This document shows positions 1 through 64,000 of a stretch of 64,000 nt of DNA, piece after piece. How positions within the stretch are numbered: the stretch's first letter is position 1; every line of letters begins with the position of its first letter. The notes beneath the pieces were generated by a model, which was not told the origin of the DNA, made no database searches, and saw only the letters and a list, made by a program, of their open reading frames with translations. The translations under genes and the position numbers were made by a program. Source of the stretch: a virus; the IMG/VR virus record IMGVR_UViG_3300043411_001575, positions 1 to 64,000 of that record. The stretch is one strand, 5' to 3'.

Positions 1-91
1 TCAAATGAAGATTTAAAAATTAAAGATTGGTCAAAGCGTATATATAATCAACCATTCAAACATAAAACTATTAACAAATAATTTATATTAA

Positions 92-439
92 ATGATAACA
101 ACTATTCCAATTTTAGGAAAAACTTATAATTACTTCGATGATGGCAAAATTAACCAAAGTAGAAGAATGGAAGTGATTATAACAGAAATAATCCCATTTA
201 ACAAAATTGATTCAGAGACTTTAAAAACATGGACAGAAGACGTTGAACAATGTGATTGGTTATACGCAAAAGAAACTGACTATTTTGTAAAGGGTGACTT
301 AAAAGTTTCTGATGACGAAATTGAAAAAATAATTTTTGTTCGAACTATAAATAATAATGGTGGTTGGTTTAGTCTTGGATGGTGGGGTGGCAGATTAGAT
401 ATTGATGGTTCTTTGAATTCTACTTTAAATAATGAATAA
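92..439 (+). CDS. hypothetical phage protein
   Basis: 115-aa ORF with A-rich upstream region; no family recognised. Confidence 0.6.
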   Translation: MITTIPILGKTYNYFDDGKINQSRRMEVIITEIIPFNKIDSETLKTWTEDVEQCDWLYAKETDYFVKGDLKVSDDEIEKIIFVRTINNNGGWFSLGWWGGRLDIDGSLNSTLNNE

Positions 440-505
440 TTGTTGGAAACGAAATTAAATAATGAAGTATTATTTAATAATAAAAAATCAAAACTATATT
501 AAGAA

Positions 506-1012
506 ATGAAAAAAGTAAAGAAAAAAACATTAAACAAAACTCTTTCTACTAAATCTAAAGAAACAAAAAATAATATTGAAAATTTAAAAACACCTCATAA
601 AATATGGCATAAATTTTCACGTTGGATGATAAAAACATTTGGAAAAGATTTGCATGGAGAATGGCAATATTTGGAAGTTACCAACTCCAATGGTAAAAAA
701 TCAAAAATGAAATATCGTTCTTTTAATGATTTAGAACTCAGTAAGAGATTAGTTGGATATGAAGCTATGTGCAAAGTTGAAAAGTTTATTAAAAGATGCT
801 GCCCTGAAATAAAAATAATTAGATGCGATGATAGCCTTTACGCAAGTTCAGATATTTTACTAATTCCTCACCCTAATCATGGTATTACTGTAATTTTCAT
901 TCCTCAATGCACTAATATACAAAACCAATTTTTCCTTTATAAAAATCATCACAAAGAATTAGTTAAAGTATTAAGAGAAATGGGAAAAGTTTATGGTAAG
1001 AATAATTTGTAA
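506..1012 (+). CDS. hypothetical phage protein
   Basis: 168-aa ORF; no family recognised. Confidence 0.6.
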   Translation: MKKVKKKTLNKTLSTKSKETKNNIENLKTPHKIWHKFSRWMIKTFGKDLHGEWQYLEVTNSNGKKSKMKYRSFNDLELSKRLVGYEAMCKVEKFIKRCCPEIKIIRCDDSLYASSDILLIPHPNHGITVIFIPQCTNIQNQFFLYKNHHKELVKVLREMGKVYGKNNL

Positions 1013-1017
1013 TATTG

Positions 1018-1413
1018 CTATTTAATTTTATTTTTTCTTACAACCAATATTTTTTTGTAAAAAGCCAAGAATACTAAATTCCAAATTGCTCCTAGAACAA
1101 AGAAGTCAATTAGTATTCCGAAAACAGGCTCGTAAAGAACTATTGCTAAAATAAAAAGAACTATCATAATCGACTTAGCGATATGCCAAAAGTCAGTAAA
1201 AGCAGCGGGAATATTAAATAGTCCAAAGAACCATTTTCTCATTCGTTTATCTCCATTTCTCCAATCTACATATTTATTTTCCCAACTTATCTCCCCATTG
1301 AAATATTGTGGCTTATTAAATTTTGTAAGTATAGAAGTAGAGTAATGAAACTGACTCACATCCATCAGTGCATTGCATAATGCAGACAGAGCTATTAGAA
1401 TAAATGAAATCAT
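1018..1413 (-). CDS. hypothetical membrane protein
   Basis: Three hydrophobic segments; probable start at MISFIL, overlapping the stop of the upstream gene. Confidence 0.6.
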   Translation of the reverse strand: MISFILIALSALCNALMDVSQFHYSTSILTKFNKPQYFNGEISWENKYVDWRNGDKRMRKWFFGLFNIPAAFTDFWHIAKSIMIVLFILAIVLYEPVFGILIDFFVLGAIWNLVFLAFYKKILVVRKNKIK

Positions 1414-1670
1414 TGTACTTTTCCGTTTATAATTGAAAAATGAGATTTGCAACCAACTATCCTATTTATTGAAGGATGAATTGTATTTCCATTAATTATT
1501 TTCCATCTTGGACGAGTATCATCTAATTCATTAAGTTGAATCAAAGCTCCACAACCACAATGGCAAATTAGAGCAATAACCTTATCGTCTGAAAAATGAT
1601 AAACAGTTTTTGATTCGAACTTATCAGGAATGTCTTTCGCCTCTATAAATATGTAGTTATCGCCTATCAT
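1410..1670 (-). CDS. DUF6527-like Cys/His zinc-binding protein
   Basis: IPD...ICHCGCG...W...TIHPSI...CKSHFSIING pattern; paralog at 63760-63987. Confidence 0.65.
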   Translation of the reverse strand: MIGDNYIFIEAKDIPDKFESKTVYHFSDDKVIALICHCGCGALIQLNELDDTRPRWKIINGNTIHPSINRIVGCKSHFSIINGKVQ

Positions 1671-1972
1671 CTACTATTTCCTTCTTTAAGGTCTTTCCAA
1701 TACTGAAAAAACGCCTTATATGCGATAATTGAAGCTCCTGAAATAGGAATAGCCATTCCAATAGAAACAGCAATAGTTCCAATTACACCATCAGCATGGC
1801 AATCATACCACGTTTCTACACACCAACTATAATTAATTAGTTGTAACACTAATAATGTAAAGAAAACAGCAAATAGCTGAATAAAATGATTCTGCCACAT
1901 TATTTTAAACCACATTTTAAATGAGTGGTCTCCACCTGTATAATCAGGTCTTTGGGGTATTTTATTTTCCAT
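1667..1972 (-). CDS. small membrane protein
   Basis: Two hydrophobic helices. Confidence 0.55.
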   Translation of the reverse strand: MENKIPQRPDYTGGDHSFKMWFKIMWQNHFIQLFAVFFTLLVLQLINYSWCVETWYDCHADGVIGTIAVSIGMAIPISGASIIAYKAFFQYWKDLKEGNSR

Positions 1973-2810
1973 TTTTATTTTTTCTTTTAGGTGATTTTTT
2001 ACCTTCTTTTTTTTCTTTTCTATTTTTGTAAAACCAAACTGCGAATGGTATAATTAACGTTGATAACATCCATTGCCAATAACTTTCAAAGAAGAATTTT
2101 ATTTGAATTTGAATATCTTTTTCTACTTCAACCGAATCTTCGTATACAATATCCTTTTTATTGCCATCACGAATTATTGAGATAACAATTTTAAGTTTAG
2201 AGTTTCCTACTTTAATTGGAGTTACATTCCAACTCCACTCAGTATAAGTATCACCTTCATCAACTATTTGAACCGCATTATTTCCTTCTGTTATTTCAAA
2301 ACATTTTCTATCAGCAGGTGATATATCAACAAGTTTAACCTCCATAGTTTGAGTTACAGGAAGAGTACTTGTCATTATTTTTTTTGAAAGACTATCATAA
2401 ATACTAACAACTGATTTTGATTTTGAAATCCTAACAAGTACTTTATATGTACTACGGATTTTCATTTTCTCAGGAATTTTGTAAACAACTCTCCCTTCAG
2501 ATAAATCAATGATATTAGCAACTACTTTTGTGTTTTTTACATAAACTATTTTTAAATCTTTTCCATGAGCAAAATTCATTGCACTACCACTTAAGTAATT
2601 ACTACTTTCAACAACAATATTACTCATTTCAATATGGTCAGGCTCTATTACATTTGTACTATTGACAAGTAAACTATCTGAAAATACTGAATTGATTGTA
2701 TCTTTTTGAGGATGGTCAAAATGTGGGCTTTTAACAATATTAATTTCTTTTGTTCCTTTAAAACAAGAAACAAAAAACAGAAATGATATTATTAATATTG
2801 AATTTTTCAA
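1962..2810 (-). CDS. putative lipoprotein with C-terminal membrane anchor
   Basis: MKNSILIISFLFFVSC lipobox-like N-terminus; C-terminal TM helix followed by basic tail. Confidence 0.55.
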   Translation of the reverse strand: MKNSILIISFLFFVSCFKGTKEINIVKSPHFDHPQKDTINSVFSDSLLVNSTNVIEPDHIEMSNIVVESSNYLSGSAMNFAHGKDLKIVYVKNTKVVANIIDLSEGRVVYKIPEKMKIRSTYKVLVRISKSKSVVSIYDSLSKKIMTSTLPVTQTMEVKLVDISPADRKCFEITEGNNAVQIVDEGDTYTEWSWNVTPIKVGNSKLKIVISIIRDGNKKDIVYEDSVEVEKDIQIQIKFFFESYWQWMLSTLIIPFAVWFYKNRKEKKEGKKSPKRKNKNGK

Positions 2811-3296
2811 TTAATTACTATTTTTATAAGCCTGATAATCATTGTATATTCTATAGTAATATCCAATAAACCAAAGGATGCAAAGTGTAATTATAACAAT
2901 TGGATTTTTTATTTCATCTTGTAACCTAATATTTACAGCATAATAAATAGCCATCAAAGGAATTAAGTTTCCCATAATAAACAAAACTACATTTGTCCAC
3001 TTAAGACAAATGAATTTTAAGAATGTTTTTTTTGAATTTTCCATTTTAAATTGAAGTTAGTTCGTTTTCAGATACAAATAAATATTTTTTTGATACATCT
3101 AATTCAAATTGATTAATACGAATAGAGTTTGGAATCCAACCTTCTGTATATTCAATAATATATGATTGTTGGATTTCAATTTCTTGACCTTCAAACATTG
3201 GAACTATTGCCGCTACAATTGTTGAAGCAGATTTTGTTACTGCGTTTCTATCAAATTTTACAGGTTGACCTTTTGTGAATTTTGTTGCCATTTTTT

Positions 3297-4835
3297 TTAT
3301 GAATTTATTGGAGTTATATATTGTTGGCTTATTCCATTATAGAAAGTTATATAATCAACAACATCAGTTCCTTTAATTATTGTATGATTACCTGAATCAT
3401 AAATAAGTGTTGACAATGAGAAATCAACACCACTAACAAGTGTTTTAAATTCAGCATCTATTAAAGAATCGTTAAAAACAGAATTAATTACAGAAGCATT
3501 GAATAAATTATTTGCACAATCTGTGCCGAATGTGTTACCATCTAATACTGCATTAATTAAATTATATTGAAAGTTTATACCAACTGTGTTACCTCTAAAA
3601 AATTGAAGAATTATATTAAAAGCAAATTCACTATCAATTATATTGTTACTAAAATTAACACTTGTTTTATTACCTGAAAAATTAACAGCTATATTATTAT
3701 TTTGAAAATTATCACCAATATTATTATTACTAAAAGTACCACCTAAAACATTATCTGTAAAACCATACGCTATTGTATTTTGCTGTACTACTCCTTCAAA
3801 CGTATTATCTATAAAATCTCCACCAACATTAGTTCTTACAAAATCAAGAATAATAGAATTATTCTGACAACCTGAGCCAAAGGTATTACTAACACAAACT
3901 TTTAAAAAGGTATTTCCATAAGAGTTTGAATCAAAATAACAATCATTTACTGACTCATCCGTTAAAAAAACATTATTATTAAGCTTAGTTGTAAATAACT
4001 TACCATCTATAAAATTATTAATAACTACATCGTGAACATTAGCTAAAGGGTTAAATGTAGGATAGTCTTTAAAAGCCCCACCATTATCAGTAGTAACAGT
4101 AAATACACCACTTGAAGGTGAAGTTTCCCATCTGCGGAAAATAACATTTCTCCAATCGTACCAAATAGCTATGTTTAGTAAATTATCTTTTCTGAACATA
4201 ATTCTACCTCTGTCACCACCCTGACTTGTCGTGTCGATTAGTTCATAAAGAAGTGTATCATCAGGATAAACAGTACTTATAGCTAAATCAGATAATGTAT
4301 TTATTGATGTAGCTGTAACTATAATAGGTTCTATTGTGCCTGTATGAACATCTGCTGTTTTAGGTATATTTTCTCTTGTTCTAAAATCAGTAATACAATA
4401 TTTTTGACCTTTAACAAGAGAAGAGCCTGTTACAAGTGCGTCCAATTCAGACCATGTAACATCAATGCATGGTAAAGAACTTGCTCCACTTACAACATCT
4501 GAAACAAAAGTGTAATTATTTATTCCACTAATTATTAAAATACCACTCGCTCCATTTGTAGTTACATCAAATTTTTGAACACCATTAACAACATCGTTAT
4601 CCATTCCTTCAAACACGATTTTATTGACCGCTGCATTGTTTCCAATATCCTTAAATCTAAATCCAAAAATAAAACCTGAATTTCCTGAATTATTGTTGAA
4701 GTAGTTAAAAATAGTTTGTATTTTAGGAAGAACAACAGTAACCTCTCCACCTGTACTATCAATATATAATTGGTAATCAGTAGGACTCAAAAAGGTCTTT
4801 CCTGATGTAATATTTCTTGATACCGTTTGGCTCAT
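3297..4835 (-). CDS. tail-fibre/structural-like protein with beta-helix repeats
   Basis: 512 aa; C-terminal Asn/Phe/Gly repeats of about 11 aa (NTFGSGCQNNS, NNIGDNFQNNN, NTVGINFQYNL). Confidence 0.5.
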   Translation of the reverse strand: MSQTVSRNITSGKTFLSPTDYQLYIDSTGGEVTVVLPKIQTIFNYFNNNSGNSGFIFGFRFKDIGNNAAVNKIVFEGMDNDVVNGVQKFDVTTNGASGILIISGINNYTFVSDVVSGASSLPCIDVTWSELDALVTGSSLVKGQKYCITDFRTRENIPKTADVHTGTIEPIIVTATSINTLSDLAISTVYPDDTLLYELIDTTSQGGDRGRIMFRKDNLLNIAIWYDWRNVIFRRWETSPSSGVFTVTTDNGGAFKDYPTFNPLANVHDVVINNFIDGKLFTTKLNNNVFLTDESVNDCYFDSNSYGNTFLKVCVSNTFGSGCQNNSIILDFVRTNVGGDFIDNTFEGVVQQNTIAYGFTDNVLGGTFSNNNIGDNFQNNNIAVNFSGNKTSVNFSNNIIDSEFAFNIILQFFRGNTVGINFQYNLINAVLDGNTFGTDCANNLFNASVINSVFNDSLIDAEFKTLVSGVDFSLSTLIYDSGNHTIIKGTDVVDYITFYNGISQQYITPINS

Positions 4836-5237
4836 TGAATTATAATTTAAGATTTATTTGTATCTTCTCCGTTTTTCTTTTTCAAATCAGCCATTTGCAT
4901 CTTAACATGCTCTCTTTGTAGCAACGTAAGATGTATCAACATTACTGATGAAACAACAGTTAATACAATAGCCGCAACAGAAAGCCATTTTTCCCCCCTG
5001 AATCCTTCACCTGTATAAGGTAATTTTGTTGGTGTTCTTAAAGTAGTCATTTTTTTTAATATTAATCCGATGTAAATATAGTGAAAACAAGGCTTTTGCT
5101 TAAAAGATAATCTGTAACACTAACTTGTTGCGTATGTTGCGCTATCTTCGGGAAAACACTACTTTAAAAAACGTAAATTACTGATAATCAACATCTATTT
5201 ATTTTGTAACATGATTGCATAATAATATAATTAATCA

Positions 5238-5259
5238 TATTTTTGTAAAGGTCAAATAC
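5238..5259 (+). promoter_or_regulatory. Bacteroidota-type -7 promoter box plus GGTCAAATAC motif
   Basis: TATTTTTG at 5238-5245, GGTCAAATAC at 5250-5259; heads the plus-strand block. Confidence 0.6.
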
Positions 5260-5291
5260 AATTTTTAATTCAGTAACAATTTTACTAATTT

Positions 5292-8200
5292 ATGGCAAGT
5301 GTAAAAAAAATGAACATCACTATTGCTGAATGGCTTTATGGAAAAGGTCATATTTTCACTAGTAGTTCTTGGGAAACAGAAGACGGAAAGATTATAGGTA
5401 AAATGGATTTCCATGATAATTACGATGCTTTAATGGAGGCAATGCAAAAAGCGATGGGAGCAGGAATAGAATTTAATAATTCAGACGCATACAAAAGAAC
5501 ACTTTGGTATGCAATATATCCTGAACTTAAAGTTGTGAAATCAAGTGAATTTATTTATACCGTAGATACTTATATCTGTGCATTTACAGAGATTGGCAAG
5601 GGAAGATTGGGATATGGAGAAAAGCTTAATCAAGAATTCAAAAAGGCATCTCCTATTCTTGCTATGCACTACTCTTTGTATCGTTTAATTAAAAATGGAT
5701 TGGAATATTAAAAAACATGAAAAGTACAGATAAACAATACATACAAAAGCAAATCGATAAGTTACAGAAGAAAAGAGATAAATCTACTGATACTTTTGAT
5801 ATAGTTAGATTAGCTACTAAAATAAGTAGACTTAAAGAAGATTTAGATTTTTTTTCTGATGAAAGATTTTCAAAAGACGGAAATAGAAAATTCTGCAAAC
5901 ACATGTACTTTACTACAGCAGAAGCAGGAGTTTTATGTAAACATAAAGAAGCGAATTATCTTATGTGCCATGTAGCTAATTTTAGAGGTTGTGATTATTT
6001 TGAAGAAGAAGTTAAAAAATAAAATAATGGAAATTCCAAAAGAAATAAAAGCAGGTATATTTTCTCAGTATGTTGGTTCATCAATCATAACTTGGGAAAA
6101 CCTTTTAACAGGAAATATACTGCAATGTCCACTAACCTATCAACATGTATTAAATGTAGCATTAGGAGTAAGAATCAGGTACGATTTAGAACCACAATTG
6201 ATTTTAAAGCCAATTCACGAAATAGAAGATGAAGATATAGGCGAAATAATTAAAATAGAATTTGGTCAGGGAGATTCCCCAACAATTTACAGGAATGAGA
6301 ATTACACTAAAATAGTTTTTAAAGTTAACGGAGTCGAAAAAAGAATTTCATTCGAAAAATACTTTGATGGAGACCCAATTAAATCAGAAGTTAGGTTAAA
6401 CAAAATAATTTTAATATACCAATATCTTCAAACAAAAGGATACGATACACCTCAGTATTTATTAGGAGGTAAAACATTGAATCAATCAGGATTAGCATTA
6501 TACAAATAATTAAAAATGAAAAAATACCTACTTAGATTATCGATGGGTTTAATTGCAATCCTAATTCTATTAATTGCGGCAAAATATATTAAATTCGAAA
6601 CGCTTGTAATAGTTACACTAGGGCTATTAATAGGAAGAGTAATAACGAATGAAACATTGAAAGATAAATAACATGGAAACCGAACCTATAATAGTTAATT
6701 GTACATGTGGTGCAATTATTCCACACGAAGAAATAGAATATCACAATAAATCAAACGAAGAGGGTGAGGATTTTTTTGAGGTAACTGCGGATTGCCCATC
6801 GTGTAAATTTGGAGTTGAAACTTCAGGTTGGGGAGAGTTAGAAAATAAAATAGAAGCTGCCGAATATTTAAAAGATTATTTTGAATCATTTAAGAAATTT
6901 TAAAATCAAACAATAATATGGAAAAATTAAAACATACTGAAGGAGAATGGGAATTAATTGGCAGAGAAATAAAACCAATGGGACTTACTTCTACAATTAC
7001 TGTTGTTCAACTAAGAACTTCAAAAGAAGAGACAGAAGCCAACGCCAAACTAATTTCAGCTTCTCCTAATTTATTGGGAGCTTTAATTAAATTAGTGAAA
7101 AAATATGAGTTCAATATGAATTCTACTCAACGAGCAAACATTGAATTAGATGAAGAATACATTGAATCTATTAATGCAATAAACAAAGCAACTGAATAAC
7201 ATGGAAAGTAAAAGTAAAGCCGAACAAATAGCAAGATGGGTAATTGATAATAGACATCAAAGCGTATTTAATCAAATTTCATCAAATGAAATATATAATG
7301 AAGTTTTTTTACAAGTTAGAAATATTGAGAAACAAAGAAATGATTTGTTGGAGGCTTTGATTGAATCTAATAAATTCCTTCAAGCCATGAGAGATAATGG
7401 CTATTCTATTTCAAATGAAACATTAAGTAAAAATAACAACGCAATAAACAAAGCAACTAAATAACATGATAAAAACAGAAAATTCGACTACAAAAGTATT
7501 ATTTGGAAATAACGAAAAAGCAAGTATAGCTGTTAGTGCAAAAAAAGGTACGTTAACCTTACAAATGTTATCAACCGAAAAGCAGATTGGCGATTTGATT
7601 CAAGATACTGATATTAAAGAATTACCAAAAGTGGAAATAGAATTTTTCGACCCAAAAAGTATTGATGTATTAATTGCAGCATTAGAGGCAATTAAGAAAA
7701 ACTACATTCCGCCTCCATCTTATGACCAACTTGCTCTTGCTTGTTAATTACGTATTAAAAAAACAACTAAATAATAAAAAAAATGGAAGAAACAATCTGC
7801 TTACAAGTGAGAGTTGTAATAAACTACACAAAAAAGTCAGAACGAAAAGATGCTATTAAAAAAGCTAAACAATGTGCAACATCTTCACGTATATTGGGTT
7901 CAGTGGGATGCGATTCAAAATCAGCAAAAATAATAAAACAAAAATAAAATGGGAAATAAACAAACAATGAAGCATGCTGAGAAATTAGCAAAAGAGAATG
8001 TAGTATATGGAGAAAGTGTAGGTAACTATGTTTTTGGATACATGAAAGCTATTGAAGAAAATAAAGTTCCTGAAGTTTTACAATCATTAGTAAATCTACA
8101 AAAGAGATTAGAGCTTTTAATCCTATATACTCCATCAGGAGAAGAGAGAAACAGGATGACAGACGAAAACATGTTGGCACTTTCATTAATTAACGAATTA

Positions 8201-11200
8201 TCTTAAATACTAAAACATGGAAGTATCAAAACAAATAAACTTTCCTCAAAAATTAGAAGTTCAACAGGAAAAAAATAATATCGGTTTACAGTTAAGTAAA
8301 ATAAGTGTTAATGAAGAGTATGCTAAAAAGTGGAACGTTGACCTTAATGATTTCGTTTGCTTAACTAAAAACGGAGAACTAATTAGTAATAATCTTTATC
8401 GAATTGGCGGATTGAATAATCCTAATTTAGAAAAGGATAAATACTTCATGCTTATAAAGCATGTTGAAGCTATATATGATTTCGACTTTATTAAAAAATG
8501 TTATCCAAATAAAAGTAAAAAAGAACTAGAGATAGAAAGAAATCATCTTGACGGTCTATGGTGTATAATTGATAAGAATGGGATTGAAAAAGTAGAGTGT
8601 AAGAAGTTCTCTAGTCCTTATTTAGTAAAAAACAGTTGTATTTATAGTATTGACAGAAATTATTATAATATCGAAACAGGTCAACTATATTGCCAAGCTT
8701 ATACATCAGTACAAAGTAAAGATTTTTTATTCTTAGAAAATAGTTTTGATGCCGACAAATCAAAACGTGGAGTAATGAAAATAAACAAGAAAGATGGAAG
8801 CTATGAATTGTTTCCTGAATAAGTAAAAAAATAAATTAAAGTAATAATATGGAAAAACTATTTGACGACACATTGTTAATTCAAAATGAACGACCAACTA
8901 AAATAACTAAGCAACAAGAGGAACAGATGTTTATTGATTTAGCAGAAGAAGTTATAAAAAATCAATATACAGATGAGGATGATGTAGATACTATTGTAGA
9001 AGATTTAAAGCAATTATCTTTAAGTGATAGTGGATTTGAGAAAGCAAAAGACTTAGATTCAAATGGAAGCGCAAGTTATAGTTTCGATGGTGACTTCATT
9101 GATTGGCTAGATAATATGGATTACAAAAAAAGACAAATTTTAAATGATAACATTAAGCTGTGGGTGAAGGCACACAATCCAACACCTAAGTTTGAAAAAG
9201 GTCAAAGATTAATTGTTGATTCCTTCTTAAATCACGAAAAAACAAAAGGAACAATAGTTTTTATTACGGGTTTAGATATTGATAGGGCTACTTACCATGT
9301 GGATACAGACCCAAACCGAAATGGTGGAACTGTTATACCTTACGAGAGAGTTGAAAAATGCTGCTTAATAAATTAAAAAAAATATGCAATCATTAAACGA
9401 GAATTATTTAAAAGGATTAATAAATGCCACTAGAATTATATTTGAGAAAAATGATTCTATCGATGAGAAAATGCAAGTTAATTGGAGCTTTGATAAGAAT
9501 GGTAAAGACATGAGAGTTATTTGCGAATTCACCGCTTGTATTGATTACAAAGATGTAATAAACGATGAGATGACTCCAAACTACCTAGAAGAAAAACCTT
9601 ATAATGAAAAGGATGGATTTATAGTTAACGAAGACAAGCATGACGAAGAACATTTTGTTGATTACACAAACGCTGTTCTTGAAAGGCTATCTAAAATTAA
9701 ACTGAGTTAATGAAAACAACGTGGATAAGATATACTAGAATATTTAAACATTGGATTAAATATTTTCTAACAGGAAACATGATTCACTTCATGGAAATGG
9801 AACATTATTTTTACATGAAAAAATTCAGAACAAAATGAAAAAACAAGAAGAAAAAGAAGAGCGTTTTAAGGAAATATTAGATGATGCATGCAATATGCAT
9901 ATGCTAAAAAATGTTTTGTATATAAAGAGTAGATTTTCTTTTGAAGAAGGATTTATGTATAGGCAACCTGAAGTAGATAAAAAAGATGAAGAAATAAATA
10001 GGCTGAAACAAGTAATTAAGGATTTAAAAGATGCAAACTAAAATAATTTCAGAAAAAGATTTAGAAGGAAAGCGAATTATAAAGATTTGGGAGCATGAAT
10101 CTTGGGGAAATAGCATATCTTGGAATAAATATGAAGACAGGAGGATATATGGTTTCTTGTATCGCCTACCTAATGAAGGAGATGTAATTATGTCAAAAAT
10201 GGTCTCAGGTAAAATAGGATGCTTCAAAATAAGTAGCATAAAATATTGTAATGACCCTTCCGATATGTTCTTTGCTACAGTGAGTGATTGGGGATATTTG
10301 AGTGATGATGTTAAAATTTAAAAACACAAAAATGCAATACAAAGGAAAATTATTTGGTAAAATAGGTGCAAAATATTTCGATACAGGAAAGACTGCTGAT
10401 GATTGGGACGAACTAGAAAAATTCAAAGAAGATTATAAATCATTTGATATTTCTGTTTTATCTAAAAAAGATAATTATTCAGGAGAAAAAATAAAATCAG
10501 TGCTGAATGAAAAACTAGAAGAGCATATTGGACAACCATTAAGAGGTAGTTTAATAGAGTCAATTTTAGATAGTCTAAAAAAATAAATAAAATGGCTAAA
10601 GAGAATACAAATTCAGAAAGATGTTTTGAATTGGAAATAACAAAGGAATTTAATTTATCCGTTAAACCAATAAAGGAACGAGAATGGATTGATGAATTTT
10701 ATTTTAGCGGACGAACAGGCGTTTTAGGAACTCATTGTTTAGAATCTGAATTAACGGAAAAGAAAAAAGAAGTTGTTGATAAGGCAATTGAAAAATTATC
10801 AATCGAATTTAAAGAAGTAAGTTCGAACATCACTAAGCTAATAAACATAATAAACAATGGTTATAGAAGCATTAACGACTGAAAAACAGAAAGGTTACAA
10901 CATGGTTTATTGCGTTAATATTCCTAAAATTAATGGTAGGATTAACGCTAACCAACTAAAGTTTGAAATAAAATATTTTGTTTCGAAGCAAGTTACCTGT
11001 AGTAAAATTGAAGTTACTCCTATATTTTGGAAAGATAACAAAGAAATGGTTTCCGTTTCACTTAGTAAAAAATGTAAATATTTATTCATAATAAATAAAT
11101 GAAAAGAATAATTAGAATATTAAAAGTTAAATGGAAAAGGTATTGGCATTGGCATCATCTACAATGGGTCAAGATAGATGAATGGAGTAGAGATAACGGA

Positions 11201-12462
11201 TATTATTAAAAAACATGAAAACAAAATTATTTTTTAGAGATGACGATGAGTTTTGCCACACTCTAGGTGTACACATAAAACACATGGAAGAAAACGGAAT
11301 CAAAGAAATGGATGTGTTTGAAGCTAAGGTTGAATACGGAACAGGATTTTTCTTCTGCAAAGAATTTTATCAAGTGGGTGAATCAGGAGAAGGTTGCGGA
11401 AAGTTTTGCGATAAGTATATTCCTAACAATGGTAAAAACGGAAAGTGCAAGCATCATGGAAATGTTTATGAGCAAACTGACAAAGTATTAAAAATTAAAA
11501 TTACTGATTGATGAAAAAAGAAGGTAAAGAAAATAGAGGAGCTAAACGATGCTTCTATCCTGTTTTTGAGATAATCGAAGATAAACTATCGTACAAAGGA
11601 ACATGTTTAAACAAAAATCATGTTTCAAAAGTTATCGGAAATTATTCTGCAAATGTTGGAATGTACTTAAACTTAGAATTAAATAAGTTAGGTAATTTTG
11701 TTGTTGTAGAAATTGAAGCAAAAGATGATGAATTTATTGATTCCAAAACTTCAATGATTAGAGCTTGGAACGAAGCAGAGAGAAGATACAACAGAAGTAA
11801 ATTAAATTTCACTATTGATAAGATGAAGGATTTGAGTGATGAACAAGTAAACCAAATAAGCAAAATATTAAACGATGGAAAATAAACCAATTAAAAAAAA
11901 CTATCAAATACCATACGTAGAAAGATTCACTAGTGTTGGGAATAAATTCCCTAGACAAACAACTCTTTTCAATATTCATGGAATTGGAGTATATGTGGAA
12001 CACGAAAAAGGTAATTTACCAACAGAACAAGAAGTTTCAAGGCATTTGATAGGAATAAGCACTCCACGTAGGATGGATATTCAAGCAGAATCGTTAGAAG
12101 AAGCTTTAAAAGAGTTTTTTAGCTATCCTGCATGTAATACAGGATTTAAGAAAAAGGCTCTCGAAATTGCAGATTCAGAAGGTTATCCTGTGATAGAATA
12201 CTCAGGGTGTAAATGGATGTTAAATGATAAAGATATGAGGAAATGCCAAAGATATGCGGATGAAGACAAAGTAGATAATATGTTCTGCATACTTGATGGA
12301 TTAGACGAGCCGCCATGCGATTGCCCAATTTTAAAGCAAAAACAATTGAATGGTTTTCGCTCAGAGACCATAAATATTGGGACTGTTTGGGTTAAAAAAT
12401 TCCAACCAAATGTAATCCAAATGAGTCCTATTAGAGGCGGAATCAGACCTGTAAAATGTTAA
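5292..12462 (+). other. block of about 20 small hypothetical early/accessory genes
   Basis: Tightly packed co-oriented ORFs of 68-201 aa, including paralog pair 6918-7199/7201-7464 (both end AINKAT). Confidence 0.7.
5991..6509 (+). CDS. hypothetical protein, paralog family with 54873-55361 and 18820-19272
   Basis: Shared KEIKAxIFxQY...IxDED...QYLQxKGY motifs; real start probably MEIPKE. Confidence 0.6.
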   Translation: MIILKKKLKNKIMEIPKEIKAGIFSQYVGSSIITWENLLTGNILQCPLTYQHVLNVALGVRIRYDLEPQLILKPIHEIEDEDIGEIIKIEFGQGDSPTIYRNENYTKIVFKVNGVEKRISFEKYFDGDPIKSEVRLNKIILIYQYLQTKGYDTPQYLLGGKTLNQSGLALYK

Positions 12463-12506
12463 TAACTTTTTTATCATTAATATCATTTTTGTTACAATAA
12501 ATTAAT

Positions 12507-12528
12507 TATATTTGCAAAGGTCAAATAC
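12507..12528 (+). promoter_or_regulatory. Bacteroidota-type promoter plus GGTCAAATAC motif
   Basis: TATATTTG at 12507-12514, GGTCAAATAC at 12519-12528. Confidence 0.65.
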
Positions 12529-12785
12529 TGATTAAAAAATGGATTCAAATTCAAATATCACATCTCACCACATTTTAGGCTTTTGGTTTTATGTAACTTG
12601 GGAAAATGAAAGCGTGGGGCGTGACCAATACGGAAGTGTTTGGACTAACAAATCAAACCCTATATGTCTCAATAATGAAATAGTTGACGTTTGCTTAGAT
12701 AGTTACAATTCAATTTACAAAAAAAATTTGAGGAATATAAATTGTGAAAAAACATTTGAAGATAAATCAAATCCACAGCCTAGAA

Positions 12786-13050
12786 GTCAATCACCCCCAC
12801 TTTAAAATGTGTGGGCTTGAATCGTGAGATTCAAGGGTAACAGGTTGATTAGGGGGTAAGTTTTAAATTAAAAAGTAAAATGCAGAAGTTAAGAAAGAGA
12901 AATACATACACACCTACGGATGCTCCACAAGTCCGTAGCAACTGTGATTTGCAATTAAACAAAGAGGAAACTCTTAGTGTTGCAAGTTCAAAAACCTCTC
13001 TTAACATCCCCGAAGTGGATTTATCGAAGCGTACATCGAAACGTAAAGTT
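12786..13050 (+). ncRNA. omega-RNA (HEARO-like) scaffold of IscB
   Basis: GTCAATCACC...GGTTGATTAG pairing, CTTGAATC-GTGA-GATTCAAG hairpin, CTACGGA...TCCGTAG hairpin directly upstream of the PLMP domain; 3' boundary approximate. Confidence 0.75.
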
Positions 13051-14217
13051 GTTGTGTACGTAGTTGGAATTGATGGGAATCCTTTAATGCCTTGCAAACC
13101 TGCTAAAGCTAAAAAGCTACTAAAATCAGGTAAAGCAAAGGTTTTTAAAATGTTCCCATTTACTATCCAATTAAATTTTGAGTGTGAGAATGTAGTGCAA
13201 AATGTTAGTTTAGGAATCGACACGGGCTTTGAAAATATTGGGTTTTCTTGCGTATCAGAAAAAGAAGAATTGATTTCAGGAACAGTGATTTTAGATGGAA
13301 ACACTTCGAGTAGATTGACTGAGAAAAAAATGTACAGAAGAGGTAGAAGAAACAAATTATGGTATCGCAAACCACGTTTTTTAAACAGAAAAAAGAGGTT
13401 AGGAATGTTACCGCCATCAGTTGAAAGAAGGTACAATGCACATCTTAAAATTATTAATTTGTGTAAAAAAGTTTTACCTATTGTGGATGTAAAAATTGAA
13501 GTTGGAAATTTTGATATTCAGAAAATAAATAATCCTGAAATAAGTGGGACAGATTATCAACAGGGCGATATGTACGGATACCAAAATGTTCGAAGTTATT
13601 TAATGTCTCGTGAAAATGGAAAATGTCAATTATGTAAAAAAGAGTTTTCTAAAGGTCAACCTTCGCATATTCACCATATTTTAGAGCGTAGTAAAAAAGG
13701 CTCTGATATGCCGAAAAACTTAGCAATCCTTCACAAAAAATGCCATGAAAAATTACACAAAAAAGGACTTAAATTGTCTGCTCCGAAAACAATGAAAGCA
13801 GAAACTTTTATGTCGAGTATTTCGAAAAGATTTTATTCTGATTTGAAATTTAAAGCAACTTTTGGCTACATAACTTTTGTTGATAGAAATAAATTAGGAC
13901 TTGAAAAAACACATTACAACGATGCTTTTGTGATTGCAAATGGCACGAATCAAGAAAGAATTACCCCTATTAAAATACGTCAAAAACGTAGAAATAACAG
14001 GGCGATTCAGCTTAATAGAAAAGGATTTAAACCTTCTATTCGCAAACAACGTTATCCAATTCAACCAAAAGATTTAATTTGGATTGATGGTGAAAAATTT
14101 ACAGCAAACGGAACGCATAACAACGGAACTCGTGTGATTGTTGAAGGAACGAAAAAAAGTATTTTACTAAAAAAAGTAGATAAAATTTATAACTTTGGTA
14201 CATTTACATTTGAATAA
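12880..14217 (+). CDS. iscB: RNA-guided endonuclease IscB
   Basis: PLMP motif, RuvC-I (LGIDTG), Arg-rich bridge helix, RuvC-II (IEVGNFD), HNH (CQLC...HIHH...NLAILHKKCH), RuvC-III (THYNDA); real start may be GTG at 13054. Confidence 0.93.
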   Translation: MQKLRKRNTYTPTDAPQVRSNCDLQLNKEETLSVASSKTSLNIPEVDLSKRTSKRKVVVYVVGIDGNPLMPCKPAKAKKLLKSGKAKVFKMFPFTIQLNFECENVVQNVSLGIDTGFENIGFSCVSEKEELISGTVILDGNTSSRLTEKKMYRRGRRNKLWYRKPRFLNRKKRLGMLPPSVERRYNAHLKIINLCKKVLPIVDVKIEVGNFDIQKINNPEISGTDYQQGDMYGYQNVRSYLMSRENGKCQLCKKEFSKGQPSHIHHILERSKKGSDMPKNLAILHKKCHEKLHKKGLKLSAPKTMKAETFMSSISKRFYSDLKFKATFGYITFVDRNKLGLEKTHYNDAFVIANGTNQERITPIKIRQKRRNNRAIQLNRKGFKPSIRKQRYPIQPKDLIWIDGEKFTANGTHNNGTRVIVEGTKKSILLKKVDKIYNFGTFTFE

Positions 14218-14323
14218 TATTAACAAAAAAAAGTAGTTGGAATTCATTCAATCGTTTAAAGCAGAATGAGTGGAGTTTTTTACTGAAATATCGCAAACAT
14301 TAAAAATATACTTCAAAAAATAT

Positions 14324-14818
14324 ATGATTTTAAAAAAAATAAATAATGATTGGTACTTATTTGGAGAAGGAACTATAAACAGAGGAGACTTTTTTCATTG
14401 TAGTATTGACGATAAAATATACCGCTCCTCAATACATAGAATAGGTGATGGTTGGTCTCAAACTACAAATAAATTAATTGCATCTAGTGTAAAAAAAGAC
14501 AACTTACCGCTCATTAATTTATCTGAATTAGAATCGAAAATAGAAGCCTTAAAAATAGAGAATTTAGCTTCTCTTTCAGAAGATGAATCTGATAAGATTG
14601 AAAAACGTTTTTGCAAGGAAGCATTAGACAAAAATAAGTGGAGTCATTTGCCTTACACAGTTCAAAGACCTCATCCTATTTTCTTTTGGCAAGAGGTTGA
14701 TTCTGCAATTATGGAATACAGGATTAAACAAAGTAAAATATCTGAAATTGAAAGAACAGAATTTGAAGCTGAATTCGAAATAGAAAATGGATTATTAAAA
14801 ATAATTTCACTTAAATAA
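14324..14818 (+). CDS. hypothetical protein
   Basis: Start moved to ATG 14324 because the track's GTG start lies inside the IS end. Confidence 0.55.
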   Translation: MILKKINNDWYLFGEGTINRGDFFHCSIDDKIYRSSIHRIGDGWSQTTNKLIASSVKKDNLPLINLSELESKIEALKIENLASLSEDESDKIEKRFCKEALDKNKWSHLPYTVQRPHPIFFWQEVDSAIMEYRIKQSKISEIERTEFEAEFEIENGLLKIISLK

Positions 14819-15123
14819 TGAGCAAAAGTAGTGACTATCTATACAGGTGTCTTGACATCATGAAAGCAGACCCAAAGACATCTGAGGAAACTAAGATAAT
14901 TATGTTTGTTGAGTACGCTCGTTTGTGTATTGAAGAATCTAAGTCAAGCGATTGGTATTCAGTAAAAGAACATAGACCAAATGAAAATGGAGTTTATGAA
15001 GTTTATAGGGCGGGTGCGAAGAAGCAACATTATGAAGTTTGGAATAATACAGGATGGGAATATCATAACAACTATATCACACATTGGAGAGAAATTAAAG
15101 CACCTAAAACAAATAAATACTAA
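14818..15123 (+). CDS. hypothetical protein with DUF551-like C-terminus
   Basis: WYSVKEHRP...ITHWREIKAP pattern. Confidence 0.5.
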   Translation: MSKSSDYLYRCLDIMKADPKTSEETKIIMFVEYARLCIEESKSSDWYSVKEHRPNENGVYEVYRAGAKKQHYEVWNNTGWEYHNNYITHWREIKAPKTNKY

Positions 15124-15400
15124 TCATGACTAAAAAGTTAAATAAAACAATAAAGGAACACGGAGCTGTCACACTCGATGAGATGATGGATAAAAACTTC
15201 GGTAAAAAAGGCACTAAAAAACGTGCTAAAGCTGAATTAAAAATTAAAAAAACTAGAGAAAAATTGGAGGAGAAATTATATAGCAATCAGGATATGATTG
15301 ACATGTATAATGATGCTCAGGAACTAGCTTTAAAAAAAGGAAAATACACAGCAATTTCAGGATTCAAAAAAATAATTTCAAAATTTAAAATCAAAAAATA

Positions 15401-15781
15401 ATGAAGAAAATTTTATTAATAACCCTATTAATCCTTTCTTTTAAGGTTAAATCTCAGGTTTCTTTTAGCTGTACGCATCGTGAAATTTGCTATTGGAATG
15501 AAAAATCACAACAATTTGAAGAGTGTTATAAATACAAAGAGAGTAGTCTTTTTGAATTTAATAAATCTGAAACAATGTTCTATCATACCATAGAGAACAT
15601 GACCTCCACTTATTATGTGAAGTCAAAAGAATATGATGCTCTTAAAAACATTTGGACATATAATGTAGTTAGTGATGTTGGTAATTATTACATCTGTTTT
15701 GTACATCCTGACGCTAACATGATAAAGATGTTAGGAATGGATAATGTTCTTAGTATGTTCTATATTAAGTCTGCTTTTTAA
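15401..15781 (+). CDS. secreted hypothetical protein
   Basis: Signal peptide MKKILLITLLILSFKVKSQ. Confidence 0.55.
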   Translation: MKKILLITLLILSFKVKSQVSFSCTHREICYWNEKSQQFEECYKYKESSLFEFNKSETMFYHTIENMTSTYYVKSKEYDALKNIWTYNVVSDVGNYYICFVHPDANMIKMLGMDNVLSMFYIKSAF

Positions 15782-15820
15782 AAAAATAAAATAAATAACA
15801 TAAAACAAAAAAACAAAAAC

Positions 15821-16378
15821 ATGAAAAAAATCGTAGCACTAGGAGTATCAGCAGTAGTATTATTACTTTTGATTATCGGAATTTCAATGAATTTCTCAAC
15901 TCAAAATAAAGAGATTGATTTACGAACGCAAACAGAGGCACAAAACAAAAAGTGCGAAGCTTATTTCGATAAGATGTGGAAAATCTTAAAACAGAAGGCA
16001 GGAGTTACCGACCAATACAAAGAAGCTTTTAAAGATATTTACCCTAAATTGATTGAAGGCAGATACTCTAAGGGAGATGGCTCACTAATGAAATGGGTAA
16101 CAGAAAGCAATCCTACATTCGATGCATCTATGTATAAAGACCTTATGAAATCAATAGAAATTGAACGTACAGGATTTTTTAATGAACAAGCTATGTTAAT
16201 CGATTTACAACGTGAACACGCTGCATACATTAAAAAAGCACCTAATCGTTGGTTCTTAGATTCAAACTTAAAACCCGTTGAAATTAAAGTTATCACATCC
16301 GAAGCAACAAAGGAAACATACGCTACAGGAGAAGAAAATGATATTGAATTATTTGAAAAAGATACTACTAAAAAATAA
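15821..16378 (+). CDS. membrane-anchored LemA-like helical protein
   Basis: N-terminal TM; FDKMWKILKQKAGV, WVTESNP motifs; adjacent to a larger membrane protein. Confidence 0.5.
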   Translation: MKKIVALGVSAVVLLLLIIGISMNFSTQNKEIDLRTQTEAQNKKCEAYFDKMWKILKQKAGVTDQYKEAFKDIYPKLIEGRYSKGDGSLMKWVTESNPTFDASMYKDLMKSIEIERTGFFNEQAMLIDLQREHAAYIKKAPNRWFLDSNLKPVEIKVITSEATKETYATGEENDIELFEKDTTKK

Positions 16379-16381
16379 AAT

Positions 16382-17686
16382 ATGATTTGGTTTCTAATAT
16401 TCGTACCTGTAATAGCGGCTGCTTTACTTCTAATATTCTTCACTAAGAAAGTTGTTTGGTGGGAAGTAGCTGCTATGATTGTTCCTTCAGCAATTATTAT
16501 TTTGTTGATGAATACTATAATGATTAATTCTAGGACTTCTGATACTGAATATCTTGGTGCTTACACCAAAAAAGTGGTTTACTATGAAGCATGGAATGAA
16601 AGAGTATCATGTAGGCATCCTATTTATTGTACTAGAAGTTATCCATGTGGAAAAAGCACTTGTACAACAACTTATGTTTGTGGTCATCATCATCCATATG
16701 ATGTAGATTATCATCCTGAACATTGGAGTAAAATAGATAACTTAGGAGCAGAATACGATATTAGCAAGGCAGAATACAACAGATTAAAAGAGCAGTTCGA
16801 TACAAAAACTTATTTTGTTGAATTAAACAGGGATTATCATTCAATAGATGGAGATGCATATCATACTAATTTTGCAGGACAGCCTGAAAAATCGGATGTA
16901 ATTAATTCAGAGCATTCTTATACAAACAAAATAAAAGCCTCTCATTCTATTTTTAAGTTCGAAGATATTAGTGAGAAGGAAAAAATAAGATGGAAGCTTT
17001 ATGATTATCCAAGTATTAGAGGATATTATCAACCAATCGTATTGGGGCAAAAAGTTGATGCCGTAACTGAAAAGAAGTTACAATATCTAAATGGATACTT
17101 CGGAGCTAATAAACAATTCAAAACATTCATTTTATTTTTCACAGACCAAAGTGTAGAGGCAGCTTTAAAACAACGTTCATATTGGGAAGGCGGAAATAAA
17201 AACGAATTCATAATTTGCATAGGAAAAGACAAATCAGGCAATTTTGATTGGGTTAAATGTTTCTCTTGGATGAAAAAACCTTCATTAGAAGTTGAAGTTG
17301 AAGATTATTTTAATGCAACAAAAGATTTAGAGCTGTCAAAATTTGCAGATTGGATGCCTCCAAAAATTTCACAACATTGGGAAAGAAGAAACTTCAAGGA
17401 TTTTGAGTACTTAGAAATTGAGGTTACTGAAAATCAAATGTGGATTATACTTATTGTTATTCTTCTATACAATATAGGAATTTCTATTTGGGTAGTAATA
17501 AATGAATTTGAAAATTCAAACATTGAATCCAATAATAATAAAAAAACATTTACAAAAAAGAGTGGATTTCAACAACGATTAGAAGAAATGGAGAGGCAGA
17601 GAAAAATAGCTCGTGGAGAAGATATAGAAGAACCTGAACAATTATCTTTGATGCAAAAAATAAGAAGGAAATACTATGGAGAGTAA
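16382..17686 (+). CDS. conserved phage membrane protein
   Basis: Two N-terminal TMs, Cys/His-rich loop, YWEGGNKNE motif, C-terminal TM. Confidence 0.6.
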   Translation: MIWFLIFVPVIAAALLLIFFTKKVVWWEVAAMIVPSAIIILLMNTIMINSRTSDTEYLGAYTKKVVYYEAWNERVSCRHPIYCTRSYPCGKSTCTTTYVCGHHHPYDVDYHPEHWSKIDNLGAEYDISKAEYNRLKEQFDTKTYFVELNRDYHSIDGDAYHTNFAGQPEKSDVINSEHSYTNKIKASHSIFKFEDISEKEKIRWKLYDYPSIRGYYQPIVLGQKVDAVTEKKLQYLNGYFGANKQFKTFILFFTDQSVEAALKQRSYWEGGNKNEFIICIGKDKSGNFDWVKCFSWMKKPSLEVEVEDYFNATKDLELSKFADWMPPKISQHWERRNFKDFEYLEIEVTENQMWIILIVILLYNIGISIWVVINEFENSNIESNNNKKTFTKKSGFQQRLEEMERQRKIARGEDIEEPEQLSLMQKIRRKYYGE

Positions 17687-18329
17687 ACATGAATCATTAC
17701 AAAAAAGAAGTAAAGAAGAAATATACAACATGCTCCGTTATGTATTAACAGATAATGATGTTGAAGATGAAAACTTACTTTCTGATTGGACTGATGTTTT
17801 ATTTGAATTACATAGAATAAGACAAAAGTTCCCAAGACCTACTACTAACCTTATAGAAGTAGATAAGGATATTCACCAAATGAGAGTTATGAATATATCA
17901 AGCGGAGGAGTTAAAATAAGCTCTAATCATTCAGATTTTTGGATTAAAAATGATAATCCTGATATTTCTGTTTTTGGAGACGTAACGATTGAAAATTCAG
18001 AAAAGAATTTGAAGGTAGTTGGAAATGTAAACGGAAATGTTATTAATTCAAAAGGTGATATTATTTCAGATACACTATGTAACGTTGGAAACTTAGTAGT
18101 TAATTGCAACACATTAAACGTCGATTCATTCAGAGTATCAGGTAACATAACAATAAATGCAAAAGATATTATTATTTCGGACTACAAAAGTGATAAATCA
18201 AATATAAATGGCAATGTAACATCCTCTTTCTTTAGTTCAAATGAAACTGAAATTAAAGGTAATGTTAAGTCAACTTTTATTGAAGGAACAAATGATGATA
18301 ATTTTAAAGTAGATTTAAACAAACCATAA
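17676..18329 (+). CDS. protein with beta-helix-like repeats
   Basis: Repeated GNV/GDI/GNI units in C-terminal half. Confidence 0.45.
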   Translation: MESKHESLQKRSKEEIYNMLRYVLTDNDVEDENLLSDWTDVLFELHRIRQKFPRPTTNLIEVDKDIHQMRVMNISSGGVKISSNHSDFWIKNDNPDISVFGDVTIENSEKNLKVVGNVNGNVINSKGDIISDTLCNVGNLVVNCNTLNVDSFRVSGNITINAKDIIISDYKSDKSNINGNVTSSFFSSNETEIKGNVKSTFIEGTNDDNFKVDLNKP

Positions 18330-19610
18330 TGAATACTGAATTAAAATTTGAATCAAGTGAAGAACTTTTGGATTTCGCAGATTGGTTCTCTAAAAATTGG
18401 AAAATATTAAGCGAAGGGGAATACACTTCTAATTTAGGAAATTATAAAATTAAATACTTTAATTATTTCCCCAAAAGTAGTTGCTCAGAAAACACAAACT
18501 TTAGAGTTGGATTAACAAGCGGAGTAATTCAGGCTTCAAAAAAAAGATTAGAAGAGTTAGATTCAGAAAATGATTTTGTTTTCTTCATGGTTATTTGGTG
18601 TACAATTGAATTCAAAGTTAGACTACCAATTGAGTCAGATAGAATAGCATTAGAGTTTTACAATAAAACTAGCCGTTCAATAAAAAAAGTTTTAATGGGG
18701 TACATTAATCTTCTTAAGAATATTCCATCAATAGAAAGTGTAAGAAGACTGAAATTAATCATGCGTATTTCAAAAGAAGAAGAACAAAAATTTAATAAAA
18801 ATAGAATTAGAATATTATTATGAGTCAAAAAGTAACAGCAAAAGATTTAGCAATGTACGTTGGATTGCCATGTGCAATTTACGATGGTGGAGACCCTGTT
18901 TCTCACTACATAGAAGGAGTAGATATTTACCTAAATAAAGTTATTTGTGAGAGAGCAAATTACGAACCTGAACAGATTAAACCAATACTTCGTAAATTAG
19001 AAGATATTAAAATTAATGAGTCTGTCCATATAAGTTGTGAAATTATGGGATACGACCAAGAGCCTGAAAAACACAAGAAATGGAATGATAATGACAAACG
19101 TGAAATTCGTGAGTTCGGAATGATTCAATTCGACACGAAAGATAGTATTTTTATGCCTGCTGTAATGAGCTACTTAATTCAACGTGGCTTTAACCTTCAT
19201 TTATTACCAAATGGTAGTTATTTAGAAGTTGATGAAAAAGGATTTATTGATTTGAAAGAAACAAAAATTTAATTTTTAAAAAAAAACAATCAGGCATGGA
19301 TTTAATATCTTCTTACATAAAGATTAAACCAACAGTAGCGGACATTTTGTTAAATAATTTTGAAACAAGAGATGATGATAATCTTCTTTTATTGAAAATT
19401 TGGGATATACAATCGTATGGTAAAATAGAAAGCTACGAAGATTTTAAGAAAATGCTTTTGAGTGGTAAATTAGCTATTCCTGAATCCGTTAGAAGGTCGA
19501 GACAAAAGCTACAAGAGCATAACGTATCTCTAAGAGGAAAGACATACGAAGCTAGAAAAGCGCAAGAGAAATTAATAAGCCAACAAATTAAATTTGATTT
19601 TGAATAATCA

Positions 19611-20150
19611 ATGGACAATCTAAACCCCGATTTAAATAAAGTAAAGGAACTTGCACTGAAGCTAAAAGAAATGGCTGATAGAGGCACAGAACATGAAAGA
19701 TTAGTTGCAGAAAACAAACTAAAAACTCTATTAACTAAATACGGACTTACCCTACAGGATATTCAAAATAATGAGATAAAGAAAAGAACATTCATTTTTA
19801 AACATGAAGATGAAACTTTAATATTAGCCCATGTTATTTGGAGTGTTATCCCAAATATAGCAATAAGGAGAATAGGCAAACAAAAAAAAGCTTTTTGCGA
19901 TTTAAGTCCTGAGCAATACATTGAGGTAAAAGAGAAATTAAAATTTTACTTGAGTGATTATGATAAACAAAAAAAGAACTTCACAATAGCTTACATATAT
20001 AAAAACGATTTGGAGGTAAAAGAATCTAATGAAAAAGAAGATATTGATTCAGCGGATAATTATGATACTAAATCAATAGTCGACATGATGAAAGCAATTA
20101 ATGATGTAGATTTTGAATCAACAAAAAAAAGAAAGCAAATAAATAACTAA
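19611..20150 (+). CDS. DUF2786-like protein
   Basis: KLKEMADRGTEHERLVAENKLKTLLTKYGL N-terminal motif. Confidence 0.65.
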   Translation: MDNLNPDLNKVKELALKLKEMADRGTEHERLVAENKLKTLLTKYGLTLQDIQNNEIKKRTFIFKHEDETLILAHVIWSVIPNIAIRRIGKQKKAFCDLSPEQYIEVKEKLKFYLSDYDKQKKNFTIAYIYKNDLEVKESNEKEDIDSADNYDTKSIVDMMKAINDVDFESTKKRKQINN

Positions 20151-22456
20151 TTAAAAAATAAAATGAGAACTGAAAACATATACTGCGATTACTGCAAGAA
20201 AATGACAACAGCAGAAGGAGTAAAAAAAGAAACTCTTCATGGCTTTTTAGTTGAATTAGGTTACTCTCTTGGAGGATGGGGCAACAGAAGGAATTTTGTA
20301 AATCCACATACTGTTGAAATATGTACTGATTGTTTTAATTCAGTTAAGAAAAAAGCAGATGAATTAGCACAAGCTATTAAAGATTGTCAAAAGAAATAAA
20401 ATAACAAATTAAAAAATAAAAATCATGAAATTAATTGTAATAGACAAAGGAGACCCACAAGTAGGTATAAAAGAGGCTCAATATGAAGTTGATTCTCCAT
20501 TCGGTAATCCTGATACAGGGGAGTTATACACGACTTCAAAAGAAGAAACAGATTATTTCAAAAATGAGATAATAAACCTATACAAAAACTTTGCTAATGG
20601 AAGAGTAATTGCTCTATACGATTTTGAGTTTAAAAAAATGGAGGATTAAAAAATGGAGCAGGTAAAAAAACACATAACGCTTTTAAATTTTCACTCACAT
20701 GGTCATTCGGAAAAATGGATATTAGATAACATTCCTAATAAAGGTGATTTAATAGATTTAAAAGGGAACGTAGGGATTGTTGATGGAATTACATATCAAT
20801 TTAGTGAAGACGGAAAAAGTTGCAACATATTTATAACAACAACTAAAAAACTATAAAAATGAGTTCGAAAATTATTACTGAAAAACTAAATAATCAATTA
20901 CAGAAAACAGATACTAGTAGCAGATTTATTCCACCTGATAATGATGATATTCGTTGGCAAACAGGCTCAGAAACATTTACAAGGGAAGAAGTAGCTTCTT
21001 TGTTATGGACACAAATTGCAATGATTAGCAATGACCTTAAAATCTGTTGTGGAAATGATTTAACACCATCTATGTATGATGTAATAGATAACCCAAGAAT
21101 ACCTGAGTTTTAAAAATAATATTAGCAAAAAAAATAAAATAAATAACATGAGCGGAATGGAAGTAAACTTCAACAATCTAAGAAAACAGGCAGTATATGC
21201 TATTGATTCTTTAACTCAAAAATTAAATAACGCCATCATAAAAACTGATGATGAATGCGCTAAACCAAATGGATGTGAATGGAGTGTTAATTTAAAAGGA
21301 TATGTACTTGTCGATGCTGAGGATATTCAAAAACAGATGGATAGCCTTAGAAGCATGATTGGTAGTATCGCAATGTGTTACGAACCTGATGATGAAGATT
21401 TCGCTGATGTTTACGCTGAAATTTTCCCTGAAGACAAAGATACACGAATGAAATGTTTTAACGACGAAGAAGATGAATTCATCGAAACACAAAAATTATG
21501 AAACCTGAAGATTGGTTAGAAAAACGAGAATTAAACGATATGCAGCTATGTATACAACAAGGAGCGGGAGAACAAACTTTCGCTTCTGATGCTATGCGTA
21601 TGTATGCCAAAGAAATGCTTAATGGATTAGCTAAACATTATAACGAAGAGAAGATTAAAGCTCTTAAAAACGGAGGAACATTGAAAAGCATTGATTATCT
21701 TATTTTGGACTTCATGAAGGAACATTTATCATAAAAAAGTTTTCAACAAATAGTAATAATATTGTAATTAATATTATATTTGTAGTGTAAATAATATTTA
21801 TGGAAGAAGGAAACATCATTTTAAGACCAAAGAGCAGTTACGGAATAGATAAAATTTACAAACATGGGTATATGTATTCATTTGTAAAAATAGTTGAAGG
21901 TGGTCAAAGAGGAGATTTTTTAGTTTTACTTCGCTCAAATGAAGATGGGACTAAATTCGTTGTTAAACTAGAATCTGATAAGGATTTTAAAGTAATGCTT
22001 AATTAAAAAATGGAAAAGATAATTGCGCTAGGAATAGTAACACTTATAGGAGCTTTTTACTTTCCTATATTCACTTTAGGATGTGTTCTTATTCATTTCA
22101 ATCATGAGTTTATCGGTGTAATAATTATAATACATTCATTGACCAAATCAAATAAAATAAATGAAAAAGAAGAATAAAACATTACCTGAAAAACTAACTT
22201 TAGAAAACCTAAGTGAAATGATTGATGCTTTCCCGAAGAAACATAAACATGGTTTCTTAAGAGTTGAGATTGAATCTATGTTAGATAGATATAGTCTTGA
22301 TAAGAAAAAAGTTTATACTGAAATGGGAGTTAATACCTGCATGATGATTGATGGAGAATCTGTTACTTTCGATAATGATGTTGAATTAGGAATAAGATGC
22401 GTTTTAAGAGGCAGGAGCAAGAGTGCCTTTGAGTGGGATTAAAAAATAAAATTTAT

Positions 22457-23248
22457 ATGGAAAGTTTAAAATTAATAAGTTCAAAATACTTTAATGAGTA
22501 TTCATCTAAATGTGGGGTTTTATACATGCTAAAAAAACTTCGTAGTAAACTTGAATTTACATCAGAAGATTTTGAATATTATGTTATAGCATCATCACTT
22601 TACTCTTCTAAAATAGAAGGTAATACTCTTGATGTAAATAGTTTTTTTAGGAACAGAGGTAAAAGGGATTTCCCAAAGAAAAAAGAGGTTCAAGAAGTTG
22701 AAGATTTAGTTTTAGCGTATAAATTCGCAATGGAGAATGAGTTGAATTTATCAAATATATTAAAAGCTCATCAAATTCTATCCAAATCAATATTACCCGC
22801 TAAAGAGAGAGGTAAAGTTAGAAAAGGAACTATGTCTGTTAGGGATACAAAAACGTTAAGACCTATATATATAGCAGTTGAACCTGAGTATACTAAAATT
22901 GAATTAGATAAATTATTTTATGACATTAACATATTATTAAACAGTAATTTAACTTCTAAAGAGGTTTTTTATTACGCATCGATGATTCATTTATGGTTTG
23001 TAAAAATACATCCTTTAAATGATGGGAATGGAAGAACAGCAAGACTTATAGAAAAATGGTTTTTAGTTTCAATGTCAGGTGCTGAACTATGGTCTATTAA
23101 TTCTGAGAAATACTATTGGGACAATAGACCTGATTATTATAAAAATATTTCATTGGGATTTAATTATTATGCTTTATATTGGGAAAGATGTATTCCTTTC
23201 CTCTTAATGTTACCCGCTGCTTTAAAAGAATCTGCAAAAAAAAATTAG
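22457..23248 (+). CDS. Fic family protein (class II-like)
   Basis: HPLNDGNGRTAR Fic motif and N-terminal SSKIEGN inhibitory motif; ATG at 22457. Confidence 0.9.
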   Translation: MESLKLISSKYFNEYSSKCGVLYMLKKLRSKLEFTSEDFEYYVIASSLYSSKIEGNTLDVNSFFRNRGKRDFPKKKEVQEVEDLVLAYKFAMENELNLSNILKAHQILSKSILPAKERGKVRKGTMSVRDTKTLRPIYIAVEPEYTKIELDKLFYDINILLNSNLTSKEVFYYASMIHLWFVKIHPLNDGNGRTARLIEKWFLVSMSGAELWSINSEKYYWDNRPDYYKNISLGFNYYALYWERCIPFLLMLPAALKESAKKN

Positions 23249-23953
23249 ATTTATTTCAATTAAAAATACGGTCAAATAAAATGGAGAAGAAATTTACAAA
23301 AAAGTATTATCAGCTTGGTTTAAATCATTTTCAGGTGCATGTAAGCGAAGATATGTTCCTGCAAGTTAAATTACATAAGGATGGTACTTATGATATGTCT
23401 ATCATTAATCCTAAATTTACTAATCCTAAACTTGGAAAAAAAGTAACGCTATCTTATTTATTAAAAGAAAAAGCAATAGCTAAAGCAAAGTCAAATTATT
23501 TAATACAGGCTTTTTCAACTATTGAAGAAATGGCTAAAGAATTAGTTAAAATGAAAAAATAATGAAATTTTTAAAGAAAATATTTTTAAGTCCATTCGCT
23601 TATTTCTTTTATGTTGTAGCTTCTCTTATCATACTAATGAGATGTTGCCACAGAACTCCTAAAAAATACATTGGAACAATTATAAGCATTAGCGAATTTG
23701 ATGGCTCTGCTAAACTAAAAACCAAAACAGAATCAGGAAAAGATACAATAGTTTATGTAGAGCATGCTTATCGTGGAGAAACATTTATAGTCGGACAAAT
23801 AATAACAATATGGGTAGGAGGAGAGTTAATTGGTGATTACGGAACAACTAAACCACAACACTAAAATGGAAAAACAAACTTGCAAAGGTGTAATAAAAGA
23901 CTTTTCAAAAGATGGAGTTCTTATAGACTTAGATATTGATGGTATTAAACAAG

Positions 23954-24386
23954 AACGGTTACAGCTTTGCGTTCGGTTTTGCCCTTCGCAAAACTGACGA
24001 CAAAGGTGGTGTTAAATTTAGGTTTAGTTCATTTTTTGAGCGTAGGATTTTAAACGACTAAAAACAATAAATATGGAAAAATATAATGCTTTACTAAATA
24101 AGAAAATCAGTTTGTGTTTTAACAACGATGTTATAAACTCATATAAAATAACGACCATAAGAGAAACTGATAGATTTATGGTTGGGTTGGAAGGAAATGG
24201 AAAAATTTTCAACTGTGATGTAGATTGGGAGAATAAACAAATTAGTGGTGGAAATAAAATTATGGAATTTCCAGAAAGCGTATTTGATGATTTAATAAAT
24301 AAGGGGTGTGCGGAAAACCCAATGATGCCAAATATGTATTTTAAGTGCGAGAGCAAAGAAAAAATGAACTAAACTTGAATTTAACG
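23954..24386 (-). mobile_element. solitary attC-like gene cassette
   Basis: Minus strand: GTTAAAT core at 24385, ATTTAAC inverse core at 24017, bulged hairpin, GTT at 23956; 27-bp inverted repeats at 24011-24037 and 24359-24385; AACG at both junctions. Confidence 0.7.
24073..24372 (+). CDS. cassette cargo hypothetical protein
   Basis: 99-aa ORF lying between the inverted repeats. Confidence 0.65.
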   Translation: MEKYNALLNKKISLCFNNDVINSYKITTIRETDRFMVGLEGNGKIFNCDVDWENKQISGGNKIMEFPESVFDDLINKGCAENPMMPNMYFKCESKEKMN

Positions 24387-24922
24387 ATTATTTTACGATA
24401 ATCATGAAGTTGTATTTAAAGGACTAGAAGTTGGAGATAAGGTTATTTTGGAAACCATAATAGAAAATAATTCAATGACGCTTAGTGTTTCAAAACAAGA
24501 AGAGCCTGTATTAGTAGCAAATAATCGAACAGGAGTTGGTAAATCGTATTTGAGAGAAAGACTATTAGAAAACTCTTTCGTGATAGATACTGAAAAAGAA
24601 ACAGAAGAATCTTTCGTTGAAAAATTAAAAGAAGCAAAAGGTAAAAAAGAAAATATTATTTTGTTAGCATCAGCTAATTTTATTACCTGTTCTCCAATGA
24701 TTACACACTTTATGCAATCAGGATTAAAAGCAACTGTGATAGTTGAAGATATTCATGATATTCAAAGTGGAATAGTAACACCTAAATTGAATGATATTGA
24801 CTTTATTAATCGCAATTTTAAAAGAGATATAGATTTAACATTAACAGCAACAAATATTCCTGAGCCAATAAAACCTGATAGTAAAAAATATGATTATTGT
24901 CACGGAAAGCAACCTGAATTAA

Positions 24923-26362
<1,440 letters not shown>

Positions 26363-26386
26363 ATTTCAAATTAAATAATAAATATG

Positions 26387-26516
26387 TATATTTGTAGTGC
26401 GTAAAATTAATTCTAATGTTAAAAAAAATAGTCATACTTTAAAATAAAGCTCTCTGCGAAATAGGTAAATCCTTCCTTTTGGAATTGATTTTACGCAAAC
26501 CTATTTCAAAGAGAGC
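26387..26516 (+). promoter_or_regulatory. promoter plus structured 5' leader of the GIY-YIG gene
   Basis: TATATTTG at 26387-26394; helices 26398-26416/26479-26497 and 26449-26466/26499-26516. Confidence 0.6.
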
Positions 26517-26528
26517 CTATATTTAATC

Positions 26529-27269
26529 ATGAGTAAATTTAAAGCCAAAAGTAGTAATTCAAATAAAAAAAAGAAATATTATGTTTATCTGTTAATTAAT
26601 AGTTTAGATGATAAAATATTCTATGTTGGTAAAGGATGTGGCAGTAGAATATATGCGCATGTATCACAATCTAAATATGGTAAACATTATAATGAGCATT
26701 TATCAAGAAAAATAATTAAAATATTAGAAAATGGAGGAACTATCATATATAAGAAAATACATAAATCAAACAATGAAAATTATGTATATAAAAAAGAAAT
26801 AGAAATTATAAAAAAAATTGGTTTAGGTAATTTATGCAATAAAACACTTGGTGGAGAAGGTGCAAAAGGAATGAAGCATAGTGAAGAATATTGTAAAATA
26901 ATTTCTGAGAGACTTAAAAATAGAGTTTTATCAGATTACACTAAATTAAAAATAAGCGAAAATCATCATGATGTTTCGGGTAAAAACAATCCGATGTATA
27001 ACAGAAATCATACTGAAGAAACAAGAAGAAAAATATCTGAAACAAGAAAAAAAATGAAGCCAACGCAGGCTATGTTAGACGCTAGAAATAGACCTCAAAG
27101 TATTGGAAGCAAAAATCCTAATTCATTTTTAAATGAAAAAAAAGTATTGAAAATAAGAATGTTATTTAGTAATAATAAAAAGACAAGGAAAGAATTGCAG
27201 AAAATGTTTAATATAACTGAAGGTTGCTTAAATAAAGTATTATCAAGAAGGACATGGAAGCATATATAA
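26529..27269 (+). CDS. GIY-YIG homing-type endonuclease with NUMOD3 repeats
   Basis: YYVYLL...FYVGKG..R, GLGNLCN..GGEG, HSEE/HTEETRRKIS repeats. Confidence 0.85.
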   Translation: MSKFKAKSSNSNKKKKYYVYLLINSLDDKIFYVGKGCGSRIYAHVSQSKYGKHYNEHLSRKIIKILENGGTIIYKKIHKSNNENYVYKKEIEIIKKIGLGNLCNKTLGGEGAKGMKHSEEYCKIISERLKNRVLSDYTKLKISENHHDVSGKNNPMYNRNHTEETRRKISETRKKMKPTQAMLDARNRPQSIGSKNPNSFLNEKKVLKIRMLFSNNKKTRKELQKMFNITEGCLNKVLSRRTWKHI

Positions 27270-27270
27270 A

Positions 27271-27627
27271 ATGCACGAAAACAGAACTAAAATAATTGAT
27301 AAGGCTCTTAAGCTAAAAGAACTTGCTATACGTGGAGTAGACGGAGAGAAAGAAAATGCTCAACGCATGCTCGATGTATGGAAAGAAAAACATAGTATAA
27401 CAGATGAAGAACTTGAAAAGTCAACATTGTCAAAAAACAGTGAATACGCAGGCATGAATGTAGATGACTTCATGAAAGCTATGCAGGAAGATATTAGAGC
27501 AATAGGTTTTAGTATGTTGATTTTTGCGTTAGGTAAAATATTTAAAAATGAAAATGTTTCTAATCTTGGAAAAAATTTAGTAAGAGATATTGTTAAACAA
27601 CATAAAGAAAAAACTAAAAGTAAATAA
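27271..27627 (+). CDS. DUF2786-like protein
   Basis: KLKELAIRGVDGEKENAQRML motif. Confidence 0.6.
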   Translation: MHENRTKIIDKALKLKELAIRGVDGEKENAQRMLDVWKEKHSITDEELEKSTLSKNSEYAGMNVDDFMKAMQEDIRAIGFSMLIFALGKIFKNENVSNLGKNLVRDIVKQHKEKTKSK

Positions 27628-28646
27628 TTTTTTTCATGAGTGCAGATACAACAAAAGGATACATAACTAAACCTAAAAAAATAGAAGGTTATAAAATAGA
27701 AAGATACTATTGCGAATGTGGTTGTAAAAGTGGATATTGGCACTATGTTAAAATTAAAAAAAATAAAAGTAAATAATGGAACAAAGAAAAATTGGAGAAT
27801 GGAACGCTTTAGTAAGCTTTGATGAAGTAGAAGGATTGCATGTAATAACATTTGATGGGGAGGGTGGCGCATCAATATCATCTCCCGACTTAGAAGAGGC
27901 AGAACGTAAATTTATTGAAATGATGAATTTAGCTGTTATTTCTAATGATTTACTAAAAAATAATAGTAGGGAAAAGTTAGTTGAGCAATTAAATTCTTTA
28001 AGATTGCAACAATCAGAAGTTCGTGAAAAATTAGACAAATTAGATTATACTGAAAGAATTCAAGAAGCAAGTAAATTTATAGGTAAGTGCTTTATTGAAA
28101 AAGAACCTCACGATGAAACCTATGTAAATTGTTTATACGTTTACGGTGTTGATAAAGAAGATTGCCGTGAAGATGCACTTAGAATTTTATATTATAAAAA
28201 TGCACGAAATTATTTTCAAATAGACCATTATTACCAATTTGACAATAATGAAAAAGGTGAATATTCAGAAATAACAAAAGAAGAATTCATGAACCACTAC
28301 AATGAAGTTCAGAAAATAATATCAGATTCGATAAATAAAATTAATTAACAATGGCTACAGATAAAACAACAAGTGGTTATACTAAAAACATAAATGTATT
28401 TCAAGCAATTGAATTTGCAAATGGAGATGGAGCAAAAGAAGCTGCTTATCAAGCTGAAAGACAATTCATGGAAGATGATTTTGACAAAAAAGAAATAAAC
28501 GAAGAACTTGGTATTGAAGATGATGGTTTTTCCGAAATGTACTATAAGGACGATGATGGTTATTGGAGAATAACAGGCAAAGATAAAAAGTGGGATACTT
28601 ATGAAGAAATGTGCGTTGAAAATAACATTGATTAAAAATTAACAAA

Positions 28647-28889
28647 ATGATAGATAAAATAATAGATGCCTATTCCGATGAAACATTTTTAAAAGCAGAT
28701 GGTTTTGATGAAGCCATTATCGGAGTTGATGAAACTACAATGCGACTGATATACTCAGTTTCTAAATGCATTCAAATACTTATGAAGGAGATGTCTGAGG
28801 AAGATGCTTTGGAACACTTTAGTTATAATGTAAGCGGTGATTATGTAGGAGATAAAACTCCAATATGGTGTCAAGATAATTTTGAATAA
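28647..28889 (+). CDS. conserved phage hypothetical protein
   Basis: ADGFDEAIIGV...YNVSGDYVGDKTPIW, a pattern common in phages. Confidence 0.6.
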   Translation: MIDKIIDAYSDETFLKADGFDEAIIGVDETTMRLIYSVSKCIQILMKEMSEEDALEHFSYNVSGDYVGDKTPIWCQDNFE

Positions 28890-29391
28890 AAATAATGAAT
28901 CATTAATTAAATATATTAAAAAAAGAATGGATTTAATAGAAACACCAATTATTACAGGAGATTTTAAACCAAAGTTCTATTGGACAGGCAATCTTCATGA
29001 AGACGCTAAACGCATCAATGCTCCTCACATTAAGAAAGAAGGAGTTCAAGAAGATAGGATAGCTGAAACTATTGATATAATGAATGAAATTGATTCATTT
29101 CAAGAGTTTACATTAACCGATGCTTTCAATATTCAGAATAGACTTCTTTCAGTTAATAACTATAAAGGAATTAAATCAGGCTTTAGAACACACAATGTTA
29201 AATTTTCAGACACACCTAAATTCGAAGATGCTCCTGAATTGACAAATAGAATGTTCCCTGTAAAAGTTATGCCGAAGGAACAGCTTTTAGAATGGTATAG
29301 GCAGATTCAATTGATTCATCCATTAAGTGATTTAAATGGAAGAGTATTTGGAATTATAGTAGCAATTTTAAATAAAAACAATTCAAAGTAA
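28882..29391 (+). CDS. short Fic/Doc-like protein
   Basis: GFRTHNV and IHPLSDLNGRVFG, a degenerate Fic motif at the C-terminus. Confidence 0.7.
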   Translation: MNKNNESLIKYIKKRMDLIETPIITGDFKPKFYWTGNLHEDAKRINAPHIKKEGVQEDRIAETIDIMNEIDSFQEFTLTDAFNIQNRLLSVNNYKGIKSGFRTHNVKFSDTPKFEDAPELTNRMFPVKVMPKEQLLEWYRQIQLIHPLSDLNGRVFGIIVAILNKNNSK

Positions 29392-31578
29392 TGGATGTTA
29401 ACTTGCAAGAAATGTTAGAATTAATTGAAAGTAATAAAAAAGAATTATCTTCACTTAAACTAAAAATATTAGAGATTGACAAGAAAATGGACTTCATGAA
29501 AAAAGATGAACTATTAATTTGCAGTCAAACAATTAGTTATTACAAACCAAATTATATTGGCAACTTAAATAACTCAATCGATTCATTAAAATTTATTTCA
29601 ACATTACTTAAGAATACAATAAAATGATTGAATCTTATCAAATAGCTAGAATGCGAAAAGGAAACCACGAGTACATTCATTTGAGTGGATTCGGTGGTAT
29701 CATGTTAACCATTTCAAATTTAAGCAATAAAACAGAGATAGTTGATTTACTTGGTAATCCTAAAAAGAAAAAAAAGATTGATTCAGATAAGATTATAATT
29801 AGCAATAATACTCCAAATTATCACGAAGATGATAATAATTTAACGATGTTAAAAAACTATATAACTTCAGTTGGATATATTGAAATTGTTTTATTTAGAT
29901 TACTTTCTGAAAACCCATCTCAAACTCAACAATTATTTAAAATAAATGATTTTGATAAAGAAGGTGTTGAATATGAAGAATTAGTATTGGGAAGTCCAAA
30001 CCCTTATGCTTTTCAATCAGGCATTGTTGATATTAAAAAAACAAAAAGAGTTGAATCAGAAACTTACTTTTCATTTACAATTTTGGCAAATACAACAATG
30101 AATGTAAATATGTTCTGTGGAAGAAACAGAGGTGATGTACAAGCTAAGGTTAAATCATTCTATGATGAAATGCAAGATAATATAACTGACTGCCAACATT
30201 TTGTTCCTTCAATGGAGAAAGGTAAGAAAAGAATATTAATGCTTAAAAAGTAAAACAAACAAAAATGAAATTTGTAAAAGCAGATGACCAAGAAGAAAAA
30301 AGTATGTTTCAGCGTATTGTTAGCGAAGATGGCACGATTGAAATTGGAATACATCCTGTAATGTTTGGTTTCAGGGTCGTTGGTGGCTACACAAAATCGC
30401 AATGGTACGAAATCGATTGGTGCGGAGGTTCTGACCAAAGCCAAGTAGAATTATTGTATTCTATCGCTAAAAACATTTTAGAAAACAAGGGAACGTTTGA
30501 AGGTTTACCAAATTGCAGTAGAGTCAAACCATTTTATAACGACAGAGAGTTTGTGGATTACGTTAATTCTTTAGTAACAAAACCTATTGAATTAGTTGAA
30601 CTTATGCCGTTGCATTTAGACAAAAAGAAATTATTAAAAAACTTATTTAGATAATGGCAAAAAAGGATAAAAAAACAGAACATTTTGAAGAACTTATTAA
30701 TCAGATTGAAGACCAATATCCTTCTTGGGATAAGTGGGGTAATACCATCTTAATTAAGGATTTTAATTCAAATGAGAAAATTAAATTATCTACTATTAAA
30801 TTATTATGTGACTCAATAAATAAAGCTACTAAAAACGACAGAATTTATAACATAAATTCATATAAAGATGTTGCTAAAAAACATAATTTCAGTAAAGACA
30901 AATCTCATTCTTTTTTTGTTGACTTAACAAGTAGTGGATGGAAATATGAAGGTGTAAATAATGACGTTACTATGTCAAAGGTTTTCTTCTCAATATCAAG
31001 AAGCAAACATAGAACCTTATTTGTTTTTATAAACAAGGAAACGGAAAGCTTTTTTCAAAGAGCTGCTGAAGTCAACTGTGATGTTGAAATAACTTTTAAT
31101 TTAGCAGGGATACCTCAGTTAACGTATAGTAATTATTGTAATTCATTTAATGAAAAAAGATTAAAAAGAAATTATCTATCTTCTAGGGAGGTTCTATGGA
31201 GGTATTTACATGATAAATACTCTATTTTTAATGATAAGCCAATTCAAATTAAAAAGAATGCTTTTCCTAACTTTAAAGGCACTAGAATTGGTTTTTACGA
31301 AGGTTTTGATTTACCTACATTCATGAATCATGCAAGGATACACACTTGCTCTTTTGGTAAAGAAAAATATGTTTTGTGTGATGATGAATTTGAAATTTAT
31401 AAAGAGAAGACTAAAAACAAACAAGGTAAAACAGTTCACTTTGTTGACGTAAAATGTCCCGATTGTAATCACATTGGAGTATATGACATGAGATTCTTAG
31501 TTTGGAAGTTGAATTGTGAAAAATGTAAAAGCACAATAACCACAGAAGATAGAGTTAAGAAAACAAAATTTAAAGAAA

Positions 31579-32262
31579 GTGATTTTAGATAACATGGAAA
31601 AGGAAACAAACGAAATAAACAAGGAAAAGTTAAAATCCAAAGCTAAGAAGCTAAAGGCACTTGCAGATAAAGGTATTGGTGGAGAAAAAGAAACTGCTGC
31701 CAAGATGTACAAGGAGTTTATGGAAAAACATGGTCTTAATGATGGAGATGTTGACCCATCTGCTAACAATCGTAAATTCAAAGTTAAGACTGAAGATGAT
31801 GCTTTTATTTTAACTAATGTTATTCTTAGTGTTAATCCATTTACTAAGGTTGTAAATAATCCAACTATTATAGAGGCAGAGTTAGATTTAGAAGATTTTA
31901 ATGAAGTAAAAGAAAAGTTTAGGTACTTCATCAAATTATACCGAGTTGAGAAAGAGTTATTAAATATGGCTTTCTTTTCAAAACACAATGACTTCTTTAC
32001 TCCTGATGAACACGCTAAAAGCAAATGGAGAGATAGTAACAAAGAAAATGAAGAGTTAAAAAAAGCTCGTGAAAGAGCAGAAAAATTAAGTAAAACCAAA
32101 GATGAAACAGTAAAAAACTCTACATCTATGGAAGATTTAGAAAAGTTGAAAAAAAACGAGCAAATTCAAAGGTTAAATCAAGCTAGATTTGCTAAATTAG
32201 CAGCTATATTACTAGAAGGTAAATACGTTAGGACTTACCAAACAATTGACAAAGAAAAATAA
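31579..32262 (+). CDS. DUF2786-like protein
   Basis: KLKALADKGIGGEKETAAKMYKEFMEKHGL motif. Confidence 0.65.
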   Translation: MILDNMEKETNEINKEKLKSKAKKLKALADKGIGGEKETAAKMYKEFMEKHGLNDGDVDPSANNRKFKVKTEDDAFILTNVILSVNPFTKVVNNPTIIEAELDLEDFNEVKEKFRYFIKLYRVEKELLNMAFFSKHNDFFTPDEHAKSKWRDSNKENEELKKARERAEKLSKTKDETVKNSTSMEDLEKLKKNEQIQRLNQARFAKLAAILLEGKYVRTYQTIDKEK

Positions 32263-34256
32263 TTTATGCAAGACAATTTAAACTATACCAAAATTAAAGA
32301 AAGATTCCCTTTAGCATTTGAAAAATTAGAATCGGTTGGTAAAGATAAACATGGAGATGTAAATCTAAAAGTTCGTGACAATGGAACTTTGCAATTTATT
32401 GATATAGAAGGATACATATCTGAAAACTATCGTTGGCATGAGAGAATGCTTTTTGATTTTTTTGATGAGTTTCAAATTTCAGTTGAGATACAACCTTCGT
32501 TTGATAGTAAGGTTAGATTTGCTCATGTTGTTTCGTATATGAATGATAGTTGTGACAAAATAATTTTTAAATCAGAAGGAGTTTGGACTCATAGAGAAAC
32601 AGCGGAAAAAGAAGCTTTTGAAGCTGCGTTCAAGTGTTTAAATATACTTTTGGAAAGAGGGAAATTCAAAGACTTAAAATTAAATAAATTAATATAAGAA
32701 AAGTCCATGACTAAAGAAGAAAAAATTTGGAATGATGCATGCAAGGCAACATTAAAGTCAATATCAGAAGTGTTTCAGGATGAAAAATACTTAGCTAAAG
32801 TTCCTAGAGAACTTGATAGCGTTGTAATAAAAGCTGTTGGCAAACAAATAATTAACTTTCCGATTCCTGAATACAAAACTAAAAAAACTAAAACGAAAAA
32901 ATGAGTAAAGATGTAATTTTAATATGTGCTTTAATTTGGAGTATTTTGTATCCAATCGCAGCTACTCTTAACGAGACTATGAATTCTTATAGAAGAGTTA
33001 AAATTGAAGGAAAAGAACCGTATTCCGATGAGATTCATGGTACATCTCAGATTATTAATATTGTTTTATATTTATTAGGATTATCTTTATTTATTTACCT
33101 GTTAAATTTGAAATAATGAATAATACTCACTCAGCTTTTATTTCAGGTGAAATTAATGGAAGTAAATTCACTGCCTTTGTAGATGGTATTCCTGATAAGT
33201 GCGAACATGATGATAATGGAGAAATTCTTTCATTTAATGATTTAGGGCAATATTTTAAAGATAGTGAAATGCCTAATCCCAAAACTGATTATGATGCTTG
33301 GGTGGAATTTCAAGAAAAACATAAAATTAATGGAGGATGTGTTTCATGCTCTAAATGCGGAAAACCTTTTGAACCTGACTTTTTTAATATGCCATGAGTA
33401 GAATATCAGAAACATTGGATGCCGACTTAAATGCTTTAGAAATATATCTTAAATTAGGTTACACTAAAAAGGAATATAAAATGGCTTTTGAAAATATTTT
33501 TAAGACAACTCCTGCTATTGTAAATAGAGAAAAAGGAACTATTGAAATATCAAAAAGTGTTTTTTTAAATAAAGAAACTAATAACTTTATACCTATAATA
33601 ACGGAGCATGAAATAGAGCATTTTGACTTTCACGTAAGAAATAAAAAATTAAGGAGAAAACTTAGTGGGAAAAGAGTACAGGAATTTATTGATTACCTTG
33701 AAAAAAGCACTCCGAAAATGGATGAAGTTTTTAATAAATTTCGGGCAAAAATTGAAAACAAAAACATATACTACGACTTTAAATTCAATTACTATATTGA
33801 TAGGTACAAGAAAATATTTTGGTTTAAATTATTAATAAATAAGTTAAAAAATAAAGCATGTTCAATTTTCTCAAGAAAAAAATAAAAGTAAATAATCCTG
33901 ATAATAAATCAGTTTCAGGTGTAGGCTCTTATAATCAATTTTTAATTGATAGAGATTCATTTCGTTCTAAATTAGCTCAAAAAATTCAAGATGATAAAAT
34001 ATCTATTGACATAATAAAAGAAGCTAACAGGTGTTTTCAGGAATGGTTAAATACACCAACTACAAGAATAGCAGGGAAGGATTTGAGACTTTGGATAATT
34101 GTACCTAGAAACATTTATCCTGTGTATTATATACATGATTATGAATCTGCTAAATTTAGAAAAACAGGTATAAGTAAATTAATAAGTGAAGAGTTTCATA
34201 AGCTTATGATTAAACATGAAGAAAAACAATTAATAAACAAATAAAAAAAAGAAAAC

Positions 34257-34703
34257 ATGAGAAGAATGACAGCAACAGGCAACATCGTAAAAGATGCTGA
34301 AGTAAAGAATGTAAATGGAAGCAACGTAATTCAATTTACAGTTTGCGTAAACGAAAAATTCAACGATAAACAAGGTAACAAGCAAGAGAACGCTTACTAC
34401 TATGATTGTTCTATTTGGCGTGATGACACAAATGTATCAAAGTACATGAAAAAAGGAGTAAAAATGCTTGTAGAAGGTACTCCCGAAGTAAATCAATGGA
34501 CTGATAAAGACGGAAAGCCAAGAGCAGGAATTAGAATACGTGTTTCTATGTGGGAATTTTTGAGTAGTTCAAATAACAATAATACTCAAGCAGCAGCAAC
34601 AACTACTAATGCACAATCTAGTAATGGTAATTCAGGAATGCAGCAAAACACAGGGTTTACAAATCAAGGTTCTGCACAAGACGGAAGCGATATGCCGTTT
34701 TAA
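34257..34703 (+). CDS. ssb: single-stranded DNA-binding protein
   Basis: OB-fold (GNIVKDAE...FTVCVNE...KKG..VEG), low-complexity linker, C-terminal DMPF. Confidence 0.93.
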   Translation: MRRMTATGNIVKDAEVKNVNGSNVIQFTVCVNEKFNDKQGNKQENAYYYDCSIWRDDTNVSKYMKKGVKMLVEGTPEVNQWTDKDGKPRAGIRIRVSMWEFLSSSNNNNTQAAATTTNAQSSNGNSGMQQNTGFTNQGSAQDGSDMPF

Positions 34704-34757
34704 AATGGTAGCGTTAAAATAAAACTACCTTTCTAAAAATAAATTAAATTAAAAAAA

Positions 34758-35231
34758 ATGGAAGCAACACACAAAAACATAAAATACAAATTATTTTGGA
34801 ATGGCTTATTTAGCAATTGGCACGAGTGCTACTTCACTGATAACAACATAATGTTTAATTGTGGTGAGCAATACATGATGTATCAAAAAGCAATTACATT
34901 CGGGGACAATGAAACGGCAAATAAAATACTAAAAGAACTATCTCCTAGAAAACAGAAAGAACTTGGGAGACAAGTGAAAAATTTCAATCCTAAAGTTTGG
35001 GACTCTTTAAAGTATATCATAGTTAAAAATGGATTAACCGAAAAGTTCAATCAAAATCCTGAATTTAAAGATTATCTTTTAAAATATAAAGGATATGTTT
35101 TAGTAGAGGCATCTCCTTATGATAGAATTTGGGGCATTGGTTTTTATGACTATGAAGCTATTCAAAACATAGATAATTGGGGAGAAAACTTACTTGGTAA
35201 AATACTAACTGAATTAGCAATGGAATTATGA
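34758..35231 (+). CDS. NADAR (YbiA-like) family protein
   Basis: FSNW, EQYMMYQKA, QKELGRQVKNF, KFNQNP, LVEASPYDRIWGIG, GENLLGKIL. Confidence 0.93.
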   Translation: MEATHKNIKYKLFWNGLFSNWHECYFTDNNIMFNCGEQYMMYQKAITFGDNETANKILKELSPRKQKELGRQVKNFNPKVWDSLKYIIVKNGLTEKFNQNPEFKDYLLKYKGYVLVEASPYDRIWGIGFYDYEAIQNIDNWGENLLGKILTELAMEL

Positions 35232-35666
35232 TTACAAAAATCTTAAAAAATATAACTAAGTTTTTAGATAAAGTAAATCAATGGTTTGATGAGCAACAGA
35301 AATGCGAAATAATGAATGTTGAATATAATTTGGAGACAGATTATATTCACTGCATAGGTTGGGATGGTAAAATTATTTATCCTTTTTGTGGCAAATTTTC
35401 TTTGGAACTTTGGAGCGAGATTACCAAGTGGTCTCGCTTAACCAAGTTTCCATACACATTGATTTATATCTATGCAGGAAATGATAGAAAACACTTGGCT
35501 TATAGAGAACCGATTGAAGATTATTTAAAAGATGTAAGCCTTTTAAAAACAGGAAATGGTTATCATTATGGTAGCGAAAAAGTCTATAAACACAACTTAA
35601 TGTAACTATTTTTATCATTGTTAATAAGTTTATTACTATTTTGTTGCATAGTAAAAACAGAGTTGT

Positions 35667-35692
35667 TATTTTTGCAACAATACGGTCAAATA
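35667..35692 (+). promoter_or_regulatory. promoter plus GGTCAAATA motif
   Basis: TATTTTTG at 35667-35674, GGTCAAATA at 35684-35692. Confidence 0.55.
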
Positions 35693-36117
35693 TTTTATTA
35701 ATGGAGCATTCAAAAACATTTTTATTTCAATGGAAATAGCTATTCTTAAAAAAATAAGGGAGAAGCTACGCATTGATTTTCCTGATGAATGGATTGAAAA
35801 TTCTGAGATTAAGTTTTTGGAATATAAAGGCGGTCAGTATGTTTTAGTTTCAGAAAAGATTGTCCATATATATTACAAAATAAAGAGTGATGACCAATTT
35901 GAACAAGGTTACATAATAGCGGAACAAACAGATATTCCTGATGAACTGAAAGCTTTATTTTTAGAAGCTAGTAACGTTTTTGAAGAGAAAGAATTCGACC
36001 CATTAGAAGTTCCATGCAGAAGGTCATTTTTATACGAAGATATGGTTGATAGAGGCGAGTTATTAGGAGATGAACTTTTAGAAAAACACGGATTATCAAA
36101 AAAGCAAAAATAAGAAA

Positions 36118-36843
36118 ATGAACTACAAGTTAATACATAACCAAGAGGAACTACAAAAGTTTGTTGACTTCCTACCTGAGCTTAATCCAAATGAAGGTTA
36201 CTTTATTATTCTTATTGCTCGTAAAAAATGGTTTCCTGAAAGTGGAATAGCTTCTGCGCATAAATTAAGAAGAGAAACTGTTGGCAGAAAAGATAAGATT
36301 ATCCCTACTATTAAACAATGGGAAATTGAAGAAAGTGGCTATGATAGTAATGGCACTCCTATTGATATTAAAAACTTAGGTGTTTATATTGGATTTAACC
36401 CTAAGAATCAACACAAAGCTTGTTTTGAGTTAATCAATCAATGCCTAGAGGCTATTAAGTCAAATAAAGAAAATATCAATGTTAAGTCAATGGCTAACGA
36501 TGTTATTCAAGGCTCTAATGGAACTAAAAACTTTATTGATGTAGACGTTGATATTAAAGAAGATGAAAATTACTTAGATATTGTTTCCTACATCAAAGAT
36601 TTGATTAATCCTAGCAGACTAACTTTTATCAAAACAAATGGAGGATTTCATGCCCTTATCAATTTAATTAAATGTGAAGGAGAAGGTAGAATGATGGAGC
36701 TATCTCCTAATCATGGGAATCAATGGTATCAAAAATTACAAAATCATCCTTTTAAAAGTGAATTAAATATCATGAGTAATGACTTAGTTCCTGTTGTAGG
36801 ATGCAATCAGGGTAAGTATATTCCGCATTTTTTAAACGATTAA
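36118..36843 (+). CDS. hypothetical protein, possible AEP/primase-like fold
   Basis: FIDVDVD and TNGGFH motifs resemble AEP motifs I and II. Confidence 0.45.
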   Translation: MNYKLIHNQEELQKFVDFLPELNPNEGYFIILIARKKWFPESGIASAHKLRRETVGRKDKIIPTIKQWEIEESGYDSNGTPIDIKNLGVYIGFNPKNQHKACFELINQCLEAIKSNKENINVKSMANDVIQGSNGTKNFIDVDVDIKEDENYLDIVSYIKDLINPSRLTFIKTNGGFHALINLIKCEGEGRMMELSPNHGNQWYQKLQNHPFKSELNIMSNDLVPVVGCNQGKYIPHFLND

Positions 36844-36853
36844 AACAAATAAA

Positions 36854-37549
36854 ATGGAACAGAATTTAGATTTTTTAGAATTTCCAAAGATGGCTAGACT
36901 GTCGAGAGAAATGATTATTACAGAAAAAATAGATGGTACTAATTCTCAAATTTTCATTTGGGATGAAGAAAAAGATATTAAGATGCTAGATGGTACTATA
37001 CAAAAAAAAGGTAAAAGACCTGACAATATTCCTTTTATATACTCAGATGGTAATTTTCATATTGCAACAGGTAGTAGAACCCGTTGGATTACACCAAAGG
37101 ATGACAATTATGGTTTTTCAAAATGGGTATTTGAAAATTCAGGAAAATTAATTGAACTAAATGACGGGAGACATTTTGGTGAATGGTGGGGAAGCGGTGT
37201 ACAAAGAGGATACGGATTACAGAAAGGCGATAAAAGATTTTCACTATTTAATGTTAGTAGATGGGCATTGCATGGAACACAGCCTAAATTAATTCCAAAT
37301 TCTGACCCAACAATTGAAAAGTTTCAGGATGTACTCCCTGAAATTTGTTCACTCGTTCCTGAACTTTATAGAGGTCAATTTGATACTCAAAAGATTAATG
37401 AAGTGTTAGAAGACTTGAAGATTAATGGTAGTTATGCTTCAAAAGGGTTTATGAAGCCTGAAGGAATTATAACGTTCCATGTTGCTGCAAACATTGGATT
37501 TAAAAAGACTATTGAAAAAGATGAAATACCTAAATCATTAGTCAGATAA
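36854..37549 (+). CDS. ATP-dependent RNA ligase (Rnl2-like adenylation domain)
   Basis: TEKIDGTN (motif I), SRTR, FGEWWG (III), FSLFN (IIIa), EGII (IV), FKK (V). Confidence 0.85.
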   Translation: MEQNLDFLEFPKMARLSREMIITEKIDGTNSQIFIWDEEKDIKMLDGTIQKKGKRPDNIPFIYSDGNFHIATGSRTRWITPKDDNYGFSKWVFENSGKLIELNDGRHFGEWWGSGVQRGYGLQKGDKRFSLFNVSRWALHGTQPKLIPNSDPTIEKFQDVLPEICSLVPELYRGQFDTQKINEVLEDLKINGSYASKGFMKPEGIITFHVAANIGFKKTIEKDEIPKSLVR

Positions 37550-38547
37550 ATGAGTTTATTTGAAAAACATAAATCAATAATTGAAGGAAACGTACCTTTT
37601 GGAGTTGTTATTGAGAACAACACCAACAAGGATGCTTATGTTGATTTTTTTGGTGTAGAAGATACTTATGGGTCTTATAGATGGAATAATGAAAGGGAAT
37701 ACAATTCTCATGGAATAAAAGTTTATCCACTGTATAGAGATATGTATCTTTCAGATATGACAATGTTAATGAATTACATATCATCGAAGGGAGCTATTTT
37801 AGTTGATGTAACTAAATTTCAATCATCAACATCTTTTAATTTAGAAAAAAAATATAGTATTAATATTAGAAAACATGACGCATCAGGATTTATACATACT
37901 CTTCCTATGGAAATAGAGAGTAATGAAGATGGCTCATTGTATACTAAAAAACTTAATAAAAAAATTTTAATTGATATGCACACTTCATTTGGAATGACTA
38001 TCGATAAGTATACAGATATGATTATAAAATTTTATCCGCATAAAATGGAAGAAGTATTTTTTAGTAGTAGTTTTTACAATAATATTAAAAACGAAGATAT
38101 AGAAAAACTAAACAAAGAAAAGAGAAAAAGAATTCGAATAATAATTTAAAAATAACAAACCAAAAAAAACAGCAAAATGTCAAAAACAGCAACAAAAAAA
38201 GCAAAAGGAAACGAGTTAACAACTATAGTTGATTTAAACCGTATCCAAAATTTATCTTTCGATAACATCTACAACATGGATGAGAAAGAATTATCAAAAC
38301 AAAACTCATATAACCAAAAGAAGATTGGTAAAATGGGGCAGTTGAAAGCGAAAATTATTGATATGCAAAACAGAATTGCAAAATGTGAGCAGCAATTCAC
38401 TGTTTCTTTAACTGACCCTACAATGGACAGTGTTGAATTGCGTATTCAAATTGAATGCTACCAAAAAGAAAAGGAAGTTGCAACTACCTTACTTAAATCT
38501 TTATTTCCTGAAGAATTTGCTTAACTATTAAAATAATTAGTTATAAA

Positions 38548-38595
38548 AAAAATAACGTAAATAATTTTGTAAATAACATTATTTACGTTATTTTT
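38548..38595. repeat. perfect 18-bp inverted repeat (hairpin/terminator-like)
   Basis: AAAAATAACGTAAATAAT (38548-38565) and ATTATTTACGTTATTTTT (38578-38595). Confidence 0.7.
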
Positions 38596-38621
38596 ACAAT
38601 CAGTAAATAAAACTAAAAAAA

Positions 38622-39317
38622 ATGCTGATATATAAAATAACAAATAAAATAAATGGTAAAATATACATTGGATTAACTTCAAAAAAAGATATTACTAATT
38701 ATTGGGGGAGTGGAAAAATAATTATGAAATCCATAAAAAAATATGGAATACATAATTTTACAAAGGAAATTTTAGAATTTTGTGATTCTCAAGAAAAATT
38801 AAACGAAAGAGAAATACATTGGATAGATAAATTAAAGAAGGATGGGTATTCTCTTTATAACATTTCAAATGGTGGAAATGGAGGTAATCTTGGGGAAGAG
38901 GTTAATAAACTAATAAGCGATGCTGTTAAAGGAGAAAAGCATCGATTGTTTGGTAAACAAAATCTTAGCAGAAAAGGTAAAGGAGCTTGGAATAAAGGTA
39001 AAAAGAATGTTTACTCAGATGAAACTATAAATAAAATGAAAAAACCAAAAACAGAAGAGCATAGAAAAGCTCTTTCAGTTTCACATTCAGGAAAAATAAT
39101 ATCCGAAGAGCATAAAAAATCTCTTTCAATAGCTTTTTCAGGTGAAAAAAATCCAAGATGTAAAAAAATTGAAGTAGAAACAATATTTGGCGAAAAAATT
39201 AATTTTGAATTTATTTCTCAATTTTTAAATGAACATAAAATTTCTTGGTATTTATTTAGAAATTTAGAAAAAGGGAAAATAGTTAAAATTTTTAAGTCTG
39301 TAAAATATTTAAAATGA
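38622..39317 (+). CDS. GIY-YIG homing endonuclease (Seg-like) with NUMOD3 repeats
   Basis: IYKITNKINGKIYIG, YWGSG, REIHWI, YN..GGNGG; SEEHKKSLS repeats. Confidence 0.9.
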   Translation: MLIYKITNKINGKIYIGLTSKKDITNYWGSGKIIMKSIKKYGIHNFTKEILEFCDSQEKLNEREIHWIDKLKKDGYSLYNISNGGNGGNLGEEVNKLISDAVKGEKHRLFGKQNLSRKGKGAWNKGKKNVYSDETINKMKKPKTEEHRKALSVSHSGKIISEEHKKSLSIAFSGEKNPRCKKIEVETIFGEKINFEFISQFLNEHKISWYLFRNLEKGKIVKIFKSVKYLK

Positions 39318-40536
39318 AAAAAAACAAATATTCTTATTTTAAAATAGCACTTCCAATGTATTTATTTGGAGTATTTATTTCACTTATTATTTTTATATTA
39401 AATCAAAACTATTATTGTTTTTTGTTTTCCACAATTGGATTTATTTTTCACTTTATATTATTAGGATATAAAAGTCCATTTCAGAAAAAACTGCAAATAT
39501 TAAGTGATAGAATGAATATGTGTATAAATGAATCAGACCCTAAAAAAGAAGCAATAATGCTATCTATAGTGGCAATGAGAAATGCAAATACTTGTGCAGC
39601 AGAATCAAATATTGATAAAGAAAATAAACATCATTGGATGTTTTTGTGCTTATTTTACGATAAACTAAGTAAAATACATAGAGAAAGTTTTTACGAATTA
39701 AATAGCAAAAAACAATGCGAACAGTATTAAGAAACAGAACCGACTACTCTGAACTAGAACAAGAGGCTATACATAAGTACCATTATTGTAATGATGAAGT
39801 ATTTAAAGAGTTTTTCCATACACTTTCAAAAAAGGATTCACTCATAGTATCAAGAGTACTTAATATCGGTATTTATAATTTGAATTTTAGCAGCATTGAA
39901 TACACTATAAAATACATGCCATCAGAGATTATGTTTACAAAACAAACATCAGATGTAACAGTTAATCATCACTTTAAATTTGAAATTACTATTGAAGGGC
40001 ATCAAATGGTAATGGGCTATAAGCACTACTTATCAGAAATACCTGAAAATGAAATAGGAGGAACTACAGATATTTGGTGCAATCCATTCGAAGGGGATAA
40101 GATTTCTAATTACCTTATTTCAAAAAAGGTTTCAGCTATTGATTATAGAGATGGGCTGATTAGTATTTATGAGTTCTTAATTGAAAATAACATAATCAAA
40201 TAAAATGAAGCCGAAATTTAGAATAATAGAAAAGACAACCTTATCAGGAAAAAAGATATTTGTTCCTCAAGTTGGAATATGGGAAGAGACTCATATTACA
40301 GGAATTCTTTGGTGGAAAGAGTCTAACTATGCATACGTTTATTATGGATTAAAACCTCAGCCTAGCTCTATAGTTATTGATTTTAACACTAAATACACAA
40401 CAAGAGGTCATGGTTTTGAATCTACTTCTGAAGCTATGATTTTTCTTAATGAATTTAAGGAAATATTATTAAATCAGTATGAGAAAGATAAAGACAGATT
40501 ATTTCAAGAAGAAATTAAAATAATTGACGTAGAATA

Positions 40537-41076
40537 ATGAGCAATTCATTTATACATAGATTAAGATTAGCAGTAAAGGAGGCTTTAACTAATCCTAAAA
40601 AAATATCTTCAAGGGAGGCGGCAAAGCAAATGGATATTAGCGCAGCTACTTTTTGTAGGTTTCAAAAGGGAGATTTGAGCATGGATGCTTCTACTCTTAT
40701 TAAAATTTGTGTTTGGCTAAGCTCTAAAACTAAATCAGAATTATCTATTGATGATTTTACAGAAGAAAATAATCCAACATACATTGATGTTAAGTTTAAC
40801 GAATCCGAAGAAAGAGATATTTACAACACAATAGAAACTATAAATAAAGCTGTAAACACAGATAGTTTTTCAGGATTATTTTCAGTAAAAGAAAAAATAT
40901 ATTCATACGTTACTATTGAAGGAATTAAAACTAAAATACTAAAAGAGGTTTGCAGAAGACTTGAATTATATGGGAAATGGGAAACGAAATTAATTAGTTT
41001 AAACTCTGATTCTTTTCCTAATAATTCAAATGGAATATGCTTGTTTAAAGAAAAATTTAATACAGATTTAAAATGA
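40537..41076 (+). CDS. XRE-type HTH domain protein
   Basis: ISSREAAKQMDISAATFCRFQKG...TLIKICVWL. Confidence 0.65.
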   Translation: MSNSFIHRLRLAVKEALTNPKKISSREAAKQMDISAATFCRFQKGDLSMDASTLIKICVWLSSKTKSELSIDDFTEENNPTYIDVKFNESEERDIYNTIETINKAVNTDSFSGLFSVKEKIYSYVTIEGIKTKILKEVCRRLELYGKWETKLISLNSDSFPNNSNGICLFKEKFNTDLK

Positions 41077-41455
41077 AAAAAATTGAACTAATAGGAGTAA
41101 TGAATTTATCTTCAAACCTTGTTACTTGGCTCAGAGGAGATAAAAGAGATGTTCCATCAGAAACAATCGTTAGCGCATTAACAGGTGTAATGATTATTCA
41201 GAAAGGAAGCCATCCAACTACCTATGAAAATTTTGAATGCATATTCGATTTAATGGAAAAAGAGCCGCTTGTAAGAACTAACTTTCACTTATTGAAATTT
41301 TTAGATAGAAATTGGAAAGTAATATCTGAAAACATAAATCAGATTGAAGAAATGTTTAAAGAGTGTTATTCTTTAAAAGATATTAATCCGAATAGTTATC
41401 TACTTGAGGTTATAGAGTTTAATGAAATGATTAAAAAACTTTTAAAATAAACAAC

Positions 41456-41944
41456 ATGTTAAACAAAAGCAAAAAAGGATTACTTATTTTTGATAATTTT
41501 AGAGTAGACTACAATTTACCTAAATACAAGAAAAATAGTAAAGAAGAACAGGAATCAACGCCAAATGAAATTGGATTTATTAATATGGATTCTGATGAAT
41601 TTGATGCAGTTGCGGTTGGAGGATGGGGGTCATTTTTTTTCCAATATGTAACAAGAGATAATTATTCATTCTGTATGAAATGTACATACGCAGAATATGA
41701 AATAGACGGGGAGATTGTGGGTATAGACATATTCAAAGACCCTATTACCGATTCAGGAATGAAAAAATCAGCTCGTGGATTAACGGCAGTTTTTAAAGAT
41801 GAAAATGGTGAATACTACTTAAAAGACCAAGCCACTTGGGAAGAAATTAATAACTGTGAATTAAAAACGGTATTTAAAGATGGTAAAATCCTACATGAAA
41901 CTACACTAACTGAAATTCGTGAGCGAATCAAGCAAAACATGTAA
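41456..41944 (+). CDS. stand-alone C-terminal fragment of nicotinamide phosphoribosyltransferase (NadV/NAMPT)
   Basis: GSFFFQYVTRD..F.MK.T...IFKDPITDSG.KKSARG...LKTVFKDG...TLTEIRER matches the NAMPT C-terminus; only 162 aa. Confidence 0.75.
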   Translation: MLNKSKKGLLIFDNFRVDYNLPKYKKNSKEEQESTPNEIGFINMDSDEFDAVAVGGWGSFFFQYVTRDNYSFCMKCTYAEYEIDGEIVGIDIFKDPITDSGMKKSARGLTAVFKDENGEYYLKDQATWEEINNCELKTVFKDGKILHETTLTEIRERIKQNM

Positions 41945-44149
41945 CCAATGGCAGTTCAAAAACATAAAGATATTGACATCGGTGACGTGGTTCTACATAA
42001 AGACAAGGAGTTCTTGGTTGAGTATGTTTGGAATAACGTAATAGGTCAATGGTATTTCGATTTAAAAGCTTTAACTCCTGTATTAGAGGGATTAGATATT
42101 TATGCCAATGAAGTTAGTGTACCTAGTTACGATTGTATTCTAGTTAAAAAGAAAGAGGTTGATGTTCTTTTGTTTGCATTCAAACTAAGTGACTTGAAGC
42201 TAGGTGAAAAATTTAAGTTTAAAGAAGGACAAAAAGCATTTTACTATACTAATGGAACACAATCTCAAGAACTTGAAACAGAGGAACACATTGAGTTTAT
42301 TGTACTAAAACGAAATCCTACATCTGTTAAATGTAAGATGACTTGTGGTAGAATAGAATATACATTCAAGTTTTCAGGTTATTTCTCAGGTTACATACCT
42401 GTTGAAGATAATTTAATTATAGCTAAAACTTAGTTCATGATTATTGAAAATAAAAAATATACTCAGAATTACGATGGTTCTCATTCAATTATGGTTTCCG
42501 TAGATGATGAATGGTGGTGCGGTAAGGATTTATATGAAACAATTTTAGATTTGGATAATCCTAATTGTAAAAATCAACACTTCATGCATCATGAAAATAA
42601 AATTGTAAAAAAACTACATGAAGAAGGAATTATATTCAAAACTGAACATACTACATGTTTAATGATTGGAGATAATAAAGATAAAATAAAAAAGTTTAAA
42701 GTAGAATTAAAAAGTATTATACTACCAATTTTAATAAGTGAATAAATGCAAGACATAAATGAATTATTAATTCATGATGACTCTGAACTTCAAAAAGATG
42801 ATTGGTTCTCATATGGATTAAAACAACAACAAAAAGAAAAAGAAATGGAAAACACAGAAAATCAAAACGAAGAAAACCAATTAGAAAATATGAATATCAT
42901 TGATTGGTTTAAAATTAAGGAAGATTACCCTCTTTCAGTTCAAGCTGTACAAGATTGGTTTACGGCTAGATATGACCTTGCTGATGCTGAAGTTATAATA
43001 GACCAATACTCAATACTAATAACAAATGGTGTTGGAGGAATGTACTTAAATATTCGTGATTTGTATGACTTCTTTGATGTATATAACGTAAGACCATTTG
43101 TTGTTCCTGAAGGAAATTTCCCGAATGTCAAATATATTATTCAGTCTAAAAAATCTATCATTGAATCAGAAGTTATATTTGAAGAACGAGCTGCTGCTGA
43201 GATAGCAATGTTCATTGAAACTTTTCAGTATATTGAGATTACTATCGAGCATCAAATGAAAACTCAAAAAACATAAAATGGCTAAATTAAAAGGAAAAAA
43301 ATTAGAATTCATTAGCTTCATTAAGAGAGATGGTACAGGCACAATAATGTGCGGTACTGAATGGAATGAAAAAATGAATCATCCAAAGGTAGATGACATG
43401 AGCTACGTTGATGAAGAGGTTTTTAACATACGTGCGCTTTCTTTAAGCAAAGGAACTTTTATTGCAAGTAATTTCAATTGTTTTGTTGTTAAATTGAAAA
43501 ATAAAAATGCGAAAGTATAAGCCAAGCAACGGAACAGAAGGAGAATGGTTCATCGATAAGTATTGTATGAATTGTTTCCACTGTGACCCTGACCCAAGAG
43601 GAAAGAAGCAATGTATGCTTTTATGTGCCTCCATGTGTTATGATGTGAATGAACCTGAATATCCGAAGGAATGGATTTACGATGATGAAAATAAACCAAC
43701 ATGCACTAAATGGCAAAAATGGGATTGGGATACGGATGGTAATCCTGATGACCCTGATAATCCAAATGCTCCTCAACCTGAAGACCCTAATCAATTAGTT
43801 ATGCCATTTATTTTGGATGAGATTGAAATGAAAATAAATGAAAAAAAACATGAAAAAATTGAATGTTGATTATTACGATGTTAAAAACAAATTACCTATA
43901 ATTGGTGAAATTGTAAGCGTGTTTTTTGAAAATAAAGCGTATTCAGGTCATGGTATTTGGTTGAAAGGAATAAGAGTTTCTGATACCACTTTTAAATTAA
44001 ATGAATTAATTGTTAAAATTGATAAAACTGATAGAAGCGAATCAGGAATAGGAGTAACGCATTGGTCTTATTTAGAAGCTAATCATTTACCGAATTTATG
44101 TAGATTGCATAATGGTAATTGTTTTTAAAAAAATATAAAATCAAACAAA

Positions 44150-44344
44150 ATGACGAAAGCAGAAATGTTAGTCGCCTTGAAAAAAGGCAAAAAAGTTACG
44201 CATAAAAACTTCATGGATGATGAATACATGTACCTGAAAGATGGCATGATTGTATTCGAAGATGGTATATCTGTAACTGAAGAAGAATTTTGGATAGGTA
44301 GGAGAGATTATGATTGGCTCACAGATTGGGAGCTTTACAAATAA
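44150..44344 (+). CDS. small protein, possibly DUF2829/Tad2-like
   Basis: MT..E...ALKKGKKV...DWELY layout. Confidence 0.35.
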   Translation: MTKAEMLVALKKGKKVTHKNFMDDEYMYLKDGMIVFEDGISVTEEEFWIGRRDYDWLTDWELYK

Positions 44345-44557
44345 TTTTTCCAAGCTTCAACAGCAACCTTTTTATATTTTATATTAAATGGATACTCATC
44401 AATTGGTAAATCAAGAAAGCCTCTATATATTTGTCCATGACCATGATTAGAATACATCGTGAAATCATATTCCTTTCCTGTTACAGTAGAAACATAAAAT
44501 TCAGGGTTACTCACTGAATGTTCTTCTTTACATATTAACCTATTGGTTAATTCTTCG

Positions 44558-44860
44558 TTAGTTAGCATCTACATCAAAGTAAATTGAAAAACCAAGCTCT
44601 TTGGCAAGCTCTAATTCTATCATAGCTCCTTTGCTTGTTTTGTAATTTGATAACATAAATATAGCATCACACTCCATCATAGCAATAATATCTTCCTTCA
44701 TATAGGATAGCCAAGTCTTATCATGGGCATGATTTAGCTTAATTGGATTAACAGGGATGTATCCTAATTTTATACATTTAGATTCTGCTTCATTAAATAG
44801 CCATTCGGCATCGCATAATTCTAAACCTGTTATTTTACCACTAATATAAATCTTTTTCAT
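44558..44860 (-). CDS. DUF4406 / nucleoside-deoxyribosyltransferase-like protein
   Basis: KIYISGKITG...VNP...W..YM..DI..MMECDAIFML...SKGA.IE..LA. Confidence 0.85.
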   Translation of the reverse strand: MKKIYISGKITGLELCDAEWLFNEAESKCIKLGYIPVNPIKLNHAHDKTWLSYMKEDIIAMMECDAIFMLSNYKTSKGAMIELELAKELGFSIYFDVDAN

Positions 44861-44892
44861 TCAATTAATTTTGTTATTTTACCGTTAAACCG

Positions 44893-44965
44893 TTGAGCGA
44901 CTAGGAATCGAACCTAGAGTCTCTTGAATCAAAATCAAGCGTGTTGCCTGTTACACTATCGCACA
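44893..44965 (-). tRNA. tRNA-Gln(TTG)
   Basis: Cloverleaf; anticodon arm CTTGA-TTTTGAT-TCAAG; T-loop TTCGATT. Confidence 0.9.
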
Positions 44966-45009
44966 ATAAATATTTTATTTTCAGAAAACAAATATACAAA
45001 AAAAATTAG

Positions 45010-45081
45010 TGTGAGTAACAGGAATTGAACCTGTGCGGACGGATTTTCAGTCCGTTGCTCTACCTGCTGAGCTATACCCAC
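45010..45081 (-). tRNA. tRNA-Phe(GAA)
   Basis: ACGGA-CTGAAAA-TCCGT; canonical D and T arms. Confidence 0.93.
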
Positions 45082-45120
45082 ATAAGGCTTTTCAGCCTAT
45101 TGTTTGTTGTTAAATTATTA

Positions 45121-45864
45121 TTACCAATTACCCTTACCTGAATGATAATCATTTAATCTGTTTTTTCTTTTTCCGTTACCTATATTCTTTCCGCAATAAG
45201 TAGGAGTCTGAGCATGGCAGTTAGGGCATATGTTTCTTATATTAGAAACTTTGTCATTTTCAGAATCTCCATCTATGTGGTCTAATTGTAATGGTATTTT
45301 ATTTCCCATCCAATCATGTAAACCGCAAACCATGCACTTGTGACCATTTTTATCAATTAGATATAATTTAAGTATTTTATTCTTACTCGTTCCTGATATG
45401 TTACTTTTAAATGTTCCATCTTCTATTTTTTTGAAATTATATAGTTTCCTGTGATAATAACTACATTCACGAGAGCAAAATTTAGCCACATGGTTTTTTA
45501 ATTTTTTTCCACATATTATACAATTTAATTTTTCCCTCCACATTGGATGACTATTTCCTGACATCAAATATTTATTATTACATTCTCTTGAACACGATTT
45601 AAAATCTTTGTTTTTAGAACCAATAGCCTTCTCGTACTCTTTTCCACAATGACATATACAAATTACTCTTTCATACTTTCTTTTATTAATATTTGAATTA
45701 AAATGCTCTATACTTAAATTAAATTTATCTAACAGTTTTTTAATTTTTTTCATGTTAGCTCCGTTAATACTTAATTTTAAAGCTCTACATAAATCACTTT
45801 TTGAATTTGAATTAATTAATATTTTTTCAAATTCTTCTTTTGTTATACTTTTAAAGTCTAGCAT
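45121..45864 (-). CDS. HNH homing-type endonuclease
   Basis: Zn-finger repeats plus CMVCG...LQLDHIDG...N...N...CPNCHAQT. Confidence 0.9.
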   Translation of the reverse strand: MLDFKSITKEEFEKILINSNSKSDLCRALKLSINGANMKKIKKLLDKFNLSIEHFNSNINKRKYERVICICHCGKEYEKAIGSKNKDFKSCSRECNNKYLMSGNSHPMWREKLNCIICGKKLKNHVAKFCSRECSYYHRKLYNFKKIEDGTFKSNISGTSKNKILKLYLIDKNGHKCMVCGLHDWMGNKIPLQLDHIDGDSENDKVSNIRNICPNCHAQTPTYCGKNIGNGKRKNRLNDYHSGKGNW

Positions 45865-45930
45865 TTGGATGTCGATTTAATGTAAAGTTACAAATAAAAT
45901 TAAATAAAACAAACGTCATCTTATACTAAG

Positions 45931-46002
45931 TCGAAAGTATCGGACTTGAACCGCTCCTGATTACCCCAAATAACCTATGCTACCAATTACAACATACTCT
46001 CG
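45931..46002 (-). tRNA. tRNA-Pro(TGG)
   Basis: GGTTA-TTTGGGG-TAATC; C1-G72, A73. Confidence 0.85.
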
Positions 46003-46018
46003 ATATTATTAAATAAAA

Positions 46019-46028
46019 TTAAAGAACG
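46019..46028 (-). promoter_or_regulatory. boxA-like antitermination motif
   Basis: CGTTCTTTAA directly after terminator 1. Confidence 0.6.
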
Positions 46029-46041
46029 AATTTTTGAACAT

Positions 46042-46070
46042 AAAAAAACCCTGATGATTAGTCAGGGTCT
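46042..46070 (-). terminator. attenuator terminator 1
   Basis: ACCCTGA-CTAATCA-TCAGGGT plus T tract. Confidence 0.85.
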
Positions 46071-46097
46071 CTTATTGTTTGTTTGTGATATATTTTT

Positions 46098-46190
46098 TCA
46101 CCCACACGGACAATACGCTCCTGACAACTGCAATCTAAACTGCGGTTGTTGAGGAAAAAATTGTTGAGTGTATGTGTTTGTTATTTTCAT
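46098..46190 (-). CDS. leader peptide of the Pro/Phe/Gln tRNA operon (MKITNTYTQQFFPQQPQFRLQLSGAYCPCG)
   Basis: Translated by hand; codons 9-18 are all Q/F/P; lies between promoter and terminator. Confidence 0.88.
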   Translation of the reverse strand: MKITNTYTQQFFPQQPQFRLQLSGAYCPCG

Positions 46191-46194
46191 GATG

Positions 46195-46226
46195 CAAAGT
46201 AACGAAATGTTTTTTAATCTACCAAA
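46195..46226 (-). promoter_or_regulatory. promoter of tRNA operon 1
   Basis: TTTG-N20-TTACTTTG, ending 4 nt before the leader ATG. Confidence 0.6.
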
Positions 46227-46270
46227 TTTATTTTGAATTATTTTTAAAAATATTTTATTAACTTCGTGAA

Positions 46271-46768
46271 ATGATAGTAATGAAAGGTGTTTGCGAAGTT
46301 TGTAATGATGGAAAAGAAAAGCAATTAGCTAAGAAAAGACCTCCTTTGTGTGGTTATCATTACTCAATTGAACAGCGAAAAAAATCTGCTGAGAAAAACA
46401 AAGACAAGCCAAAGAAAGTTCAAAAGCAATTAAAACGTACTCCATTGTCTTATAAAAGAAAAGCTACAGGAGAGCTTGAACTTATGAAGAGTATTTGGGA
46501 TAACATGGAAGAACATAAATCTTTCATTAGCGGAAATCCAATTTATGAATTCAATGTAAGTTGCATGGCACATGTATTAGCAAAAGCAAAAAATAAGTAT
46601 CCTAAATTTAAATTGAATCCTGATAATATAAAATTACTCACATACGAAGAACACTTCAAATGGGATAATGCTCCACGCTCTGAGTTAATAAAACTTCCTG
46701 AGTGGGACAAAATGTTTAAGTTAGAAGAAGAACTAAAACAAGAATATAAATTATTGTTTGGATTATAA
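46271..46768 (+). CDS. HNH/NinG-like nuclease-fold protein
   Basis: CEVC..CGYH finger; AHVLAK..YP...NPDNIKLLT.EEH..WD. Confidence 0.5.
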   Translation: MIVMKGVCEVCNDGKEKQLAKKRPPLCGYHYSIEQRKKSAEKNKDKPKKVQKQLKRTPLSYKRKATGELELMKSIWDNMEEHKSFISGNPIYEFNVSCMAHVLAKAKNKYPKFKLNPDNIKLLTYEEHFKWDNAPRSELIKLPEWDKMFKLEEELKQEYKLLFGL

Positions 46769-46769
46769 A

Positions 46770-47264
46770 TTAATGCTTATTGTTATGCTTTTCCCGATGA
46801 TGCTTTCTACACAACCAATTTACTGTTAAAGGCTCATTGTAATCTTCATGATGCGCAAATGTATTTATGCTATCACATCCTTCAGTCTCGCATATTCCAC
46901 GAATTAATTTACCTGTCTTAACTGCGTAATATACCTTTTTTCTTGCTCTTATCTTTTCAGGATACCTTTCGCATTGGATTTTTTTATAGTGGTAATTGTT
47001 ATTTGATATGCCATCCTTCCAATTAGGATTATTTTCACCATCAAATTTATATTTTTCATGTATTATTTTAGCACTTTTTTTACCGTTCTCTATTCTAAGC
47101 TTACTAATTTGTGCAGTTGTTCTTTTAATATTATTCCTCATCATTATCCTTTCAATACCCCAATGAGTCATATTGAATTTTTCAGCGAGTACTGAATTAG
47201 ATAAATGTAAATTATTTGAAATAAATTCAAGCATTTCATTTTTTTGTTCCTTTGTTTTTCTCAT
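46770..47264 (-). CDS. HNH-like endonuclease
   Basis: GENNPNWKDG, GICETEGC...AHHEDY..PL.V.WLCRKHH; start moved to ATG 47264 because the upstream part of the track ORF overlaps tRNA-Leu. Confidence 0.8.
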   Translation of the reverse strand: MRKTKEQKNEMLEFISNNLHLSNSVLAEKFNMTHWGIERIMMRNNIKRTTAQISKLRIENGKKSAKIIHEKYKFDGENNPNWKDGISNNNYHYKKIQCERYPEKIRARKKVYYAVKTGKLIRGICETEGCDSINTFAHHEDYNEPLTVNWLCRKHHREKHNNKH

Positions 47265-47306
47265 AATACAAATATACATAAATCTTAGTAGTTGTACAAT
47301 AAAAAG

Positions 47307-47387
47307 TATCCCTAGCAGAACTCGAATCTGCAAGTCAAAGACAATGGTTTTTAAGACCATCCTGTTTACCAATTTCAGCATAGGGAT
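47307..47387 (-). tRNA. tRNA-Leu(TAA)
   Basis: ATGGT-CTTAAAA-ACCAT; long variable arm. Confidence 0.9.
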
Positions 47388-47393
47388 ATTTTG

Positions 47394-47475
47394 TACAGAT
47401 AGAGGTATTCGAAACCTCATGCATTTCTGCGTATGATTCTAAATCATGTGCGTCTTCCAATTCCGCCATATCTGC
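47394..47475 (-). tRNA. tRNA-Leu(TAG)
   Basis: ATGA-TTTAGAA-TCAT; long variable arm. Confidence 0.88.
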
Positions 47476-47491
47476 ATTTGTTTTTTTATTG

Positions 47492-47564
47492 TTGGAACAC
47501 TAGGAGTCGAACCTAGATTAGCGGTTTTACAGACCGAATTCTTACCCTTAGAAATGATGCTCCA
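47492..47564 (-). tRNA. tRNA-Tyr(GTA), atypical short variable arm
   Basis: CGGT-CTGTAAA-ACCG; T arm CTAGG-TTCGACT-CCTAG. Confidence 0.75.
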
Positions 47565-47570
47565 ATTTTG

Positions 47571-47656
47571 CGGAAACAGCAGGACTTCAACCTGCACGGG
47601 CTTTTATACCCCTAGCGTTTTTCAAGAACGTGTACCTCTGTCAATTGGGTGCTTCC
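47571..47656 (-). tRNA. tRNA-Ser(TGA)
   Basis: CGTT-CTTGAAA-AACG; long variable arm; G73. Confidence 0.8.
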
Positions 47657-47685
47657 AAATTATTTTATTTCAATGAACTGTTTTG

Positions 47686-47769
47686 CGGAGAGCAGTGGTC
47701 GTGACCCACACTCGTTTAACCGAGCCGACAACTTAGCAGGTTGCGCCTACCCTGATAGGTTTACTCTCC
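47686..47769 (-). tRNA. tRNA-Ser(GCT)
   Basis: GCAAC-CTGCTAA-GTTGT; long variable arm; G73; non-canonical T-loop. Confidence 0.8.
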
Positions 47770-47773
47770 TTTT

Positions 47774-47847
47774 GGGTAATATATCGGGATTGAACCGATG
47801 ACCTCTCGAATCACAATCGAGCGTTCTACCACTGAACTAATATCACC
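47774..47847 (-). tRNA. tRNA-His(GTG)
   Basis: CTCGA-TTGTGAT-TCGAG; C73. Confidence 0.9.
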
Positions 47848-47857
47848 ATGTATCTTT

Positions 47858-47867
47858 TTAAAGAACG
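47858..47867 (-). promoter_or_regulatory. boxA-like antitermination motif
   Basis: CGTTCTTTAA directly after terminator 2. Confidence 0.6.
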
Positions 47868-47881
47868 AATTAATATAAAAC

Positions 47882-47911
47882 AAAAAACCCCAAACTTTTC
47901 AGTTCAGGGTT
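47882..47911 (-). terminator. attenuator terminator 2
   Basis: AACCCTGAACT-GAAA-AGTTTGGGGTT plus T tract. Confidence 0.85.
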
Positions 47912-47933
47912 CTTATCATGTAAACAAATATGT

Positions 47934-48011
47934 TTAACTACAATAGAGATTTTCCTGAACCGATTGCTTCGGATACAGCGACAAATAACTATGTAATGAT
48001 GTATTTTTCAT
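47934..48011 (-). CDS. leader peptide of the His/Ser/Ser/Tyr/Leu/Leu tRNA operon (MKNTSLHSYLSLYPKQSVQENLYCS)
   Basis: Translated by hand; codons 5-13 are all S/L/H/Y. Confidence 0.88.
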   Translation of the reverse strand: MKNTSLHSYLSLYPKQSVQENLYCS

Positions 48012-48019
48012 AATGGATG

Positions 48020-48050
48020 CAAATTAAAGGATTATTTATTTATCCGCAAA
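48020..48050 (-). promoter_or_regulatory. promoter of tRNA operon 2
   Basis: TTTG-N19-TTAATTTG, ending 8 nt before the leader ATG. Confidence 0.6.
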
Positions 48051-48641
48051 ATTTATTTTTAATAAAAATCATATTGAATTGAAAATGAGTGAAATAAAAT
48101 TATTCGATGCAAATTAATTCTACTTTTTTGACTTTATCCCAAATCTTACCGAATGCAGTAGGATTCAACCCAACTTTTGCAGTCCAATTTGTAGGGGCAA
48201 TCCATTTCTGTCCATCGTGTAAATTACCCACAGAAGCTACAGAAGTACCTCCTCCTGATTTTTTCTTCCAATAAATACGGTACAAACCACATCTTAATTC
48301 TTTAACGTCTTCTTTTTTCATCTTATTTTTTTTAATTTAAAATACGTCTAACTTCAGGAAAACATTTGTCTAATTTATTCTCCCATTCTACTGAGTAACG
48401 TGAATAATAGTCCATGTTTCTATTTACTCTTTCAATAGCCTGCTCTCTTGTGAAATTGTTACATATCATACAGAATTCAATGTGAGTTTCATGAGCATCT
48501 TTAGCTAATTTAAATTTGTCTTTCATTAAAACATCTTTGAAAAACCAATCCATAAACCAATCATATACGATTGGTAATTCTTTTGTTGGATTAGCATTCC
48601 ATTCTTTTAATTCCTTTAATGATTTTATTCTTTTTTTCATT

Positions 48642-49235
48642 TTATAATACATTTAATTCTGAATATTCTGTACCCCAATTTTCAATAGCAGCTTCATTAT
48701 ATGCTTTAGCAGCATCTTCTTCACTTAAAAAATAACCTAAATGCTTTTTCTTGTAGTCTAATTTTATTGACGCAGACCACTTGTTAGCGAACTTATTCCA
48801 ACTGACTCCTTTATAAATACTGCTTGGAACATTACCATTAGCGGTTCTTTGTTTTTTCTCTTTATAGTGAGCTTTTTGATGGCTTATTAATTCAAGATTA
48901 TCTCTTCTTAAATTTAATGGATTCCTGTCTTTATAATGAATTACCGTTTTACCTTCTGCTTCAAGTAATAATTTAGCAAAAGGAGCTACAATTCTTTTTC
49001 CTTCTTTTGAAATCCAAAGTGCCATTACTGCTTGTCTCTGTTCATCAAACCAAATATCTTGTTGCCTGAGAACTTCATAATCAAAATCATCAAACTGAAT
49101 ATTTTTTCCGCAAGTGGTTTTTACCCATCTGAATTGGTCTGCAAAAATACGCATTGCCTTTACCACATCTTCAGATGTAAAACTATTATTCTCTTTCCCA
49201 AATAAATCTTTTATAACCTGTATCTCTGTTTTCAT
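48642..49235 (-). CDS. HNH-AP2 domain protein
   Basis: Degenerate HNH (IHYKDRNPLNLRRDNL) plus AP2 (YKGVSW...KWSASI...HLGYF.SEEDAAKAYNEAA). Confidence 0.85.
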   Translation of the reverse strand: MKTEIQVIKDLFGKENNSFTSEDVVKAMRIFADQFRWVKTTCGKNIQFDDFDYEVLRQQDIWFDEQRQAVMALWISKEGKRIVAPFAKLLLEAEGKTVIHYKDRNPLNLRRDNLELISHQKAHYKEKKQRTANGNVPSSIYKGVSWNKFANKWSASIKLDYKKKHLGYFLSEEDAAKAYNEAAIENWGTEYSELNVL

Positions 49236-50141
49236 CTAGCATAAATATATTTACCGCCATCCCAAAATCTTTCTGATTTATTTTTAATACCTAACCACTC
49301 CCTAAATGAAAGACCACTATCATCACTAAGGAATTCACGGTATCTTATTTGTGAACGAGTTAGTTTTTTAATTGGTGGCTTATGATTAAATGTTTCCAAG
49401 TATTGTACTTCCCATGTTGGATGGCAAGGCAAAGGCTCTGCGGTTACATTATCATAAAAATTAACTCCGATATAGTTTCCCATATCTTTTGTTATTACCC
49501 CTTTTTTACCATTAACAATTACCTCTCTGTGTATTTCAGCAGGAACATTATATCTGTTTTTTATGTATTCGAATTCCACTTTTTATTTCGTTTTAAAATC
49601 TTCGTATTCTCCAATATAACAAACTCCATATTCAAGATAATCACCATCCTTAGTAAATTCTTTTTCCATAAATCTAGCTTCTTTATAGGCACTATCTTCT
49701 GTTTCAAATAACTTACTCTTACCAAAGTACTTTTTAAGTTCCTTTTTACGCTTTACACTTCCTTCAGGAAAGAAATAAATATTATCTATGCATTGCGTAT
49801 AAATAACTCTATATCCATCAGGAAACTTAGCTATGTATATCCCATTGTCTGCACTCATTAATTTGTATTTTTATAAAACCAATATAAATCTCCATCAGGC
49901 TCTAAAATCCATTCGCCTAAATAATCTTTTGCGTTATCACAGGTTAAGGTTATTTTACTCATACTATCAATCTTCAAAGTTTTAGTATCCATAATAGTAG
50001 CAGCTCTTATTGTTAACTGCCCATGAATTTCCTTTACAACCACATCAGTACTTCCGATGTGGCTCTTTAGGTCTTTTGGTACACAAATGATAACAGTATT
50101 GTGCCTGTATGTAGTATCTACAATTTTAACTTGAAACATAA

Positions 50142-51194
50142 TTACTCTTCGTTATTGTAAAACACTTTGTAAAACTTCATTCCTTTTTCTTCATCAAAAC
50201 CTTTTTGAACTAGGTCATGTCTTCCATGAATGTAAAGATGAAAGTTCTTGTCTAATTTGATGATTCCTTTAAAATATTTCTCTTGTTTCTTTACCGCTGT
50301 TGCTGAAATTTCGAAGTCTTCAACATCATTTTTTACGTGATTAACTTCTTCACTAATTGTTCGGTATTCTTTGAAGCTATCAATTAATTCAGGTTGAGAT
50401 AAAACTTCTGCTTGAAACTCTTCTATGTTAAATCTATCCTTATCTTTAAAGTAGTTTAGTGACCTGTCTTTAATCAACATTTGGTCAACAGGCTCAACAT
50501 TGTTTTCTTGTGTTAAAACCTCTTCACAGAAATTATTAATTGTAGCTAACATGTTGTTTGTATGAAAGAATCTATCTTCACAAAGTTTTACCCCTAAGAA
50601 ATCTTCTGTCCAATATAAAGCTGCCTGAGCTATTTTATGACTATTATCAATGATGCTGATTTTATAACCATCTTCATTGTTAACATTGAATATCAAACAT
50701 CCCTTGTCAAGTTTATTGATGTTTATTCCATTCTCTGCTTCTACCTCAAAATTATCAAGGTTTTGATTTAATTTTAAGTATGTTTCTTTATTCTCCGACT
50801 TGAAGATTCCAATAGCATCACAAAGTTCTCCATCTACAACACAATCTCTGATATATGTCATAAAGAAATCACCACCTTTAATTTTAGGATGATTACTTTG
50901 GTCATAAAGACGTTGAGCAATCTTCTTAGAGTTTTCAAACATAGTTGATGGGTTATCAAACACATCTCGTACATACGATTGAACATCATAAATTTTAATC
51001 GCATCAGGCTTTCTGAATTGGAAATACACATCAGATTTAAAGGTATTCAGGAAGAAATGGTAAATAGTTTCCTTAACCCATTCATCGCCTATTTTATTAG
51101 GCATGTTTGCGAAGACAATCTCTTCTCCTAATCCTTTGTTACCAACGTAGTGTATTGCGATTTCGTTGGATTCACTTCTTTTAAATTCAATCAT
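50142..51194 (-). CDS. nucleoid-associated protein (NA37/YejK-like, Bacteroidota type)
   Basis: IHYVGNK, LYDQSNHPKIKGG, AIGIFKSENKETYL, GININKLDKGCLIFN, YWTEDFL, IKLDKNFHLYIHG. Confidence 0.8.
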   Translation of the reverse strand: MIEFKRSESNEIAIHYVGNKGLGEEIVFANMPNKIGDEWVKETIYHFFLNTFKSDVYFQFRKPDAIKIYDVQSYVRDVFDNPSTMFENSKKIAQRLYDQSNHPKIKGGDFFMTYIRDCVVDGELCDAIGIFKSENKETYLKLNQNLDNFEVEAENGININKLDKGCLIFNVNNEDGYKISIIDNSHKIAQAALYWTEDFLGVKLCEDRFFHTNNMLATINNFCEEVLTQENNVEPVDQMLIKDRSLNYFKDKDRFNIEEFQAEVLSQPELIDSFKEYRTISEEVNHVKNDVEDFEISATAVKKQEKYFKGIIKLDKNFHLYIHGRHDLVQKGFDEEKGMKFYKVFYNNEE

Positions 51195-51214
51195 TTTTTT
51201 CTGTTTTTTAATTA

Positions 51215-54200
51215 TTATTTATCTTCTACTTTTTTAATTATTTCACACCATTCAGCTATGAAATCAGTTTCTTCACCTGATTCTAAGCGAACATAAACAC
51301 GATTATTATCCAAGAAGCCATACCCAATAATTTCTCCTTTAGATGAAGTTCCAAATGCTTTTTGCTCGACAATATCACCTACTCTTAAACCATAGTAGCG
51401 ACTTCTGTTTTCGTTATCAAATTCTTTTTGCATTTTAATCCTCCTCAGATAAAACAGGTTCTAACTCTAATTCAAGAAGAGTAGCTAGTTTTTGTTTTTC
51501 TTCTTCTGTTACTTCAATTAATTCTTCTTCATCCCATTTTTCACACAATGTTTTAGTTGGAAGAGAAGTTGGAGAAAAGAACTTATGCTCAATACCATTT
51601 TCATCAATTACAGTAATGATAGTTGTTCCACCATCTCTGTATCTAGTAAAGTTTTTAACTTCAAATTCTTTTACAACTTCATTTTCAATGACAAAAAATC
51701 TGTGGTTTTTATATTGGGAATTGTAAGCAGGTGAATCAACTAAAAAATATTTAGGGTTTTCATCTTTTGTCTTGAAACAATATTGAATTTTTCTAACATC
51801 TTCAGGTATTTTCAAAAACGTCATAGATAAAGCTTTTTCTATCTGTTCGAAATTTACAAAAGTTTCATTTGGGTATGGATGATTAAATGGATTACCCTTG
51901 TCGTAACTAGCAGCTTTTTTCATGAAATTAAATTCAGGTGTCCAATCCATCCTACCAATTAAAAGTATTAAATTATCACCATGTGAATAAACTGTAAATT
52001 GTGATTTATGCACATCATACCAAACGTTTTTACCATCTGCTTGTTTCATATCTCCACGACCTGAACCAAATCCACCACCAATCATTTCAACAAAATAATC
52101 TGTTTTAGGAAATCTAATGTAAACTTGATGGTCTCCACCTTCTAAACCGAATCTTAACAACTCAAAATATTCTTGTGCCGTTTCTCTGTTTTCATCTTCA
52201 ACATCTGTGAAGTAAATAGCAGTATTTTTTAAATCAGAACTTCTAAAAAGTTCCACATCTCTTCCTTTGAATTGTGATAAATCACCGAATTGTTTTTCCA
52301 TTTTGTTTTCTTTTAATTTAAATTTTTAAATATTTTCAAGTTTTTTCAACTCTTTCAATTTTTCATCTCGAAGCTTTCTTACTTCAGATAAAATTAATTC
52401 TTTTGTTTCTTCTAAAGAATATAATTCAGAATGCGCACCTATACCTCCTACAAACATGAATTTATGTTTATACCTATCTCTTATGAATCTAACTGAAAAC
52501 AAAATTGCATCATTAATAAAATGTTCAACTGAATAAAGAGAGTCAATATGTTTATCATAATCTGAATAGTGAACATCCTGATAAGTTGAACTTTCTTTCC
52601 AATAGTGTCCTACTCTAAATCCGATAGAGCGAATCCACCTGTCGAACTCATTGTATTTATCCAAGAAAGCTTGTCTTTCTTCTCTTTCTTTAATTGCTGA
52701 TGTTTTGTATTTTTTCTTTGCCATAATTATCCAATTTGATTTTTAATAATTTCTTGTTTTGTCATATACTCATCAAATGCATTCATGAAAGCTAATACAT
52801 CATCATCGTAATCTGAATCAGGGTCGTAATAATCAAAATCTAACTTATGTGATATTTCTTTTGAAAAAATCATATCATATTTATTCTTCCATGATAAATC
52901 AGATGCAGCAATTTTTTTAGCTCTTTCGTATATAGCAACTTTTTCACCATAAGTTAATTCAACTTCATTCATTGATTCTTTTGTAGACTCAATAACATCA
53001 TTAACTAAAGTTAATATTTCATCTGTGAACCATTCACTTTCGAAATCATAACCTAATTTCTTTTCTAATATTTTTTTTACTTTCTCATCCATGATTATTT
53101 ATTTTCAATTTTATACTCGGTTCTAATTTTTGATGGAGAATAACTAATAGCAGGTAAAGTTTTAATAAATTGATTTAACTCATCTAGTTTATCTTGTAGT
53201 TCTTTTGGTATATCTCCATCTTCAGGCAATTTATCCTCCCAAATACTACTATCAATATTATCCAAATAATTTGAATCGCAAATTACAAGCATAAGGTCTT
53301 TTGGGTCAACTTCTGAGTCTTCACAAAAATCATCAATCTCATCAATATTATAAAAATATTTACTATAGTTCTCAGAATAAACAGGCTGTTTACCATCCCA
53401 CTCTTGAAAAGTATAAGCTTTATATCTTTCTACAGCCGATTTACTTATACAAAAATCACATTTAGTCCAACCTTTAGTTACCTTGTTCCCACACTCACAT
53501 TTATTATGAGTAGAACCATCATGACGAGCAGTACGTTCATCAGAGCCATAAAATCTACCATTACGACTTACCCATCCTGTTACTGTCATTTTTTTTGCAG
53601 CAATTTCATCATCAGGGAATACTACTAATTCTTTTTCCTTTTCCATTCTTTTTTTTTTAATTAAGATTGCTCAGGCAAATTATTAAATTCTTCTTCTGTC
53701 ATCATTACGGGAGTAACAGTGTATTGTAAATCATCAATCTCATATTTACCATCATCTGTTTCAACATCGAAATCTGCTAAAATTATTTCTTCTGCTCTTG
53801 AAATATCTTTAATAGTTACTGATAAATCTCCGTTGCTTTCTACAAGCCAATATAATTTCTTTTCCATTTTTAGTTTTTATAGTTTATAATAATGAAAGTA
53901 TTTCATGATATTTGTTAGTTAATCTTACAAGTTCTTCAAAATCTTTTTTTGAAAAATCTTTAAATTCATCTATATTATCAATGTTATCAAGAATTAATTC
54001 CATTTGATTCAAGACTTTAAGAACATCCATTTTATGTATAATTCCTAATTGGATTTTTGCTTCTGAAGTTAGTTTACCCATTTTTATTTTTTTAGCTAAC
54101 TAAAATTGTTTCTTCAATATAAACAGATGGTCTTCCTCCTGACATCTCTTCATTGTATACCTGAGACTTCTTTTTATCTTCAGCTTTTTCTTTATCAGTA

Positions 54201-55361
54201 GTGCATAAGATAAAACCATTATCTCTTGATAAAACGATATAAACTTTTGTATCTTCCATGTATTTATTTTTTAAAAAACTTCTATTAGGTTCTCTTCCAA
54301 ATATTTTTATATAATGTTTAACAGTCCATTTTCTCCACCTTGCGCTCTTTTTATGATGATTTGAAAACAAACAATCTCCACTAGTACATCCGTTTTCTCC
54401 GCCTTCACAAGTAGCACTATTACATAGTTTCACCATAACATATTTTTCTTCTTTACCTTTCATTTTTTAAAAGTTTTTTTATCAATAAATCCATTTCCTT
54501 CTTTAAGTAGTAGTTTGTATTTATCTTCATTGAATATTTTAATGCAATTATTTTGTTCATCATCTAAAGCAACAAAACCTCTTTTTACTATCAAGTGATG
54601 GTGAAAGTTTTTATTCATGCATTCAAGAACTAATAGATTTTTACCATCACGTTTGGCTGAGTATTCAAACCATTCAAAAACATCATCCAAATGACCATTT
54701 CCAATTTCATCATTCATAACAGAAAGGATAAAATAGCTATCACCCGAATCACCCCATTGACCATGACAAGTACCTACTTTGAATAGCATATGTTTTTTAC
54801 CAACAACGCTGTAAGGACTTTGAGCAACTTGGAAGTCTAAGTTATGTTTTGTTTGAATTACGTTTTCCATAATTAAATCAATTTATAAACTCCTAATTCA
54901 ACTAATTCTTCTACTGAGTAATCCAAGTAAGGTAGAGCGTAACCTTTTGATTGTAAAAACTGAAAGCAATAAGCATATTCTAATGGAGAAGTACTAACCG
55001 AGTCTACCGATTTACCAAAAAAAACTTTTGTTGATTCCTTTCCAACTATAACGTACATCTCTTTAAGGTCATCTATATTTTGGTCTTCCCTAATATCCCC
55101 ATCCAATCTTTTTTTGATAATATCACGACCCCAATTTAAATATTTAGCTACCTCAATGGCATCTTCATCAGAAATATTTTGTATTTCATTCAGAATAACC
55201 TGAATATTTGAAAACATATAATGGTCTTCTTGTATTTTAGAACAAGTTTCATATGTAACTTTGAATAAATCGCTAGGCTCAACAATAGCAGGAGTTAAAA
55301 ATCTTTGCCCTATATATTGAGCAAATATCTTAGCTTTTATTTCTTTCGTTATTTCTTTCAT
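51215..55361 (-). other. block of small hypothetical phage genes
   Basis: About 10 co-oriented ORFs with no recognised family. Confidence 0.65.
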
Positions 55362-55378
55362 AATTATTTTTAGTTTAA

Positions 55379-55876
55379 CTAAACTTCAAAACAACATTTA
55401 GGATTCATTATTAAAACACTTTCACAATCCCAACCATATAGTGAAATAGGATACGTTAAATGAGTTTCCCCTTGTCCTTTTTCAGTTAACCAAATGGCAT
55501 CACACATTGTTGATAAAAATGAAAAATCAGGATACTCTCTTTTAATTGAACCTAAACCTATATCCAATAGAGGAAGTTCAATAAGGTCTTTTAGGCTATC
55601 AATAAGAATTATCTTAGTATCAGGATTAAACTTCAACTTAAAGCTATTTGATTCATGGCATTGTCTAAATTCAGCACCTTCACACCAATCTTTCCATCCC
55701 CAATTAGAATCAACAGGAGAAGTCCATAAGCCACCTTTAGGTTTAACCCAATTTTCATTTGAAATTGGCTTAATAGATGACTCTATGTATTTTTTTGCTC
55801 CGTAATGAATAACAGTTAGACTACTAACAGCATCAGGATTTGCGAAATTAAGCTTATATTTAGTTTGATTTTCCAT
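55379..55876 (-). CDS. conserved phage protein, possible ADP-ribosyltransferase-like fold
   Basis: IHYG...KPKGGLWTSP...LYGWDCES. Confidence 0.4.
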   Translation of the reverse strand: MENQTKYKLNFANPDAVSSLTVIHYGAKKYIESSIKPISNENWVKPKGGLWTSPVDSNWGWKDWCEGAEFRQCHESNSFKLKFNPDTKIILIDSLKDLIELPLLDIGLGSIKREYPDFSFLSTMCDAIWLTEKGQGETHLTYPISLYGWDCESVLIMNPKCCFEV

Positions 55877-55882
55877 AACTAA

Positions 55883-56266
55883 TTAATCAATTAATTCAAA
55901 TTCAACAGACTCCGAATAGTAACCATTTGATGAGCCAAACCAACGAATATCTACATATCCTTTTATGGTAGCTAATTTATAGAAAGTCCAAGTGTAAGAA
56001 TCATAACTAGAAGAATTTTTACCTTCATCTGATTCAGCATATTTTTTTTCAAAATCTTCGTTGCTAACTTGTTCAGATAACAAAATTGGACTGCCAACTA
56101 AATCTTGTAAATCACCATTAATATCATCAATCATTACGTTTTCGCAACAATCCTGAGAGTGATACATTTTGTATTGTAAACCTTCTGACGTAACGAAAAT
56201 TATTTCATCATTCCCATCATTAATCACAGAGGTAAGTGTTTTACCAACTAGAACTGAAACATCCAT
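55883..56266 (-). CDS. conserved phage protein (DUF7448-like)
   Basis: MYHSQDCCE.V...GDLQDLVGSPIL...TWTFYKLAT.KGYVDIRW.G.SNGYYSE. Confidence 0.7.
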   Translation of the reverse strand: MDVSVLVGKTLTSVINDGNDEIIFVTSEGLQYKMYHSQDCCENVMIDDINGDLQDLVGSPILLSEQVSNEDFEKKYAESDEGKNSSSYDSYTWTFYKLATIKGYVDIRWFGSSNGYYSESVEFELID

Positions 56267-56277
56267 AATTGTTTTTA

Positions 56278-56299
56278 GTATTTGACCATTGCAAATATA
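56278..56299 (-). promoter_or_regulatory. promoter plus GGTCAAATAC motif
   Basis: Minus strand TATATTTG-CAAT-GGTCAAATAC. Confidence 0.65.
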
Positions 56300-56349
56300 A
56301 TAACATTTTTGATATTACAAGCAAAAAAGATATTAACAATTTTATAGAG

Positions 56350-56423
56350 TGACTATACAAGGACTCCAACCTTGAATCTTCGAGTTCGTAGCCCGATATG
56401 TTATGCGATTACACTATATAGTC
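56350..56423 (-). tRNA. tRNA-Arg(ACG)
   Basis: TCGGG-CTACGAA-CTCGA; T-loop TTGGAGT. Confidence 0.85.
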
Positions 56424-57487
56424 ATTTGTTTTTTATATCTCCTTACCCAAGAAGTAGCTCCACTCTTAGTTAGTCCAAATAAATTCATTATTTTTTTAAC
56501 TATTTTTTTATCATTTATATTAATGTTGTTTTCAGTTAAAATTTGAATTCTATTCTTATTGAACTTAATTGATTCATCTTTCATATTGTCAAAGTATCCT
56601 GATTTAGAACCATATTTCCTAGCCCTTGACAATCCATTTCTATCAGTCTTTTTAAAACACTTTGATTCATAAAAGTCAGGCATAAATTTAGACATCCATC
56701 CTTTAACTTTTTGTGGTATTAAGTCTGTTATTTCACTAACTCTCTTTGCCCATCCAAACTTAGAAAAATCAATATCTGAATTACTTATTATTTCTATTCT
56801 TTTAGAATGTATATTTTTAAAATTAAACTCATTAATACAATCAGTATATTCTTTACGTGATTTACTTTTAAATACTTCTTTTTTCTGTTTAATATAAAAA
56901 GAATAGTCAATATTACCCATATAATATTCATTCTTTAATCCTGAAATTAAATCACTTACAAATGATTTTTTATATATATTTGAATAGTGTATATCAAATA
57001 ATTTCCATCCTAATTCCTCTATTTCTTCTTTTCTTTTTTGATAATATTCTTTTAGAGAACCATCTCTATTATAATGTTGATTTCCATTTACCTCTATACC
57101 TATTTTTTTATCAGGGAATGCAATATCAATACTAAAAAACCTATTATCTAATGGTTTATACTCTTCTACAAAACTAATATCATTTTCAATAAATAACTTT
57201 TTTAAAATTTCACATGGTACAGATTTTAATTTTTCACTTCGTTTCCAAACGCATTTTTCAGGATTTTCTCGTAGATATAAAGACATTTTCAAACTTAAAT
57301 GCTTTCTTAATTCATCACTATGTTTTATTTTATGTTTTATTTTTTTGATGAAACCTTCTCTTTCAGCTCTATTTAATACATTTTTACCAATACCAAATTT
57401 TTTTGTTATTTTAGTCCAAAGTAATCCATTCTCATGTTCTGATTTAATTAAATCCCAATCTATTTTTGTTAAATCTAATCTCTTCAT
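56414..57487 (-). CDS. DUF559/Vsr-like (PD-(D/E)XK-related) endonuclease
   Basis: FVEEY...FSIDIAFPDKKIGIEVNGNQHY...LGWKLFDIHY; stop lies inside the tRNA-Arg 5' end. Confidence 0.8.
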   Translation of the reverse strand: MKRLDLTKIDWDLIKSEHENGLLWTKITKKFGIGKNVLNRAEREGFIKKIKHKIKHSDELRKHLSLKMSLYLRENPEKCVWKRSEKLKSVPCEILKKLFIENDISFVEEYKPLDNRFFSIDIAFPDKKIGIEVNGNQHYNRDGSLKEYYQKRKEEIEELGWKLFDIHYSNIYKKSFVSDLISGLKNEYYMGNIDYSFYIKQKKEVFKSKSRKEYTDCINEFNFKNIHSKRIEIISNSDIDFSKFGWAKRVSEITDLIPQKVKGWMSKFMPDFYESKCFKKTDRNGLSRARKYGSKSGYFDNMKDESIKFNKNRIQILTENNININDKKIVKKIMNLFGLTKSGATSWVRRYKKQMTI

Positions 57488-57527
57488 AATATTTATTTTT
57501 ATACAAATATATGAATATTATTTTTAG

Positions 57528-57617
57528 AATCCCCGATAGGAGTCGAACCTACATTATTCTTTTAAAAAGAAAGCAAAATTAGAAGTTTTGTGCATTATCC
57601 ATTTATGCTACGGGGAC
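57528..57617 (-). tRNA. tRNA-Arg(TCT) with extended variable arm
   Basis: CAAAA-CTTCTAA-TTTTG; variable region of about 20 nt. Confidence 0.82.
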
Positions 57618-57691
57618 ATATATTTATCTACCTCTTCGCAATCTGCGAGAAGTAAAAAAAGTTTTTATGTGCCTTGTAGTTAACATTGAAT

Positions 57692-58093
57692 TTAATTTTT
57701 GATATGTTTATTAAAGGATAACATTAATCCATTTATATTTTCTTTTCCAACAGGATTAGCACTTTGAATATTATACAATGGTAATTTTAATTTATTATCC
57801 AAACAATATTCTACTAACCATTTAGCGCAATCATATCCTGTTTTTTCTTCTTTCTTTAATAATCTTGATTTTCTTTTACTCATTCCTTTTGCCCTAGCTT
57901 CTAAAGCAACTTCCATTCCTAAATCATGGTCAAAACAAATAGCTTCAGGTAATCCATTTTGGTTAATCCAATCAACAAATTCATTATAAGATTTAACCCA
58001 AATACAATCAAAAGGTTTTTCAATCGGACTATATGAAAGCCAATCTCCTTCAAAAGGATTTCTCAAATCATCTAACCATAAAAGTTTTTTCAT
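57692..58093 (-). CDS. cyclic-phosphate-processing receiver-like domain protein
   Basis: LWLDDLRNP...WVKSYNEF...ICFDHDLG...KTGYDCAKWL...IQSANPVG. Confidence 0.8.
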   Translation of the reverse strand: MKKLLWLDDLRNPFEGDWLSYSPIEKPFDCIWVKSYNEFVDWINQNGLPEAICFDHDLGMEVALEARAKGMSKRKSRLLKKEEKTGYDCAKWLVEYCLDNKLKLPLYNIQSANPVGKENINGLMLSFNKHIKN

Positions 58094-58107
58094 TTTAAAA
58101 ATATTTG

Positions 58108-58180
58108 TGGCTCAGGGGGAACTCGAATCCCCAACCCTCGCATTAAAAGTGCGATGCTCTACCGATTAAGCTACTGAACC
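58108..58180 (-). tRNA. tRNA-Lys(TTT)
   Basis: TCGCA-CTTTTAA-TGCGA. Confidence 0.93.
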
Positions 58181-58270
58181 ATATTAATAATTACTTACTC
58201 TTTCGCTTTCGCAAAAAAGAAGATAAAGATTTTATGTTTCTCGTAACTAACATTGTTTTATTTTTTTATG

Positions 58271-58342
58271 TACCCGTTGATAGAATCGAACTACCGACAT
58301 AATCCATGTAAGGGATTCGCTCTACCCCTGAGCTAAACGGGC
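58271..58342 (-). tRNA. tRNA-Val(TAC)
   Basis: AATCC-CTTACAT-GGATT. Confidence 0.92.
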
Positions 58343-58352
58343 ATTTATTTTG

Positions 58353-58426
58353 TGGAGCGTACAGGATTCAAACCTGTGTAATCTTTCGTGCAAGGAAAGT
58401 GCATAGTCGGACTCTGCCAACACCCC
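58353..58426 (-). tRNA. tRNA-Ala(TGC)
   Basis: CTTTC-CTTGCAC-GAAAG; G3.U70. Confidence 0.9.
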
Positions 58427-58432
58427 ATTTTG

Positions 58433-58505
58433 TGTTCCCTACTTGAATCGAACAAGTGACCTCTCGGTTATGAGCCGAATGCTTCTACCCCTGAGCTAAA
58501 GGAAC
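58433..58505 (-). tRNA. tRNA with CAT anticodon, probably Ile2 (lysidine)
   Basis: TTCGG-CTCATAA-CCGAG; body resembles Ile2; Ile2 versus Met assignment is inferred. Confidence 0.75.
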
Positions 58506-58514
58506 TAATTAATA

Positions 58515-58760
58515 TTATTCTCTCAATGCATCTCTTATAACTTTATTCTTCTGTGTACGTTTATATTTGTTATATCCGCTACATCCAAAACAATTACAAG
58601 GTCTGCTTGTTGTTTTCAAAAAAGTATAACCATTTCCTGTTAATGCTTTCTTAATTTCTTTTTCGTCATTCCAAGATGGATGAGCGAACCAATTTTTTAC
58701 TCTTCTTTTAAATTTTGTTTCTTGTTTATGCCTATTGTAGGCACGACTTAAATTTTTCAT
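58515..58760 (-). CDS. small basic protein with CxCxxC motif
   Basis: 81 aa, Arg/Lys-rich, RPCNCFGC. Confidence 0.6.
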   Translation of the reverse strand: MKNLSRAYNRHKQETKFKRRVKNWFAHPSWNDEKEIKKALTGNGYTFLKTTSRPCNCFGCSGYNKYKRTQKNKVIRDALRE

Positions 58761-58833
58761 AGCTTCAAGGTTATCACCACTAGCGTAGCTTGGCTAATGG
58801 CTTATAGTTTGAATCTATGTTCTTTTATTGTTT

Positions 58834-59355
58834 TCATTTTTTAGCCTCGATTGATTTTTTAATAATAAAACTTATAGTTCCTTTGCTTTTAATATTTAGT
58901 TTTTCAGCTATTTGCTTATACGAAAGTCCTTCAATATGTAATTTAATTATCTCTTCATGATTGTGCTTCTTTACAAATGAAGTAGCTCTTAAAGCCATTT
59001 TCATTCTAACATCAGAAGGTTTATCCATATTGTTTTCTGAAGCTGTTCCTATTAAAATATTGTCTTTTGAATTATCTTTTTTATTCCCATTTAAATGCCT
59101 AACATGTACACCTTTTTTAAATATTTCATCTCCATATTTTTGATAAGCTACAAGACGATGTACCGAAACTTGTTTTGAAACAGATTTACCATCTATCAAT
59201 ATTCTTCTTGAAATATAGTAATATTTAGTCGTTGTATTAGTGGATAAATTATGCTTTCTTTTTTTATAAAAAACATTCCCTTCTTCATCAACCTTATATC
59301 CTACTCTAACAGCCTCTAATAAAGCTAATGTAGATATTGATTCTTTTATTTTCAT
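58834..59355 (-). CDS. HNH endonuclease with C-terminal HTH
   Basis: VHRLVA...VRHLNGNKKDNSKDNI..GT.SEN..D. Confidence 0.9.
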   Translation of the reverse strand: MKIKESISTLALLEAVRVGYKVDEEGNVFYKKRKHNLSTNTTTKYYYISRRILIDGKSVSKQVSVHRLVAYQKYGDEIFKKGVHVRHLNGNKKDNSKDNILIGTASENNMDKPSDVRMKMALRATSFVKKHNHEEIIKLHIEGLSYKQIAEKLNIKSKGTISFIIKKSIEAKK

Positions 59356-59368
59356 TTTGTTATTTTTG

Positions 59369-59442
59369 AGATAATGACCTGAATCGAACAGGTATTTCAG
59401 GTTTTGCAGACCTGTGCCAAAGCCAATATTAGCTACATTATC
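59369..59442 (-). tRNA. tRNA-Cys(GCA)
   Basis: CAGGT-CTGCAAA-ACCTG; U73. Confidence 0.88.
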
Positions 59443-59451
59443 TTTTTATTG

Positions 59452-59524
59452 AGCGAGTAGAGTGAATCGAACACTCATTTCCTGATTGGAAGTCAGGAGT
59501 AATAACACATTATACTATACTCGC
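59452..59524 (-). tRNA. tRNA-Gly(TCC)
   Basis: CCTGA-CTTCCAA-TCAGG; U73. Confidence 0.92.
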
Positions 59525-59528
59525 ATTT

Positions 59529-59693
59529 TTGTTATTGGATTCCGTGAGGACAACGTGTACGCAGGTCGTTACCTTCATTATTCTGTCGTTCACAAATGAG
59601 AATCAAATGTATTTACGGATAATTCTGACTACAAAAATTAATTTGCACAGCTTATCAATGGTTGCGCTTACAGGAGCGGATTACCAATAACAA
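59529..59693 (-). ncRNA. candidate rod-shaped ncRNA (about 165 nt)
   Basis: Ends pair (TGTTATTGG..TCCG with CGGA..CCAATAACA) with nested helices; fills the gap between tRNA-Glu and tRNA-Gly. Confidence 0.55.
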
Positions 59694-59727
59694 TATTTTT
59701 ATTTTCAAAGAACTTAATTTTGTTAGT

Positions 59728-59800
59728 CACCCGTAGCGTGGTCGAAACGCTTTTTAATGGTTGAAAACCATTTGTCCTAACCTACCGTAGACGAACGGGC
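59728..59800 (-). tRNA. tRNA-Glu(TTC)
   Basis: AATGG-TTTTCAA-CCATT. Confidence 0.87.
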
Positions 59801-60691
59801 GTTTTTGAATACCTCAAATGCCTCGTCCGATTCTGTTTTTTCTAATTTTGTTTTCATAATGTTTTTATTTTTTTAATCCAATTATCAGTGGATGCTGTTT
59901 TAAATTTATTTTCAAATTCAACCTCTTTAATTTCTTTGTGAGGTTTTATTTCTGTGTACTTTAATTCTTCTTTTACTACTCTTCCTTTTCTCTTTTTAAC
60001 TAATGGTTTCTTTTCTTCGCTATGAATGTTTCCTTCGCATTTTTATTTTTTAGGAGATAGCCAAACTTTTAACCTATTTAAATACCAATCATCTGATTGT
60101 TTTAAGCTCCTATGAGATTCATGCCTATCAACGTCGTGCATCCATCTTTTAAAGATATTATACTTCGCTACTGGGAACTTTTTTTTAATTGAACTATCAA
60201 ATTCAATTTGAGCCATAATTCCTGTAAGTTTTAAATATTTTTTTCCGTAATCTAAATATTCTTCTTTTGTCATTTTTTTTGTTTTAAAATTGTTATTGCA
60301 AATATATGTAATTTAAACTAATCCGTACAAAATCCTGCTTGGCATCCGCTGCCTGTTCCAAAGTTAAAATCCTGTGCAACCCTATTTTTTTAAATTCAAA
60401 GTAACTACCTTCTTTTTTCCATTCACATTTTGTAGTGCCACATCTTTGCTTCTGACCTATTCTGCAAAATTCAATTTCATTTAACCCCATTGTATTTTTT
60501 TTATTTTAATACCACTGAGCAATGGAGAGCAATTCATTTCATTTATCTTCATTATTTGCAAATAACAAAGGACTACTTTACTCTGCTCTTTACCCACTAC
60601 TCAATATTTTAAGAGTACAATTCAAGCTAACTTCCTACACTGAACACCGCTTCAGCAAGGCTTTGAGCCTATTTTAAATTATACTCTTTTG

Positions 60692-60776
60692 CACAAGCGG
60701 TAGGAGTCGAACCTACACATCCCTTTCGGGCAACAGATTTGGAGTCTATCCATCTCTCCATTGTATTAGCACTTGC
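60692..60776 (-). tRNA. tRNA with CCA (Trp) anticodon and long variable arm
   Basis: ATAGA-CTCCAAA-TCTGT; variable arm CCC-GAAA-GGG; G73; weak D stem. Confidence 0.7.
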
Positions 60777-60786
60777 GTTTTTTTTG

Positions 60787-60861
60787 CAGTTATGATGGGA
60801 TTTGAACCCACGACCTCTACCGTGACAGGGTAGCATTCTAACCGAGCTGAACTACATAACT
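60787..60861 (-). tRNA. tRNA-Asp(GTC)
   Basis: CTACC-CTGTCAC-GGTAG. Confidence 0.93.
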
Positions 60862-60886
60862 ATTTTTTATTTTAAAGAACTATTTG

Positions 60887-60958
60887 CGTATAGAAAAGGG
60901 TTCGAACCTCTGTAACCTTCATTAACAGTGAAGTGCTTAGCCACTCAGCCATCTATAC
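60887..60958 (-). tRNA. tRNA-Asn(GTT)
   Basis: CTTCA-CTGTTAA-TGAAG. Confidence 0.88.
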
Positions 60959-60969
60959 TTTTTTTCAAT

Positions 60970-61044
60970 TGGTAGCGGAAGGGTGACTCTAACACCCGAC
61001 CTTTGGGATATGAACCCAACGAGCTAACCCTGCTCTATTCCGCA
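60970..61044 (-). tRNA. initiator tRNA-fMet(CAT)
   Basis: TTGGG-TTCATAT-CCCAA (three G-C pairs); 1-72 mismatch; encoded CCA. Confidence 0.85.
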
Positions 61045-61614
61045 CTGTTTCATTTCATAATGTAGTTCTCTATGACAATTAGAACAAACAATTATGCATT
61101 TATCAAGTTCTTTTTTTATCTTTTCCCAACACGTTGTAGAATATCTTGATATATTAAAATCTTTTTGTTTTGGTTCAATATGGTGGAAATCAAACGCCCA
61201 TATACATTTATCATATCCACATTTTTCACATTTACCACCTTTATATTTAACTGCTTTTTCTTTAATTTTTTGCCGTGCTGTTTTTACTCTCAAATAATTT
61301 CTTTTTTTTCTTTCTTGTGTACTTAAAATTACTTTTTTTACTATTAATTTTAAATATCTTTTTATTCCTGATACAGAAACATTAAATTTTTCTGCTGTTT
61401 GTTTTAATGTATGTGTTTTATAATACTCTTGAACTTTTAATATTTTTTCATCAGATAGTTTCCTTGTATCCATAAGACCTATATATGATAGATTATGGTT
61501 TTTGCAATGATAACTAATAGTAGATGAAGAGCATTTTAGCTTATTTTTTATTTTGCTATAACTCCACCCTTTCTCTCTTAAATTTAATATTTTATTCTTC
61601 AAACCTTTACCCAT
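61024..61614 (-). CDS. HNH endonuclease with N-terminal HTHs
   Basis: GGKCEKCGY...FDFHH...KC..VCSNCHRELH; start moved to ATG 61614; stop lies inside tRNA-fMet. Confidence 0.88.
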   Translation of the reverse strand: MGKGLKNKILNLREKGWSYSKIKNKLKCSSSTISYHCKNHNLSYIGLMDTRKLSDEKILKVQEYYKTHTLKQTAEKFNVSVSGIKRYLKLIVKKVILSTQERKKRNYLRVKTARQKIKEKAVKYKGGKCEKCGYDKCIWAFDFHHIEPKQKDFNISRYSTTCWEKIKKELDKCIIVCSNCHRELHYEMKQCGIEQG

Positions 61615-61661
61615 ATAAAAATTATTAATGATACAAATATAGTTAAAAGTTCGATAAATAG

Positions 61662-61735
61662 TACGCAAAGATGGATTTGAACCACCGACCACATGATTAT
61701 CAGTCATGTATTCTAACCAACTGAACTATTTGCGT
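61662..61735 (-). tRNA. tRNA-Ile(GAT)
   Basis: CATGA-CTGATAA-TCATG. Confidence 0.93.
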
Positions 61736-61746
61736 ATTTAATATTT

Positions 61747-62055
61747 AAAAATGAGAACGCATGTGTGCTTCTTTGCGTTTTTCTCCAACCGCACAGGAAG
61801 GATTTCCAAAAGTGTTTCTCCACTTCCAAAATAAAATCGTATAGCCTCCAATAAAGAAAAGGTTTTGCGCTTTTCGGTCTTGTACCGCCCTGAAACCTCT
61901 GCTCATCTAAGTTATAGACAATTTTAGTTTCATCCAAATTTGGAGCAGTCCTGTTTTTCAACTACATTCATTTATTTTTTTCATAGAGTTTCTATTTCAT
62001 CAGGTCAAGGCTCGAAGCCCCTTTTTCTCACTGACACTCACAGGTAACTCATTCT
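61747..62055 (-). ncRNA. candidate structured ncRNA (about 300 nt)
   Basis: GC-richer gap between tRNA-Met and tRNA-Ile; ends pair (AGAATGAG with CTCATTTT); several internal hairpins. Confidence 0.45.
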
Positions 62056-62109
62056 AATCAATTCAGAAAATTCTGAATGATATTTTAATATTTCAAAGAA
62101 CTAAAAACG

Positions 62110-62183
62110 TCCCGACAGCAAGATTTGAACTTGCGACACTTTGGATATGAACCAAATGCTCTACCGAACTGAGCTATGTCGGA
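62110..62183 (-). tRNA. tRNA-Met(CAT), elongator
   Basis: TTTGG-TTCATAT-CCAAA. Confidence 0.85.
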
Positions 62184-62246
62184 ATATAAGATTCCTTGCT
62201 GCAAGTCCCCGCACTATATCTGCTTTTATGGGGAGGAATCTTTTTG

Positions 62247-62318
62247 AGCCGTGAGAAGGAATCGAACCCTCGTGCGTAGATTACAAATCTACTGCTTTAC
62301 CAACTAAGCTATTACGGC
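62247..62318 (-). tRNA. tRNA-Thr(TGT)
   Basis: GTAGA-TTTGTAA-TCTAC. Confidence 0.92.
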
Positions 62319-63025
62319 TAAAATGACTTACCATCTCTTGCTCTTTGTCTCCTACTATGCCTTCCATTACCTTTATTTAAAGCTTTATAATTCAGTGTTA
62401 GTGAATGGCAATTTGGACAAATTAACTCGACATTATCAGAATTATTATTTTTAGAATTTCCATCTTTATGATTTAGTTCAATTGGAACTTTTTTTGTTGT
62501 TTCATTTATTTCGTTCCAACCACACTTCATACACTTTTCACCATACATCAATATCAATGTTCTCTTTAATACAAAATCACTTAATCCGTCCGTATCATTA
62601 TTATTTATCCTTTCAATTAATTTTTTATTTCTGTAATCAGAGCAGCAAACAATAGAACAATATTTTGTAAAATTAGTTTTACACTCACTCTCACAATTCA
62701 CGCATTTTGGCTTCTCTTTTTTTTTCTTTCTAATTCTAAATTTATTAGAAAATGAAGCTGAACATGAATTATTACAAAATTTAGTTCTTACAACACGTTT
62801 GCCATTAATAAAATCAATATTACTAATAGAATTTCCACAATTTAGACACTCAATAATTTTCCTTTTCAAGTTTTCAGAGTAGTATCCTTCTCTATTCAAA
62901 TGATTTTTTATCAATCCCCATGTAAGATTTAATTCTTCCGATATTTGCATATACGTAAATCCTTCTTTAATCATTTTTTTAGCAAAATTTGATTGCTCAA
63001 TTGTTATTTTTCTATTAACACCCAT
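62318..63025 (-). CDS. HNH homing-type endonuclease
   Basis: CMKCGW...IELNHKDG...NN...N..LICPNCHSLT; paralog of 45121-45864. Confidence 0.9.
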   Translation of the reverse strand: MGVNRKITIEQSNFAKKMIKEGFTYMQISEELNLTWGLIKNHLNREGYYSENLKRKIIECLNCGNSISNIDFINGKRVVRTKFCNNSCSASFSNKFRIRKKKKEKPKCVNCESECKTNFTKYCSIVCCSDYRNKKLIERINNNDTDGLSDFVLKRTLILMYGEKCMKCGWNEINETTKKVPIELNHKDGNSKNNNSDNVELICPNCHSLTLNYKALNKGNGRHSRRQRARDGKSF

Positions 63026-63116
63026 TTGTTTTTAATAATTAGTTGAAATACAAATTTAACAAAAAAAATAAACAAAGTCAATAATTCAAATAAAACTATT
63101 GGCTCAATACATATTT

Positions 63117-63126
63117 TCAAAGAACG
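63117..63126 (-). promoter_or_regulatory. boxA-like antitermination motif
   Basis: CGTTCTTTGA directly after terminator 3. Confidence 0.6.
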
Positions 63127-63132
63127 TAAAAC

Positions 63133-63162
63133 AAAAAGCCCCAACTTTTTAGGTTGAGGCTT
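63133..63162 (-). terminator. attenuator terminator 3
   Basis: AAGCCTCAAC-CTAAAAA-GTTGGGGCTT plus TTTGTTTT. Confidence 0.85.
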
Positions 63163-63186
63163 CTGTGTTTGTATTTTTATGTTTTA

Positions 63187-63297
63187 TTACACTCCCATTG
63201 TCGTAATTAAACAATACACAGATGCCCCTTGAGTACACGCCTTATCGCCCGTATTCTCTGACCACATATTTTCCACTATAATATTTCTGCGTTTCAT
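63187..63297 (-). CDS. leader peptide of the 16-tRNA operon (MKRRNIIVENMWSENTGDKACTQGASVYCLITTMGV)
   Basis: Translated by hand; the first 21 codons include all 13 amino acids served by the downstream tRNAs. Confidence 0.88.
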   Translation of the reverse strand: MKRRNIIVENMWSENTGDKACTQGASVYCLITTMGV

Positions 63298-63338
63298 TAT
63301 TTTTATTATTTATTACCACACCATGTAGTAATGAGCTG

Positions 63339-63371
63339 CAAATATACAACTATTGTTTTTTTAAATGCAAA
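63339..63371 (-). promoter_or_regulatory. promoter of tRNA operon 3
   Basis: TTTG-N21-TATATTTG on the minus strand. Confidence 0.7.
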
Positions 63372-63401
63372 TTTATTTTCAATTATTTTTTCATTTTACA
63401 T

Positions 63402-63716
63402 TTAAAACATTGTAAATCTGATGATTAAAATTACATAGACCATCAAACTTATTATCCATCTATTAATTATTTTTCGATTAAAGCTTCTCCAATTAGCTAC
63501 AAATTTATCATCATACGACTGATAAAAAATAAAACGTGCAACACTCATTTTATCTTGATTTAATTTTAATTCAATGAGTACTTTTTCCTTGTATTTCAAT
63601 GCACTCAAGATACCTATAGTATATCGAATAACAAAAGAAAGTATTTTATATGGAAGCAGTATTACGAAGAAAATTAATCTGAAAATGGCTTCAATGAACA
63701 TTAAGTAGAGATACAT
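63402..63716 (-). CDS. hypothetical membrane protein
   Basis: Hydrophobic N- and C-termini. Confidence 0.5.
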   Translation of the reverse strand: MYLYLMFIEAIFRLIFFVILLPYKILSFVIRYTIGILSALKYKEKVLIELKLNQDKMSVARFIFYQSYDDKFVANWRSFNRKIINRWIISLMVYVILIIRFTMF

Positions 63717-63759
63717 AGTTTTTATTTTTTGCTGTTATTAATTATTTTATTTTAAATTA

Positions 63760-63987
63760 TTAAACGAAATTAGCGATTCCATTGGTAATAATGTAGTGAC
63801 TCCTACATTCAAATAACTGTTGTAATGATGGCTTCACTGTTAATTTACCATTTTCATTATCAATAGACCACTCGCCTTGTTTAATTGGTATTGGAGCTTT
63901 TACACCACATCCACATAGGCATAAATGATTTGCAACTCCGTATTCTTTTGAATAGTATAGTTTTCCAAATTCTAATTCATCAGGCAT
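63760..63987 (-). CDS. DUF6527-like protein (may start beyond the window)
   Basis: MPDELE.G.LY.S.....A.HLCLCGCG...W...LTVKPSL...CRSHYIITNG. Confidence 0.7.
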   Translation of the reverse strand: MPDELEFGKLYYSKEYGVANHLCLCGCGVKAPIPIKQGEWSIDNENGKLTVKPSLQQLFECRSHYIITNGIANFV

Positions 63988-64000
63988 AAACTCATCATCA

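Follow-up and report, generated by a model that had tools for sequence, protein, structure and literature searches.

Three minus-strand units of a phage genome each have the form of a trp/his/thr/ilv-type ribosome-mediated transcription attenuator that would control a tRNA operon rather than biosynthetic genes, a reading to which we assign a probability of roughly 80% on the evidence of sequence. A given tRNA set would probably be made only when ribosomes decode its codons slowly. Directly supported are the anatomy of the units, their alternative folds, and the co-variation of leaders and tRNAs across phages; the regulatory steps are inferred. The initial annotation, made without a literature search, knew of no such arrangement, and our own search likewise found no description of leader-peptide attenuators governing tRNA operons.

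Three tRNA operons with a common leader architecture

The window analyzed here is a stretch of 64,000 nucleotides (positions 1 to 64,000 of IMG/VR record IMGVR_UViG_3300043411_001575) from a phage genome of 169.7 kb and 29% GC, with Bacteroidota-type host bacteria. ARAGORN detects 24 minus-strand tRNAs at 44892–62318, representing all 20 amino acids and lying in three blocks that split those amino acids, as had been proposed, into Gln/Phe/Pro, Ser/Leu/His/Tyr, and the 13 others. The order of elements is the same in all three minus-strand units and conforms to the architecture originally described: a promoter, an ORF of 25–36 codons, an intrinsic terminator, the sequence CGTTCTTTRA, and the tRNAs. 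A Bacteroidota-type promoter motif lies 5′ of each leader ORF, at 46226, 48050, and 63371, its motif class being enriched 2.7-fold genome-wide relative to shuffles; directly 3′ of these promoter-like motifs are ATG leader ORFs of 30 (L1), 25 (L2), and 36 (L3) codons. Each ORF is followed by a strong hairpin (−13.7, −16.2, and −15.0 kcal/mol for the three), with a T-run, between the ORF and the structural genes. The exact CGTTCTTTRA comes after each terminator and occurs on the minus strand of the 169.7-kb genome at these three sites only. All features below are on the minus strand.

In unit 1, the promoter-like motif (46195..46226) places the ATG 4 nt past the −7 box, which would leave the mRNA with little or no 5′ UTR, and initiation at L1 is predicted to need a leaderless-type start. 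The leader ORF (46098..46190), whose codons 9–18 are all Gln, Phe, or Pro, contains the candidate antiterminator 5′ strand (46109..46125; GUCAGG...UAUUGU), which pairs with ACAAUA...CCUGAC at the terminator 5′ arm. The terminator (46036..46073; 12-bp stem, 7-nt loop, T-run) is succeeded by the boxA-like CGTTCTTTAA (46019..46028), 16 nt 5′ of tRNA-Pro. The operon (44892..46002) comprises tRNA-Pro, a 247-aa ORF with a weak HNH match (45121–45864), tRNA-Phe, and tRNA-Gln.

Unit 2 begins with a promoter-like motif at 48020..48050 and a leader ORF (47934..48011) whose codons 5–13 are all Ser, Leu, His, or Tyr. The antiterminator 5′ strand (47939..47962), which includes TATTGT, pairs with the 5′ arm of a terminator (47875..47914) formed by a 14-bp stem, a GAAA loop, and a T-run; a further CGTTCTTTAA (47858..47867) lies 11 nt 5′ of tRNA-His. 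The operon (47306..47846) reads tRNA-His, Ser(GCU), Ser(UGA)-like, Tyr, Leu(UAG), and Leu(UAA). The Ser(UGA)-like gene (47656–47572), missed by both ARAGORN and Rfam, is new in this analysis and completes the operon.

Unit 3 has a promoter-like motif (TTTG, spacer, TATATTTG; 63339..63371), the leader ORF (63187..63297), an antiterminator 5′ strand (63215..63229) with a predicted pairing of −20.1 kcal/mol to bases just before and in the terminator 5′ arm, and a terminator (63127..63164; 12-bp stem, 7-nt loop, T-run). The boxA-like CGTTCTTTGA (63117..63126) precedes TATTGAG, an arrangement shared with a Flavobacterium rRNA leader. Between this attenuator and tRNA-Thr lies a 235-aa ORF (62318..63025) with a Cys/His-rich C-terminal part and no match in Pfam; contigs of a relative skip this stretch, and it is probably a mobile endonuclease insertion. 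The operon itself (56349..62318) holds 16 tRNAs (in order Thr, Met, Ile, Met, Asn, Asp, Trp, Glu, Gly, Cys, Met, Ala, Val, Lys, Arg, Arg). Scattered among these are HNH/HTH ORFs, along with a cREC_REC gene. With four promoter-like motifs in its interior and numerous ORF insertions, operon 3 may leave some of its tRNAs, especially the distal ones, independent of attenuator 3.

The initial annotation described the three blocks and their amino acid sets correctly. It needs amending in three respects: HNH/HTH endonuclease-like ORFs interrupt the operons, with the 235-aa ORF before the first tRNA of operon 3; operon 3 has internal promoter-like motifs; and operon 2 includes the Ser(UGA)-like tRNA.

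Leader codons and the tRNAs downstream

Small ORFs are frequent in DNA of 29% GC, and the 727 ATG ORFs of 20–45 codons found across the whole genome were taken as the chance background. Their abundance favors a view in which boxA-led tRNA units are simply preceded by an ordinary constitutive terminator or insulator hairpin, and the small ORFs are untranslated chance frames. The codon content of the leaders argues against this. L1 carries 10 consecutive Gln/Phe/Pro codons, where the next best among the 727 ORFs has 5, and L2 carries 9 consecutive Ser/Leu/His/Tyr codons, where the next best has 7; both runs are unique in the genome, and every codon in them is cognate to some downstream anticodon. 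All six operon 2 tRNAs are in turn cognate to at least one codon of the L2 run. In L3, 20 of codons 2–22 belong to the 13 amino acids of operon 3, and all 13 are present, as in only 4 of the 727 small ORFs; this match alone is modest, the set covering 13 of the 20 amino acids. The earlier claim that leaders carry the codons of their own tRNAs is upheld in each unit. A constitutive terminator would, moreover, be senseless in a position where it cuts a promoter off from the only genes that it serves. Together with the cross-phage evidence below, these observations make the constitutive reading very improbable.

The correspondence extends to isoacceptors, with both Ser and both Leu boxes covered in L2 and both Arg boxes (CGC and AGA) in L3. 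This bears on a different alternative, in which the attenuation mechanism is the same and the signal is general amino acid starvation or overall translation speed, so that any slowing of translation would turn on the tRNA operons. Leader-peptide attenuators of the classical kind sense aminoacyl-tRNA and alone cannot tell low tRNA from low charging. L3, sampling 13 amino acids, looks like a general translation probe, as do the leaders of two unrelated contigs (L016 and L068) that contain all 20. However, the division of amino acids among the three leaders is exactly that found among the tRNA genes, every isoacceptor box of Ser, Leu, and Arg is covered by sensing codons, leaders change with the gain or loss of single tRNA genes, and extra tRNA would not relieve amino acid starvation. 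We therefore consider a general starvation or speed signal unlikely, and favor sensing of the particular tRNAs encoded downstream.

Predicted terminator and antiterminator folds

The default minimum free energy (MFE) fold of the units is the terminator. When a ribosome footprint is placed on the sensing codons, an antiterminator fold that uses the terminator 5′ arm is predicted instead, in L2 and L3 even at full length; for unit 2 the antiterminator is the full-length MFE structure under this constraint. The sensing codons lie 5′ of the antiterminator strand, which, in the predicted folds, is left free by a ribosome stalled on them. In L1 and L2 the strand begins 11–12 nt past the last sensing codon, at the leading edge of such a ribosome. 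TATTGT, previously noted in the distal part of all three leaders, is indeed common to them and falls inside the predicted antiterminator strand.

The proposal that the distal leader pairs with the terminator 5′ arm fared unevenly among the units. The duplex is strong in unit 3 (z −4.9; 0 of 1000 shuffles as good) and detectable in unit 2 (z −2.1; 34 of 1000). Unit 1 yields antiterminator folds of −19 to −24 kcal/mol under constrained folding, but its duplex alone is weak and not significant (z −1.1; 142 of 1000 shuffles as good).

Co-variation across phages

An IMG/VR search used the pattern 'GGGTTTTTT, gap, GTTCTTTRA', which holds no leader or tRNA information. A tRNA was present within 300 nt downstream, mostly at 5–35 nt, in 75 of 120 viral matches; the same pattern in bacterial genomes gave 1 of 120. 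Across 51 non-redundant viral leaders, leader residues track the downstream tRNA set (z 10.9; 0 of 20,000 shuffles), and the association persists when each of the 35 leader families contributes a single member (z 9.5; 0 of 20,000). Homologous leaders from other phage contigs do, then, follow downstream tRNA identity, a check that the initial annotation had suggested. In one family, an Ala codon is found only where a tRNA-Ala gene is present. A leader recovered by an independent search (L014), which lacks the exact T-run context of the IMG/VR pattern, has 18 consecutive codons whose amino acids are precisely the seven that its downstream tRNAs serve. For split codon families in the IMG/VR set, matching boxes clearly outnumber non-matching ones for Arg (24:9) and Leu (28:12), and the preference is absent for Ser (22:23), counts that tRNAs missed by ARAGORN may blur.

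In the viral set the match is confined to the ORF frame (0.35, versus 0.18 in other frames; p about 1e-7), the stop codon falls at a fixed 41–69 nt before the T-run, and the ORF 3′ end pairs with the terminator 5′ arm (mean z −2.4, p 1e-14). Frame specificity, stop placement, complementarity, and co-variation in 35 independent families all count against chance frames before constitutive terminators. The first two also bear on ribosome-independent sensing, in which uncharged tRNAs would pair with the codon run and stabilize the antiterminator in a T-box-like manner. Both the regulated genes and the presumed ligand would be tRNAs, as in T-box systems. However, the codons are phased with the ATG and with an in-frame stop at fixed distance, the match vanishes in other frames, up to 13–20 specificities in one short leader are incompatible with a single specifier loop, and no T-box (Rfam RF00230: conserved T-box sequence and specifier loop) or other riboswitch family matches 44000–64000 at E up to 1; direct tRNA sensing is accordingly given very little weight. 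It is scarcely credible, finally, that the small ORFs encode functional micro-proteins with the codon match as a by-product. Many leaders do open with Met-Lys and end in a hydrophobic or Cys-containing tail, but no peptide is conserved between families except for the tRNA-tracking residues and the RNA pairing strand.

A proposed model for tRNA operon attenuation

The trp/his-type logic originally proposed is supported on every point that sequence can address, namely codon position, default terminator fold, and co-variation. Under this attenuation model, the Bacteroidota-type promoter would give rise to a short mRNA, and ribosomes would begin on its small ORF immediately; the central codons of this ORF form a run that the downstream tRNAs decode. 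If decoding is fast, the ribosome would move over the distal part of the ORF and prevent it from pairing with the terminator 5′ arm, so that the terminator forms and transcription stops. In unit 3, a ribosome at the stop codon leaves the antiterminator strand uncovered; termination there needs the predicted re-pairing of the proximal leader with that distal strand. With a cognate charged tRNA in short supply, the ribosome would stall on the run, and the free distal strand, with its TATTGT, would pair with the terminator 5′ arm and permit read-through. The new tRNAs would then let the leader be translated faster, which would turn the operon off again. The outcome would be an isoacceptor-resolved negative feedback on tRNA supply, exerted operon by operon.

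The phage also encodes RtcB and a cyclic-phosphate receiver-domain gene. It is possible, though we hold this only tentatively and think it doubtful, that the system is a counter-defence: a host anticodon nuclease or tRNA-depleting toxin would remove particular tRNAs, only the operon replacing those species would be switched on, RtcB and the cyclic-phosphate receiver-domain protein would repair cut ones, and boxA would hand the transcript to the host rRNA anti-termination machinery. This anti-defence purpose is speculative, and these phage-borne genes are its sole basis. If true, stable-RNA genes would here for the first time be under translation-coupled attenuation, and the units would serve as a natural sensor of tRNA integrity with isoacceptor resolution.

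Relation to known regulatory systems

The closest known systems are the enterobacterial leader-peptide attenuators, including trpL, hisL, pheL, and the multivalent thrL (Thr/Ile) and ilvGMEDA (Ile/Val/Leu) leaders. In the phage units, as in these, regulatory codons cluster in a short ORF that would be translated, ribosome position would decide between an intrinsic terminator and an antiterminator that exclude each other, and one leader would sense several amino acids. They differ in regulating tRNAs rather than enzymes; in sampling as many as 13 amino acids, most of them only once or twice, rather than long runs of one to three; and in being phage-borne, with a boxA 3′ of the element and Bacteroidota promoters with little or no 5′ UTR. 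Sequence homology to the enterobacterial attenuators was not found; the only Rfam hit of this kind, Thr_leader, scored 30 bits, below the cut-off of 55. The pheST (pheM leader) attenuator of E. coli phenylalanyl-tRNA synthetase is likewise of the leader-peptide type, and its target is part of the translation apparatus, acting back on how the sensed codons are decoded; unlike the phage units, it governs a protein, senses a single amino acid, and is host-borne. T-box riboswitches also report the state of specific tRNAs through terminator/antiterminator control, but need no translation: uncharged tRNA is bound directly, through a specifier codon together with the conserved T-box sequence. The phage codons, in contrast, are read in frame.

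The boxA-like element

In four Bacteroidota genomes, which may not include the host of this phage, (A/C)GTTCTT(T)... or G(A/G)TCTTTGAAA motifs follow the promoter-proximal hairpins of 16S leaders. By this comparison, CGTTCTTTRA is a candidate boxA, matching that of Bacteroidota rRNA leaders in both position and sequence, an assignment new in this analysis. The element past each terminator would probably load NusB/NusE, and thereby allow the tRNA array and its inserted endonuclease genes to be transcribed without Rho termination. As in NusB–NusE antitermination of rrn operons, (C/A)GTTCTTT(A/G)A stands at the head of a long stable-RNA operon that is not translated, with further copies in its interior; in contrast to rrn boxA, the phage-borne copy follows a regulated terminator instead of a promoter, and serves tRNA arrays. 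Three copies lie directly after the terminators, and three more between tRNAs inside operon 3, at 62093–62101, 60872–60880, and 59705–59713.

Three tRNA operons with a common leader architecture

The virus is represented by a single record of 169,658 bp and approximately 29% GC, of which the window forms the first 64 kb. ARAGORN recovers 24 tRNA genes in the window, which lie without exception on the minus strand (from 44892 to 62318) and together cover every one of the 20 amino acids. These genes fall into three minus-strand blocks: Pro, Phe, and Gln tRNAs at 46002-44892; His, Ser, Tyr, Leu, and Leu tRNAs at 47846-47306; and 16 tRNAs (Thr, Met, Ile, Asn, Asp, Trp, Glu, Gly, Cys, Ala, Val, Lys, and Arg) at 62318-56349. 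The initial annotation had divided the amino acids among the blocks without overlap, and the ARAGORN calls return the same split of 3 + 4 + 13. It had also described one repeated order of elements, which a reading of the minus strand recovers upstream of all three blocks: promoter motif, ATG-initiated ORF, strong hairpin with T-run, and CGTTCTTTRA. The three tRNA-operon units are thereby confirmed as observed.

Promoter motifs of the Bacteroidota type (TTTG, about 20 nt, T(A/T)N(1-2)TTTG) start at 46226, 48050, and 63371 on the minus strand in units 1, 2, and 3, respectively. This motif class is enriched 2.7-fold genome-wide relative to shuffles; a sigma-70 promoter scan found 100 sites, against 103 expected, and so carried no information. 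The leader ORFs, all beginning with ATG on the minus strand, comprise 30 codons (46190-46098), 25 codons (48011-47934), and 36 codons (63297-63187). The unit 3 and unit 2 terminators hold the top ranks on the minus strand in a terminator scan, and genome-wide, exact CGTTCTTTRA occurs only three times on the minus strand, once per unit. The 5′ UTR of leader 3, about 40 nt long, contains a mini-ORF reading Met-Val-Trp-stop (63313-63324, minus strand), and its Val and Trp sense codons both belong to the operon 3 set.

The ORFs between the tRNAs resemble HNH or HTH endonucleases; homing-endonuclease-like ORFs of this kind lie in or beside the arrays at 45121-45864, 46770-47264, 48642-49235, 58834-59355, 61024-61707, and 62318-63025, all on the minus strand. 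Several inter-tRNA ORF stretches are skipped in contigs of a relative that is approximately 90-95% identical (runs X18 and X19), which fits the view that these ORFs are mobile insertions into formerly compact arrays. Since a promoter-like motif follows the last tRNA, at 56325, the gene block past operon 3 probably forms a transcription unit of its own; operon 3 itself contains three further motifs of this type.

Other genes of the phage also bear on tRNA and ribosome function. A tmRNA gene, whose tag ends in KLAA, is located a short way upstream of the tRNA region (genome positions 64716-65002, minus strand, 716 nt past the window end), and the phage therefore has a ribosome-rescue RNA besides its full tRNA set. 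An RtcB-type RNA ligase (24932-26362, plus strand; PHROG tRNA-splicing ligase, E 1e-90) and a cyclic-phosphate receiver-domain protein, cREC_REC, encoded within the tRNA array (57692-58093, minus strand), together suggest a capacity for tRNA repair. That tRNA damage is the relevant signal is speculative, these two proteins being its sole basis.

Prevotella and Tenacibaculum phages contain the nearest relatives of a structural protein, which fits a Bacteroidota host. DNA of the phage turns up repeatedly in metagenomes of freshwater and wastewater, from several studies. Four runs labelled RNA-Seq were set aside as evidence on transcript ends or expression, since they are stored as contigs and two of them are probably DNA. 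Searches of GenBank phages by blastn with the leader regions returned no relative, only tRNA or HNH pieces. As anchors, the flanking 73-aa protein led to one locus and the 104-aa protein to none, and tRNAs are absent from the vicinity of the cREC_REC protein's closest relatives. The terminator-boxA unit was not found in the tRNA region of Prevotella phage Lak-A1. In the cultured Tenacibaculum phages pT24 and PTm1, the pattern matches fall within coding DNA and have no tRNAs with them, so the analysis yielded no cultured model system.

Codon content of the leaders

Leader 1 contains a run of ten consecutive codons drawn exclusively from Gln, Phe, and Pro, and leader 2 a run of nine drawn exclusively from Ser, Leu, His, and Tyr. 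Of codons 2-22 in leader 3, 20 come from the 13 amino acids of operon 3, none of which is missing. With both strands counted, the genome has 727 ATG ORFs of 20-45 codons; the next best runs among them are five for the Gln/Phe/Pro set and seven for the Ser/Leu/His/Tyr set, and the complete set of 13 amino acids for operon 3 occurs in only 4. A 3 × 3 table of leaders against tRNA sets is diagonal, in agreement with the earlier proposal that each leader carries codons for its own set.

The match extends to individual codon boxes. The two Ser boxes are both sampled in leader 2 (TCA/TCG for one, AGT for the other), as are the two Leu boxes (TTA/TTG for one, CTG for the other), and each of the two operon 3 Arg tRNAs has a codon of its own in leader 3 (CGC and AGA). 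The TCA/TCG codons of leader 2 predicted the presence of a sixth tRNA in operon 2, a Ser(UGA)-like class-II species at 47656-47572 (minus strand) with a cloverleaf fold, a UGA anticodon, a 4-bp anticodon stem, and an unusual T-loop, which both ARAGORN and Rfam left undetected. Once this gene is counted, none of the nine sensing codons in leader 2 lacks a cognate tRNA in operon 2, and all six tRNAs of the operon are sampled. The sequence CGTTCTTGAA at 47630, considered as a fourth boxA-like site, was ruled out as it forms the anticodon arm of this tRNA.

A predicted RNA switch

Ribosome-free minimum free energy folds place the terminator in each of the three leader transcripts. A stalled ribosome was modeled by masking its footprint on the sensing codons and folding the transcript up to the terminator loop. 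As had been proposed, the distal ORF then pairs, in all three units, with the 5′ arm of the terminator and the bases just before it (-18 to -32 kcal/mol), and in units 2 and 3 this antiterminator is predicted to be the minimum even for the full-length transcript. Relative to 1000 dinucleotide shuffles per unit, the duplex is strongest in unit 3 (z -4.9; 0 of 1000 shuffles as good), followed by unit 2 (z -2.1; 34 of 1000) and unit 1 (z -1.1; 142 of 1000). The hexamer TATTGT, previously noted in all three leaders, falls inside the antiterminator strand in each, which would explain its conservation. Rfam returned no family at threshold on the leaders.

The spacing in units 1 and 2 accords with this model: the antiterminator strand starts 11-12 nt past the last sensing codon, at the front edge of a ribosome stalled there, and the stop codon is near enough for a terminating ribosome to cover the strand. 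In unit 3, the stop codon lies 26 nt past the strand, so termination would have to rely on a predicted re-pairing of the early leader with the strand behind the ribosome. This modeled dependence is a weakness of the attenuator reading.

The motif downstream of the terminator

CGTTCTTTRA resembles boxA, which in E. coli rrn operons reads GCTCTTTAACAA. The 16S leaders of four Bacteroidota genomes, fetched for comparison, carry motifs of the types AGTTCTTTG, AGTTCTTCAACAA, GATCTTTGAAAG, AAGTTCTTAAAAG, and ACGTTCTAAAAATTATTGAG after TAnnTTTG promoters and a short hairpin; the TATTGAG that follows ACGTTCTAAAAATTATTGAG also stands after the motif of unit 3. Three further copies of the motif lie between the operon 3 tRNAs in the window. 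Because of this likeness to rRNA leaders and these internal copies, we read CGTTCTTTRA as a putative host-type boxA, which would render read-through transcripts resistant to Rho across the untranslated array and its inserted endonuclease genes. Literature naming the motif together with "boxA" yielded only unrelated primer lists. The sequence TATTGA(G/A) occurs shortly after the boxA-like motif in the window (63100-63126, minus strand), in the phage unit L083, and in the Flavobacterium 16S leader L312, and may be a second conserved antitermination element.

Leaders and tRNA identity in other phages

An independent case came from the cREC_REC protein search: contig L014 carries a promoter, a 32-codon ORF, a terminator, and GGTTCTTTGA, followed by 13 tRNAs, and 18 consecutive codons of the ORF are drawn from exactly the seven amino acids of those tRNAs. 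IMG/VR was then scanned with a pattern holding no leader or tRNA information (GGGTTTTTT, 3-20 nt, GTTCTTTRA). A same-strand tRNA lies within 300 nt, mostly at 5-35 nt, in at least 75 viral loci (75 of 120 among the matches listed), compared with 1 of 120 loci for the identical pattern in bacterial genomes. The attenuator-led class of tRNA arrays is, by this one scan, common. Upstream of the listed viral matches there is almost always an ATG ORF of approximately 20-45 codons, with its stop codon 41-69 nt upstream of the T-run; four cases were inspected by eye.

That homologous leaders follow the identity of the downstream tRNAs, an expectation set down beforehand, was borne out. Across 51 non-redundant leaders, residues from the downstream tRNA set make up a fraction of 0.473, compared with 0.332 after shuffling of the sets among leaders (z 10.9). 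The co-variation persists when each of 35 leader families contributes a single leader (z 9.5); in neither case did any of 20,000 shuffles reach the observed value. The match is specific to the ORF frame (0.35, against 0.176 and 0.175 in the other two; p about 1e-7). Pairing between the distal ORF and the 5′ arm of the terminator also exceeds shuffles in these phages (mean z -2.4, two thirds below -2, p 1e-14) and mostly ends within the last ORF codons.

In one leader family, the sensing run includes an Ala codon in both contigs with a tRNA-Ala gene, and Ser or Thr at that position in all four array-bearing contigs without one. Two leaders on one contig (L098 and L112) are each matched to their own array. 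For split codon families, the leader box agrees with the downstream anticodon by 24 to 9 for Arg and 28 to 12 for Leu; no such agreement was seen for Ser in the IMG/VR set (22 to 23), and these comparisons may be blurred by tRNAs that ARAGORN misses.

Implications and related arrangements

The comparative and structural evidence supports the attenuator interpretation, with regulation itself being predicted from sequence. In the textbook view, tRNA genes are controlled only at the promoter, via growth rate and the stringent response. Full-text literature searches in varied wording turned up no report, from phages or other systems, of tRNA genes being governed by leader-peptide attenuation. The mechanism would be that of the classical attenuator, but the device of amino-acid operons would here be turned on the tRNAs themselves, so that the decoding rate of a test message would set transcription of its decoders. 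New features are the stable-RNA target, the wide range of codons that is sampled, the occurrence in a phage, and the putative hand-over to boxA. If correct, such attenuation would account for how large phages dose their own tRNA sets, and would link phage tRNA arrays to host Nus antitermination via the putative boxA. Leader codons would also provide a rule by which the limits of operons and the identities of tRNAs could be predicted for contigs of uncultured phages, also for tRNAs overlooked by gene finders, such as Ser(UGA) here, and the leaders may offer synthetic biology compact natural sensors for the availability of chosen tRNAs.

Two unrelated IMG/VR contigs (L016:7520-7735 and L068:4710-5050) contain an ORF of 44-45 codons with all 20 amino acids and then a terminator, directly preceding arrays of 20-23 tRNAs without GTTCTTTRA; this looks like a "pangram" version of the tRNA-operon leader device. 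Suppressor-type tRNAs occur within attenuator-led arrays of two other phage contigs, with anticodon UUA in L120 and CUA in L030.

Follow-up and report, generated by a model that had tools for sequence, protein, structure and literature searches.

Leader-peptide attenuators are known for the phenylalanine genes of gamma-proteobacteria, namely pheL-pheA and pheM (the pheST leader). In enterobacteria, the leaders thrL (Thr/Ile) and that of ilvGMEDA (Leu/Val/Ile) use mixed codons, and a shortage of any one of these amino acids relieves termination. Control of tRNA genes lies chiefly at the promoter, where growth rate and the stringent response act. Classical attenuation has also been described for genes of the translation apparatus, namely gamma-proteobacterial pheST together with trpS and leuS of Streptomyces (PMC1262725), as well as hisS paralogs in bacilli (PMC2965389). 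In the literature that we searched, reports of classical attenuation were confined to genes for amino-acid biosynthesis and a few for synthetases, and a search of the open-access literature and bioRxiv found no account of tRNA genes controlled by a leader peptide.

Here, we analyse a short leader in front of a phage tRNA operon. The window, that is, the whole stretch of DNA analysed, covers the initial 64 kb of one virus record of 169,658 bp (30.7% G+C). ARAGORN places 24 tRNA genes in it, all on the minus strand (44892-62318), with HNH-type ORFs scattered between them; an extra class-II tRNA-like match with a UGA anticodon loop (47572-47656) is sub-threshold in Rfam. The phage also encodes an RtcB ligase and cyclic-phosphate-processing receiver-domain genes. 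An earlier note on this DNA had proposed that the leader is an attenuator for tRNA-Pro, -Phe and -Gln. Architecture, conservation and footprint folding, all computational, agree with that proposal. The unit is quite likely a ribosome-mediated, trp-style leader-peptide attenuator, which would gate the tRNA operon in response to how Pro, Phe and Gln codons are decoded. That is, the phage would probably make these three tRNAs only while ribosomes read these codons slowly.

Parts of the Pro/Phe/Gln unit

The unit lies on the minus strand and is ordered as a promoter, a 30-codon ORF and an intrinsic terminator, followed by tRNA-Pro, an HNH gene, tRNA-Phe and tRNA-Gln. The upstream promoter element, AAAATAAATTTGG (46223..46235), contains the -33 TTTG (46226-46223), and the -7 box, TTACTTTG (46202-46195), lies 24 nt past this TTTG and 4 nt before the ATG. 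We take TTTG / TAnnTTTG to be the Bacteroidota sigma-A type promoter consensus and apply it to the leader promoter. The motif AAAATAAATTT(T)G heads both sister units in the same genome (described below) and most leaders of relatives, and TTTG-N22-26-TTTGCA is found eight times on the leader strand of the genome, with three of the eight located at the three leaders. Transcription would start at or next to the AUG (46190). The suggestion, made earlier from the short distance between -7 box and ATG, that the mRNA is leaderless fits this genome only, because the distance is about 9-33 nt in relatives.

Three lines agree and point to a Bacteroidota host. The leader promoters fit the TTTG / TAnnTTTG pattern; the nucleoid-associated protein encoded at 50142-51194 resembles chromosomal Bacteroidota proteins (50-64% identity); and related contigs sit in Bacteroidota metagenome-assembled genomes (MAGs).

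The leader ORF, MKITNTYTQQFFPQQPQFRLQLSGAYCPCG, runs from 46190 to 46098, with 30 codons and a TGA stop (46100-46098). Its codons 9-18 (46166-46137), CAA CAA TTT TTT CCT CAA CAA CCG CAG TTT, spell QQFFPQQPQF and are exclusively Gln, Phe and Pro codons; the ORF and its run of ten were thus correctly read in the earlier note. This regulatory run lies 135 nt upstream of the genome's only Pro, Phe and Gln tRNA genes. These are tRNA-Pro(UGG) (46002-45930), tRNA-Phe(GAA) (45081-45009) and tRNA-Gln(UUG) (44965-44892), whose positions on the minus strand confirm the claimed order, and the HNH endonuclease ORF between the first two (45864-45121) is absent in one relative (L003). No terminator was seen between tRNA-Gln and the next ORF, which encodes a DUF4406 protein (44860-44558), and read-through may therefore extend into that gene.

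Three RNA segments can be arranged in exclusive pairings. In minimum free energy (MFE) folds of the untranslated leader, the regulatory codons pair with the segment GUCAGG..UAUUGU (region 1:2 hairpin, 46099..46176). Inside this hairpin lies a small local one, GCAGU-UUAG-AUUGC (46143-46130), 4 or 5 of whose 5 pairs form in five of six versions of the leader (this one and the five from relatives given below); it is possible that it acts as a pause hairpin. The antiterminator takes its 5' strand from region 2, GUCAGG-AGCG-UAUUGU (46125-46110). As had been noticed before, this segment is the reverse complement of ACAATA (46078-46073) plus CCTGAC (46066-46061). These two make up the ends of region 3 (ACAAUA...CCUGAC, 46078-46061), which supplies the 3' strand and overlaps the terminator 5' arm. 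The antiterminator is short, with 6 + 6 pairs flanking an internal loop.

The intrinsic terminator (46067-46042) consists of CCCTGA (46067-46062), a 7-nt loop, TCAGGG (46054-46049) and a run of seven T residues (46048-46042). Its stem can be extended to 12 pairs via A-U and G-U pairs, with a predicted energy of -13.8 kcal/mol. A consensus terminator scan gave the hairpin on the opposite strand alone (46048-46068, plus strand), without a T-run after it. Between the terminator and tRNA-Pro there is a conserved box, CGTTCTTTAA (46028-46019). The whole unit is compact and modular, at about 190 bp.

Relatives, sister units and the origin of the codon run

Relatives of the unit were reached by three routes. 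The first led from a protein database to L003, an ENA contig that is syntenic and whose NdpA-like protein is 73% identical. The second used a divergent 165-aa protein encoded next to the leader, and led to a 375-kb contig in a Bacteroidota MAG (G001:C16, loci L021-L023) and to a second MAG contig (G002:C486, L032), to which a tRNA listing of the whole MAG also pointed. The third used the DNA pattern TGTCRGG-gap-CCCTGAY-gap-RGGGTTTTTT and gave further JGI contigs. No close relative was found in IMG/VR and the phage collection. In particular, searching IMG/VR with the NdpA-like neighbour, with the exact degenerate peptide pattern and by alignment of the 165-aa neighbour gave no true relative, and protein alignment against JGI metagenomes gave no match. 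Two IMG/VR matches to the terminator sequence were rejected as ordinary gene-end terminators, and two matches to the structured pattern were rejected as chance. As an anchor, the NdpA-like protein mostly returned bacterial chromosomes and unrelated phages, with the syntenic relative coming from P0002 only. Homologues of the 165-aa neighbour in other contexts adjoin the His-Ser-Tyr-Leu block and not the Pro/Phe/Gln unit.

In this way, five other versions of the Pro/Phe/Gln leader were found in related uncultured phages. The leader of the window reads MKITNTYT-QQFFPQQPQF-RLQLSGAYCPCG. That of L003, MKNINTYNN-FFFPQQQPF-SKQLSGDSFCPCV, is followed by tRNA-Pro, Phe and Gln, as is MKNLNLNNN-FFQFQQPQF-ILRMSGNCL in L032 (shared with L048). 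The remaining three are MKNKVNT-FQQPFQPQF-RLWLSGVA (L023, in the 375-kb contig of the Bacteroidota MAG), MKNKVNT-FQQPFFQPQF-RLWLSGVV (L044, followed by three tRNA-Pro, one tRNA-Phe and two tRNA-Gln) and MKNKVNT-FQQPFFQPQPF-RLWLSGVV (L035). A tRNA-Pro gene follows the leader in every version, and Phe and Gln tRNAs follow too wherever the contig is long enough. The runs of the relatives have 9-11 residues, and their order and length are shifted by whole codons, yet they never take in a fourth amino acid.

The same order of promoter, ORF, terminator and tRNAs occurs three times in the genome, and the two sister units are alike in architecture and logic to the Pro/Phe/Gln unit. Sister unit 2 (47879..48050, minus strand) has a promoter, the ORF MKNTSLHSYLSLYPKQSVQENLYCS (48011-47934) and a terminator (47914-47883). 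Its leader begins MKNT-SLHSYLSLY-..., and His, Ser, Ser-like, Tyr, Leu and Leu tRNAs follow. Homologues of this leader in relatives carry LYLHSSLYLS, SLHSLSYLYLHS, SLHSLLSYLS and SLHSLSYLS. Separately, a region of the Prevotella phage Lak-A1 matches the Ser/His tRNAs. Sister unit 3 (63131..63371, minus strand) has a promoter, the ORF beginning MKRRNIIVENMWSENTGDKACT (63297-63187) and a terminator (63164-63134). Its leader is a near-pangram of 13 amino acids, and the 16-tRNA block that follows carries Thr, Met, Ile, Asn, Asp, Trp, Glu, Gly, Cys, Ala, Val, Lys and Arg. Its stretch of 21 residues is the only one in the genome with all 13 of these amino acids and at most one outsider, and pangram-like leaders in relatives also precede a Thr-Met-Ile... 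tRNA block. Together, the three leader sets (3 + 4 + 13) make up all 20 amino acids with no overlap.

These counts bear directly on whether the match between the run and the tRNAs arose by chance, from an open frame and a terminator that happen to lie in AT-rich intergenic DNA. Nothing but the small size of the element speaks for this, and we reject it as wildly improbable. When all six frames of the 169,658-bp genome are translated (339,312 codon positions), QQFFPQQPQF is the sole P/F/Q run of at least 10 residues, and the second-longest run holding all three residues has 7; from residue frequencies, about 0.001 runs of at least 10 are expected per genome. In some 350 kb of loci, bacterial and unrelated phage contigs among them, runs of at least 7 with all three residues were found in the homologous leaders alone. 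Moreover, the stretches in the two sister leaders are likewise unique, and the feature is kept in the five other versions.

Codon choice within the runs provides a further lead. Of the Pro codons in the long ORFs of the phage, 6% are CCG, vs 10 of 12 in the six leaders; of the Gln codons, CAG accounts for 17% in the ORFs vs 8 of 24 in the leaders. The excess may reflect selection for slowly read wobble codons, which we offer as a lead only. Alternatively, the excess may stem from common descent, which links three of the versions, and from conservation of CCGCAG within the small hairpin.

Apart from the run, conservation of the peptide is confined to (L/M)SG, whose codons spell UGUCRGG. The length and sequence of the peptide tail vary save where the RNA must pair. 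That (L/M)SG is the sole conservation beyond the run argues against a functional micropeptide, and we reject that candidate.

A second conserved element bears on where transcription of the tRNAs begins. The genome has four copies of the box CGTTCTTTRA. Three of them come after the terminators of the three units, where they lie 10-16 nt ahead of tRNA-Pro, tRNA-His and tRNA-Asp; a shorter form follows some tRNAs. The box is kept in several relatives and is absent in L023 at least. It could be a processing site or a second, separate entry point for transcription. In the latter case, the promoter, ORF and terminator might form an independent micropeptide or small-RNA gene, with the tRNAs expressed from a separate downstream start such as this box. 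The short distance from the box to the three tRNAs and the predicted strength of the terminator would suit such an arrangement; however, the box is unlike the promoter of the leaders, the peptide tail is variable except at the RNA pairing segment, and it would be left unexplained why the residues of the ORF are those of the downstream tRNAs, three times in this genome and reshuffled in relatives. We therefore find an independent gene quite improbable.

Predicted pairing with and without a ribosome

The attenuator reading predicts that pairing depends on where the ribosome stands. In the MFE fold of the untranslated leader, GUCAGG..UAUUGU is taken up by pairing with the regulatory codons, and the terminator is formed; across versions, this untranslated state (1:2) is predicted to leave the terminator arm free in 4 of 6. 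Translated states were modelled at the moment of decision, with the transcript cut just before the terminator 3' arm and a 28-nt ribosome footprint whose A site lies on the tested codon. With a footprint on any of codons 9-18, the model forms the antiterminator, pairing GUCAGG with CCUGAC and UAUUGU with ACAAUA at -19 to -24 kcal/mol. This agrees with the earlier claim that a ribosome stalled at these codons frees region 2. It had also been claimed that a ribosome at the stop codon covers region 2. This holds for the TATTGT half; the GUCAGG half stays uncovered and is predicted to re-pair behind the ribosome with the stretch of regulatory codons, and the terminator arm is left unpaired. Folding with and without footprints, as the earlier note had called for, thus gave the antiterminator in the stalled state and a free terminator arm with a ribosome at the stop codon or with none.

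The same logic is predicted beyond this one sequence. In the footprint model, a stall gives the 2:3 antiterminator and a stop leaves the arm free in all six versions. When codons of the window's unit were scanned one at a time, the antiterminator was permitted through codon 18 and lost from codon 19. The permissive zone closes with the run's final codon in 5 of 6 versions, while in L003 it extends one codon further, with partial pairing. In the model, a stall upstream of the run would also permit the antiterminator (4 of 6 versions). Among 400 dinucleotide shuffles of the leader in which the terminator was kept, the arm was paired in all stalled states in 43, the logic of stall vs stop appeared in 7, and the full three-state logic appeared in none.

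Conservation follows the proposed pairs, with differences between the two structures. GUCRGG is kept in all six versions and is complementary to the invariant terminator 5' arm, CCCUGA. The outer helix of the antiterminator is paired in 36 of 36 cells across the six versions, compared with at most 53% for controls with a slid partner. This helix has changed twice to G-U, each time on one side only, and lacks any compensatory double change; the shuffle control was uninformative here, and compensatory covariation for the antiterminator is weak in these sequences. The inner part differs by lineage and is predicted in each. For the terminator, 95.8% of cells are paired across the six versions, and one pair is changed on both sides. 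Its 3' arm varies (UCAGGG, AUCGGGG, GUUGGGG) while its 5' arm does not, as would be expected because the 5' strand must pair with two partners.

Full-length folds at equilibrium add a constraint. For the Pro/Phe/Gln unit, the terminator is the MFE state under every footprint, unlike sister units 2 and 3, which switch even at equilibrium. Since the terminator is always favoured at equilibrium, the Pro/Phe/Gln switch must be kinetic. The switch of the trp attenuator is likewise kinetic. A terminator that is never lost in these folds would also suit a different output, in which the ORF senses Pro/Phe/Gln decoding and thereby alters RNase processing at the CGTTCTTTRA box, RNA stability or Rho access, changing the maturation of the tRNAs. 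The occurrence of the box after each of the three terminators and some tRNAs, together with an antiterminator that lacks double covariation, is in keeping with this. Yet in all six versions the ORF is separated from the tRNAs by a canonical terminator with a GC stem and U7, and the conserved segment of the ORF is complementary to the 5' arm of this terminator. Moreover, in each of the six versions the footprint model switches no more than one codon from where the run ends, and the box is missing in at least one of them (L023). On this evidence, we judge control of processing, stability or Rho access unlikely, and attenuation at the terminator remains our preferred reading.

Proposed attenuation of tRNA genes compared with known systems

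In the attenuation model, host RNA polymerase would begin at the Bacteroidota-type promoter, with the transcript starting at or adjacent to the AUG, and a ribosome would translate the 30-codon leader as the polymerase approaches the terminator. When Gln-, Phe- and Pro-tRNA are plentiful, the ribosome would reach the UGA and cover the UAUUGU half of region 2. GUCAGG would then re-pair behind it, leaving CCCUGA free, and the terminator would form and stop transcription at U7 (~46042). When any of the three tRNAs is scarce, the ribosome would stall within codons 9-18 and mask region 1. Region 2 would then pair with region 3 before the terminator 3' arm exists, and the polymerase would read through into tRNA-Pro, -Phe and -Gln. 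The physiological signal may be either the abundance or the charging of these tRNAs. The new tRNAs would relieve the stall, giving negative feedback on tRNA supply. The model assumes coupling of transcription and translation as well as near-leaderless initiation in a Bacteroidota host. Counting against it, extra tRNA is no help when the amino acid itself is limiting.

Taken together, the three leaders may serve as a phage monitor of decoding capacity, turning on replacement tRNAs when host tRNAs fail, for example through cleavage by anticodon nucleases or host shut-off. The RtcB and cyclic-phosphate-processing receiver-domain genes might then belong to the same counter-defence. We hold this broader reading tentatively, at somewhat less than even odds; as part of it, the monitor would cover every amino acid, plus separate isoacceptors for Arg, Ile, Ser and Leu. 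If true, it would represent an inducible, feedback-controlled tRNA supply, a mode undescribed in cells or viruses. If an attenuator yields the very tRNAs that it senses, it would act directly as a homeostat of decoding capacity, and would show that phages regulate their tRNA sets and do not merely carry them. Codon compensation and escape from tRNA-targeting defences are the candidate reasons for phages to carry tRNAs (PMC10264068). Because the leaders predict which shortage induces which tRNA block, the question becomes testable. In addition, since the units are compact and modular, they could be natural reporters of how far specific tRNAs are available.

How does the unit compare with known systems? 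Like pheL, pheST, trpS and leuS, it has a short ORF with cognate codons, an intrinsic terminator and an exclusive antiterminator that uses the terminator 5' arm, and it shares with pheST, trpS and leuS a target in the translation apparatus. Whereas these systems control protein-coding cellular genes and respond to one amino acid, the phage unit precedes tRNA genes and involves three. It also differs from them in having no Shine-Dalgarno sequence, a near-leaderless start and a Bacteroidota-type promoter. Mixed codons bring it closer to thrL and ilvGMEDA; in those leaders, however, the amino acids are joined by a biosynthetic pathway, while here they are joined only by the tRNA genes that follow.

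No Rfam leader family (Thr_leader, His_leader, Trp_leader, Leu_leader or others) matches 46019-46226 at threshold. Sister unit 3 has a sub-threshold match to Thr_leader (63130-63217; 30.4 bits vs a cut-off of 55), and its homologue in L003 scores 27.5 bits. The unit also resembles T-boxes, in that transcription would read through into translation-related genes when a specific tRNA is inadequately charged. T-boxes, however, bind the tRNA directly (via a specifier codon and a bulge) and have no ORF, whereas the phage unit would act via a translated ORF; a T-box search of 44000-64000 gave no Rfam match at E <= 1.

The genes that would be gated are tRNA-Pro, -Phe and -Gln with the HNH insert, and not amino-acid biosynthesis or aminoacyl-tRNA synthetase genes. 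Because the downstream genes are tRNAs, we regard the unit as a variant rather than a plain member of the leader-peptide attenuators. Compared with the known ones, what is new is the tRNA target, the phage carrier, the division of the 20 amino acids over three units and the Bacteroidota-type signals.

A recurrent box and the transcription of the tRNA operons

Directly 3' of each of the three attenuator terminators on the minus strand lies a box, CGTTCTTTRA (46028-46019, 47867-47858 and 63126-63117), and these sites account for three of the four copies in the genome. A shorter form, GTTCTTTRA, is found downstream of some tRNAs on the same strand (62101, 60880 and 59713). The box is conserved among several related phages and could either mark a site of processing or form part of a promoter. 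The Bacteroidota-type promoter pattern is also matched at two more sites on the minus strand within the 16-tRNA block (59604-59635 and 60299-60331), so part of this block may be transcribed from its own promoters, separately from the leader that precedes it (leader 3).

Composition of the tRNA blocks

The block downstream of leader 2, the leader with the SLHSYLSLY run, encodes tRNAs for Leu, Ser and Tyr together with His (47306-47846, minus strand). The first three are class II tRNAs with a long variable arm, so the division of tRNAs among the three operons may track tRNA class. The same block holds a twenty-fifth tRNA-like gene of class II shape (47572-47656, minus strand), absent from the ARAGORN calls and matched below threshold by the Rfam tRNA-Sec model (21.9 bits). 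Its anticodon loop, CUUGAAA, would make it a tRNA-Ser(UGA), and relatives carry tRNA-Ser(tga) at the equivalent position. This putative tRNA would be able to read the TCA and TCG codons present in leader 2.

The operon behind leader 1 is interrupted between Pro and Phe-Gln by an HNH endonuclease ORF (45121-45864, minus strand). Because Pro, Phe and Gln are contiguous in L003, a syntenic contig from a related uncultured phage, this ORF is a recent mobile insertion; the other tRNA blocks are likewise split by similar HNH ORFs. L003 also carries, on its plus strand, two tRNAs with 8-nt anticodon loops (8152-8230 and 8717-8790), read by ARAGORN as four-base anticodons ('cata' and 'ctat') and flanking an extra tRNA-Gln. 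Both have good Rfam tRNA scores (55.6 and 51.7 bits) and may be frameshift-suppressor-like or oddly structured. In our phage, just past the window end, ARAGORN calls a putative tmRNA-like gene (genome positions 64716-65002, minus strand; flagged with an asterisk) with the tag peptide GEVKLAA.

Putative RNA-repair genes and a possible host

The window encodes an RtcB RNA ligase (24932-26362, plus strand), a Fic/DOC protein (22433-23248, plus strand) and, within the tRNA block, a protein with a cREC_REC 'cyclic-phosphate processing receiver' domain (57692-58093, minus strand). RtcB and the cREC_REC protein together suggest the mending of cleaved tRNAs, and such repair would imply a conflict with host anticodon nucleases. 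As to the host itself, an NdpA/NA37 nucleoid-associated protein (50142-51194, minus strand) shares 50-64% identity with chromosomal Bacteroidota proteins (Sediminibacterium and Bacteroidia MAGs); its gene is probably host-derived and hints at the host's identity.

Follow-up and report, generated by a model that had tools for sequence, protein, structure and literature searches.

A putative leader-peptide attenuator ahead of a six-gene tRNA block in an uncultured phage of Bacteroidota

For decades there has been debate about the reasons for which phages carry tRNA genes and the occasions on which these are used. The role of these genes is discussed as codon compensation versus escape from tRNA-targeting immunity (PMC10264068, PMC11555353, PMC12409363). 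The locus described here raises the question in a concrete form: what occupies the stretch ahead of a phage tRNA block, and could it decide when the block is transcribed? The window, meaning the whole stretch of DNA analysed, is the first 64 kb of a 169,658-bp IMG/VR virus record (31% G+C, estimated 82% complete), and the carrier is an uncultured phage of Bacteroidota. It contains 24 tRNA genes called by ARAGORN, all on the minus strand, between 44.9 and 62.3 kb. A gap of 253 nt between a 73-codon ORF (48321-48100) and tRNA-His (47846) holds the unit under study. We regard it as quite probable that this unit is a ribosome-mediated leader-peptide transcription attenuator functionally linked to its own six-gene tRNA block. 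The parts of the unit, their alternative pairings, the conservation of these pairings and the match between leader codons and tRNA set were all computed directly.

On the minus strand, the order is promoter-like site, leader ORF, terminator, box and tRNA-His. The promoter-like site (48050-48020) is of the Bacteroidota type and consists of two elements, TTTG at 48050-48047 and TTAATTTG at 48027-48020, separated by a 19-nt spacer. This layout matches what we take to be the Bacteroidota promoter consensus, TAnnTTTG / TTTG, with the -7 box one base off consensus; the same two-element layout also stands ahead of both other units of this phage, described below. The leader ORF (48011-47934), an open frame started by ATG, comprises 25 codons and a stop. 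Its ATG lies 8 nt downstream of TTAATTTG, and no Shine-Dalgarno sequence is present ahead of it. On our placing of the transcription start, the leader mRNA would be nearly leaderless, and leader initiation of this type is assumed. The regulatory run, SLHSYLSLY, occupies codons 5-13 (47999-47973). Region 1 (TTACATAG, 47996-47989) falls within the run, region 2a (47963-47954) contains GGTTCAGG and forms the upstream strand of the antiterminator, and region 2b (CTATTGTAG, 47946-47938) adjoins the stop codon. The intrinsic terminator follows at 47914-47883 (the feature being drawn to 47877), with a 14-pair stem, a GAAA loop and a T-tract; its 5' arm, CCTGAACT (47908-47901), doubles as the downstream strand of the antiterminator. 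This terminator is one of just two strong ones found on the minus strand in 20 kb. It ends 36 nt ahead of tRNA-His, and a conserved box, GTTCTTTAA (47866-47858), lies between the two, 12 nt ahead of the tRNA gene. No TAnnTTTG promoter motif was found between the terminator and tRNA-His, so the sequence evidence points to the tRNA genes being reached by read-through of the terminator.

The downstream block (47846-47306, minus strand) was initially annotated as a six-tRNA operon. Five of its genes are called by ARAGORN: tRNA-His(GUG) at 47846-47774, tRNA-Ser(GCU) at 47769-47685, tRNA-Tyr(GUA) at 47564-47491, tRNA-Leu(UAG) at 47475-47393 and tRNA-Leu(UAA) at 47387-47306, all on the minus strand. 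The sixth, a divergent Ser(UGA)-like gene at 47656-47572 on the same strand, is called neither by ARAGORN, also in relaxed mode, nor by the Rfam tRNA model RF00005. Its best match is tRNA-Sec, at 21.9 bits. The fold of this gene is a class-II cloverleaf, with CUUGAAA as anticodon loop and UGA as anticodon; the gene is conserved in a relative (contig L007) with a G-U to G-C change in the acceptor stem, and is syntenic with a Ser(tga) gene that ARAGORN does call in another relative (L072). The cloverleaf fold, conservation and synteny suggest that it is probably the sixth tRNA of the operon.

Codons 5-13 of the leader read TCA TTA CAT AGT TAT TTG TCG CTG TAT, exactly as annotated. The run is made up only of codons readable by the six downstream tRNAs, with TTG, TCG and CTG read by U34 anticodons on the assumption of U-G wobble. 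Two of these codons are rare in the phage: TCG accounts for about 4% of Ser codons (a figure from long ORFs) and CTG for about 2% of Leu codons.

In the ribosome-free state, the leader folds at -34.4 kcal/mol (z = -2.7 for a 171-nt stretch) into a long hairpin in which TTACATAG of region 1 pairs with CTATTGTAG of region 2b, a small hairpin over the stop codon, and the terminator. A stalled ribosome was simulated by masking 30 nt around the A-site. With the mask at A-site codon 5, 7, 9 or 11, the minimum free energy fold of the full leader drops every terminator pair and forms an antiterminator of 10 pairs, joining 47963-47954 to the 47910-47899 region. Moving the stall to codon 13 restores the terminator in the masked fold of the full leader. 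Within the antiterminator, GGTTCAGG (47961-47954) is complementary to CCTGAACT over 8 pairs, one of them G-U, in agreement with the initial annotation. The duplex has a predicted energy of -18.1 kcal/mol versus -9.1 +/- 2.6 kcal/mol in 2000 dinucleotide shuffles (p = 0.0025); the complementarity between the 3' part of the leader and the terminator arm thus exceeds that of 99.75% of the shuffles. The pairing of regions 1 and 2 overlaps the regulatory codons, and in the homologs described next the inner helix holds GGTTCAGG. In the window unit, the antiterminator is the equilibrium fold of the truncated transcript even with no ribosome on it, and GGTTCAGG stays uncovered when a ribosome sits at the stop codon. 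Efficient termination in the unstalled case would therefore rely on the 1:2 hairpin folding first, during transcription.

A homolog of the NA37-like neighbour protein (P0002, 73% identity) led to the ENA contig L007, in which the tRNA blocks are ordered as in the window and all three units are present. The homologous unit lies at L007:11799-12044, and four metagenome contigs carry further copies (L043:843-1101, L072:2634-2888, L081:118-372 and L079:4345-4602). The five homologous leaders have 22-23 codons and stand before His, Ser, (Ser,) Tyr, Leu, Leu. Their runs span 10-12 codons and use S, L, H and Y only, in a residue order unlike that of the window. Among the NA37 homologs, P0002 gave the only true relative: P0010 and P0007 come from other phages with no tRNAs nearby, and P0008 and P0014 from Bacteroidota chromosomes. 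Single-protein searches of viral contigs for the locus, with the 106-aa neighbour and with the NA37-like protein, gave no match. A DNA search of cultured-phage records with the unit gave tRNA-level matches only and no relatives, and neighbouring PHROG-family proteins, compared with phages by tblastn, belonged to widespread families that showed no synteny.

In the alignment of the six leaders, four blocks are near-invariant: TTACATAG, GGTTCAGG, CTATTGTA and CCCTGAAC. The second of these is read as Gly-Ser-Gly in the homologs and as Ser-Val-Gln in the window; CTATTGTAG also stands in another frame in the window than in the homologs, and the stop falls within 4 nt of the same position. Because the frame differs while the nucleotides are kept, the 3' half of the leader is constrained as RNA and not as peptide; the frame nevertheless stays open. 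The helix between regions 1 and 2b has every cell paired (100%) in the six sequences, one pair being compensatory, and the terminator, 1:2 and inner helices together are paired in 93.5%, with three compensatory pairs, as against at most 52% when slid, a covariation that is thin given six related sequences. The antiterminator pairing is kept in 46/48 cells (95.8%) across homologs, with no double change. In folds of the nascent transcript, placing the stalled ribosome at any codon from 5 to 12 makes GGTTCAGG pair with the terminator arm in 6/6 units; in the same folds with the ribosome removed, the arm is left free in 3/6. At equilibrium, the longer terminators of the five homologs persist even with a stalled ribosome. 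Since the terminator remains the equilibrium fold despite the stall, the switch in these homologs must be kinetic.

Synonymous codon choice, on whose conservation in homologs the initial annotation had staked its reading beforehand, is conserved: both Ser and both Leu boxes are used in all six leaders, each of which contains TCR, AGY, TTR and CTR codons. Among the TCN and CTN codons of the six runs, 20/21 end in A or G, as U34 anticodons require, in contrast to the phage genes, where T-ending codons are common. TCG makes up 9/10 of the TCN codons. These six S/L/H/Y leaders are related and hence do not count as independent samples.

The window holds three units of the same design, whose tRNA sets together cover all 20 amino acids, and the run of each matches its own set: S/L/H/Y in the first, P/F/Q in the second and 13 others in the third. 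Unit B stands ahead of tRNA-Pro, followed by Phe and Gln; its leader starts at 46190 and contains ten consecutive Q/F/P codons, a P/F/Q run of 10 that is unique in the genome. The leader of unit C (63297-63187) precedes a 16-tRNA stretch starting with tRNA-Thr, and 31 of its 36 residues are among the 13 amino acids served. Antiterminator complementarity gives p = 0.079 for unit B and p = 0.002 for unit C. In nascent folds, unit B follows the textbook pattern: free of ribosomes, it forms the 1:2 hairpin with the terminator arm unpaired; a stall leads to the antiterminator, and a ribosome at the stop codon leaves the arm free. The full-length equilibrium folds of units B and C keep the terminator despite a stall, and the switch appears in nascent-transcript folds only.

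Beyond these relatives, contigs were searched with a pattern consisting of the terminator tail and the box only, containing neither leader nor tRNA sequence. In IMG/VR viral contigs it matched 26 loci, 24 of which are followed by same-strand tRNA genes, and in JGI metagenome contigs it matched 53 loci, most of them followed by tRNA arrays. One genome per prokaryote species, 596 Gb in all, yielded 4 loci, none with a tRNA array. The terminator-plus-box signature therefore occurs almost exclusively on contigs of viral or metagenomic origin, and it goes together with tRNA arrays. The four genome matches were set aside as false positives of the pattern lacking a tRNA array, as were L018, L048, L054 and its relatives, L073, L078, L080, L090, L094 and L095. 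The S/L/H/Y unit is read as belonging to a widespread, apparently phage-specific family.

The leaders found in this way differ in composition, and their composition follows the tRNA genes behind them. One leader rich in H, I, P and E (L086) precedes tRNAs for His, Ile, Glu, Glu, Pro and Pro; a K/H/S/F/W leader (L088) precedes Trp, His, Phe, three Ser and Lys; an N/Y/D/C leader (L030) precedes Cys, Asp, Asn, Asn and Tyr; and a Q/R/F/V leader (L056) precedes Gln, Phe, Arg, Val and Arg. Over 16 leader families, in a test in which leaders were named by their first residues, the z-sum of matched leaders and tRNA sets is 42.7 versus -0.06 +/- 5.6 when permuted. The maximum of 500,000 permutations is 27.3, none reaching the observed value (p <= 2e-6), and the matched tRNA set scores best in 10/16 families. 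A run-based test that is blind to frame, covering 11 lineages, gives 47.5 for matched pairs versus 24.7 +/- 3.7 for permuted ones (p <= 5e-6). An automatic rule taking the longest ORF that ends near the terminator was rejected: for two units of L007 it gave a leader in the wrong frame or with an extended start. The open frame is kept in all 16 leader families, and most leaders begin with ATG AAA, which suits efficient initiation.

The family also bears on whether single isoacceptors are sampled. The initial annotation had stressed that the window leader covers every isoacceptor of its operon. Coverage of this kind is upheld across the homologous leaders, but for the window leader by itself the probability of covering all four Ser/Leu isoacceptor classes is P = 0.16, or 0.064 with no unreadable codon allowed. 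Because this is not significant, the isoacceptor claim is drawn from the family. Informative codons were defined as those for Ser, Leu, Arg and Ile and those of four-fold boxes, scored under strict wobble with the expectation taken from synonymous usage. Across all distinct leaders, 179 of them fit the operon anticodons versus 136.5 expected (z = 6.3); with one leader per family, the count is 87 versus 64.6 (z = 4.9). Selection at the level of individual isoacceptors is somewhat more likely than not. Because a stalled ribosome reports the supply of charged tRNA, lack of a tRNA species and lack of the corresponding amino acid look the same at the level of sequence.

Four other explanations have to be weighed against the attenuator. 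One holds that the ORF arises by chance before an ordinary terminator of the upstream gene (48321-48100), that the tRNAs are made by leaky read-through and that the run is a coincidence. S/L/H/Y codon runs of at least 9 do turn up 7 times in the six frames of the 170-kb genome, and the four-class Ser/Leu coverage of the window leader is, as given above, within chance. Between promoter and terminator, however, the sense strand offers roughly 165 positions, for which chance predicts about 0.003 such runs. Two more units of this phage agree with the tRNA sets behind them, five homologs keep the run, the antiterminator complementarity is rare among shuffles, and the 16-family permutation result strongly disfavours coincidence, which makes a chance ORF extremely improbable. 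A second view takes the leader as a gauge of overall translation, or as the source of a trans-acting micro-peptide, with no specificity for the downstream tRNAs. Any leader-peptide switch would also react to global translation arrest; yet the units of one phage differ in their runs, each fitting its own block, the homologs keep the composition of the run and not the order of its residues, and the frame in which the 3' part is read changes between the window and the homologs. We hold this view to be highly improbable.

The remaining two alternatives concern how the tRNA set is sensed and where transcription starts. Leader triplets might pair directly with tRNA anticodons, as in a T-box, and set the choice between terminator and antiterminator with no part played by translation. 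The triplets do match the anticodons at the wobble level, and the RNA-like constraint on the 3' half of the leader would be expected under this reading too. Yet neither a T-box nor any other Rfam leader matches at E <= 1, and in every family the triplets stand in one frame that runs from an ATG to a stop adjoining the switch. The prevailing ATG AAA start fits translation as well, and a direct RNA sensor is very unlikely. To our knowledge, 9-13 adjacent specifier triplets are without precedent among T-boxes. The other alternative makes the box, GTTCTTTRAA, a single-element promoter (for a phage sigma factor, for example) or a processing signal, so that most tRNA synthesis would bypass the attenuator, whose action would be limited to a single stage of infection. 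The box stands 7-25 nt before the first tRNA in many units and is kept across otherwise unrelated leaders; it recurs after tRNA-Met at about 62104-62092, where there is no leader, and the phage has weak sigma-like matches. Against this, the box was part of the search pattern, so that its conservation is partly by construction and only the link to tRNA arrays counts; it bears no resemblance to the Bacteroidota promoter consensus, and it leaves unexplained why leader codons track the tRNA set. Inspection by eye for a conserved pairing partner of the box, for example in the 5' flank of the terminator, gave nothing consistent. A start site at the box is unlikely, and it would be compatible with the attenuator, not exclusive of it.

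The attenuator reading, which the initial annotation had put forward, is supported by the fold switch under a ribosome mask, by conservation in five homologs and by the covariation of leader and tRNA set over 16 families. Transcription start, leader translation, stalling, read-through and the physiological trigger are steps that we infer. In the proposed mechanism, host RNA polymerase would start at the promoter-like site and the 25-codon leader would be translated at once. When charged Ser, Leu, His and Tyr tRNAs are plentiful, the ribosome would reach the stop codon, region 2 would be covered or re-paired with region 1, and the terminator would form, ending transcription 36 nt short of tRNA-His. 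When any codon of the run is decoded slowly, the ribosome would stall, holding region 1. The stall would free GGTTCAGG to pair with the nascent 5' arm of the terminator, which would thereby be blocked, and the tRNA genes would be read. The new phage tRNAs would then relieve the stall, closing a negative feedback. Candidate triggers are the loss of host tRNAs to anticodon nucleases or to host shut-off, and a mismatch in codon usage.

If this is true, the phage measures how fast each codon is decoded and provides tRNAs as they are needed. The logic of trp/his attenuation would then extend to genes that encode the very molecules being sensed, which makes for a very short feedback loop. More tentatively, and with more doubt than confidence on our part, many phages that infect Bacteroidota, and perhaps phages of further hosts, might carry modular sensors of tRNA demand, each block being transcribed only upon slowing at the codons of its isoacceptors and replacing, under feedback, the host tRNAs lost to anticodon-nuclease defences or shut-off; together with the phage RtcB ligase and tmRNA, they might form a translation-rescue toolkit. 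The leaders offer a sequence signature for finding such operons in metagenomes and could serve as compact natural sensors of the supply of specific tRNAs. Simple reporters could test the attenuator idea directly.

Full-text searches of a paper library turned up no account of tRNA genes being controlled by a leader peptide or an attenuator, whether in phages or elsewhere. T-box riboswitches likewise link translation-related genes to the state of a specific tRNA through a choice between terminator and antiterminator. They bind uncharged tRNA through one specifier codon and the T-box sequence and do not need translation, in contrast to the many-codon ORF found here. A scan of 44800-48150 at E <= 1 and one of the window at the gathering threshold gave no match to the T-box covariance model, and the same holds, at the same thresholds and over the same ranges, for the Rfam His, Leu, Thr and Trp operon leaders. 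The closer likeness is to the leader-peptide attenuators of amino-acid operons, above all the multivalent ones of thr (Thr/Ile) and ilvGMEDA (Ile/Val/Leu), and to that of pheST, where a short translated ORF carries a run of regulatory codons. All the structural elements of that class are found in the phage unit: ORF, run, terminator, antiterminator and 1:2 pairing, with the switch seen in silico. As in amino-acid operon attenuators, regions 1:2, 2:3 and 3:4 are predicted to be mutually exclusive, an intrinsic terminator precedes the regulated genes, with a stall predicted to give read-through, and rare codons, here TCG and CTG, occur in the run. The regulated genes differ, being tRNA genes here and genes for biosynthesis, transport or aminoacyl-tRNA synthetases there. 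Unlike in those attenuators, the product of the phage unit would act straight back on how the leader is decoded, and the nine codons of the run sample four amino acids and six isoacceptors. The element also differs in being carried by a phage, in its modular make-up (three per genome, together covering all 20 amino acids) and in being nearly leaderless. In conclusion, the element is best read as a leader-peptide attenuator of the trp/his type applied to a phage tRNA operon.

Two further attenuator-type units in the window share the design of the one at 47858-48050: one at 46019-46226, ahead of the tRNA-Pro/Phe/Gln genes, and the other, the large unit, at 63117-63371, ahead of a 16-tRNA stretch. 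Together, the tRNA sets of the three units cover all 20 amino acids. The 5' leader of the large unit spans approximately 45 nt, and a mini-ORF of three codons (ATG GTG TGG TAA; 63331-63320, minus strand) is located there, upstream of the leader ORF.

On the 3' side of the T-tract of every unit terminator lies a conserved box, GTTCTTT(A/G/T)AA (47858-47866, 46020-46028 and 63118-63126), often continued by AATATT. A further copy, at about 62092-62104, directly follows tRNA-Met (62183-62109) on its 3' side and is not accompanied by a leader. The box could serve in RNA processing, be bound by a protein or act as a promoter specific to the phage. The tRNA genes are interspersed with HNH-endonuclease-like and HTH ORFs (62318-63025, 61024-61707, 48642-49235 and 45121-45864), all on the minus strand. 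In the large unit, one such ORF, carrying its own TAAATTTG promoter motif, separates the leader and terminator from the first tRNA.

Just past the window end, immediately upstream of the tRNA region, ARAGORN places a permuted tmRNA gene with the tag peptide GEVKLAA on the minus strand (64716-65002 of the whole record, G000:C1; 717-1003 of locus L006). An ORF at 24932-26362 (plus strand) has a Pfam match to the RtcB tRNA-splicing/repair ligase (E = 1.8e-34), and the occurrence of a predicted RtcB RNA repair enzyme and a full tRNA set in one phage is consistent with a tRNA-integrity conflict. In several related phage contigs, ARAGORN also calls tRNA-like genes whose anticodons have four bases (cata, ctat, gcca, acat, ttca), located at 8152-8230 and 8717-8790 of L007, the relative with all three units, and also in L033, L058 and L086. 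These calls may be artefacts, or they may reflect genes that carry introns or tRNAs resembling frameshift suppressors.

The nucleoid-associated NA37-family protein (50142-51194, minus strand) shares 50-64% identity with chromosomal Bacteroidota proteins (Sediminibacterium, Bacteroidia MAGs), and this sequence match supports a Bacteroidota host and a host-derived origin of the gene. At 12786-13024 (plus strand), a HEARO RNA scoring 114.8 bits in Rfam extends across the 5' end of an ORF of 445 codons (12880-14217); this RNA is an IscB/HNH-associated guide-RNA element within the phage.

Follow-up and report, generated by a model that had tools for sequence, protein, structure and literature searches.

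The window analysed here, the first 64,000 nucleotides of a virus record of 169,658 bp (G+C content 30.7%), carries 24 tRNA genes, all on the minus strand between positions 62318 and 44892 and gathered in three groups, and the host of this phage is of the Bacteroidota type. The three groups partition the 20 amino acids among themselves with no overlap. According to ARAGORN, the largest contains 16 tRNAs for 13 amino acids (Thr, Met, Ile, Asn, Asp, Trp, Glu, Gly, Cys, Ala, Val, Lys and Arg), including Arg-ACG, Arg-TCT, Ile-GAT and three tRNAs with a CAT anticodon, of which the one at 60970-61044 is initiator-like; either of the other two may be the lysidine-bearing Ile2 species. This block (56349-62318, minus strand) runs from tRNA-Thr to tRNA-Arg-ACG and is interspersed with ORFs and three boxA-like sites. 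Two of its ARAGORN calls on the minus strand are unusually long, tRNA-Arg(TCT) at 57527-57617 (91 nt) and tRNA-Trp at 60691-60776 (86 nt), and five ARAGORN tRNAs of the window (Trp, Glu, Pro, Leu-TAA and Ser-GCT) score below the Rfam gathering threshold. Elsewhere in the window, on the plus strand, a 476-aa ORF at 24932-26362 has an RtcB tRNA-ligase domain (Pfam E = 1.8e-34), and such a ligase gene fits a phage that repairs or manages tRNAs.

Immediately ahead of the 16-tRNA block lies a 235-aa ORF (62318-63025, minus strand) that matched HNH-like ORFs of other phage contigs by tblastn and resembles the HNH-type endonuclease ORFs scattered across phage tRNA arrays. These 708 nt separate a boxA-like site from tRNA-Thr, and the stop codon of the ORF abuts the first base of the tRNA. 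Insertion of the HNH gene indicates that the locus has been rearranged. Further HNH-related ORFs occur among the tRNAs at 61024-61707 and 45121-45864 on the same strand.

Upstream of the HNH-like ORF, a compact element on the minus strand comprises, in order of transcription, a promoter-like site, a hairpin, a short ORF, an intrinsic terminator and the boxA-like site, and a related element precedes each of the other two tRNA groups. The promoter-like site, of Bacteroidota type, was recognised at 63339-63378 by a pattern scan and by alignment of the three elements; it consists of TTTG at 63371-63368, a 21-nt spacer and TATATTTG at 63346-63339. An A/T-rich block ahead of it is common to both sister elements, and a 10-mer at 63378, 48058 and 46233 is common to all three. 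The predicted 5' end of the transcript forms a 9-bp hairpin (63312-63332) in both minimum-energy and centroid folds, which encloses a three-codon mini-ORF, Met-Val-Trp-stop (63324-63313); this hairpin occurs in the 16-tRNA leader only and both sisters are without it. Next comes the leader ORF (63187-63297), which begins Met-Lys and comprises 36 codons and a TAA stop; the sequence upstream of its ATG is A-rich and unpaired in the folds, and a Pfam family search with the ORF gave no match. The stop codon lies 49 nt before the T-run of the terminator (63129-63164), a distance of 42-63 nt in related elements. In this terminator, found by a terminator scan, a hairpin at 63164-63134 with a 12-pair stem, five G-C pairs and a 7-nt loop is followed by the T-run, and folding gives -14.6 to -18.1 kcal/mol. 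The scan found no second terminator-like site on the same strand down to the last tRNA. The boxA-like site, identified by a motif scan and its consensus match, follows at once at 63115-63126 (CGTTCTTTGA at 63126-63117, then AA).

The original prediction described this element as an attenuator whose leader ORF starts at the ATG at 63297, and the 22 codons quoted from it agree exactly with the sequence and the ORF list. Twenty-one of these 22 codons encode amino acids served by the 16-tRNA operon, the one off-set codon being TCA (Ser), and all 13 amino acids are present by codon 21, as had been claimed. The seven amino acids of the other two operons account for only 1 of the 22 leader codons. 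Where an amino acid is used twice, both codon types are taken (AAA/AAG, GAA/GAG, ATT/ATA, CGC/AGA and ACG/ACT), and a codon-level test bore out the predicted presence of both Arg and both Ile decoding classes. Several of the leader codons are rare synonyms in this genome (CGC at 2%; GTG, ACG and GCG at 7% each), and two, GGC and ACT, could be read by the phage tRNAs only through non-standard wobble.

To evaluate how often such coverage arises by chance, we compared the leader with other reading frames of the genome, a comparison that the original prediction had named as capable of refuting it. Of the 1062 ORFs that begin with ATG and have 22 or more codons in the six frames of the whole genome, only the leader ORF covers the 13 amino acids within 25 codons. 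When 37,882 windows of 22 codons were taken from long ORFs, nine covered all 13, and none of the nine also reached at least 21 in-set codons. In a codon-level version that allowed standard wobble only and counted 15 anticodon classes, a single stop-free 22-codon window out of 103,663 covered all 15 classes, and it starts at 63291, which is leader codon 3; at least 14 classes were covered by eight windows, five of them inside the leader ORF. Random 22-codon windows thus do not reach the coverage of the leader, and because this coverage is unique in the genome, it is not a product of chance. These statistics disfavour the view that the hairpin is merely the terminator of upstream genes, or the ORF a small peptide gene, with fortuitous codon coverage and no regulatory link to the tRNAs, for which it can be said that short ORFs are common in A/T-rich DNA and that no Rfam family scores above threshold at the element.

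We then examined the folding of the leader transcript. In the nascent fold, defined as the minimum-energy fold of a transcript cut just ahead of the 3' arm of the terminator, region 2 (63216-63228, leader codons 24-28) pairs with region 3 (63156-63168) to form an antiterminator of 12 pairs around one A/A mismatch. The pairing originally proposed was longer; its core, 63228-63216 with 63168-63156, was recovered, but the four-base extension to 63211 and 63172 was absent from the fold. The predicted overlap of this helix with the 5' arm of the terminator was borne out, the terminator having been found independently by the scan. The antiterminator contributes -10.3 kcal/mol, against -4.5 ± 2.4 kcal/mol in dinucleotide shuffles of the upstream RNA (n = 500), nine of which equalled it (about 0.02, a moderate signal).

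To locate the positions at which a paused ribosome would favour either structure, we folded the transcript under a ribosome mask that hides the RNA up to 13 nt beyond the first base of the A-site codon. In this model, the 5' arm of the terminator was sequestered as long as the A site was on any of codons 1-20 and became free once it reached codon 21, staying so up to the stop, indicating that a stall in the codon-matched stretch would favour read-through, while unhindered reading would favour termination. The modelled sensor window thus comprises codons 1-20 (63238-63297), and its end coincides with the end of the codon-matched stretch. Of the 13 amino acids, 12 have a codon in it, as do 13 of the 15 anticodon classes; Cys21, Thr22 and the GGG of codon 24, the only standard codon for Gly-TCC, lie at or past the modelled edge. 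A possible region 1 (63286-63292, codons 2-4, 7 nt) pairs with region 2 through 7 bp in the full-length minimum-energy fold only, and the nascent untranslated RNA prefers the antiterminator, a departure from the classical model. Since the untranslated nascent leader folds to the antiterminator at equilibrium, termination would depend on translation or on the weak 7-bp pairing of regions 1 and 2.

The two sister elements of the same genome show the same layout with different contents. The leader ORF at 46190-46098, which precedes tRNAs for Pro, Phe and Gln, contains QQFFPQQPQF, a run of these three residues longer than any other in the genome, whatever the frame, and the leader ORF at 48011-47934, which precedes tRNAs for His, Ser, Tyr, Leu and Leu, contains the nine-codon run SLHSYLSLY. 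Common to all three elements are the promoter-like block, a leader that opens with Met-Lys, a terminator rich in G+C and the motif CGTTCTTT(A/G)A, which occurs on the minus strand of the genome only at these three places. Under the mask model, the window of the Pro/Phe/Gln leader ended at codon 19 and its run at codon 18, and the window of the Ser/Leu/His/Tyr leader ended at codon 14-15 and its run at codon 13. As the three tRNA sets do not overlap, genome-wide composition cannot explain the match of each leader to its own set, and three parallel elements with non-overlapping sets in one genome also speak against a fortuitous arrangement. The sister ATGs lie 4-8 nt past the TTTG box of the promoter (46019-46245 and 47858-48070, minus strand), a geometry found again in the homologous contig L042 described below (1300-1325 and 4575-4595), and the sister mRNAs would, judging from these positions, be leaderless or nearly so.

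These comparisons bear on a second reading, in which the element is a real translation-coupled attenuator that reports general translation capacity rather than particular tRNAs, its codons serving as a generic test message. The sensor window offers just one codon for most of the 13 amino acids, so the leader does resemble a generic sample, and the gate would open whenever translation fails, because a leader that is not translated folds by default into the antiterminator. A generic message would, however, hardly leave out the seven amino acids of the other operons almost completely while including both decoding classes for Arg and for Ile, and the sister leaders are narrow, with 3 and 4 amino acids. 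Together with the codon shifts in L042 given below, which follow tRNAs placed in a different operon, these observations make this reading unlikely.

We next considered the boxA-like site, which the original prediction does not mention. Compared with the published boxA consensus GYTCTTTAANA (PMC5725501), the site matches at 10 of 11 positions at the 16-tRNA element, at 10 of 11 at one sister and at 11 of 11 at the other. The core GYTCTTTRA occurs at 18 sites in the genome, six of which fall within the 18.5-kb tRNA region on the strand that carries the tRNAs, and three of these six precede internal tRNAs. These internal sites (AGTTCTTT followed by GA or AA) are at 62101, 60880 and 59713 on the minus strand, 10-357 nt ahead of the next tRNA, and similar internal sites are present in the phage loci L087, L101 and L019; in L019, a 372-kb contig of a very large phage, a boxA-like site is followed, at reversed-locus positions 12044-12095, by a tRNA with a TTA anticodon that ARAGORN calls a suppressor. 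Close variants of the motif also occur in the rRNA leaders of three Bacteroidota genomes. We read the motif past the terminator as a candidate Nus-factor loading site; its fit to the consensus, its recurrence ahead of internal tRNAs and its likeness to Bacteroidota rRNA leaders resemble rrn-type boxA/Nus antitermination, whereas here the motif belongs to a phage tRNA operon and comes after a terminator that would be conditional. With the boxA-like site behind a conditional terminator, we propose that only polymerases that pass the gate would become termination-resistant. The alternative that the motif belongs to a second promoter, as its -33 element, was rejected for the sisters, where the tRNA begins 11-16 nt past the motif, and for the 16-tRNA element it stands as a possible caveat.

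A host-type counterpart was found at locus L242 (5950-6640) on the chromosome of a Chryseobacterium sp., where a Leu-Gly-Leu tRNA operon is tandemly duplicated. In its first copy, a promoter box is followed by the boxA-like site GCTCTTTAAAAC and then by the first tRNA, with no leader ORF, so this operon appears to have the boxA-like site but not the attenuator. Among bacterial genomes, the combination of terminator and motif gave 120 matches, of which two adjoin tRNAs (L242 and L277) and none precedes 16S rRNA; with so few near tRNAs and none before 16S rRNA, most of these are chance matches.

To determine whether the layout recurs, we searched viral contigs with a pattern of T-run and motif, which yielded 117 and then 59 loci selected without regard to leader content. 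Eighteen motif sites had a tRNA at most 400 nt downstream, often only 7-23 nt past the motif. L100 and L144 lack the leader layout and were excluded as chance matches in GC-rich sequence; each of the other loci that were read has a short ORF whose residues correspond to the tRNAs behind it and whose end lies 42-63 nt ahead of the T-run. In all, the succession of promoter, codon-matched short ORF, terminator, boxA-like site and tRNAs was found in about 15 unrelated phage contigs. At L050, for example, a stretch of only Arg, Leu and Gln precedes tRNAs for Arg, Arg, Leu, Leu, Leu, Gln and Gln, and at L095 a stretch of Phe, Lys, His, Ser and Trp precedes exactly those tRNAs. Broad leaders were also observed before arrays of 13, 19 and 23 tRNAs in an independently gathered collection of 70 loci, found through a 133-aa ORF in the array, of which the closest loci were without tRNAs.

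The correspondence between leaders and tRNA sets was then evaluated by a permutation test in which each leader region, in three frames, was scored against each tRNA set. Across 16 elements, with the near-duplicate or truncated L069, L123 and L081 left out, the matched score was 166.6, compared with 81.7 ± 9.5 under permutation, and none of 200,000 permutations reached it (p ≤ 5e-6); the element's own tRNA set ranked first for 10 of the 16. For 15 elements, the mask model could also be applied, L101, L021 and L050 being left out where automatic terminator detection failed. In-set residues made up 193 of 283 residues (68%) inside the modelled stall window and 42 of 135 (31%) outside it (Fisher 7e-13), and larger tRNA sets went with longer stall windows (Spearman 0.70, p = 0.003). 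This recurrence and set matching in unrelated contigs, as well as the conserved distance from stop codon to T-run, leave very little room for the absence of a regulatory link, which we consider highly improbable.

A further comparison came from the single homologue of the 16-tRNA leader that was found, in a 129-kb contig (L042). The tRNAs there follow the same order (Thr, Met, Ile, Met, Asn, Asp, Trp, Glu, Gly, Cys, Met and on to Val, Lys and Arg-TCT), and the two contigs share almost no 18-mers in the tRNA region. At the place of tRNA-Ala in our window, L042 has a tRNA-like sequence with a TGC (Ala) anticodon (approximately 3764-3836) that both ARAGORN and Rfam missed. The leader of L042 has a GTG start and 33 codons, aligns with the 16-tRNA leader and covers the whole set within 22 codons, the modelled window ending at codon 21-23; the helix strands differ in sequence yet, as judged by eye, can pair. 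Both sister elements are present as well, and tRNA-His and Arg-ACG sit in the Pro/Phe/Gln operon there. Accordingly, a His codon and CGC are found in the Pro/Phe/Gln leader of L042, no His codon is present in the Leu/Ser/Tyr leader, and AGA is the only kind of Arg codon within the window of the broad leader. Leader content, as read from these sequences, thus shifts in step with operon content between the two genomes, down to the isoacceptor, and the leader codons follow tRNAs that were placed in a different operon, which a gauge of general translation capacity would not predict.

Other searches for relatives gave little. A blastn search of 50,697 phage records with the element gave no match, and blastn of the tRNA region returned only tRNA and HNH pieces together with one Cellulophaga-phage ORF outside any tRNA region. 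No relatives were found through the 104-aa upstream neighbour, and among the matches to an exact pattern built from the blocks shared with L042, only L042 itself adjoins tRNAs.

The position of the HNH-like ORF raises a third possibility, that the attenuator is a relic or a minor control and that, after the HNH insertion, the tRNAs came to be transcribed mainly from promoters past the terminator. A pattern scan gave relaxed promoter-like matches just beyond the terminator (63121 and 63090) and inside the array (60331 and 59635), which could bypass the switch, and the 708-nt ORF between the boxA-like site and tRNA-Thr sets this locus apart from L042, where the first tRNA lies 16 nt past the boxA-like site with no intervening HNH-like ORF. 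These downstream matches, however, are off-consensus in their boxes or their spacing, and the ORF of the element is intact, with its full codon set, and both antiterminator and terminator are still present, where relaxed selection would predict decay. We accordingly regard a relic as quite unlikely.

The evidence assembled in silico (the rarity of the codon coverage, the folds, the stall window, the sister elements, the unrelated contigs and L042) thus supports the attenuator reading of the original prediction. The element combines a codon-enriched short ORF, a terminator, a mutually exclusive antiterminator and codons placed where a stall would matter. We consider it probable that a phage tRNA operon is gated here by a multivalent, ribosome-mediated leader-peptide attenuator of transcription, behind which lies a boxA-like site.

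Building on the sequence anatomy, statistical rarity, alternative folds and comparative recurrence, each demonstrated in silico, we infer the following course of leader translation, stalling, read-through and Nus recruitment. Transcription would start at the Bacteroidota-type promoter near 63339, and a ribosome would translate the 36-codon leader as RNA polymerase nears the terminator. When reading is prompt, the ribosome would cover codons 24-28 (region 2) or rest on the stop codon, the terminator would form, and transcription would end ahead of the boxA-like site and the tRNA genes. When a charged tRNA is scarce, from whatever natural cause may bring this about, the ribosome would stall at any of codons 1 to about 20 and leave region 2 free to pair with region 3, thereby sequestering the 5' arm of the terminator. 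The read-through polymerase would then transcribe the boxA-like site, presumably gain Nus-factor antitermination and make the whole tRNA array. Since each of the 13 amino acids has one or two codons in it, the leader would act as an OR gate over the tRNAs of the operon and exert negative feedback on their supply. Unlike classical attenuators, which use runs of codons, this leader mostly offers one codon per amino acid, and a single slow codon may give little read-through. The idea of a switch that responds to tRNA cleavage only is speculative.

The proposed mechanism is a textbook one, here in a variant with a tRNA operon as its target. Multivalent leader attenuators are known from enterobacteria, where ilvGMEDA responds to Ile, Leu and Val and thr to Thr and Ile, alongside trpL, hisL and pheL. 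As in the ilvGMEDA and thr leaders, regulatory codons for more than one amino acid lie in a short translated ORF, and ribosome position decides between terminator and antiterminator; in contrast to them, the regulated genes are tRNAs and not biosynthetic enzymes, 13 amino acids (15 anticodon classes) mostly appear once each where those leaders have runs of two or three kinds, and the element is phage-borne, with a Bacteroidota-type promoter and a boxA-like site after the terminator. Membership in the Rfam family Thr_leader (RF00506) was rejected at 30.4 bits against a gathering score of 55, the alignment lying mainly over the terminator; Phe_leader reached 16.7 against 55, and T-box and other riboswitch models gave no match at the element. 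The pheM leader of the E. coli pheST operon attenuates a synthetase operon in answer to the supply of one charged tRNA, and is thus another case of leader-peptide attenuation on a translation-apparatus gene; pheM, however, controls a synthetase for one amino acid, whereas the product here is a set of tRNAs, which would make the feedback loop direct. In T-box riboswitches, too, a shortage of charged tRNA flips a terminator/antiterminator pair before genes that restore supply, but the T-box binds uncharged tRNA directly and has no ORF, while the proposed element needs a translating ribosome.

Discussion of phage tRNA genes usually centres on codon usage or on evasion of tRNA-cleaving defences, and to our knowledge the control of their expression is largely unknown; full-text searches of the literature on leader-peptide control of tRNA genes found no such paper. 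Work on phage tRNAs as counter-defence (e.g. PMC11555353) provides a plausible selective setting and no evidence for this element as such. Within that setting, we tentatively suggest, with slightly less than even confidence, that large Bacteroidota phages supply tRNAs by sensing demand, through leaders written in the codons of their own tRNAs, and that the near-pangram OR gate over 15 classes is a counter-defence homeostat. Speculatively, the failure of any one class, by host tRNA decay or an anticodon nuclease, would open the 16-tRNA operon; the RtcB-like tRNA ligase encoded in the same genome may be cited beside this reading. The recurrence of the layout in unrelated contigs suggests a widespread and undescribed class of elements. 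If the attenuator reading is true, tRNA genes themselves would for the first time be known to come under attenuator control, multivalent attenuation would stretch from two or three amino acids to 13, and the element would offer a compact natural sensor of decoding speed at many codons at once.
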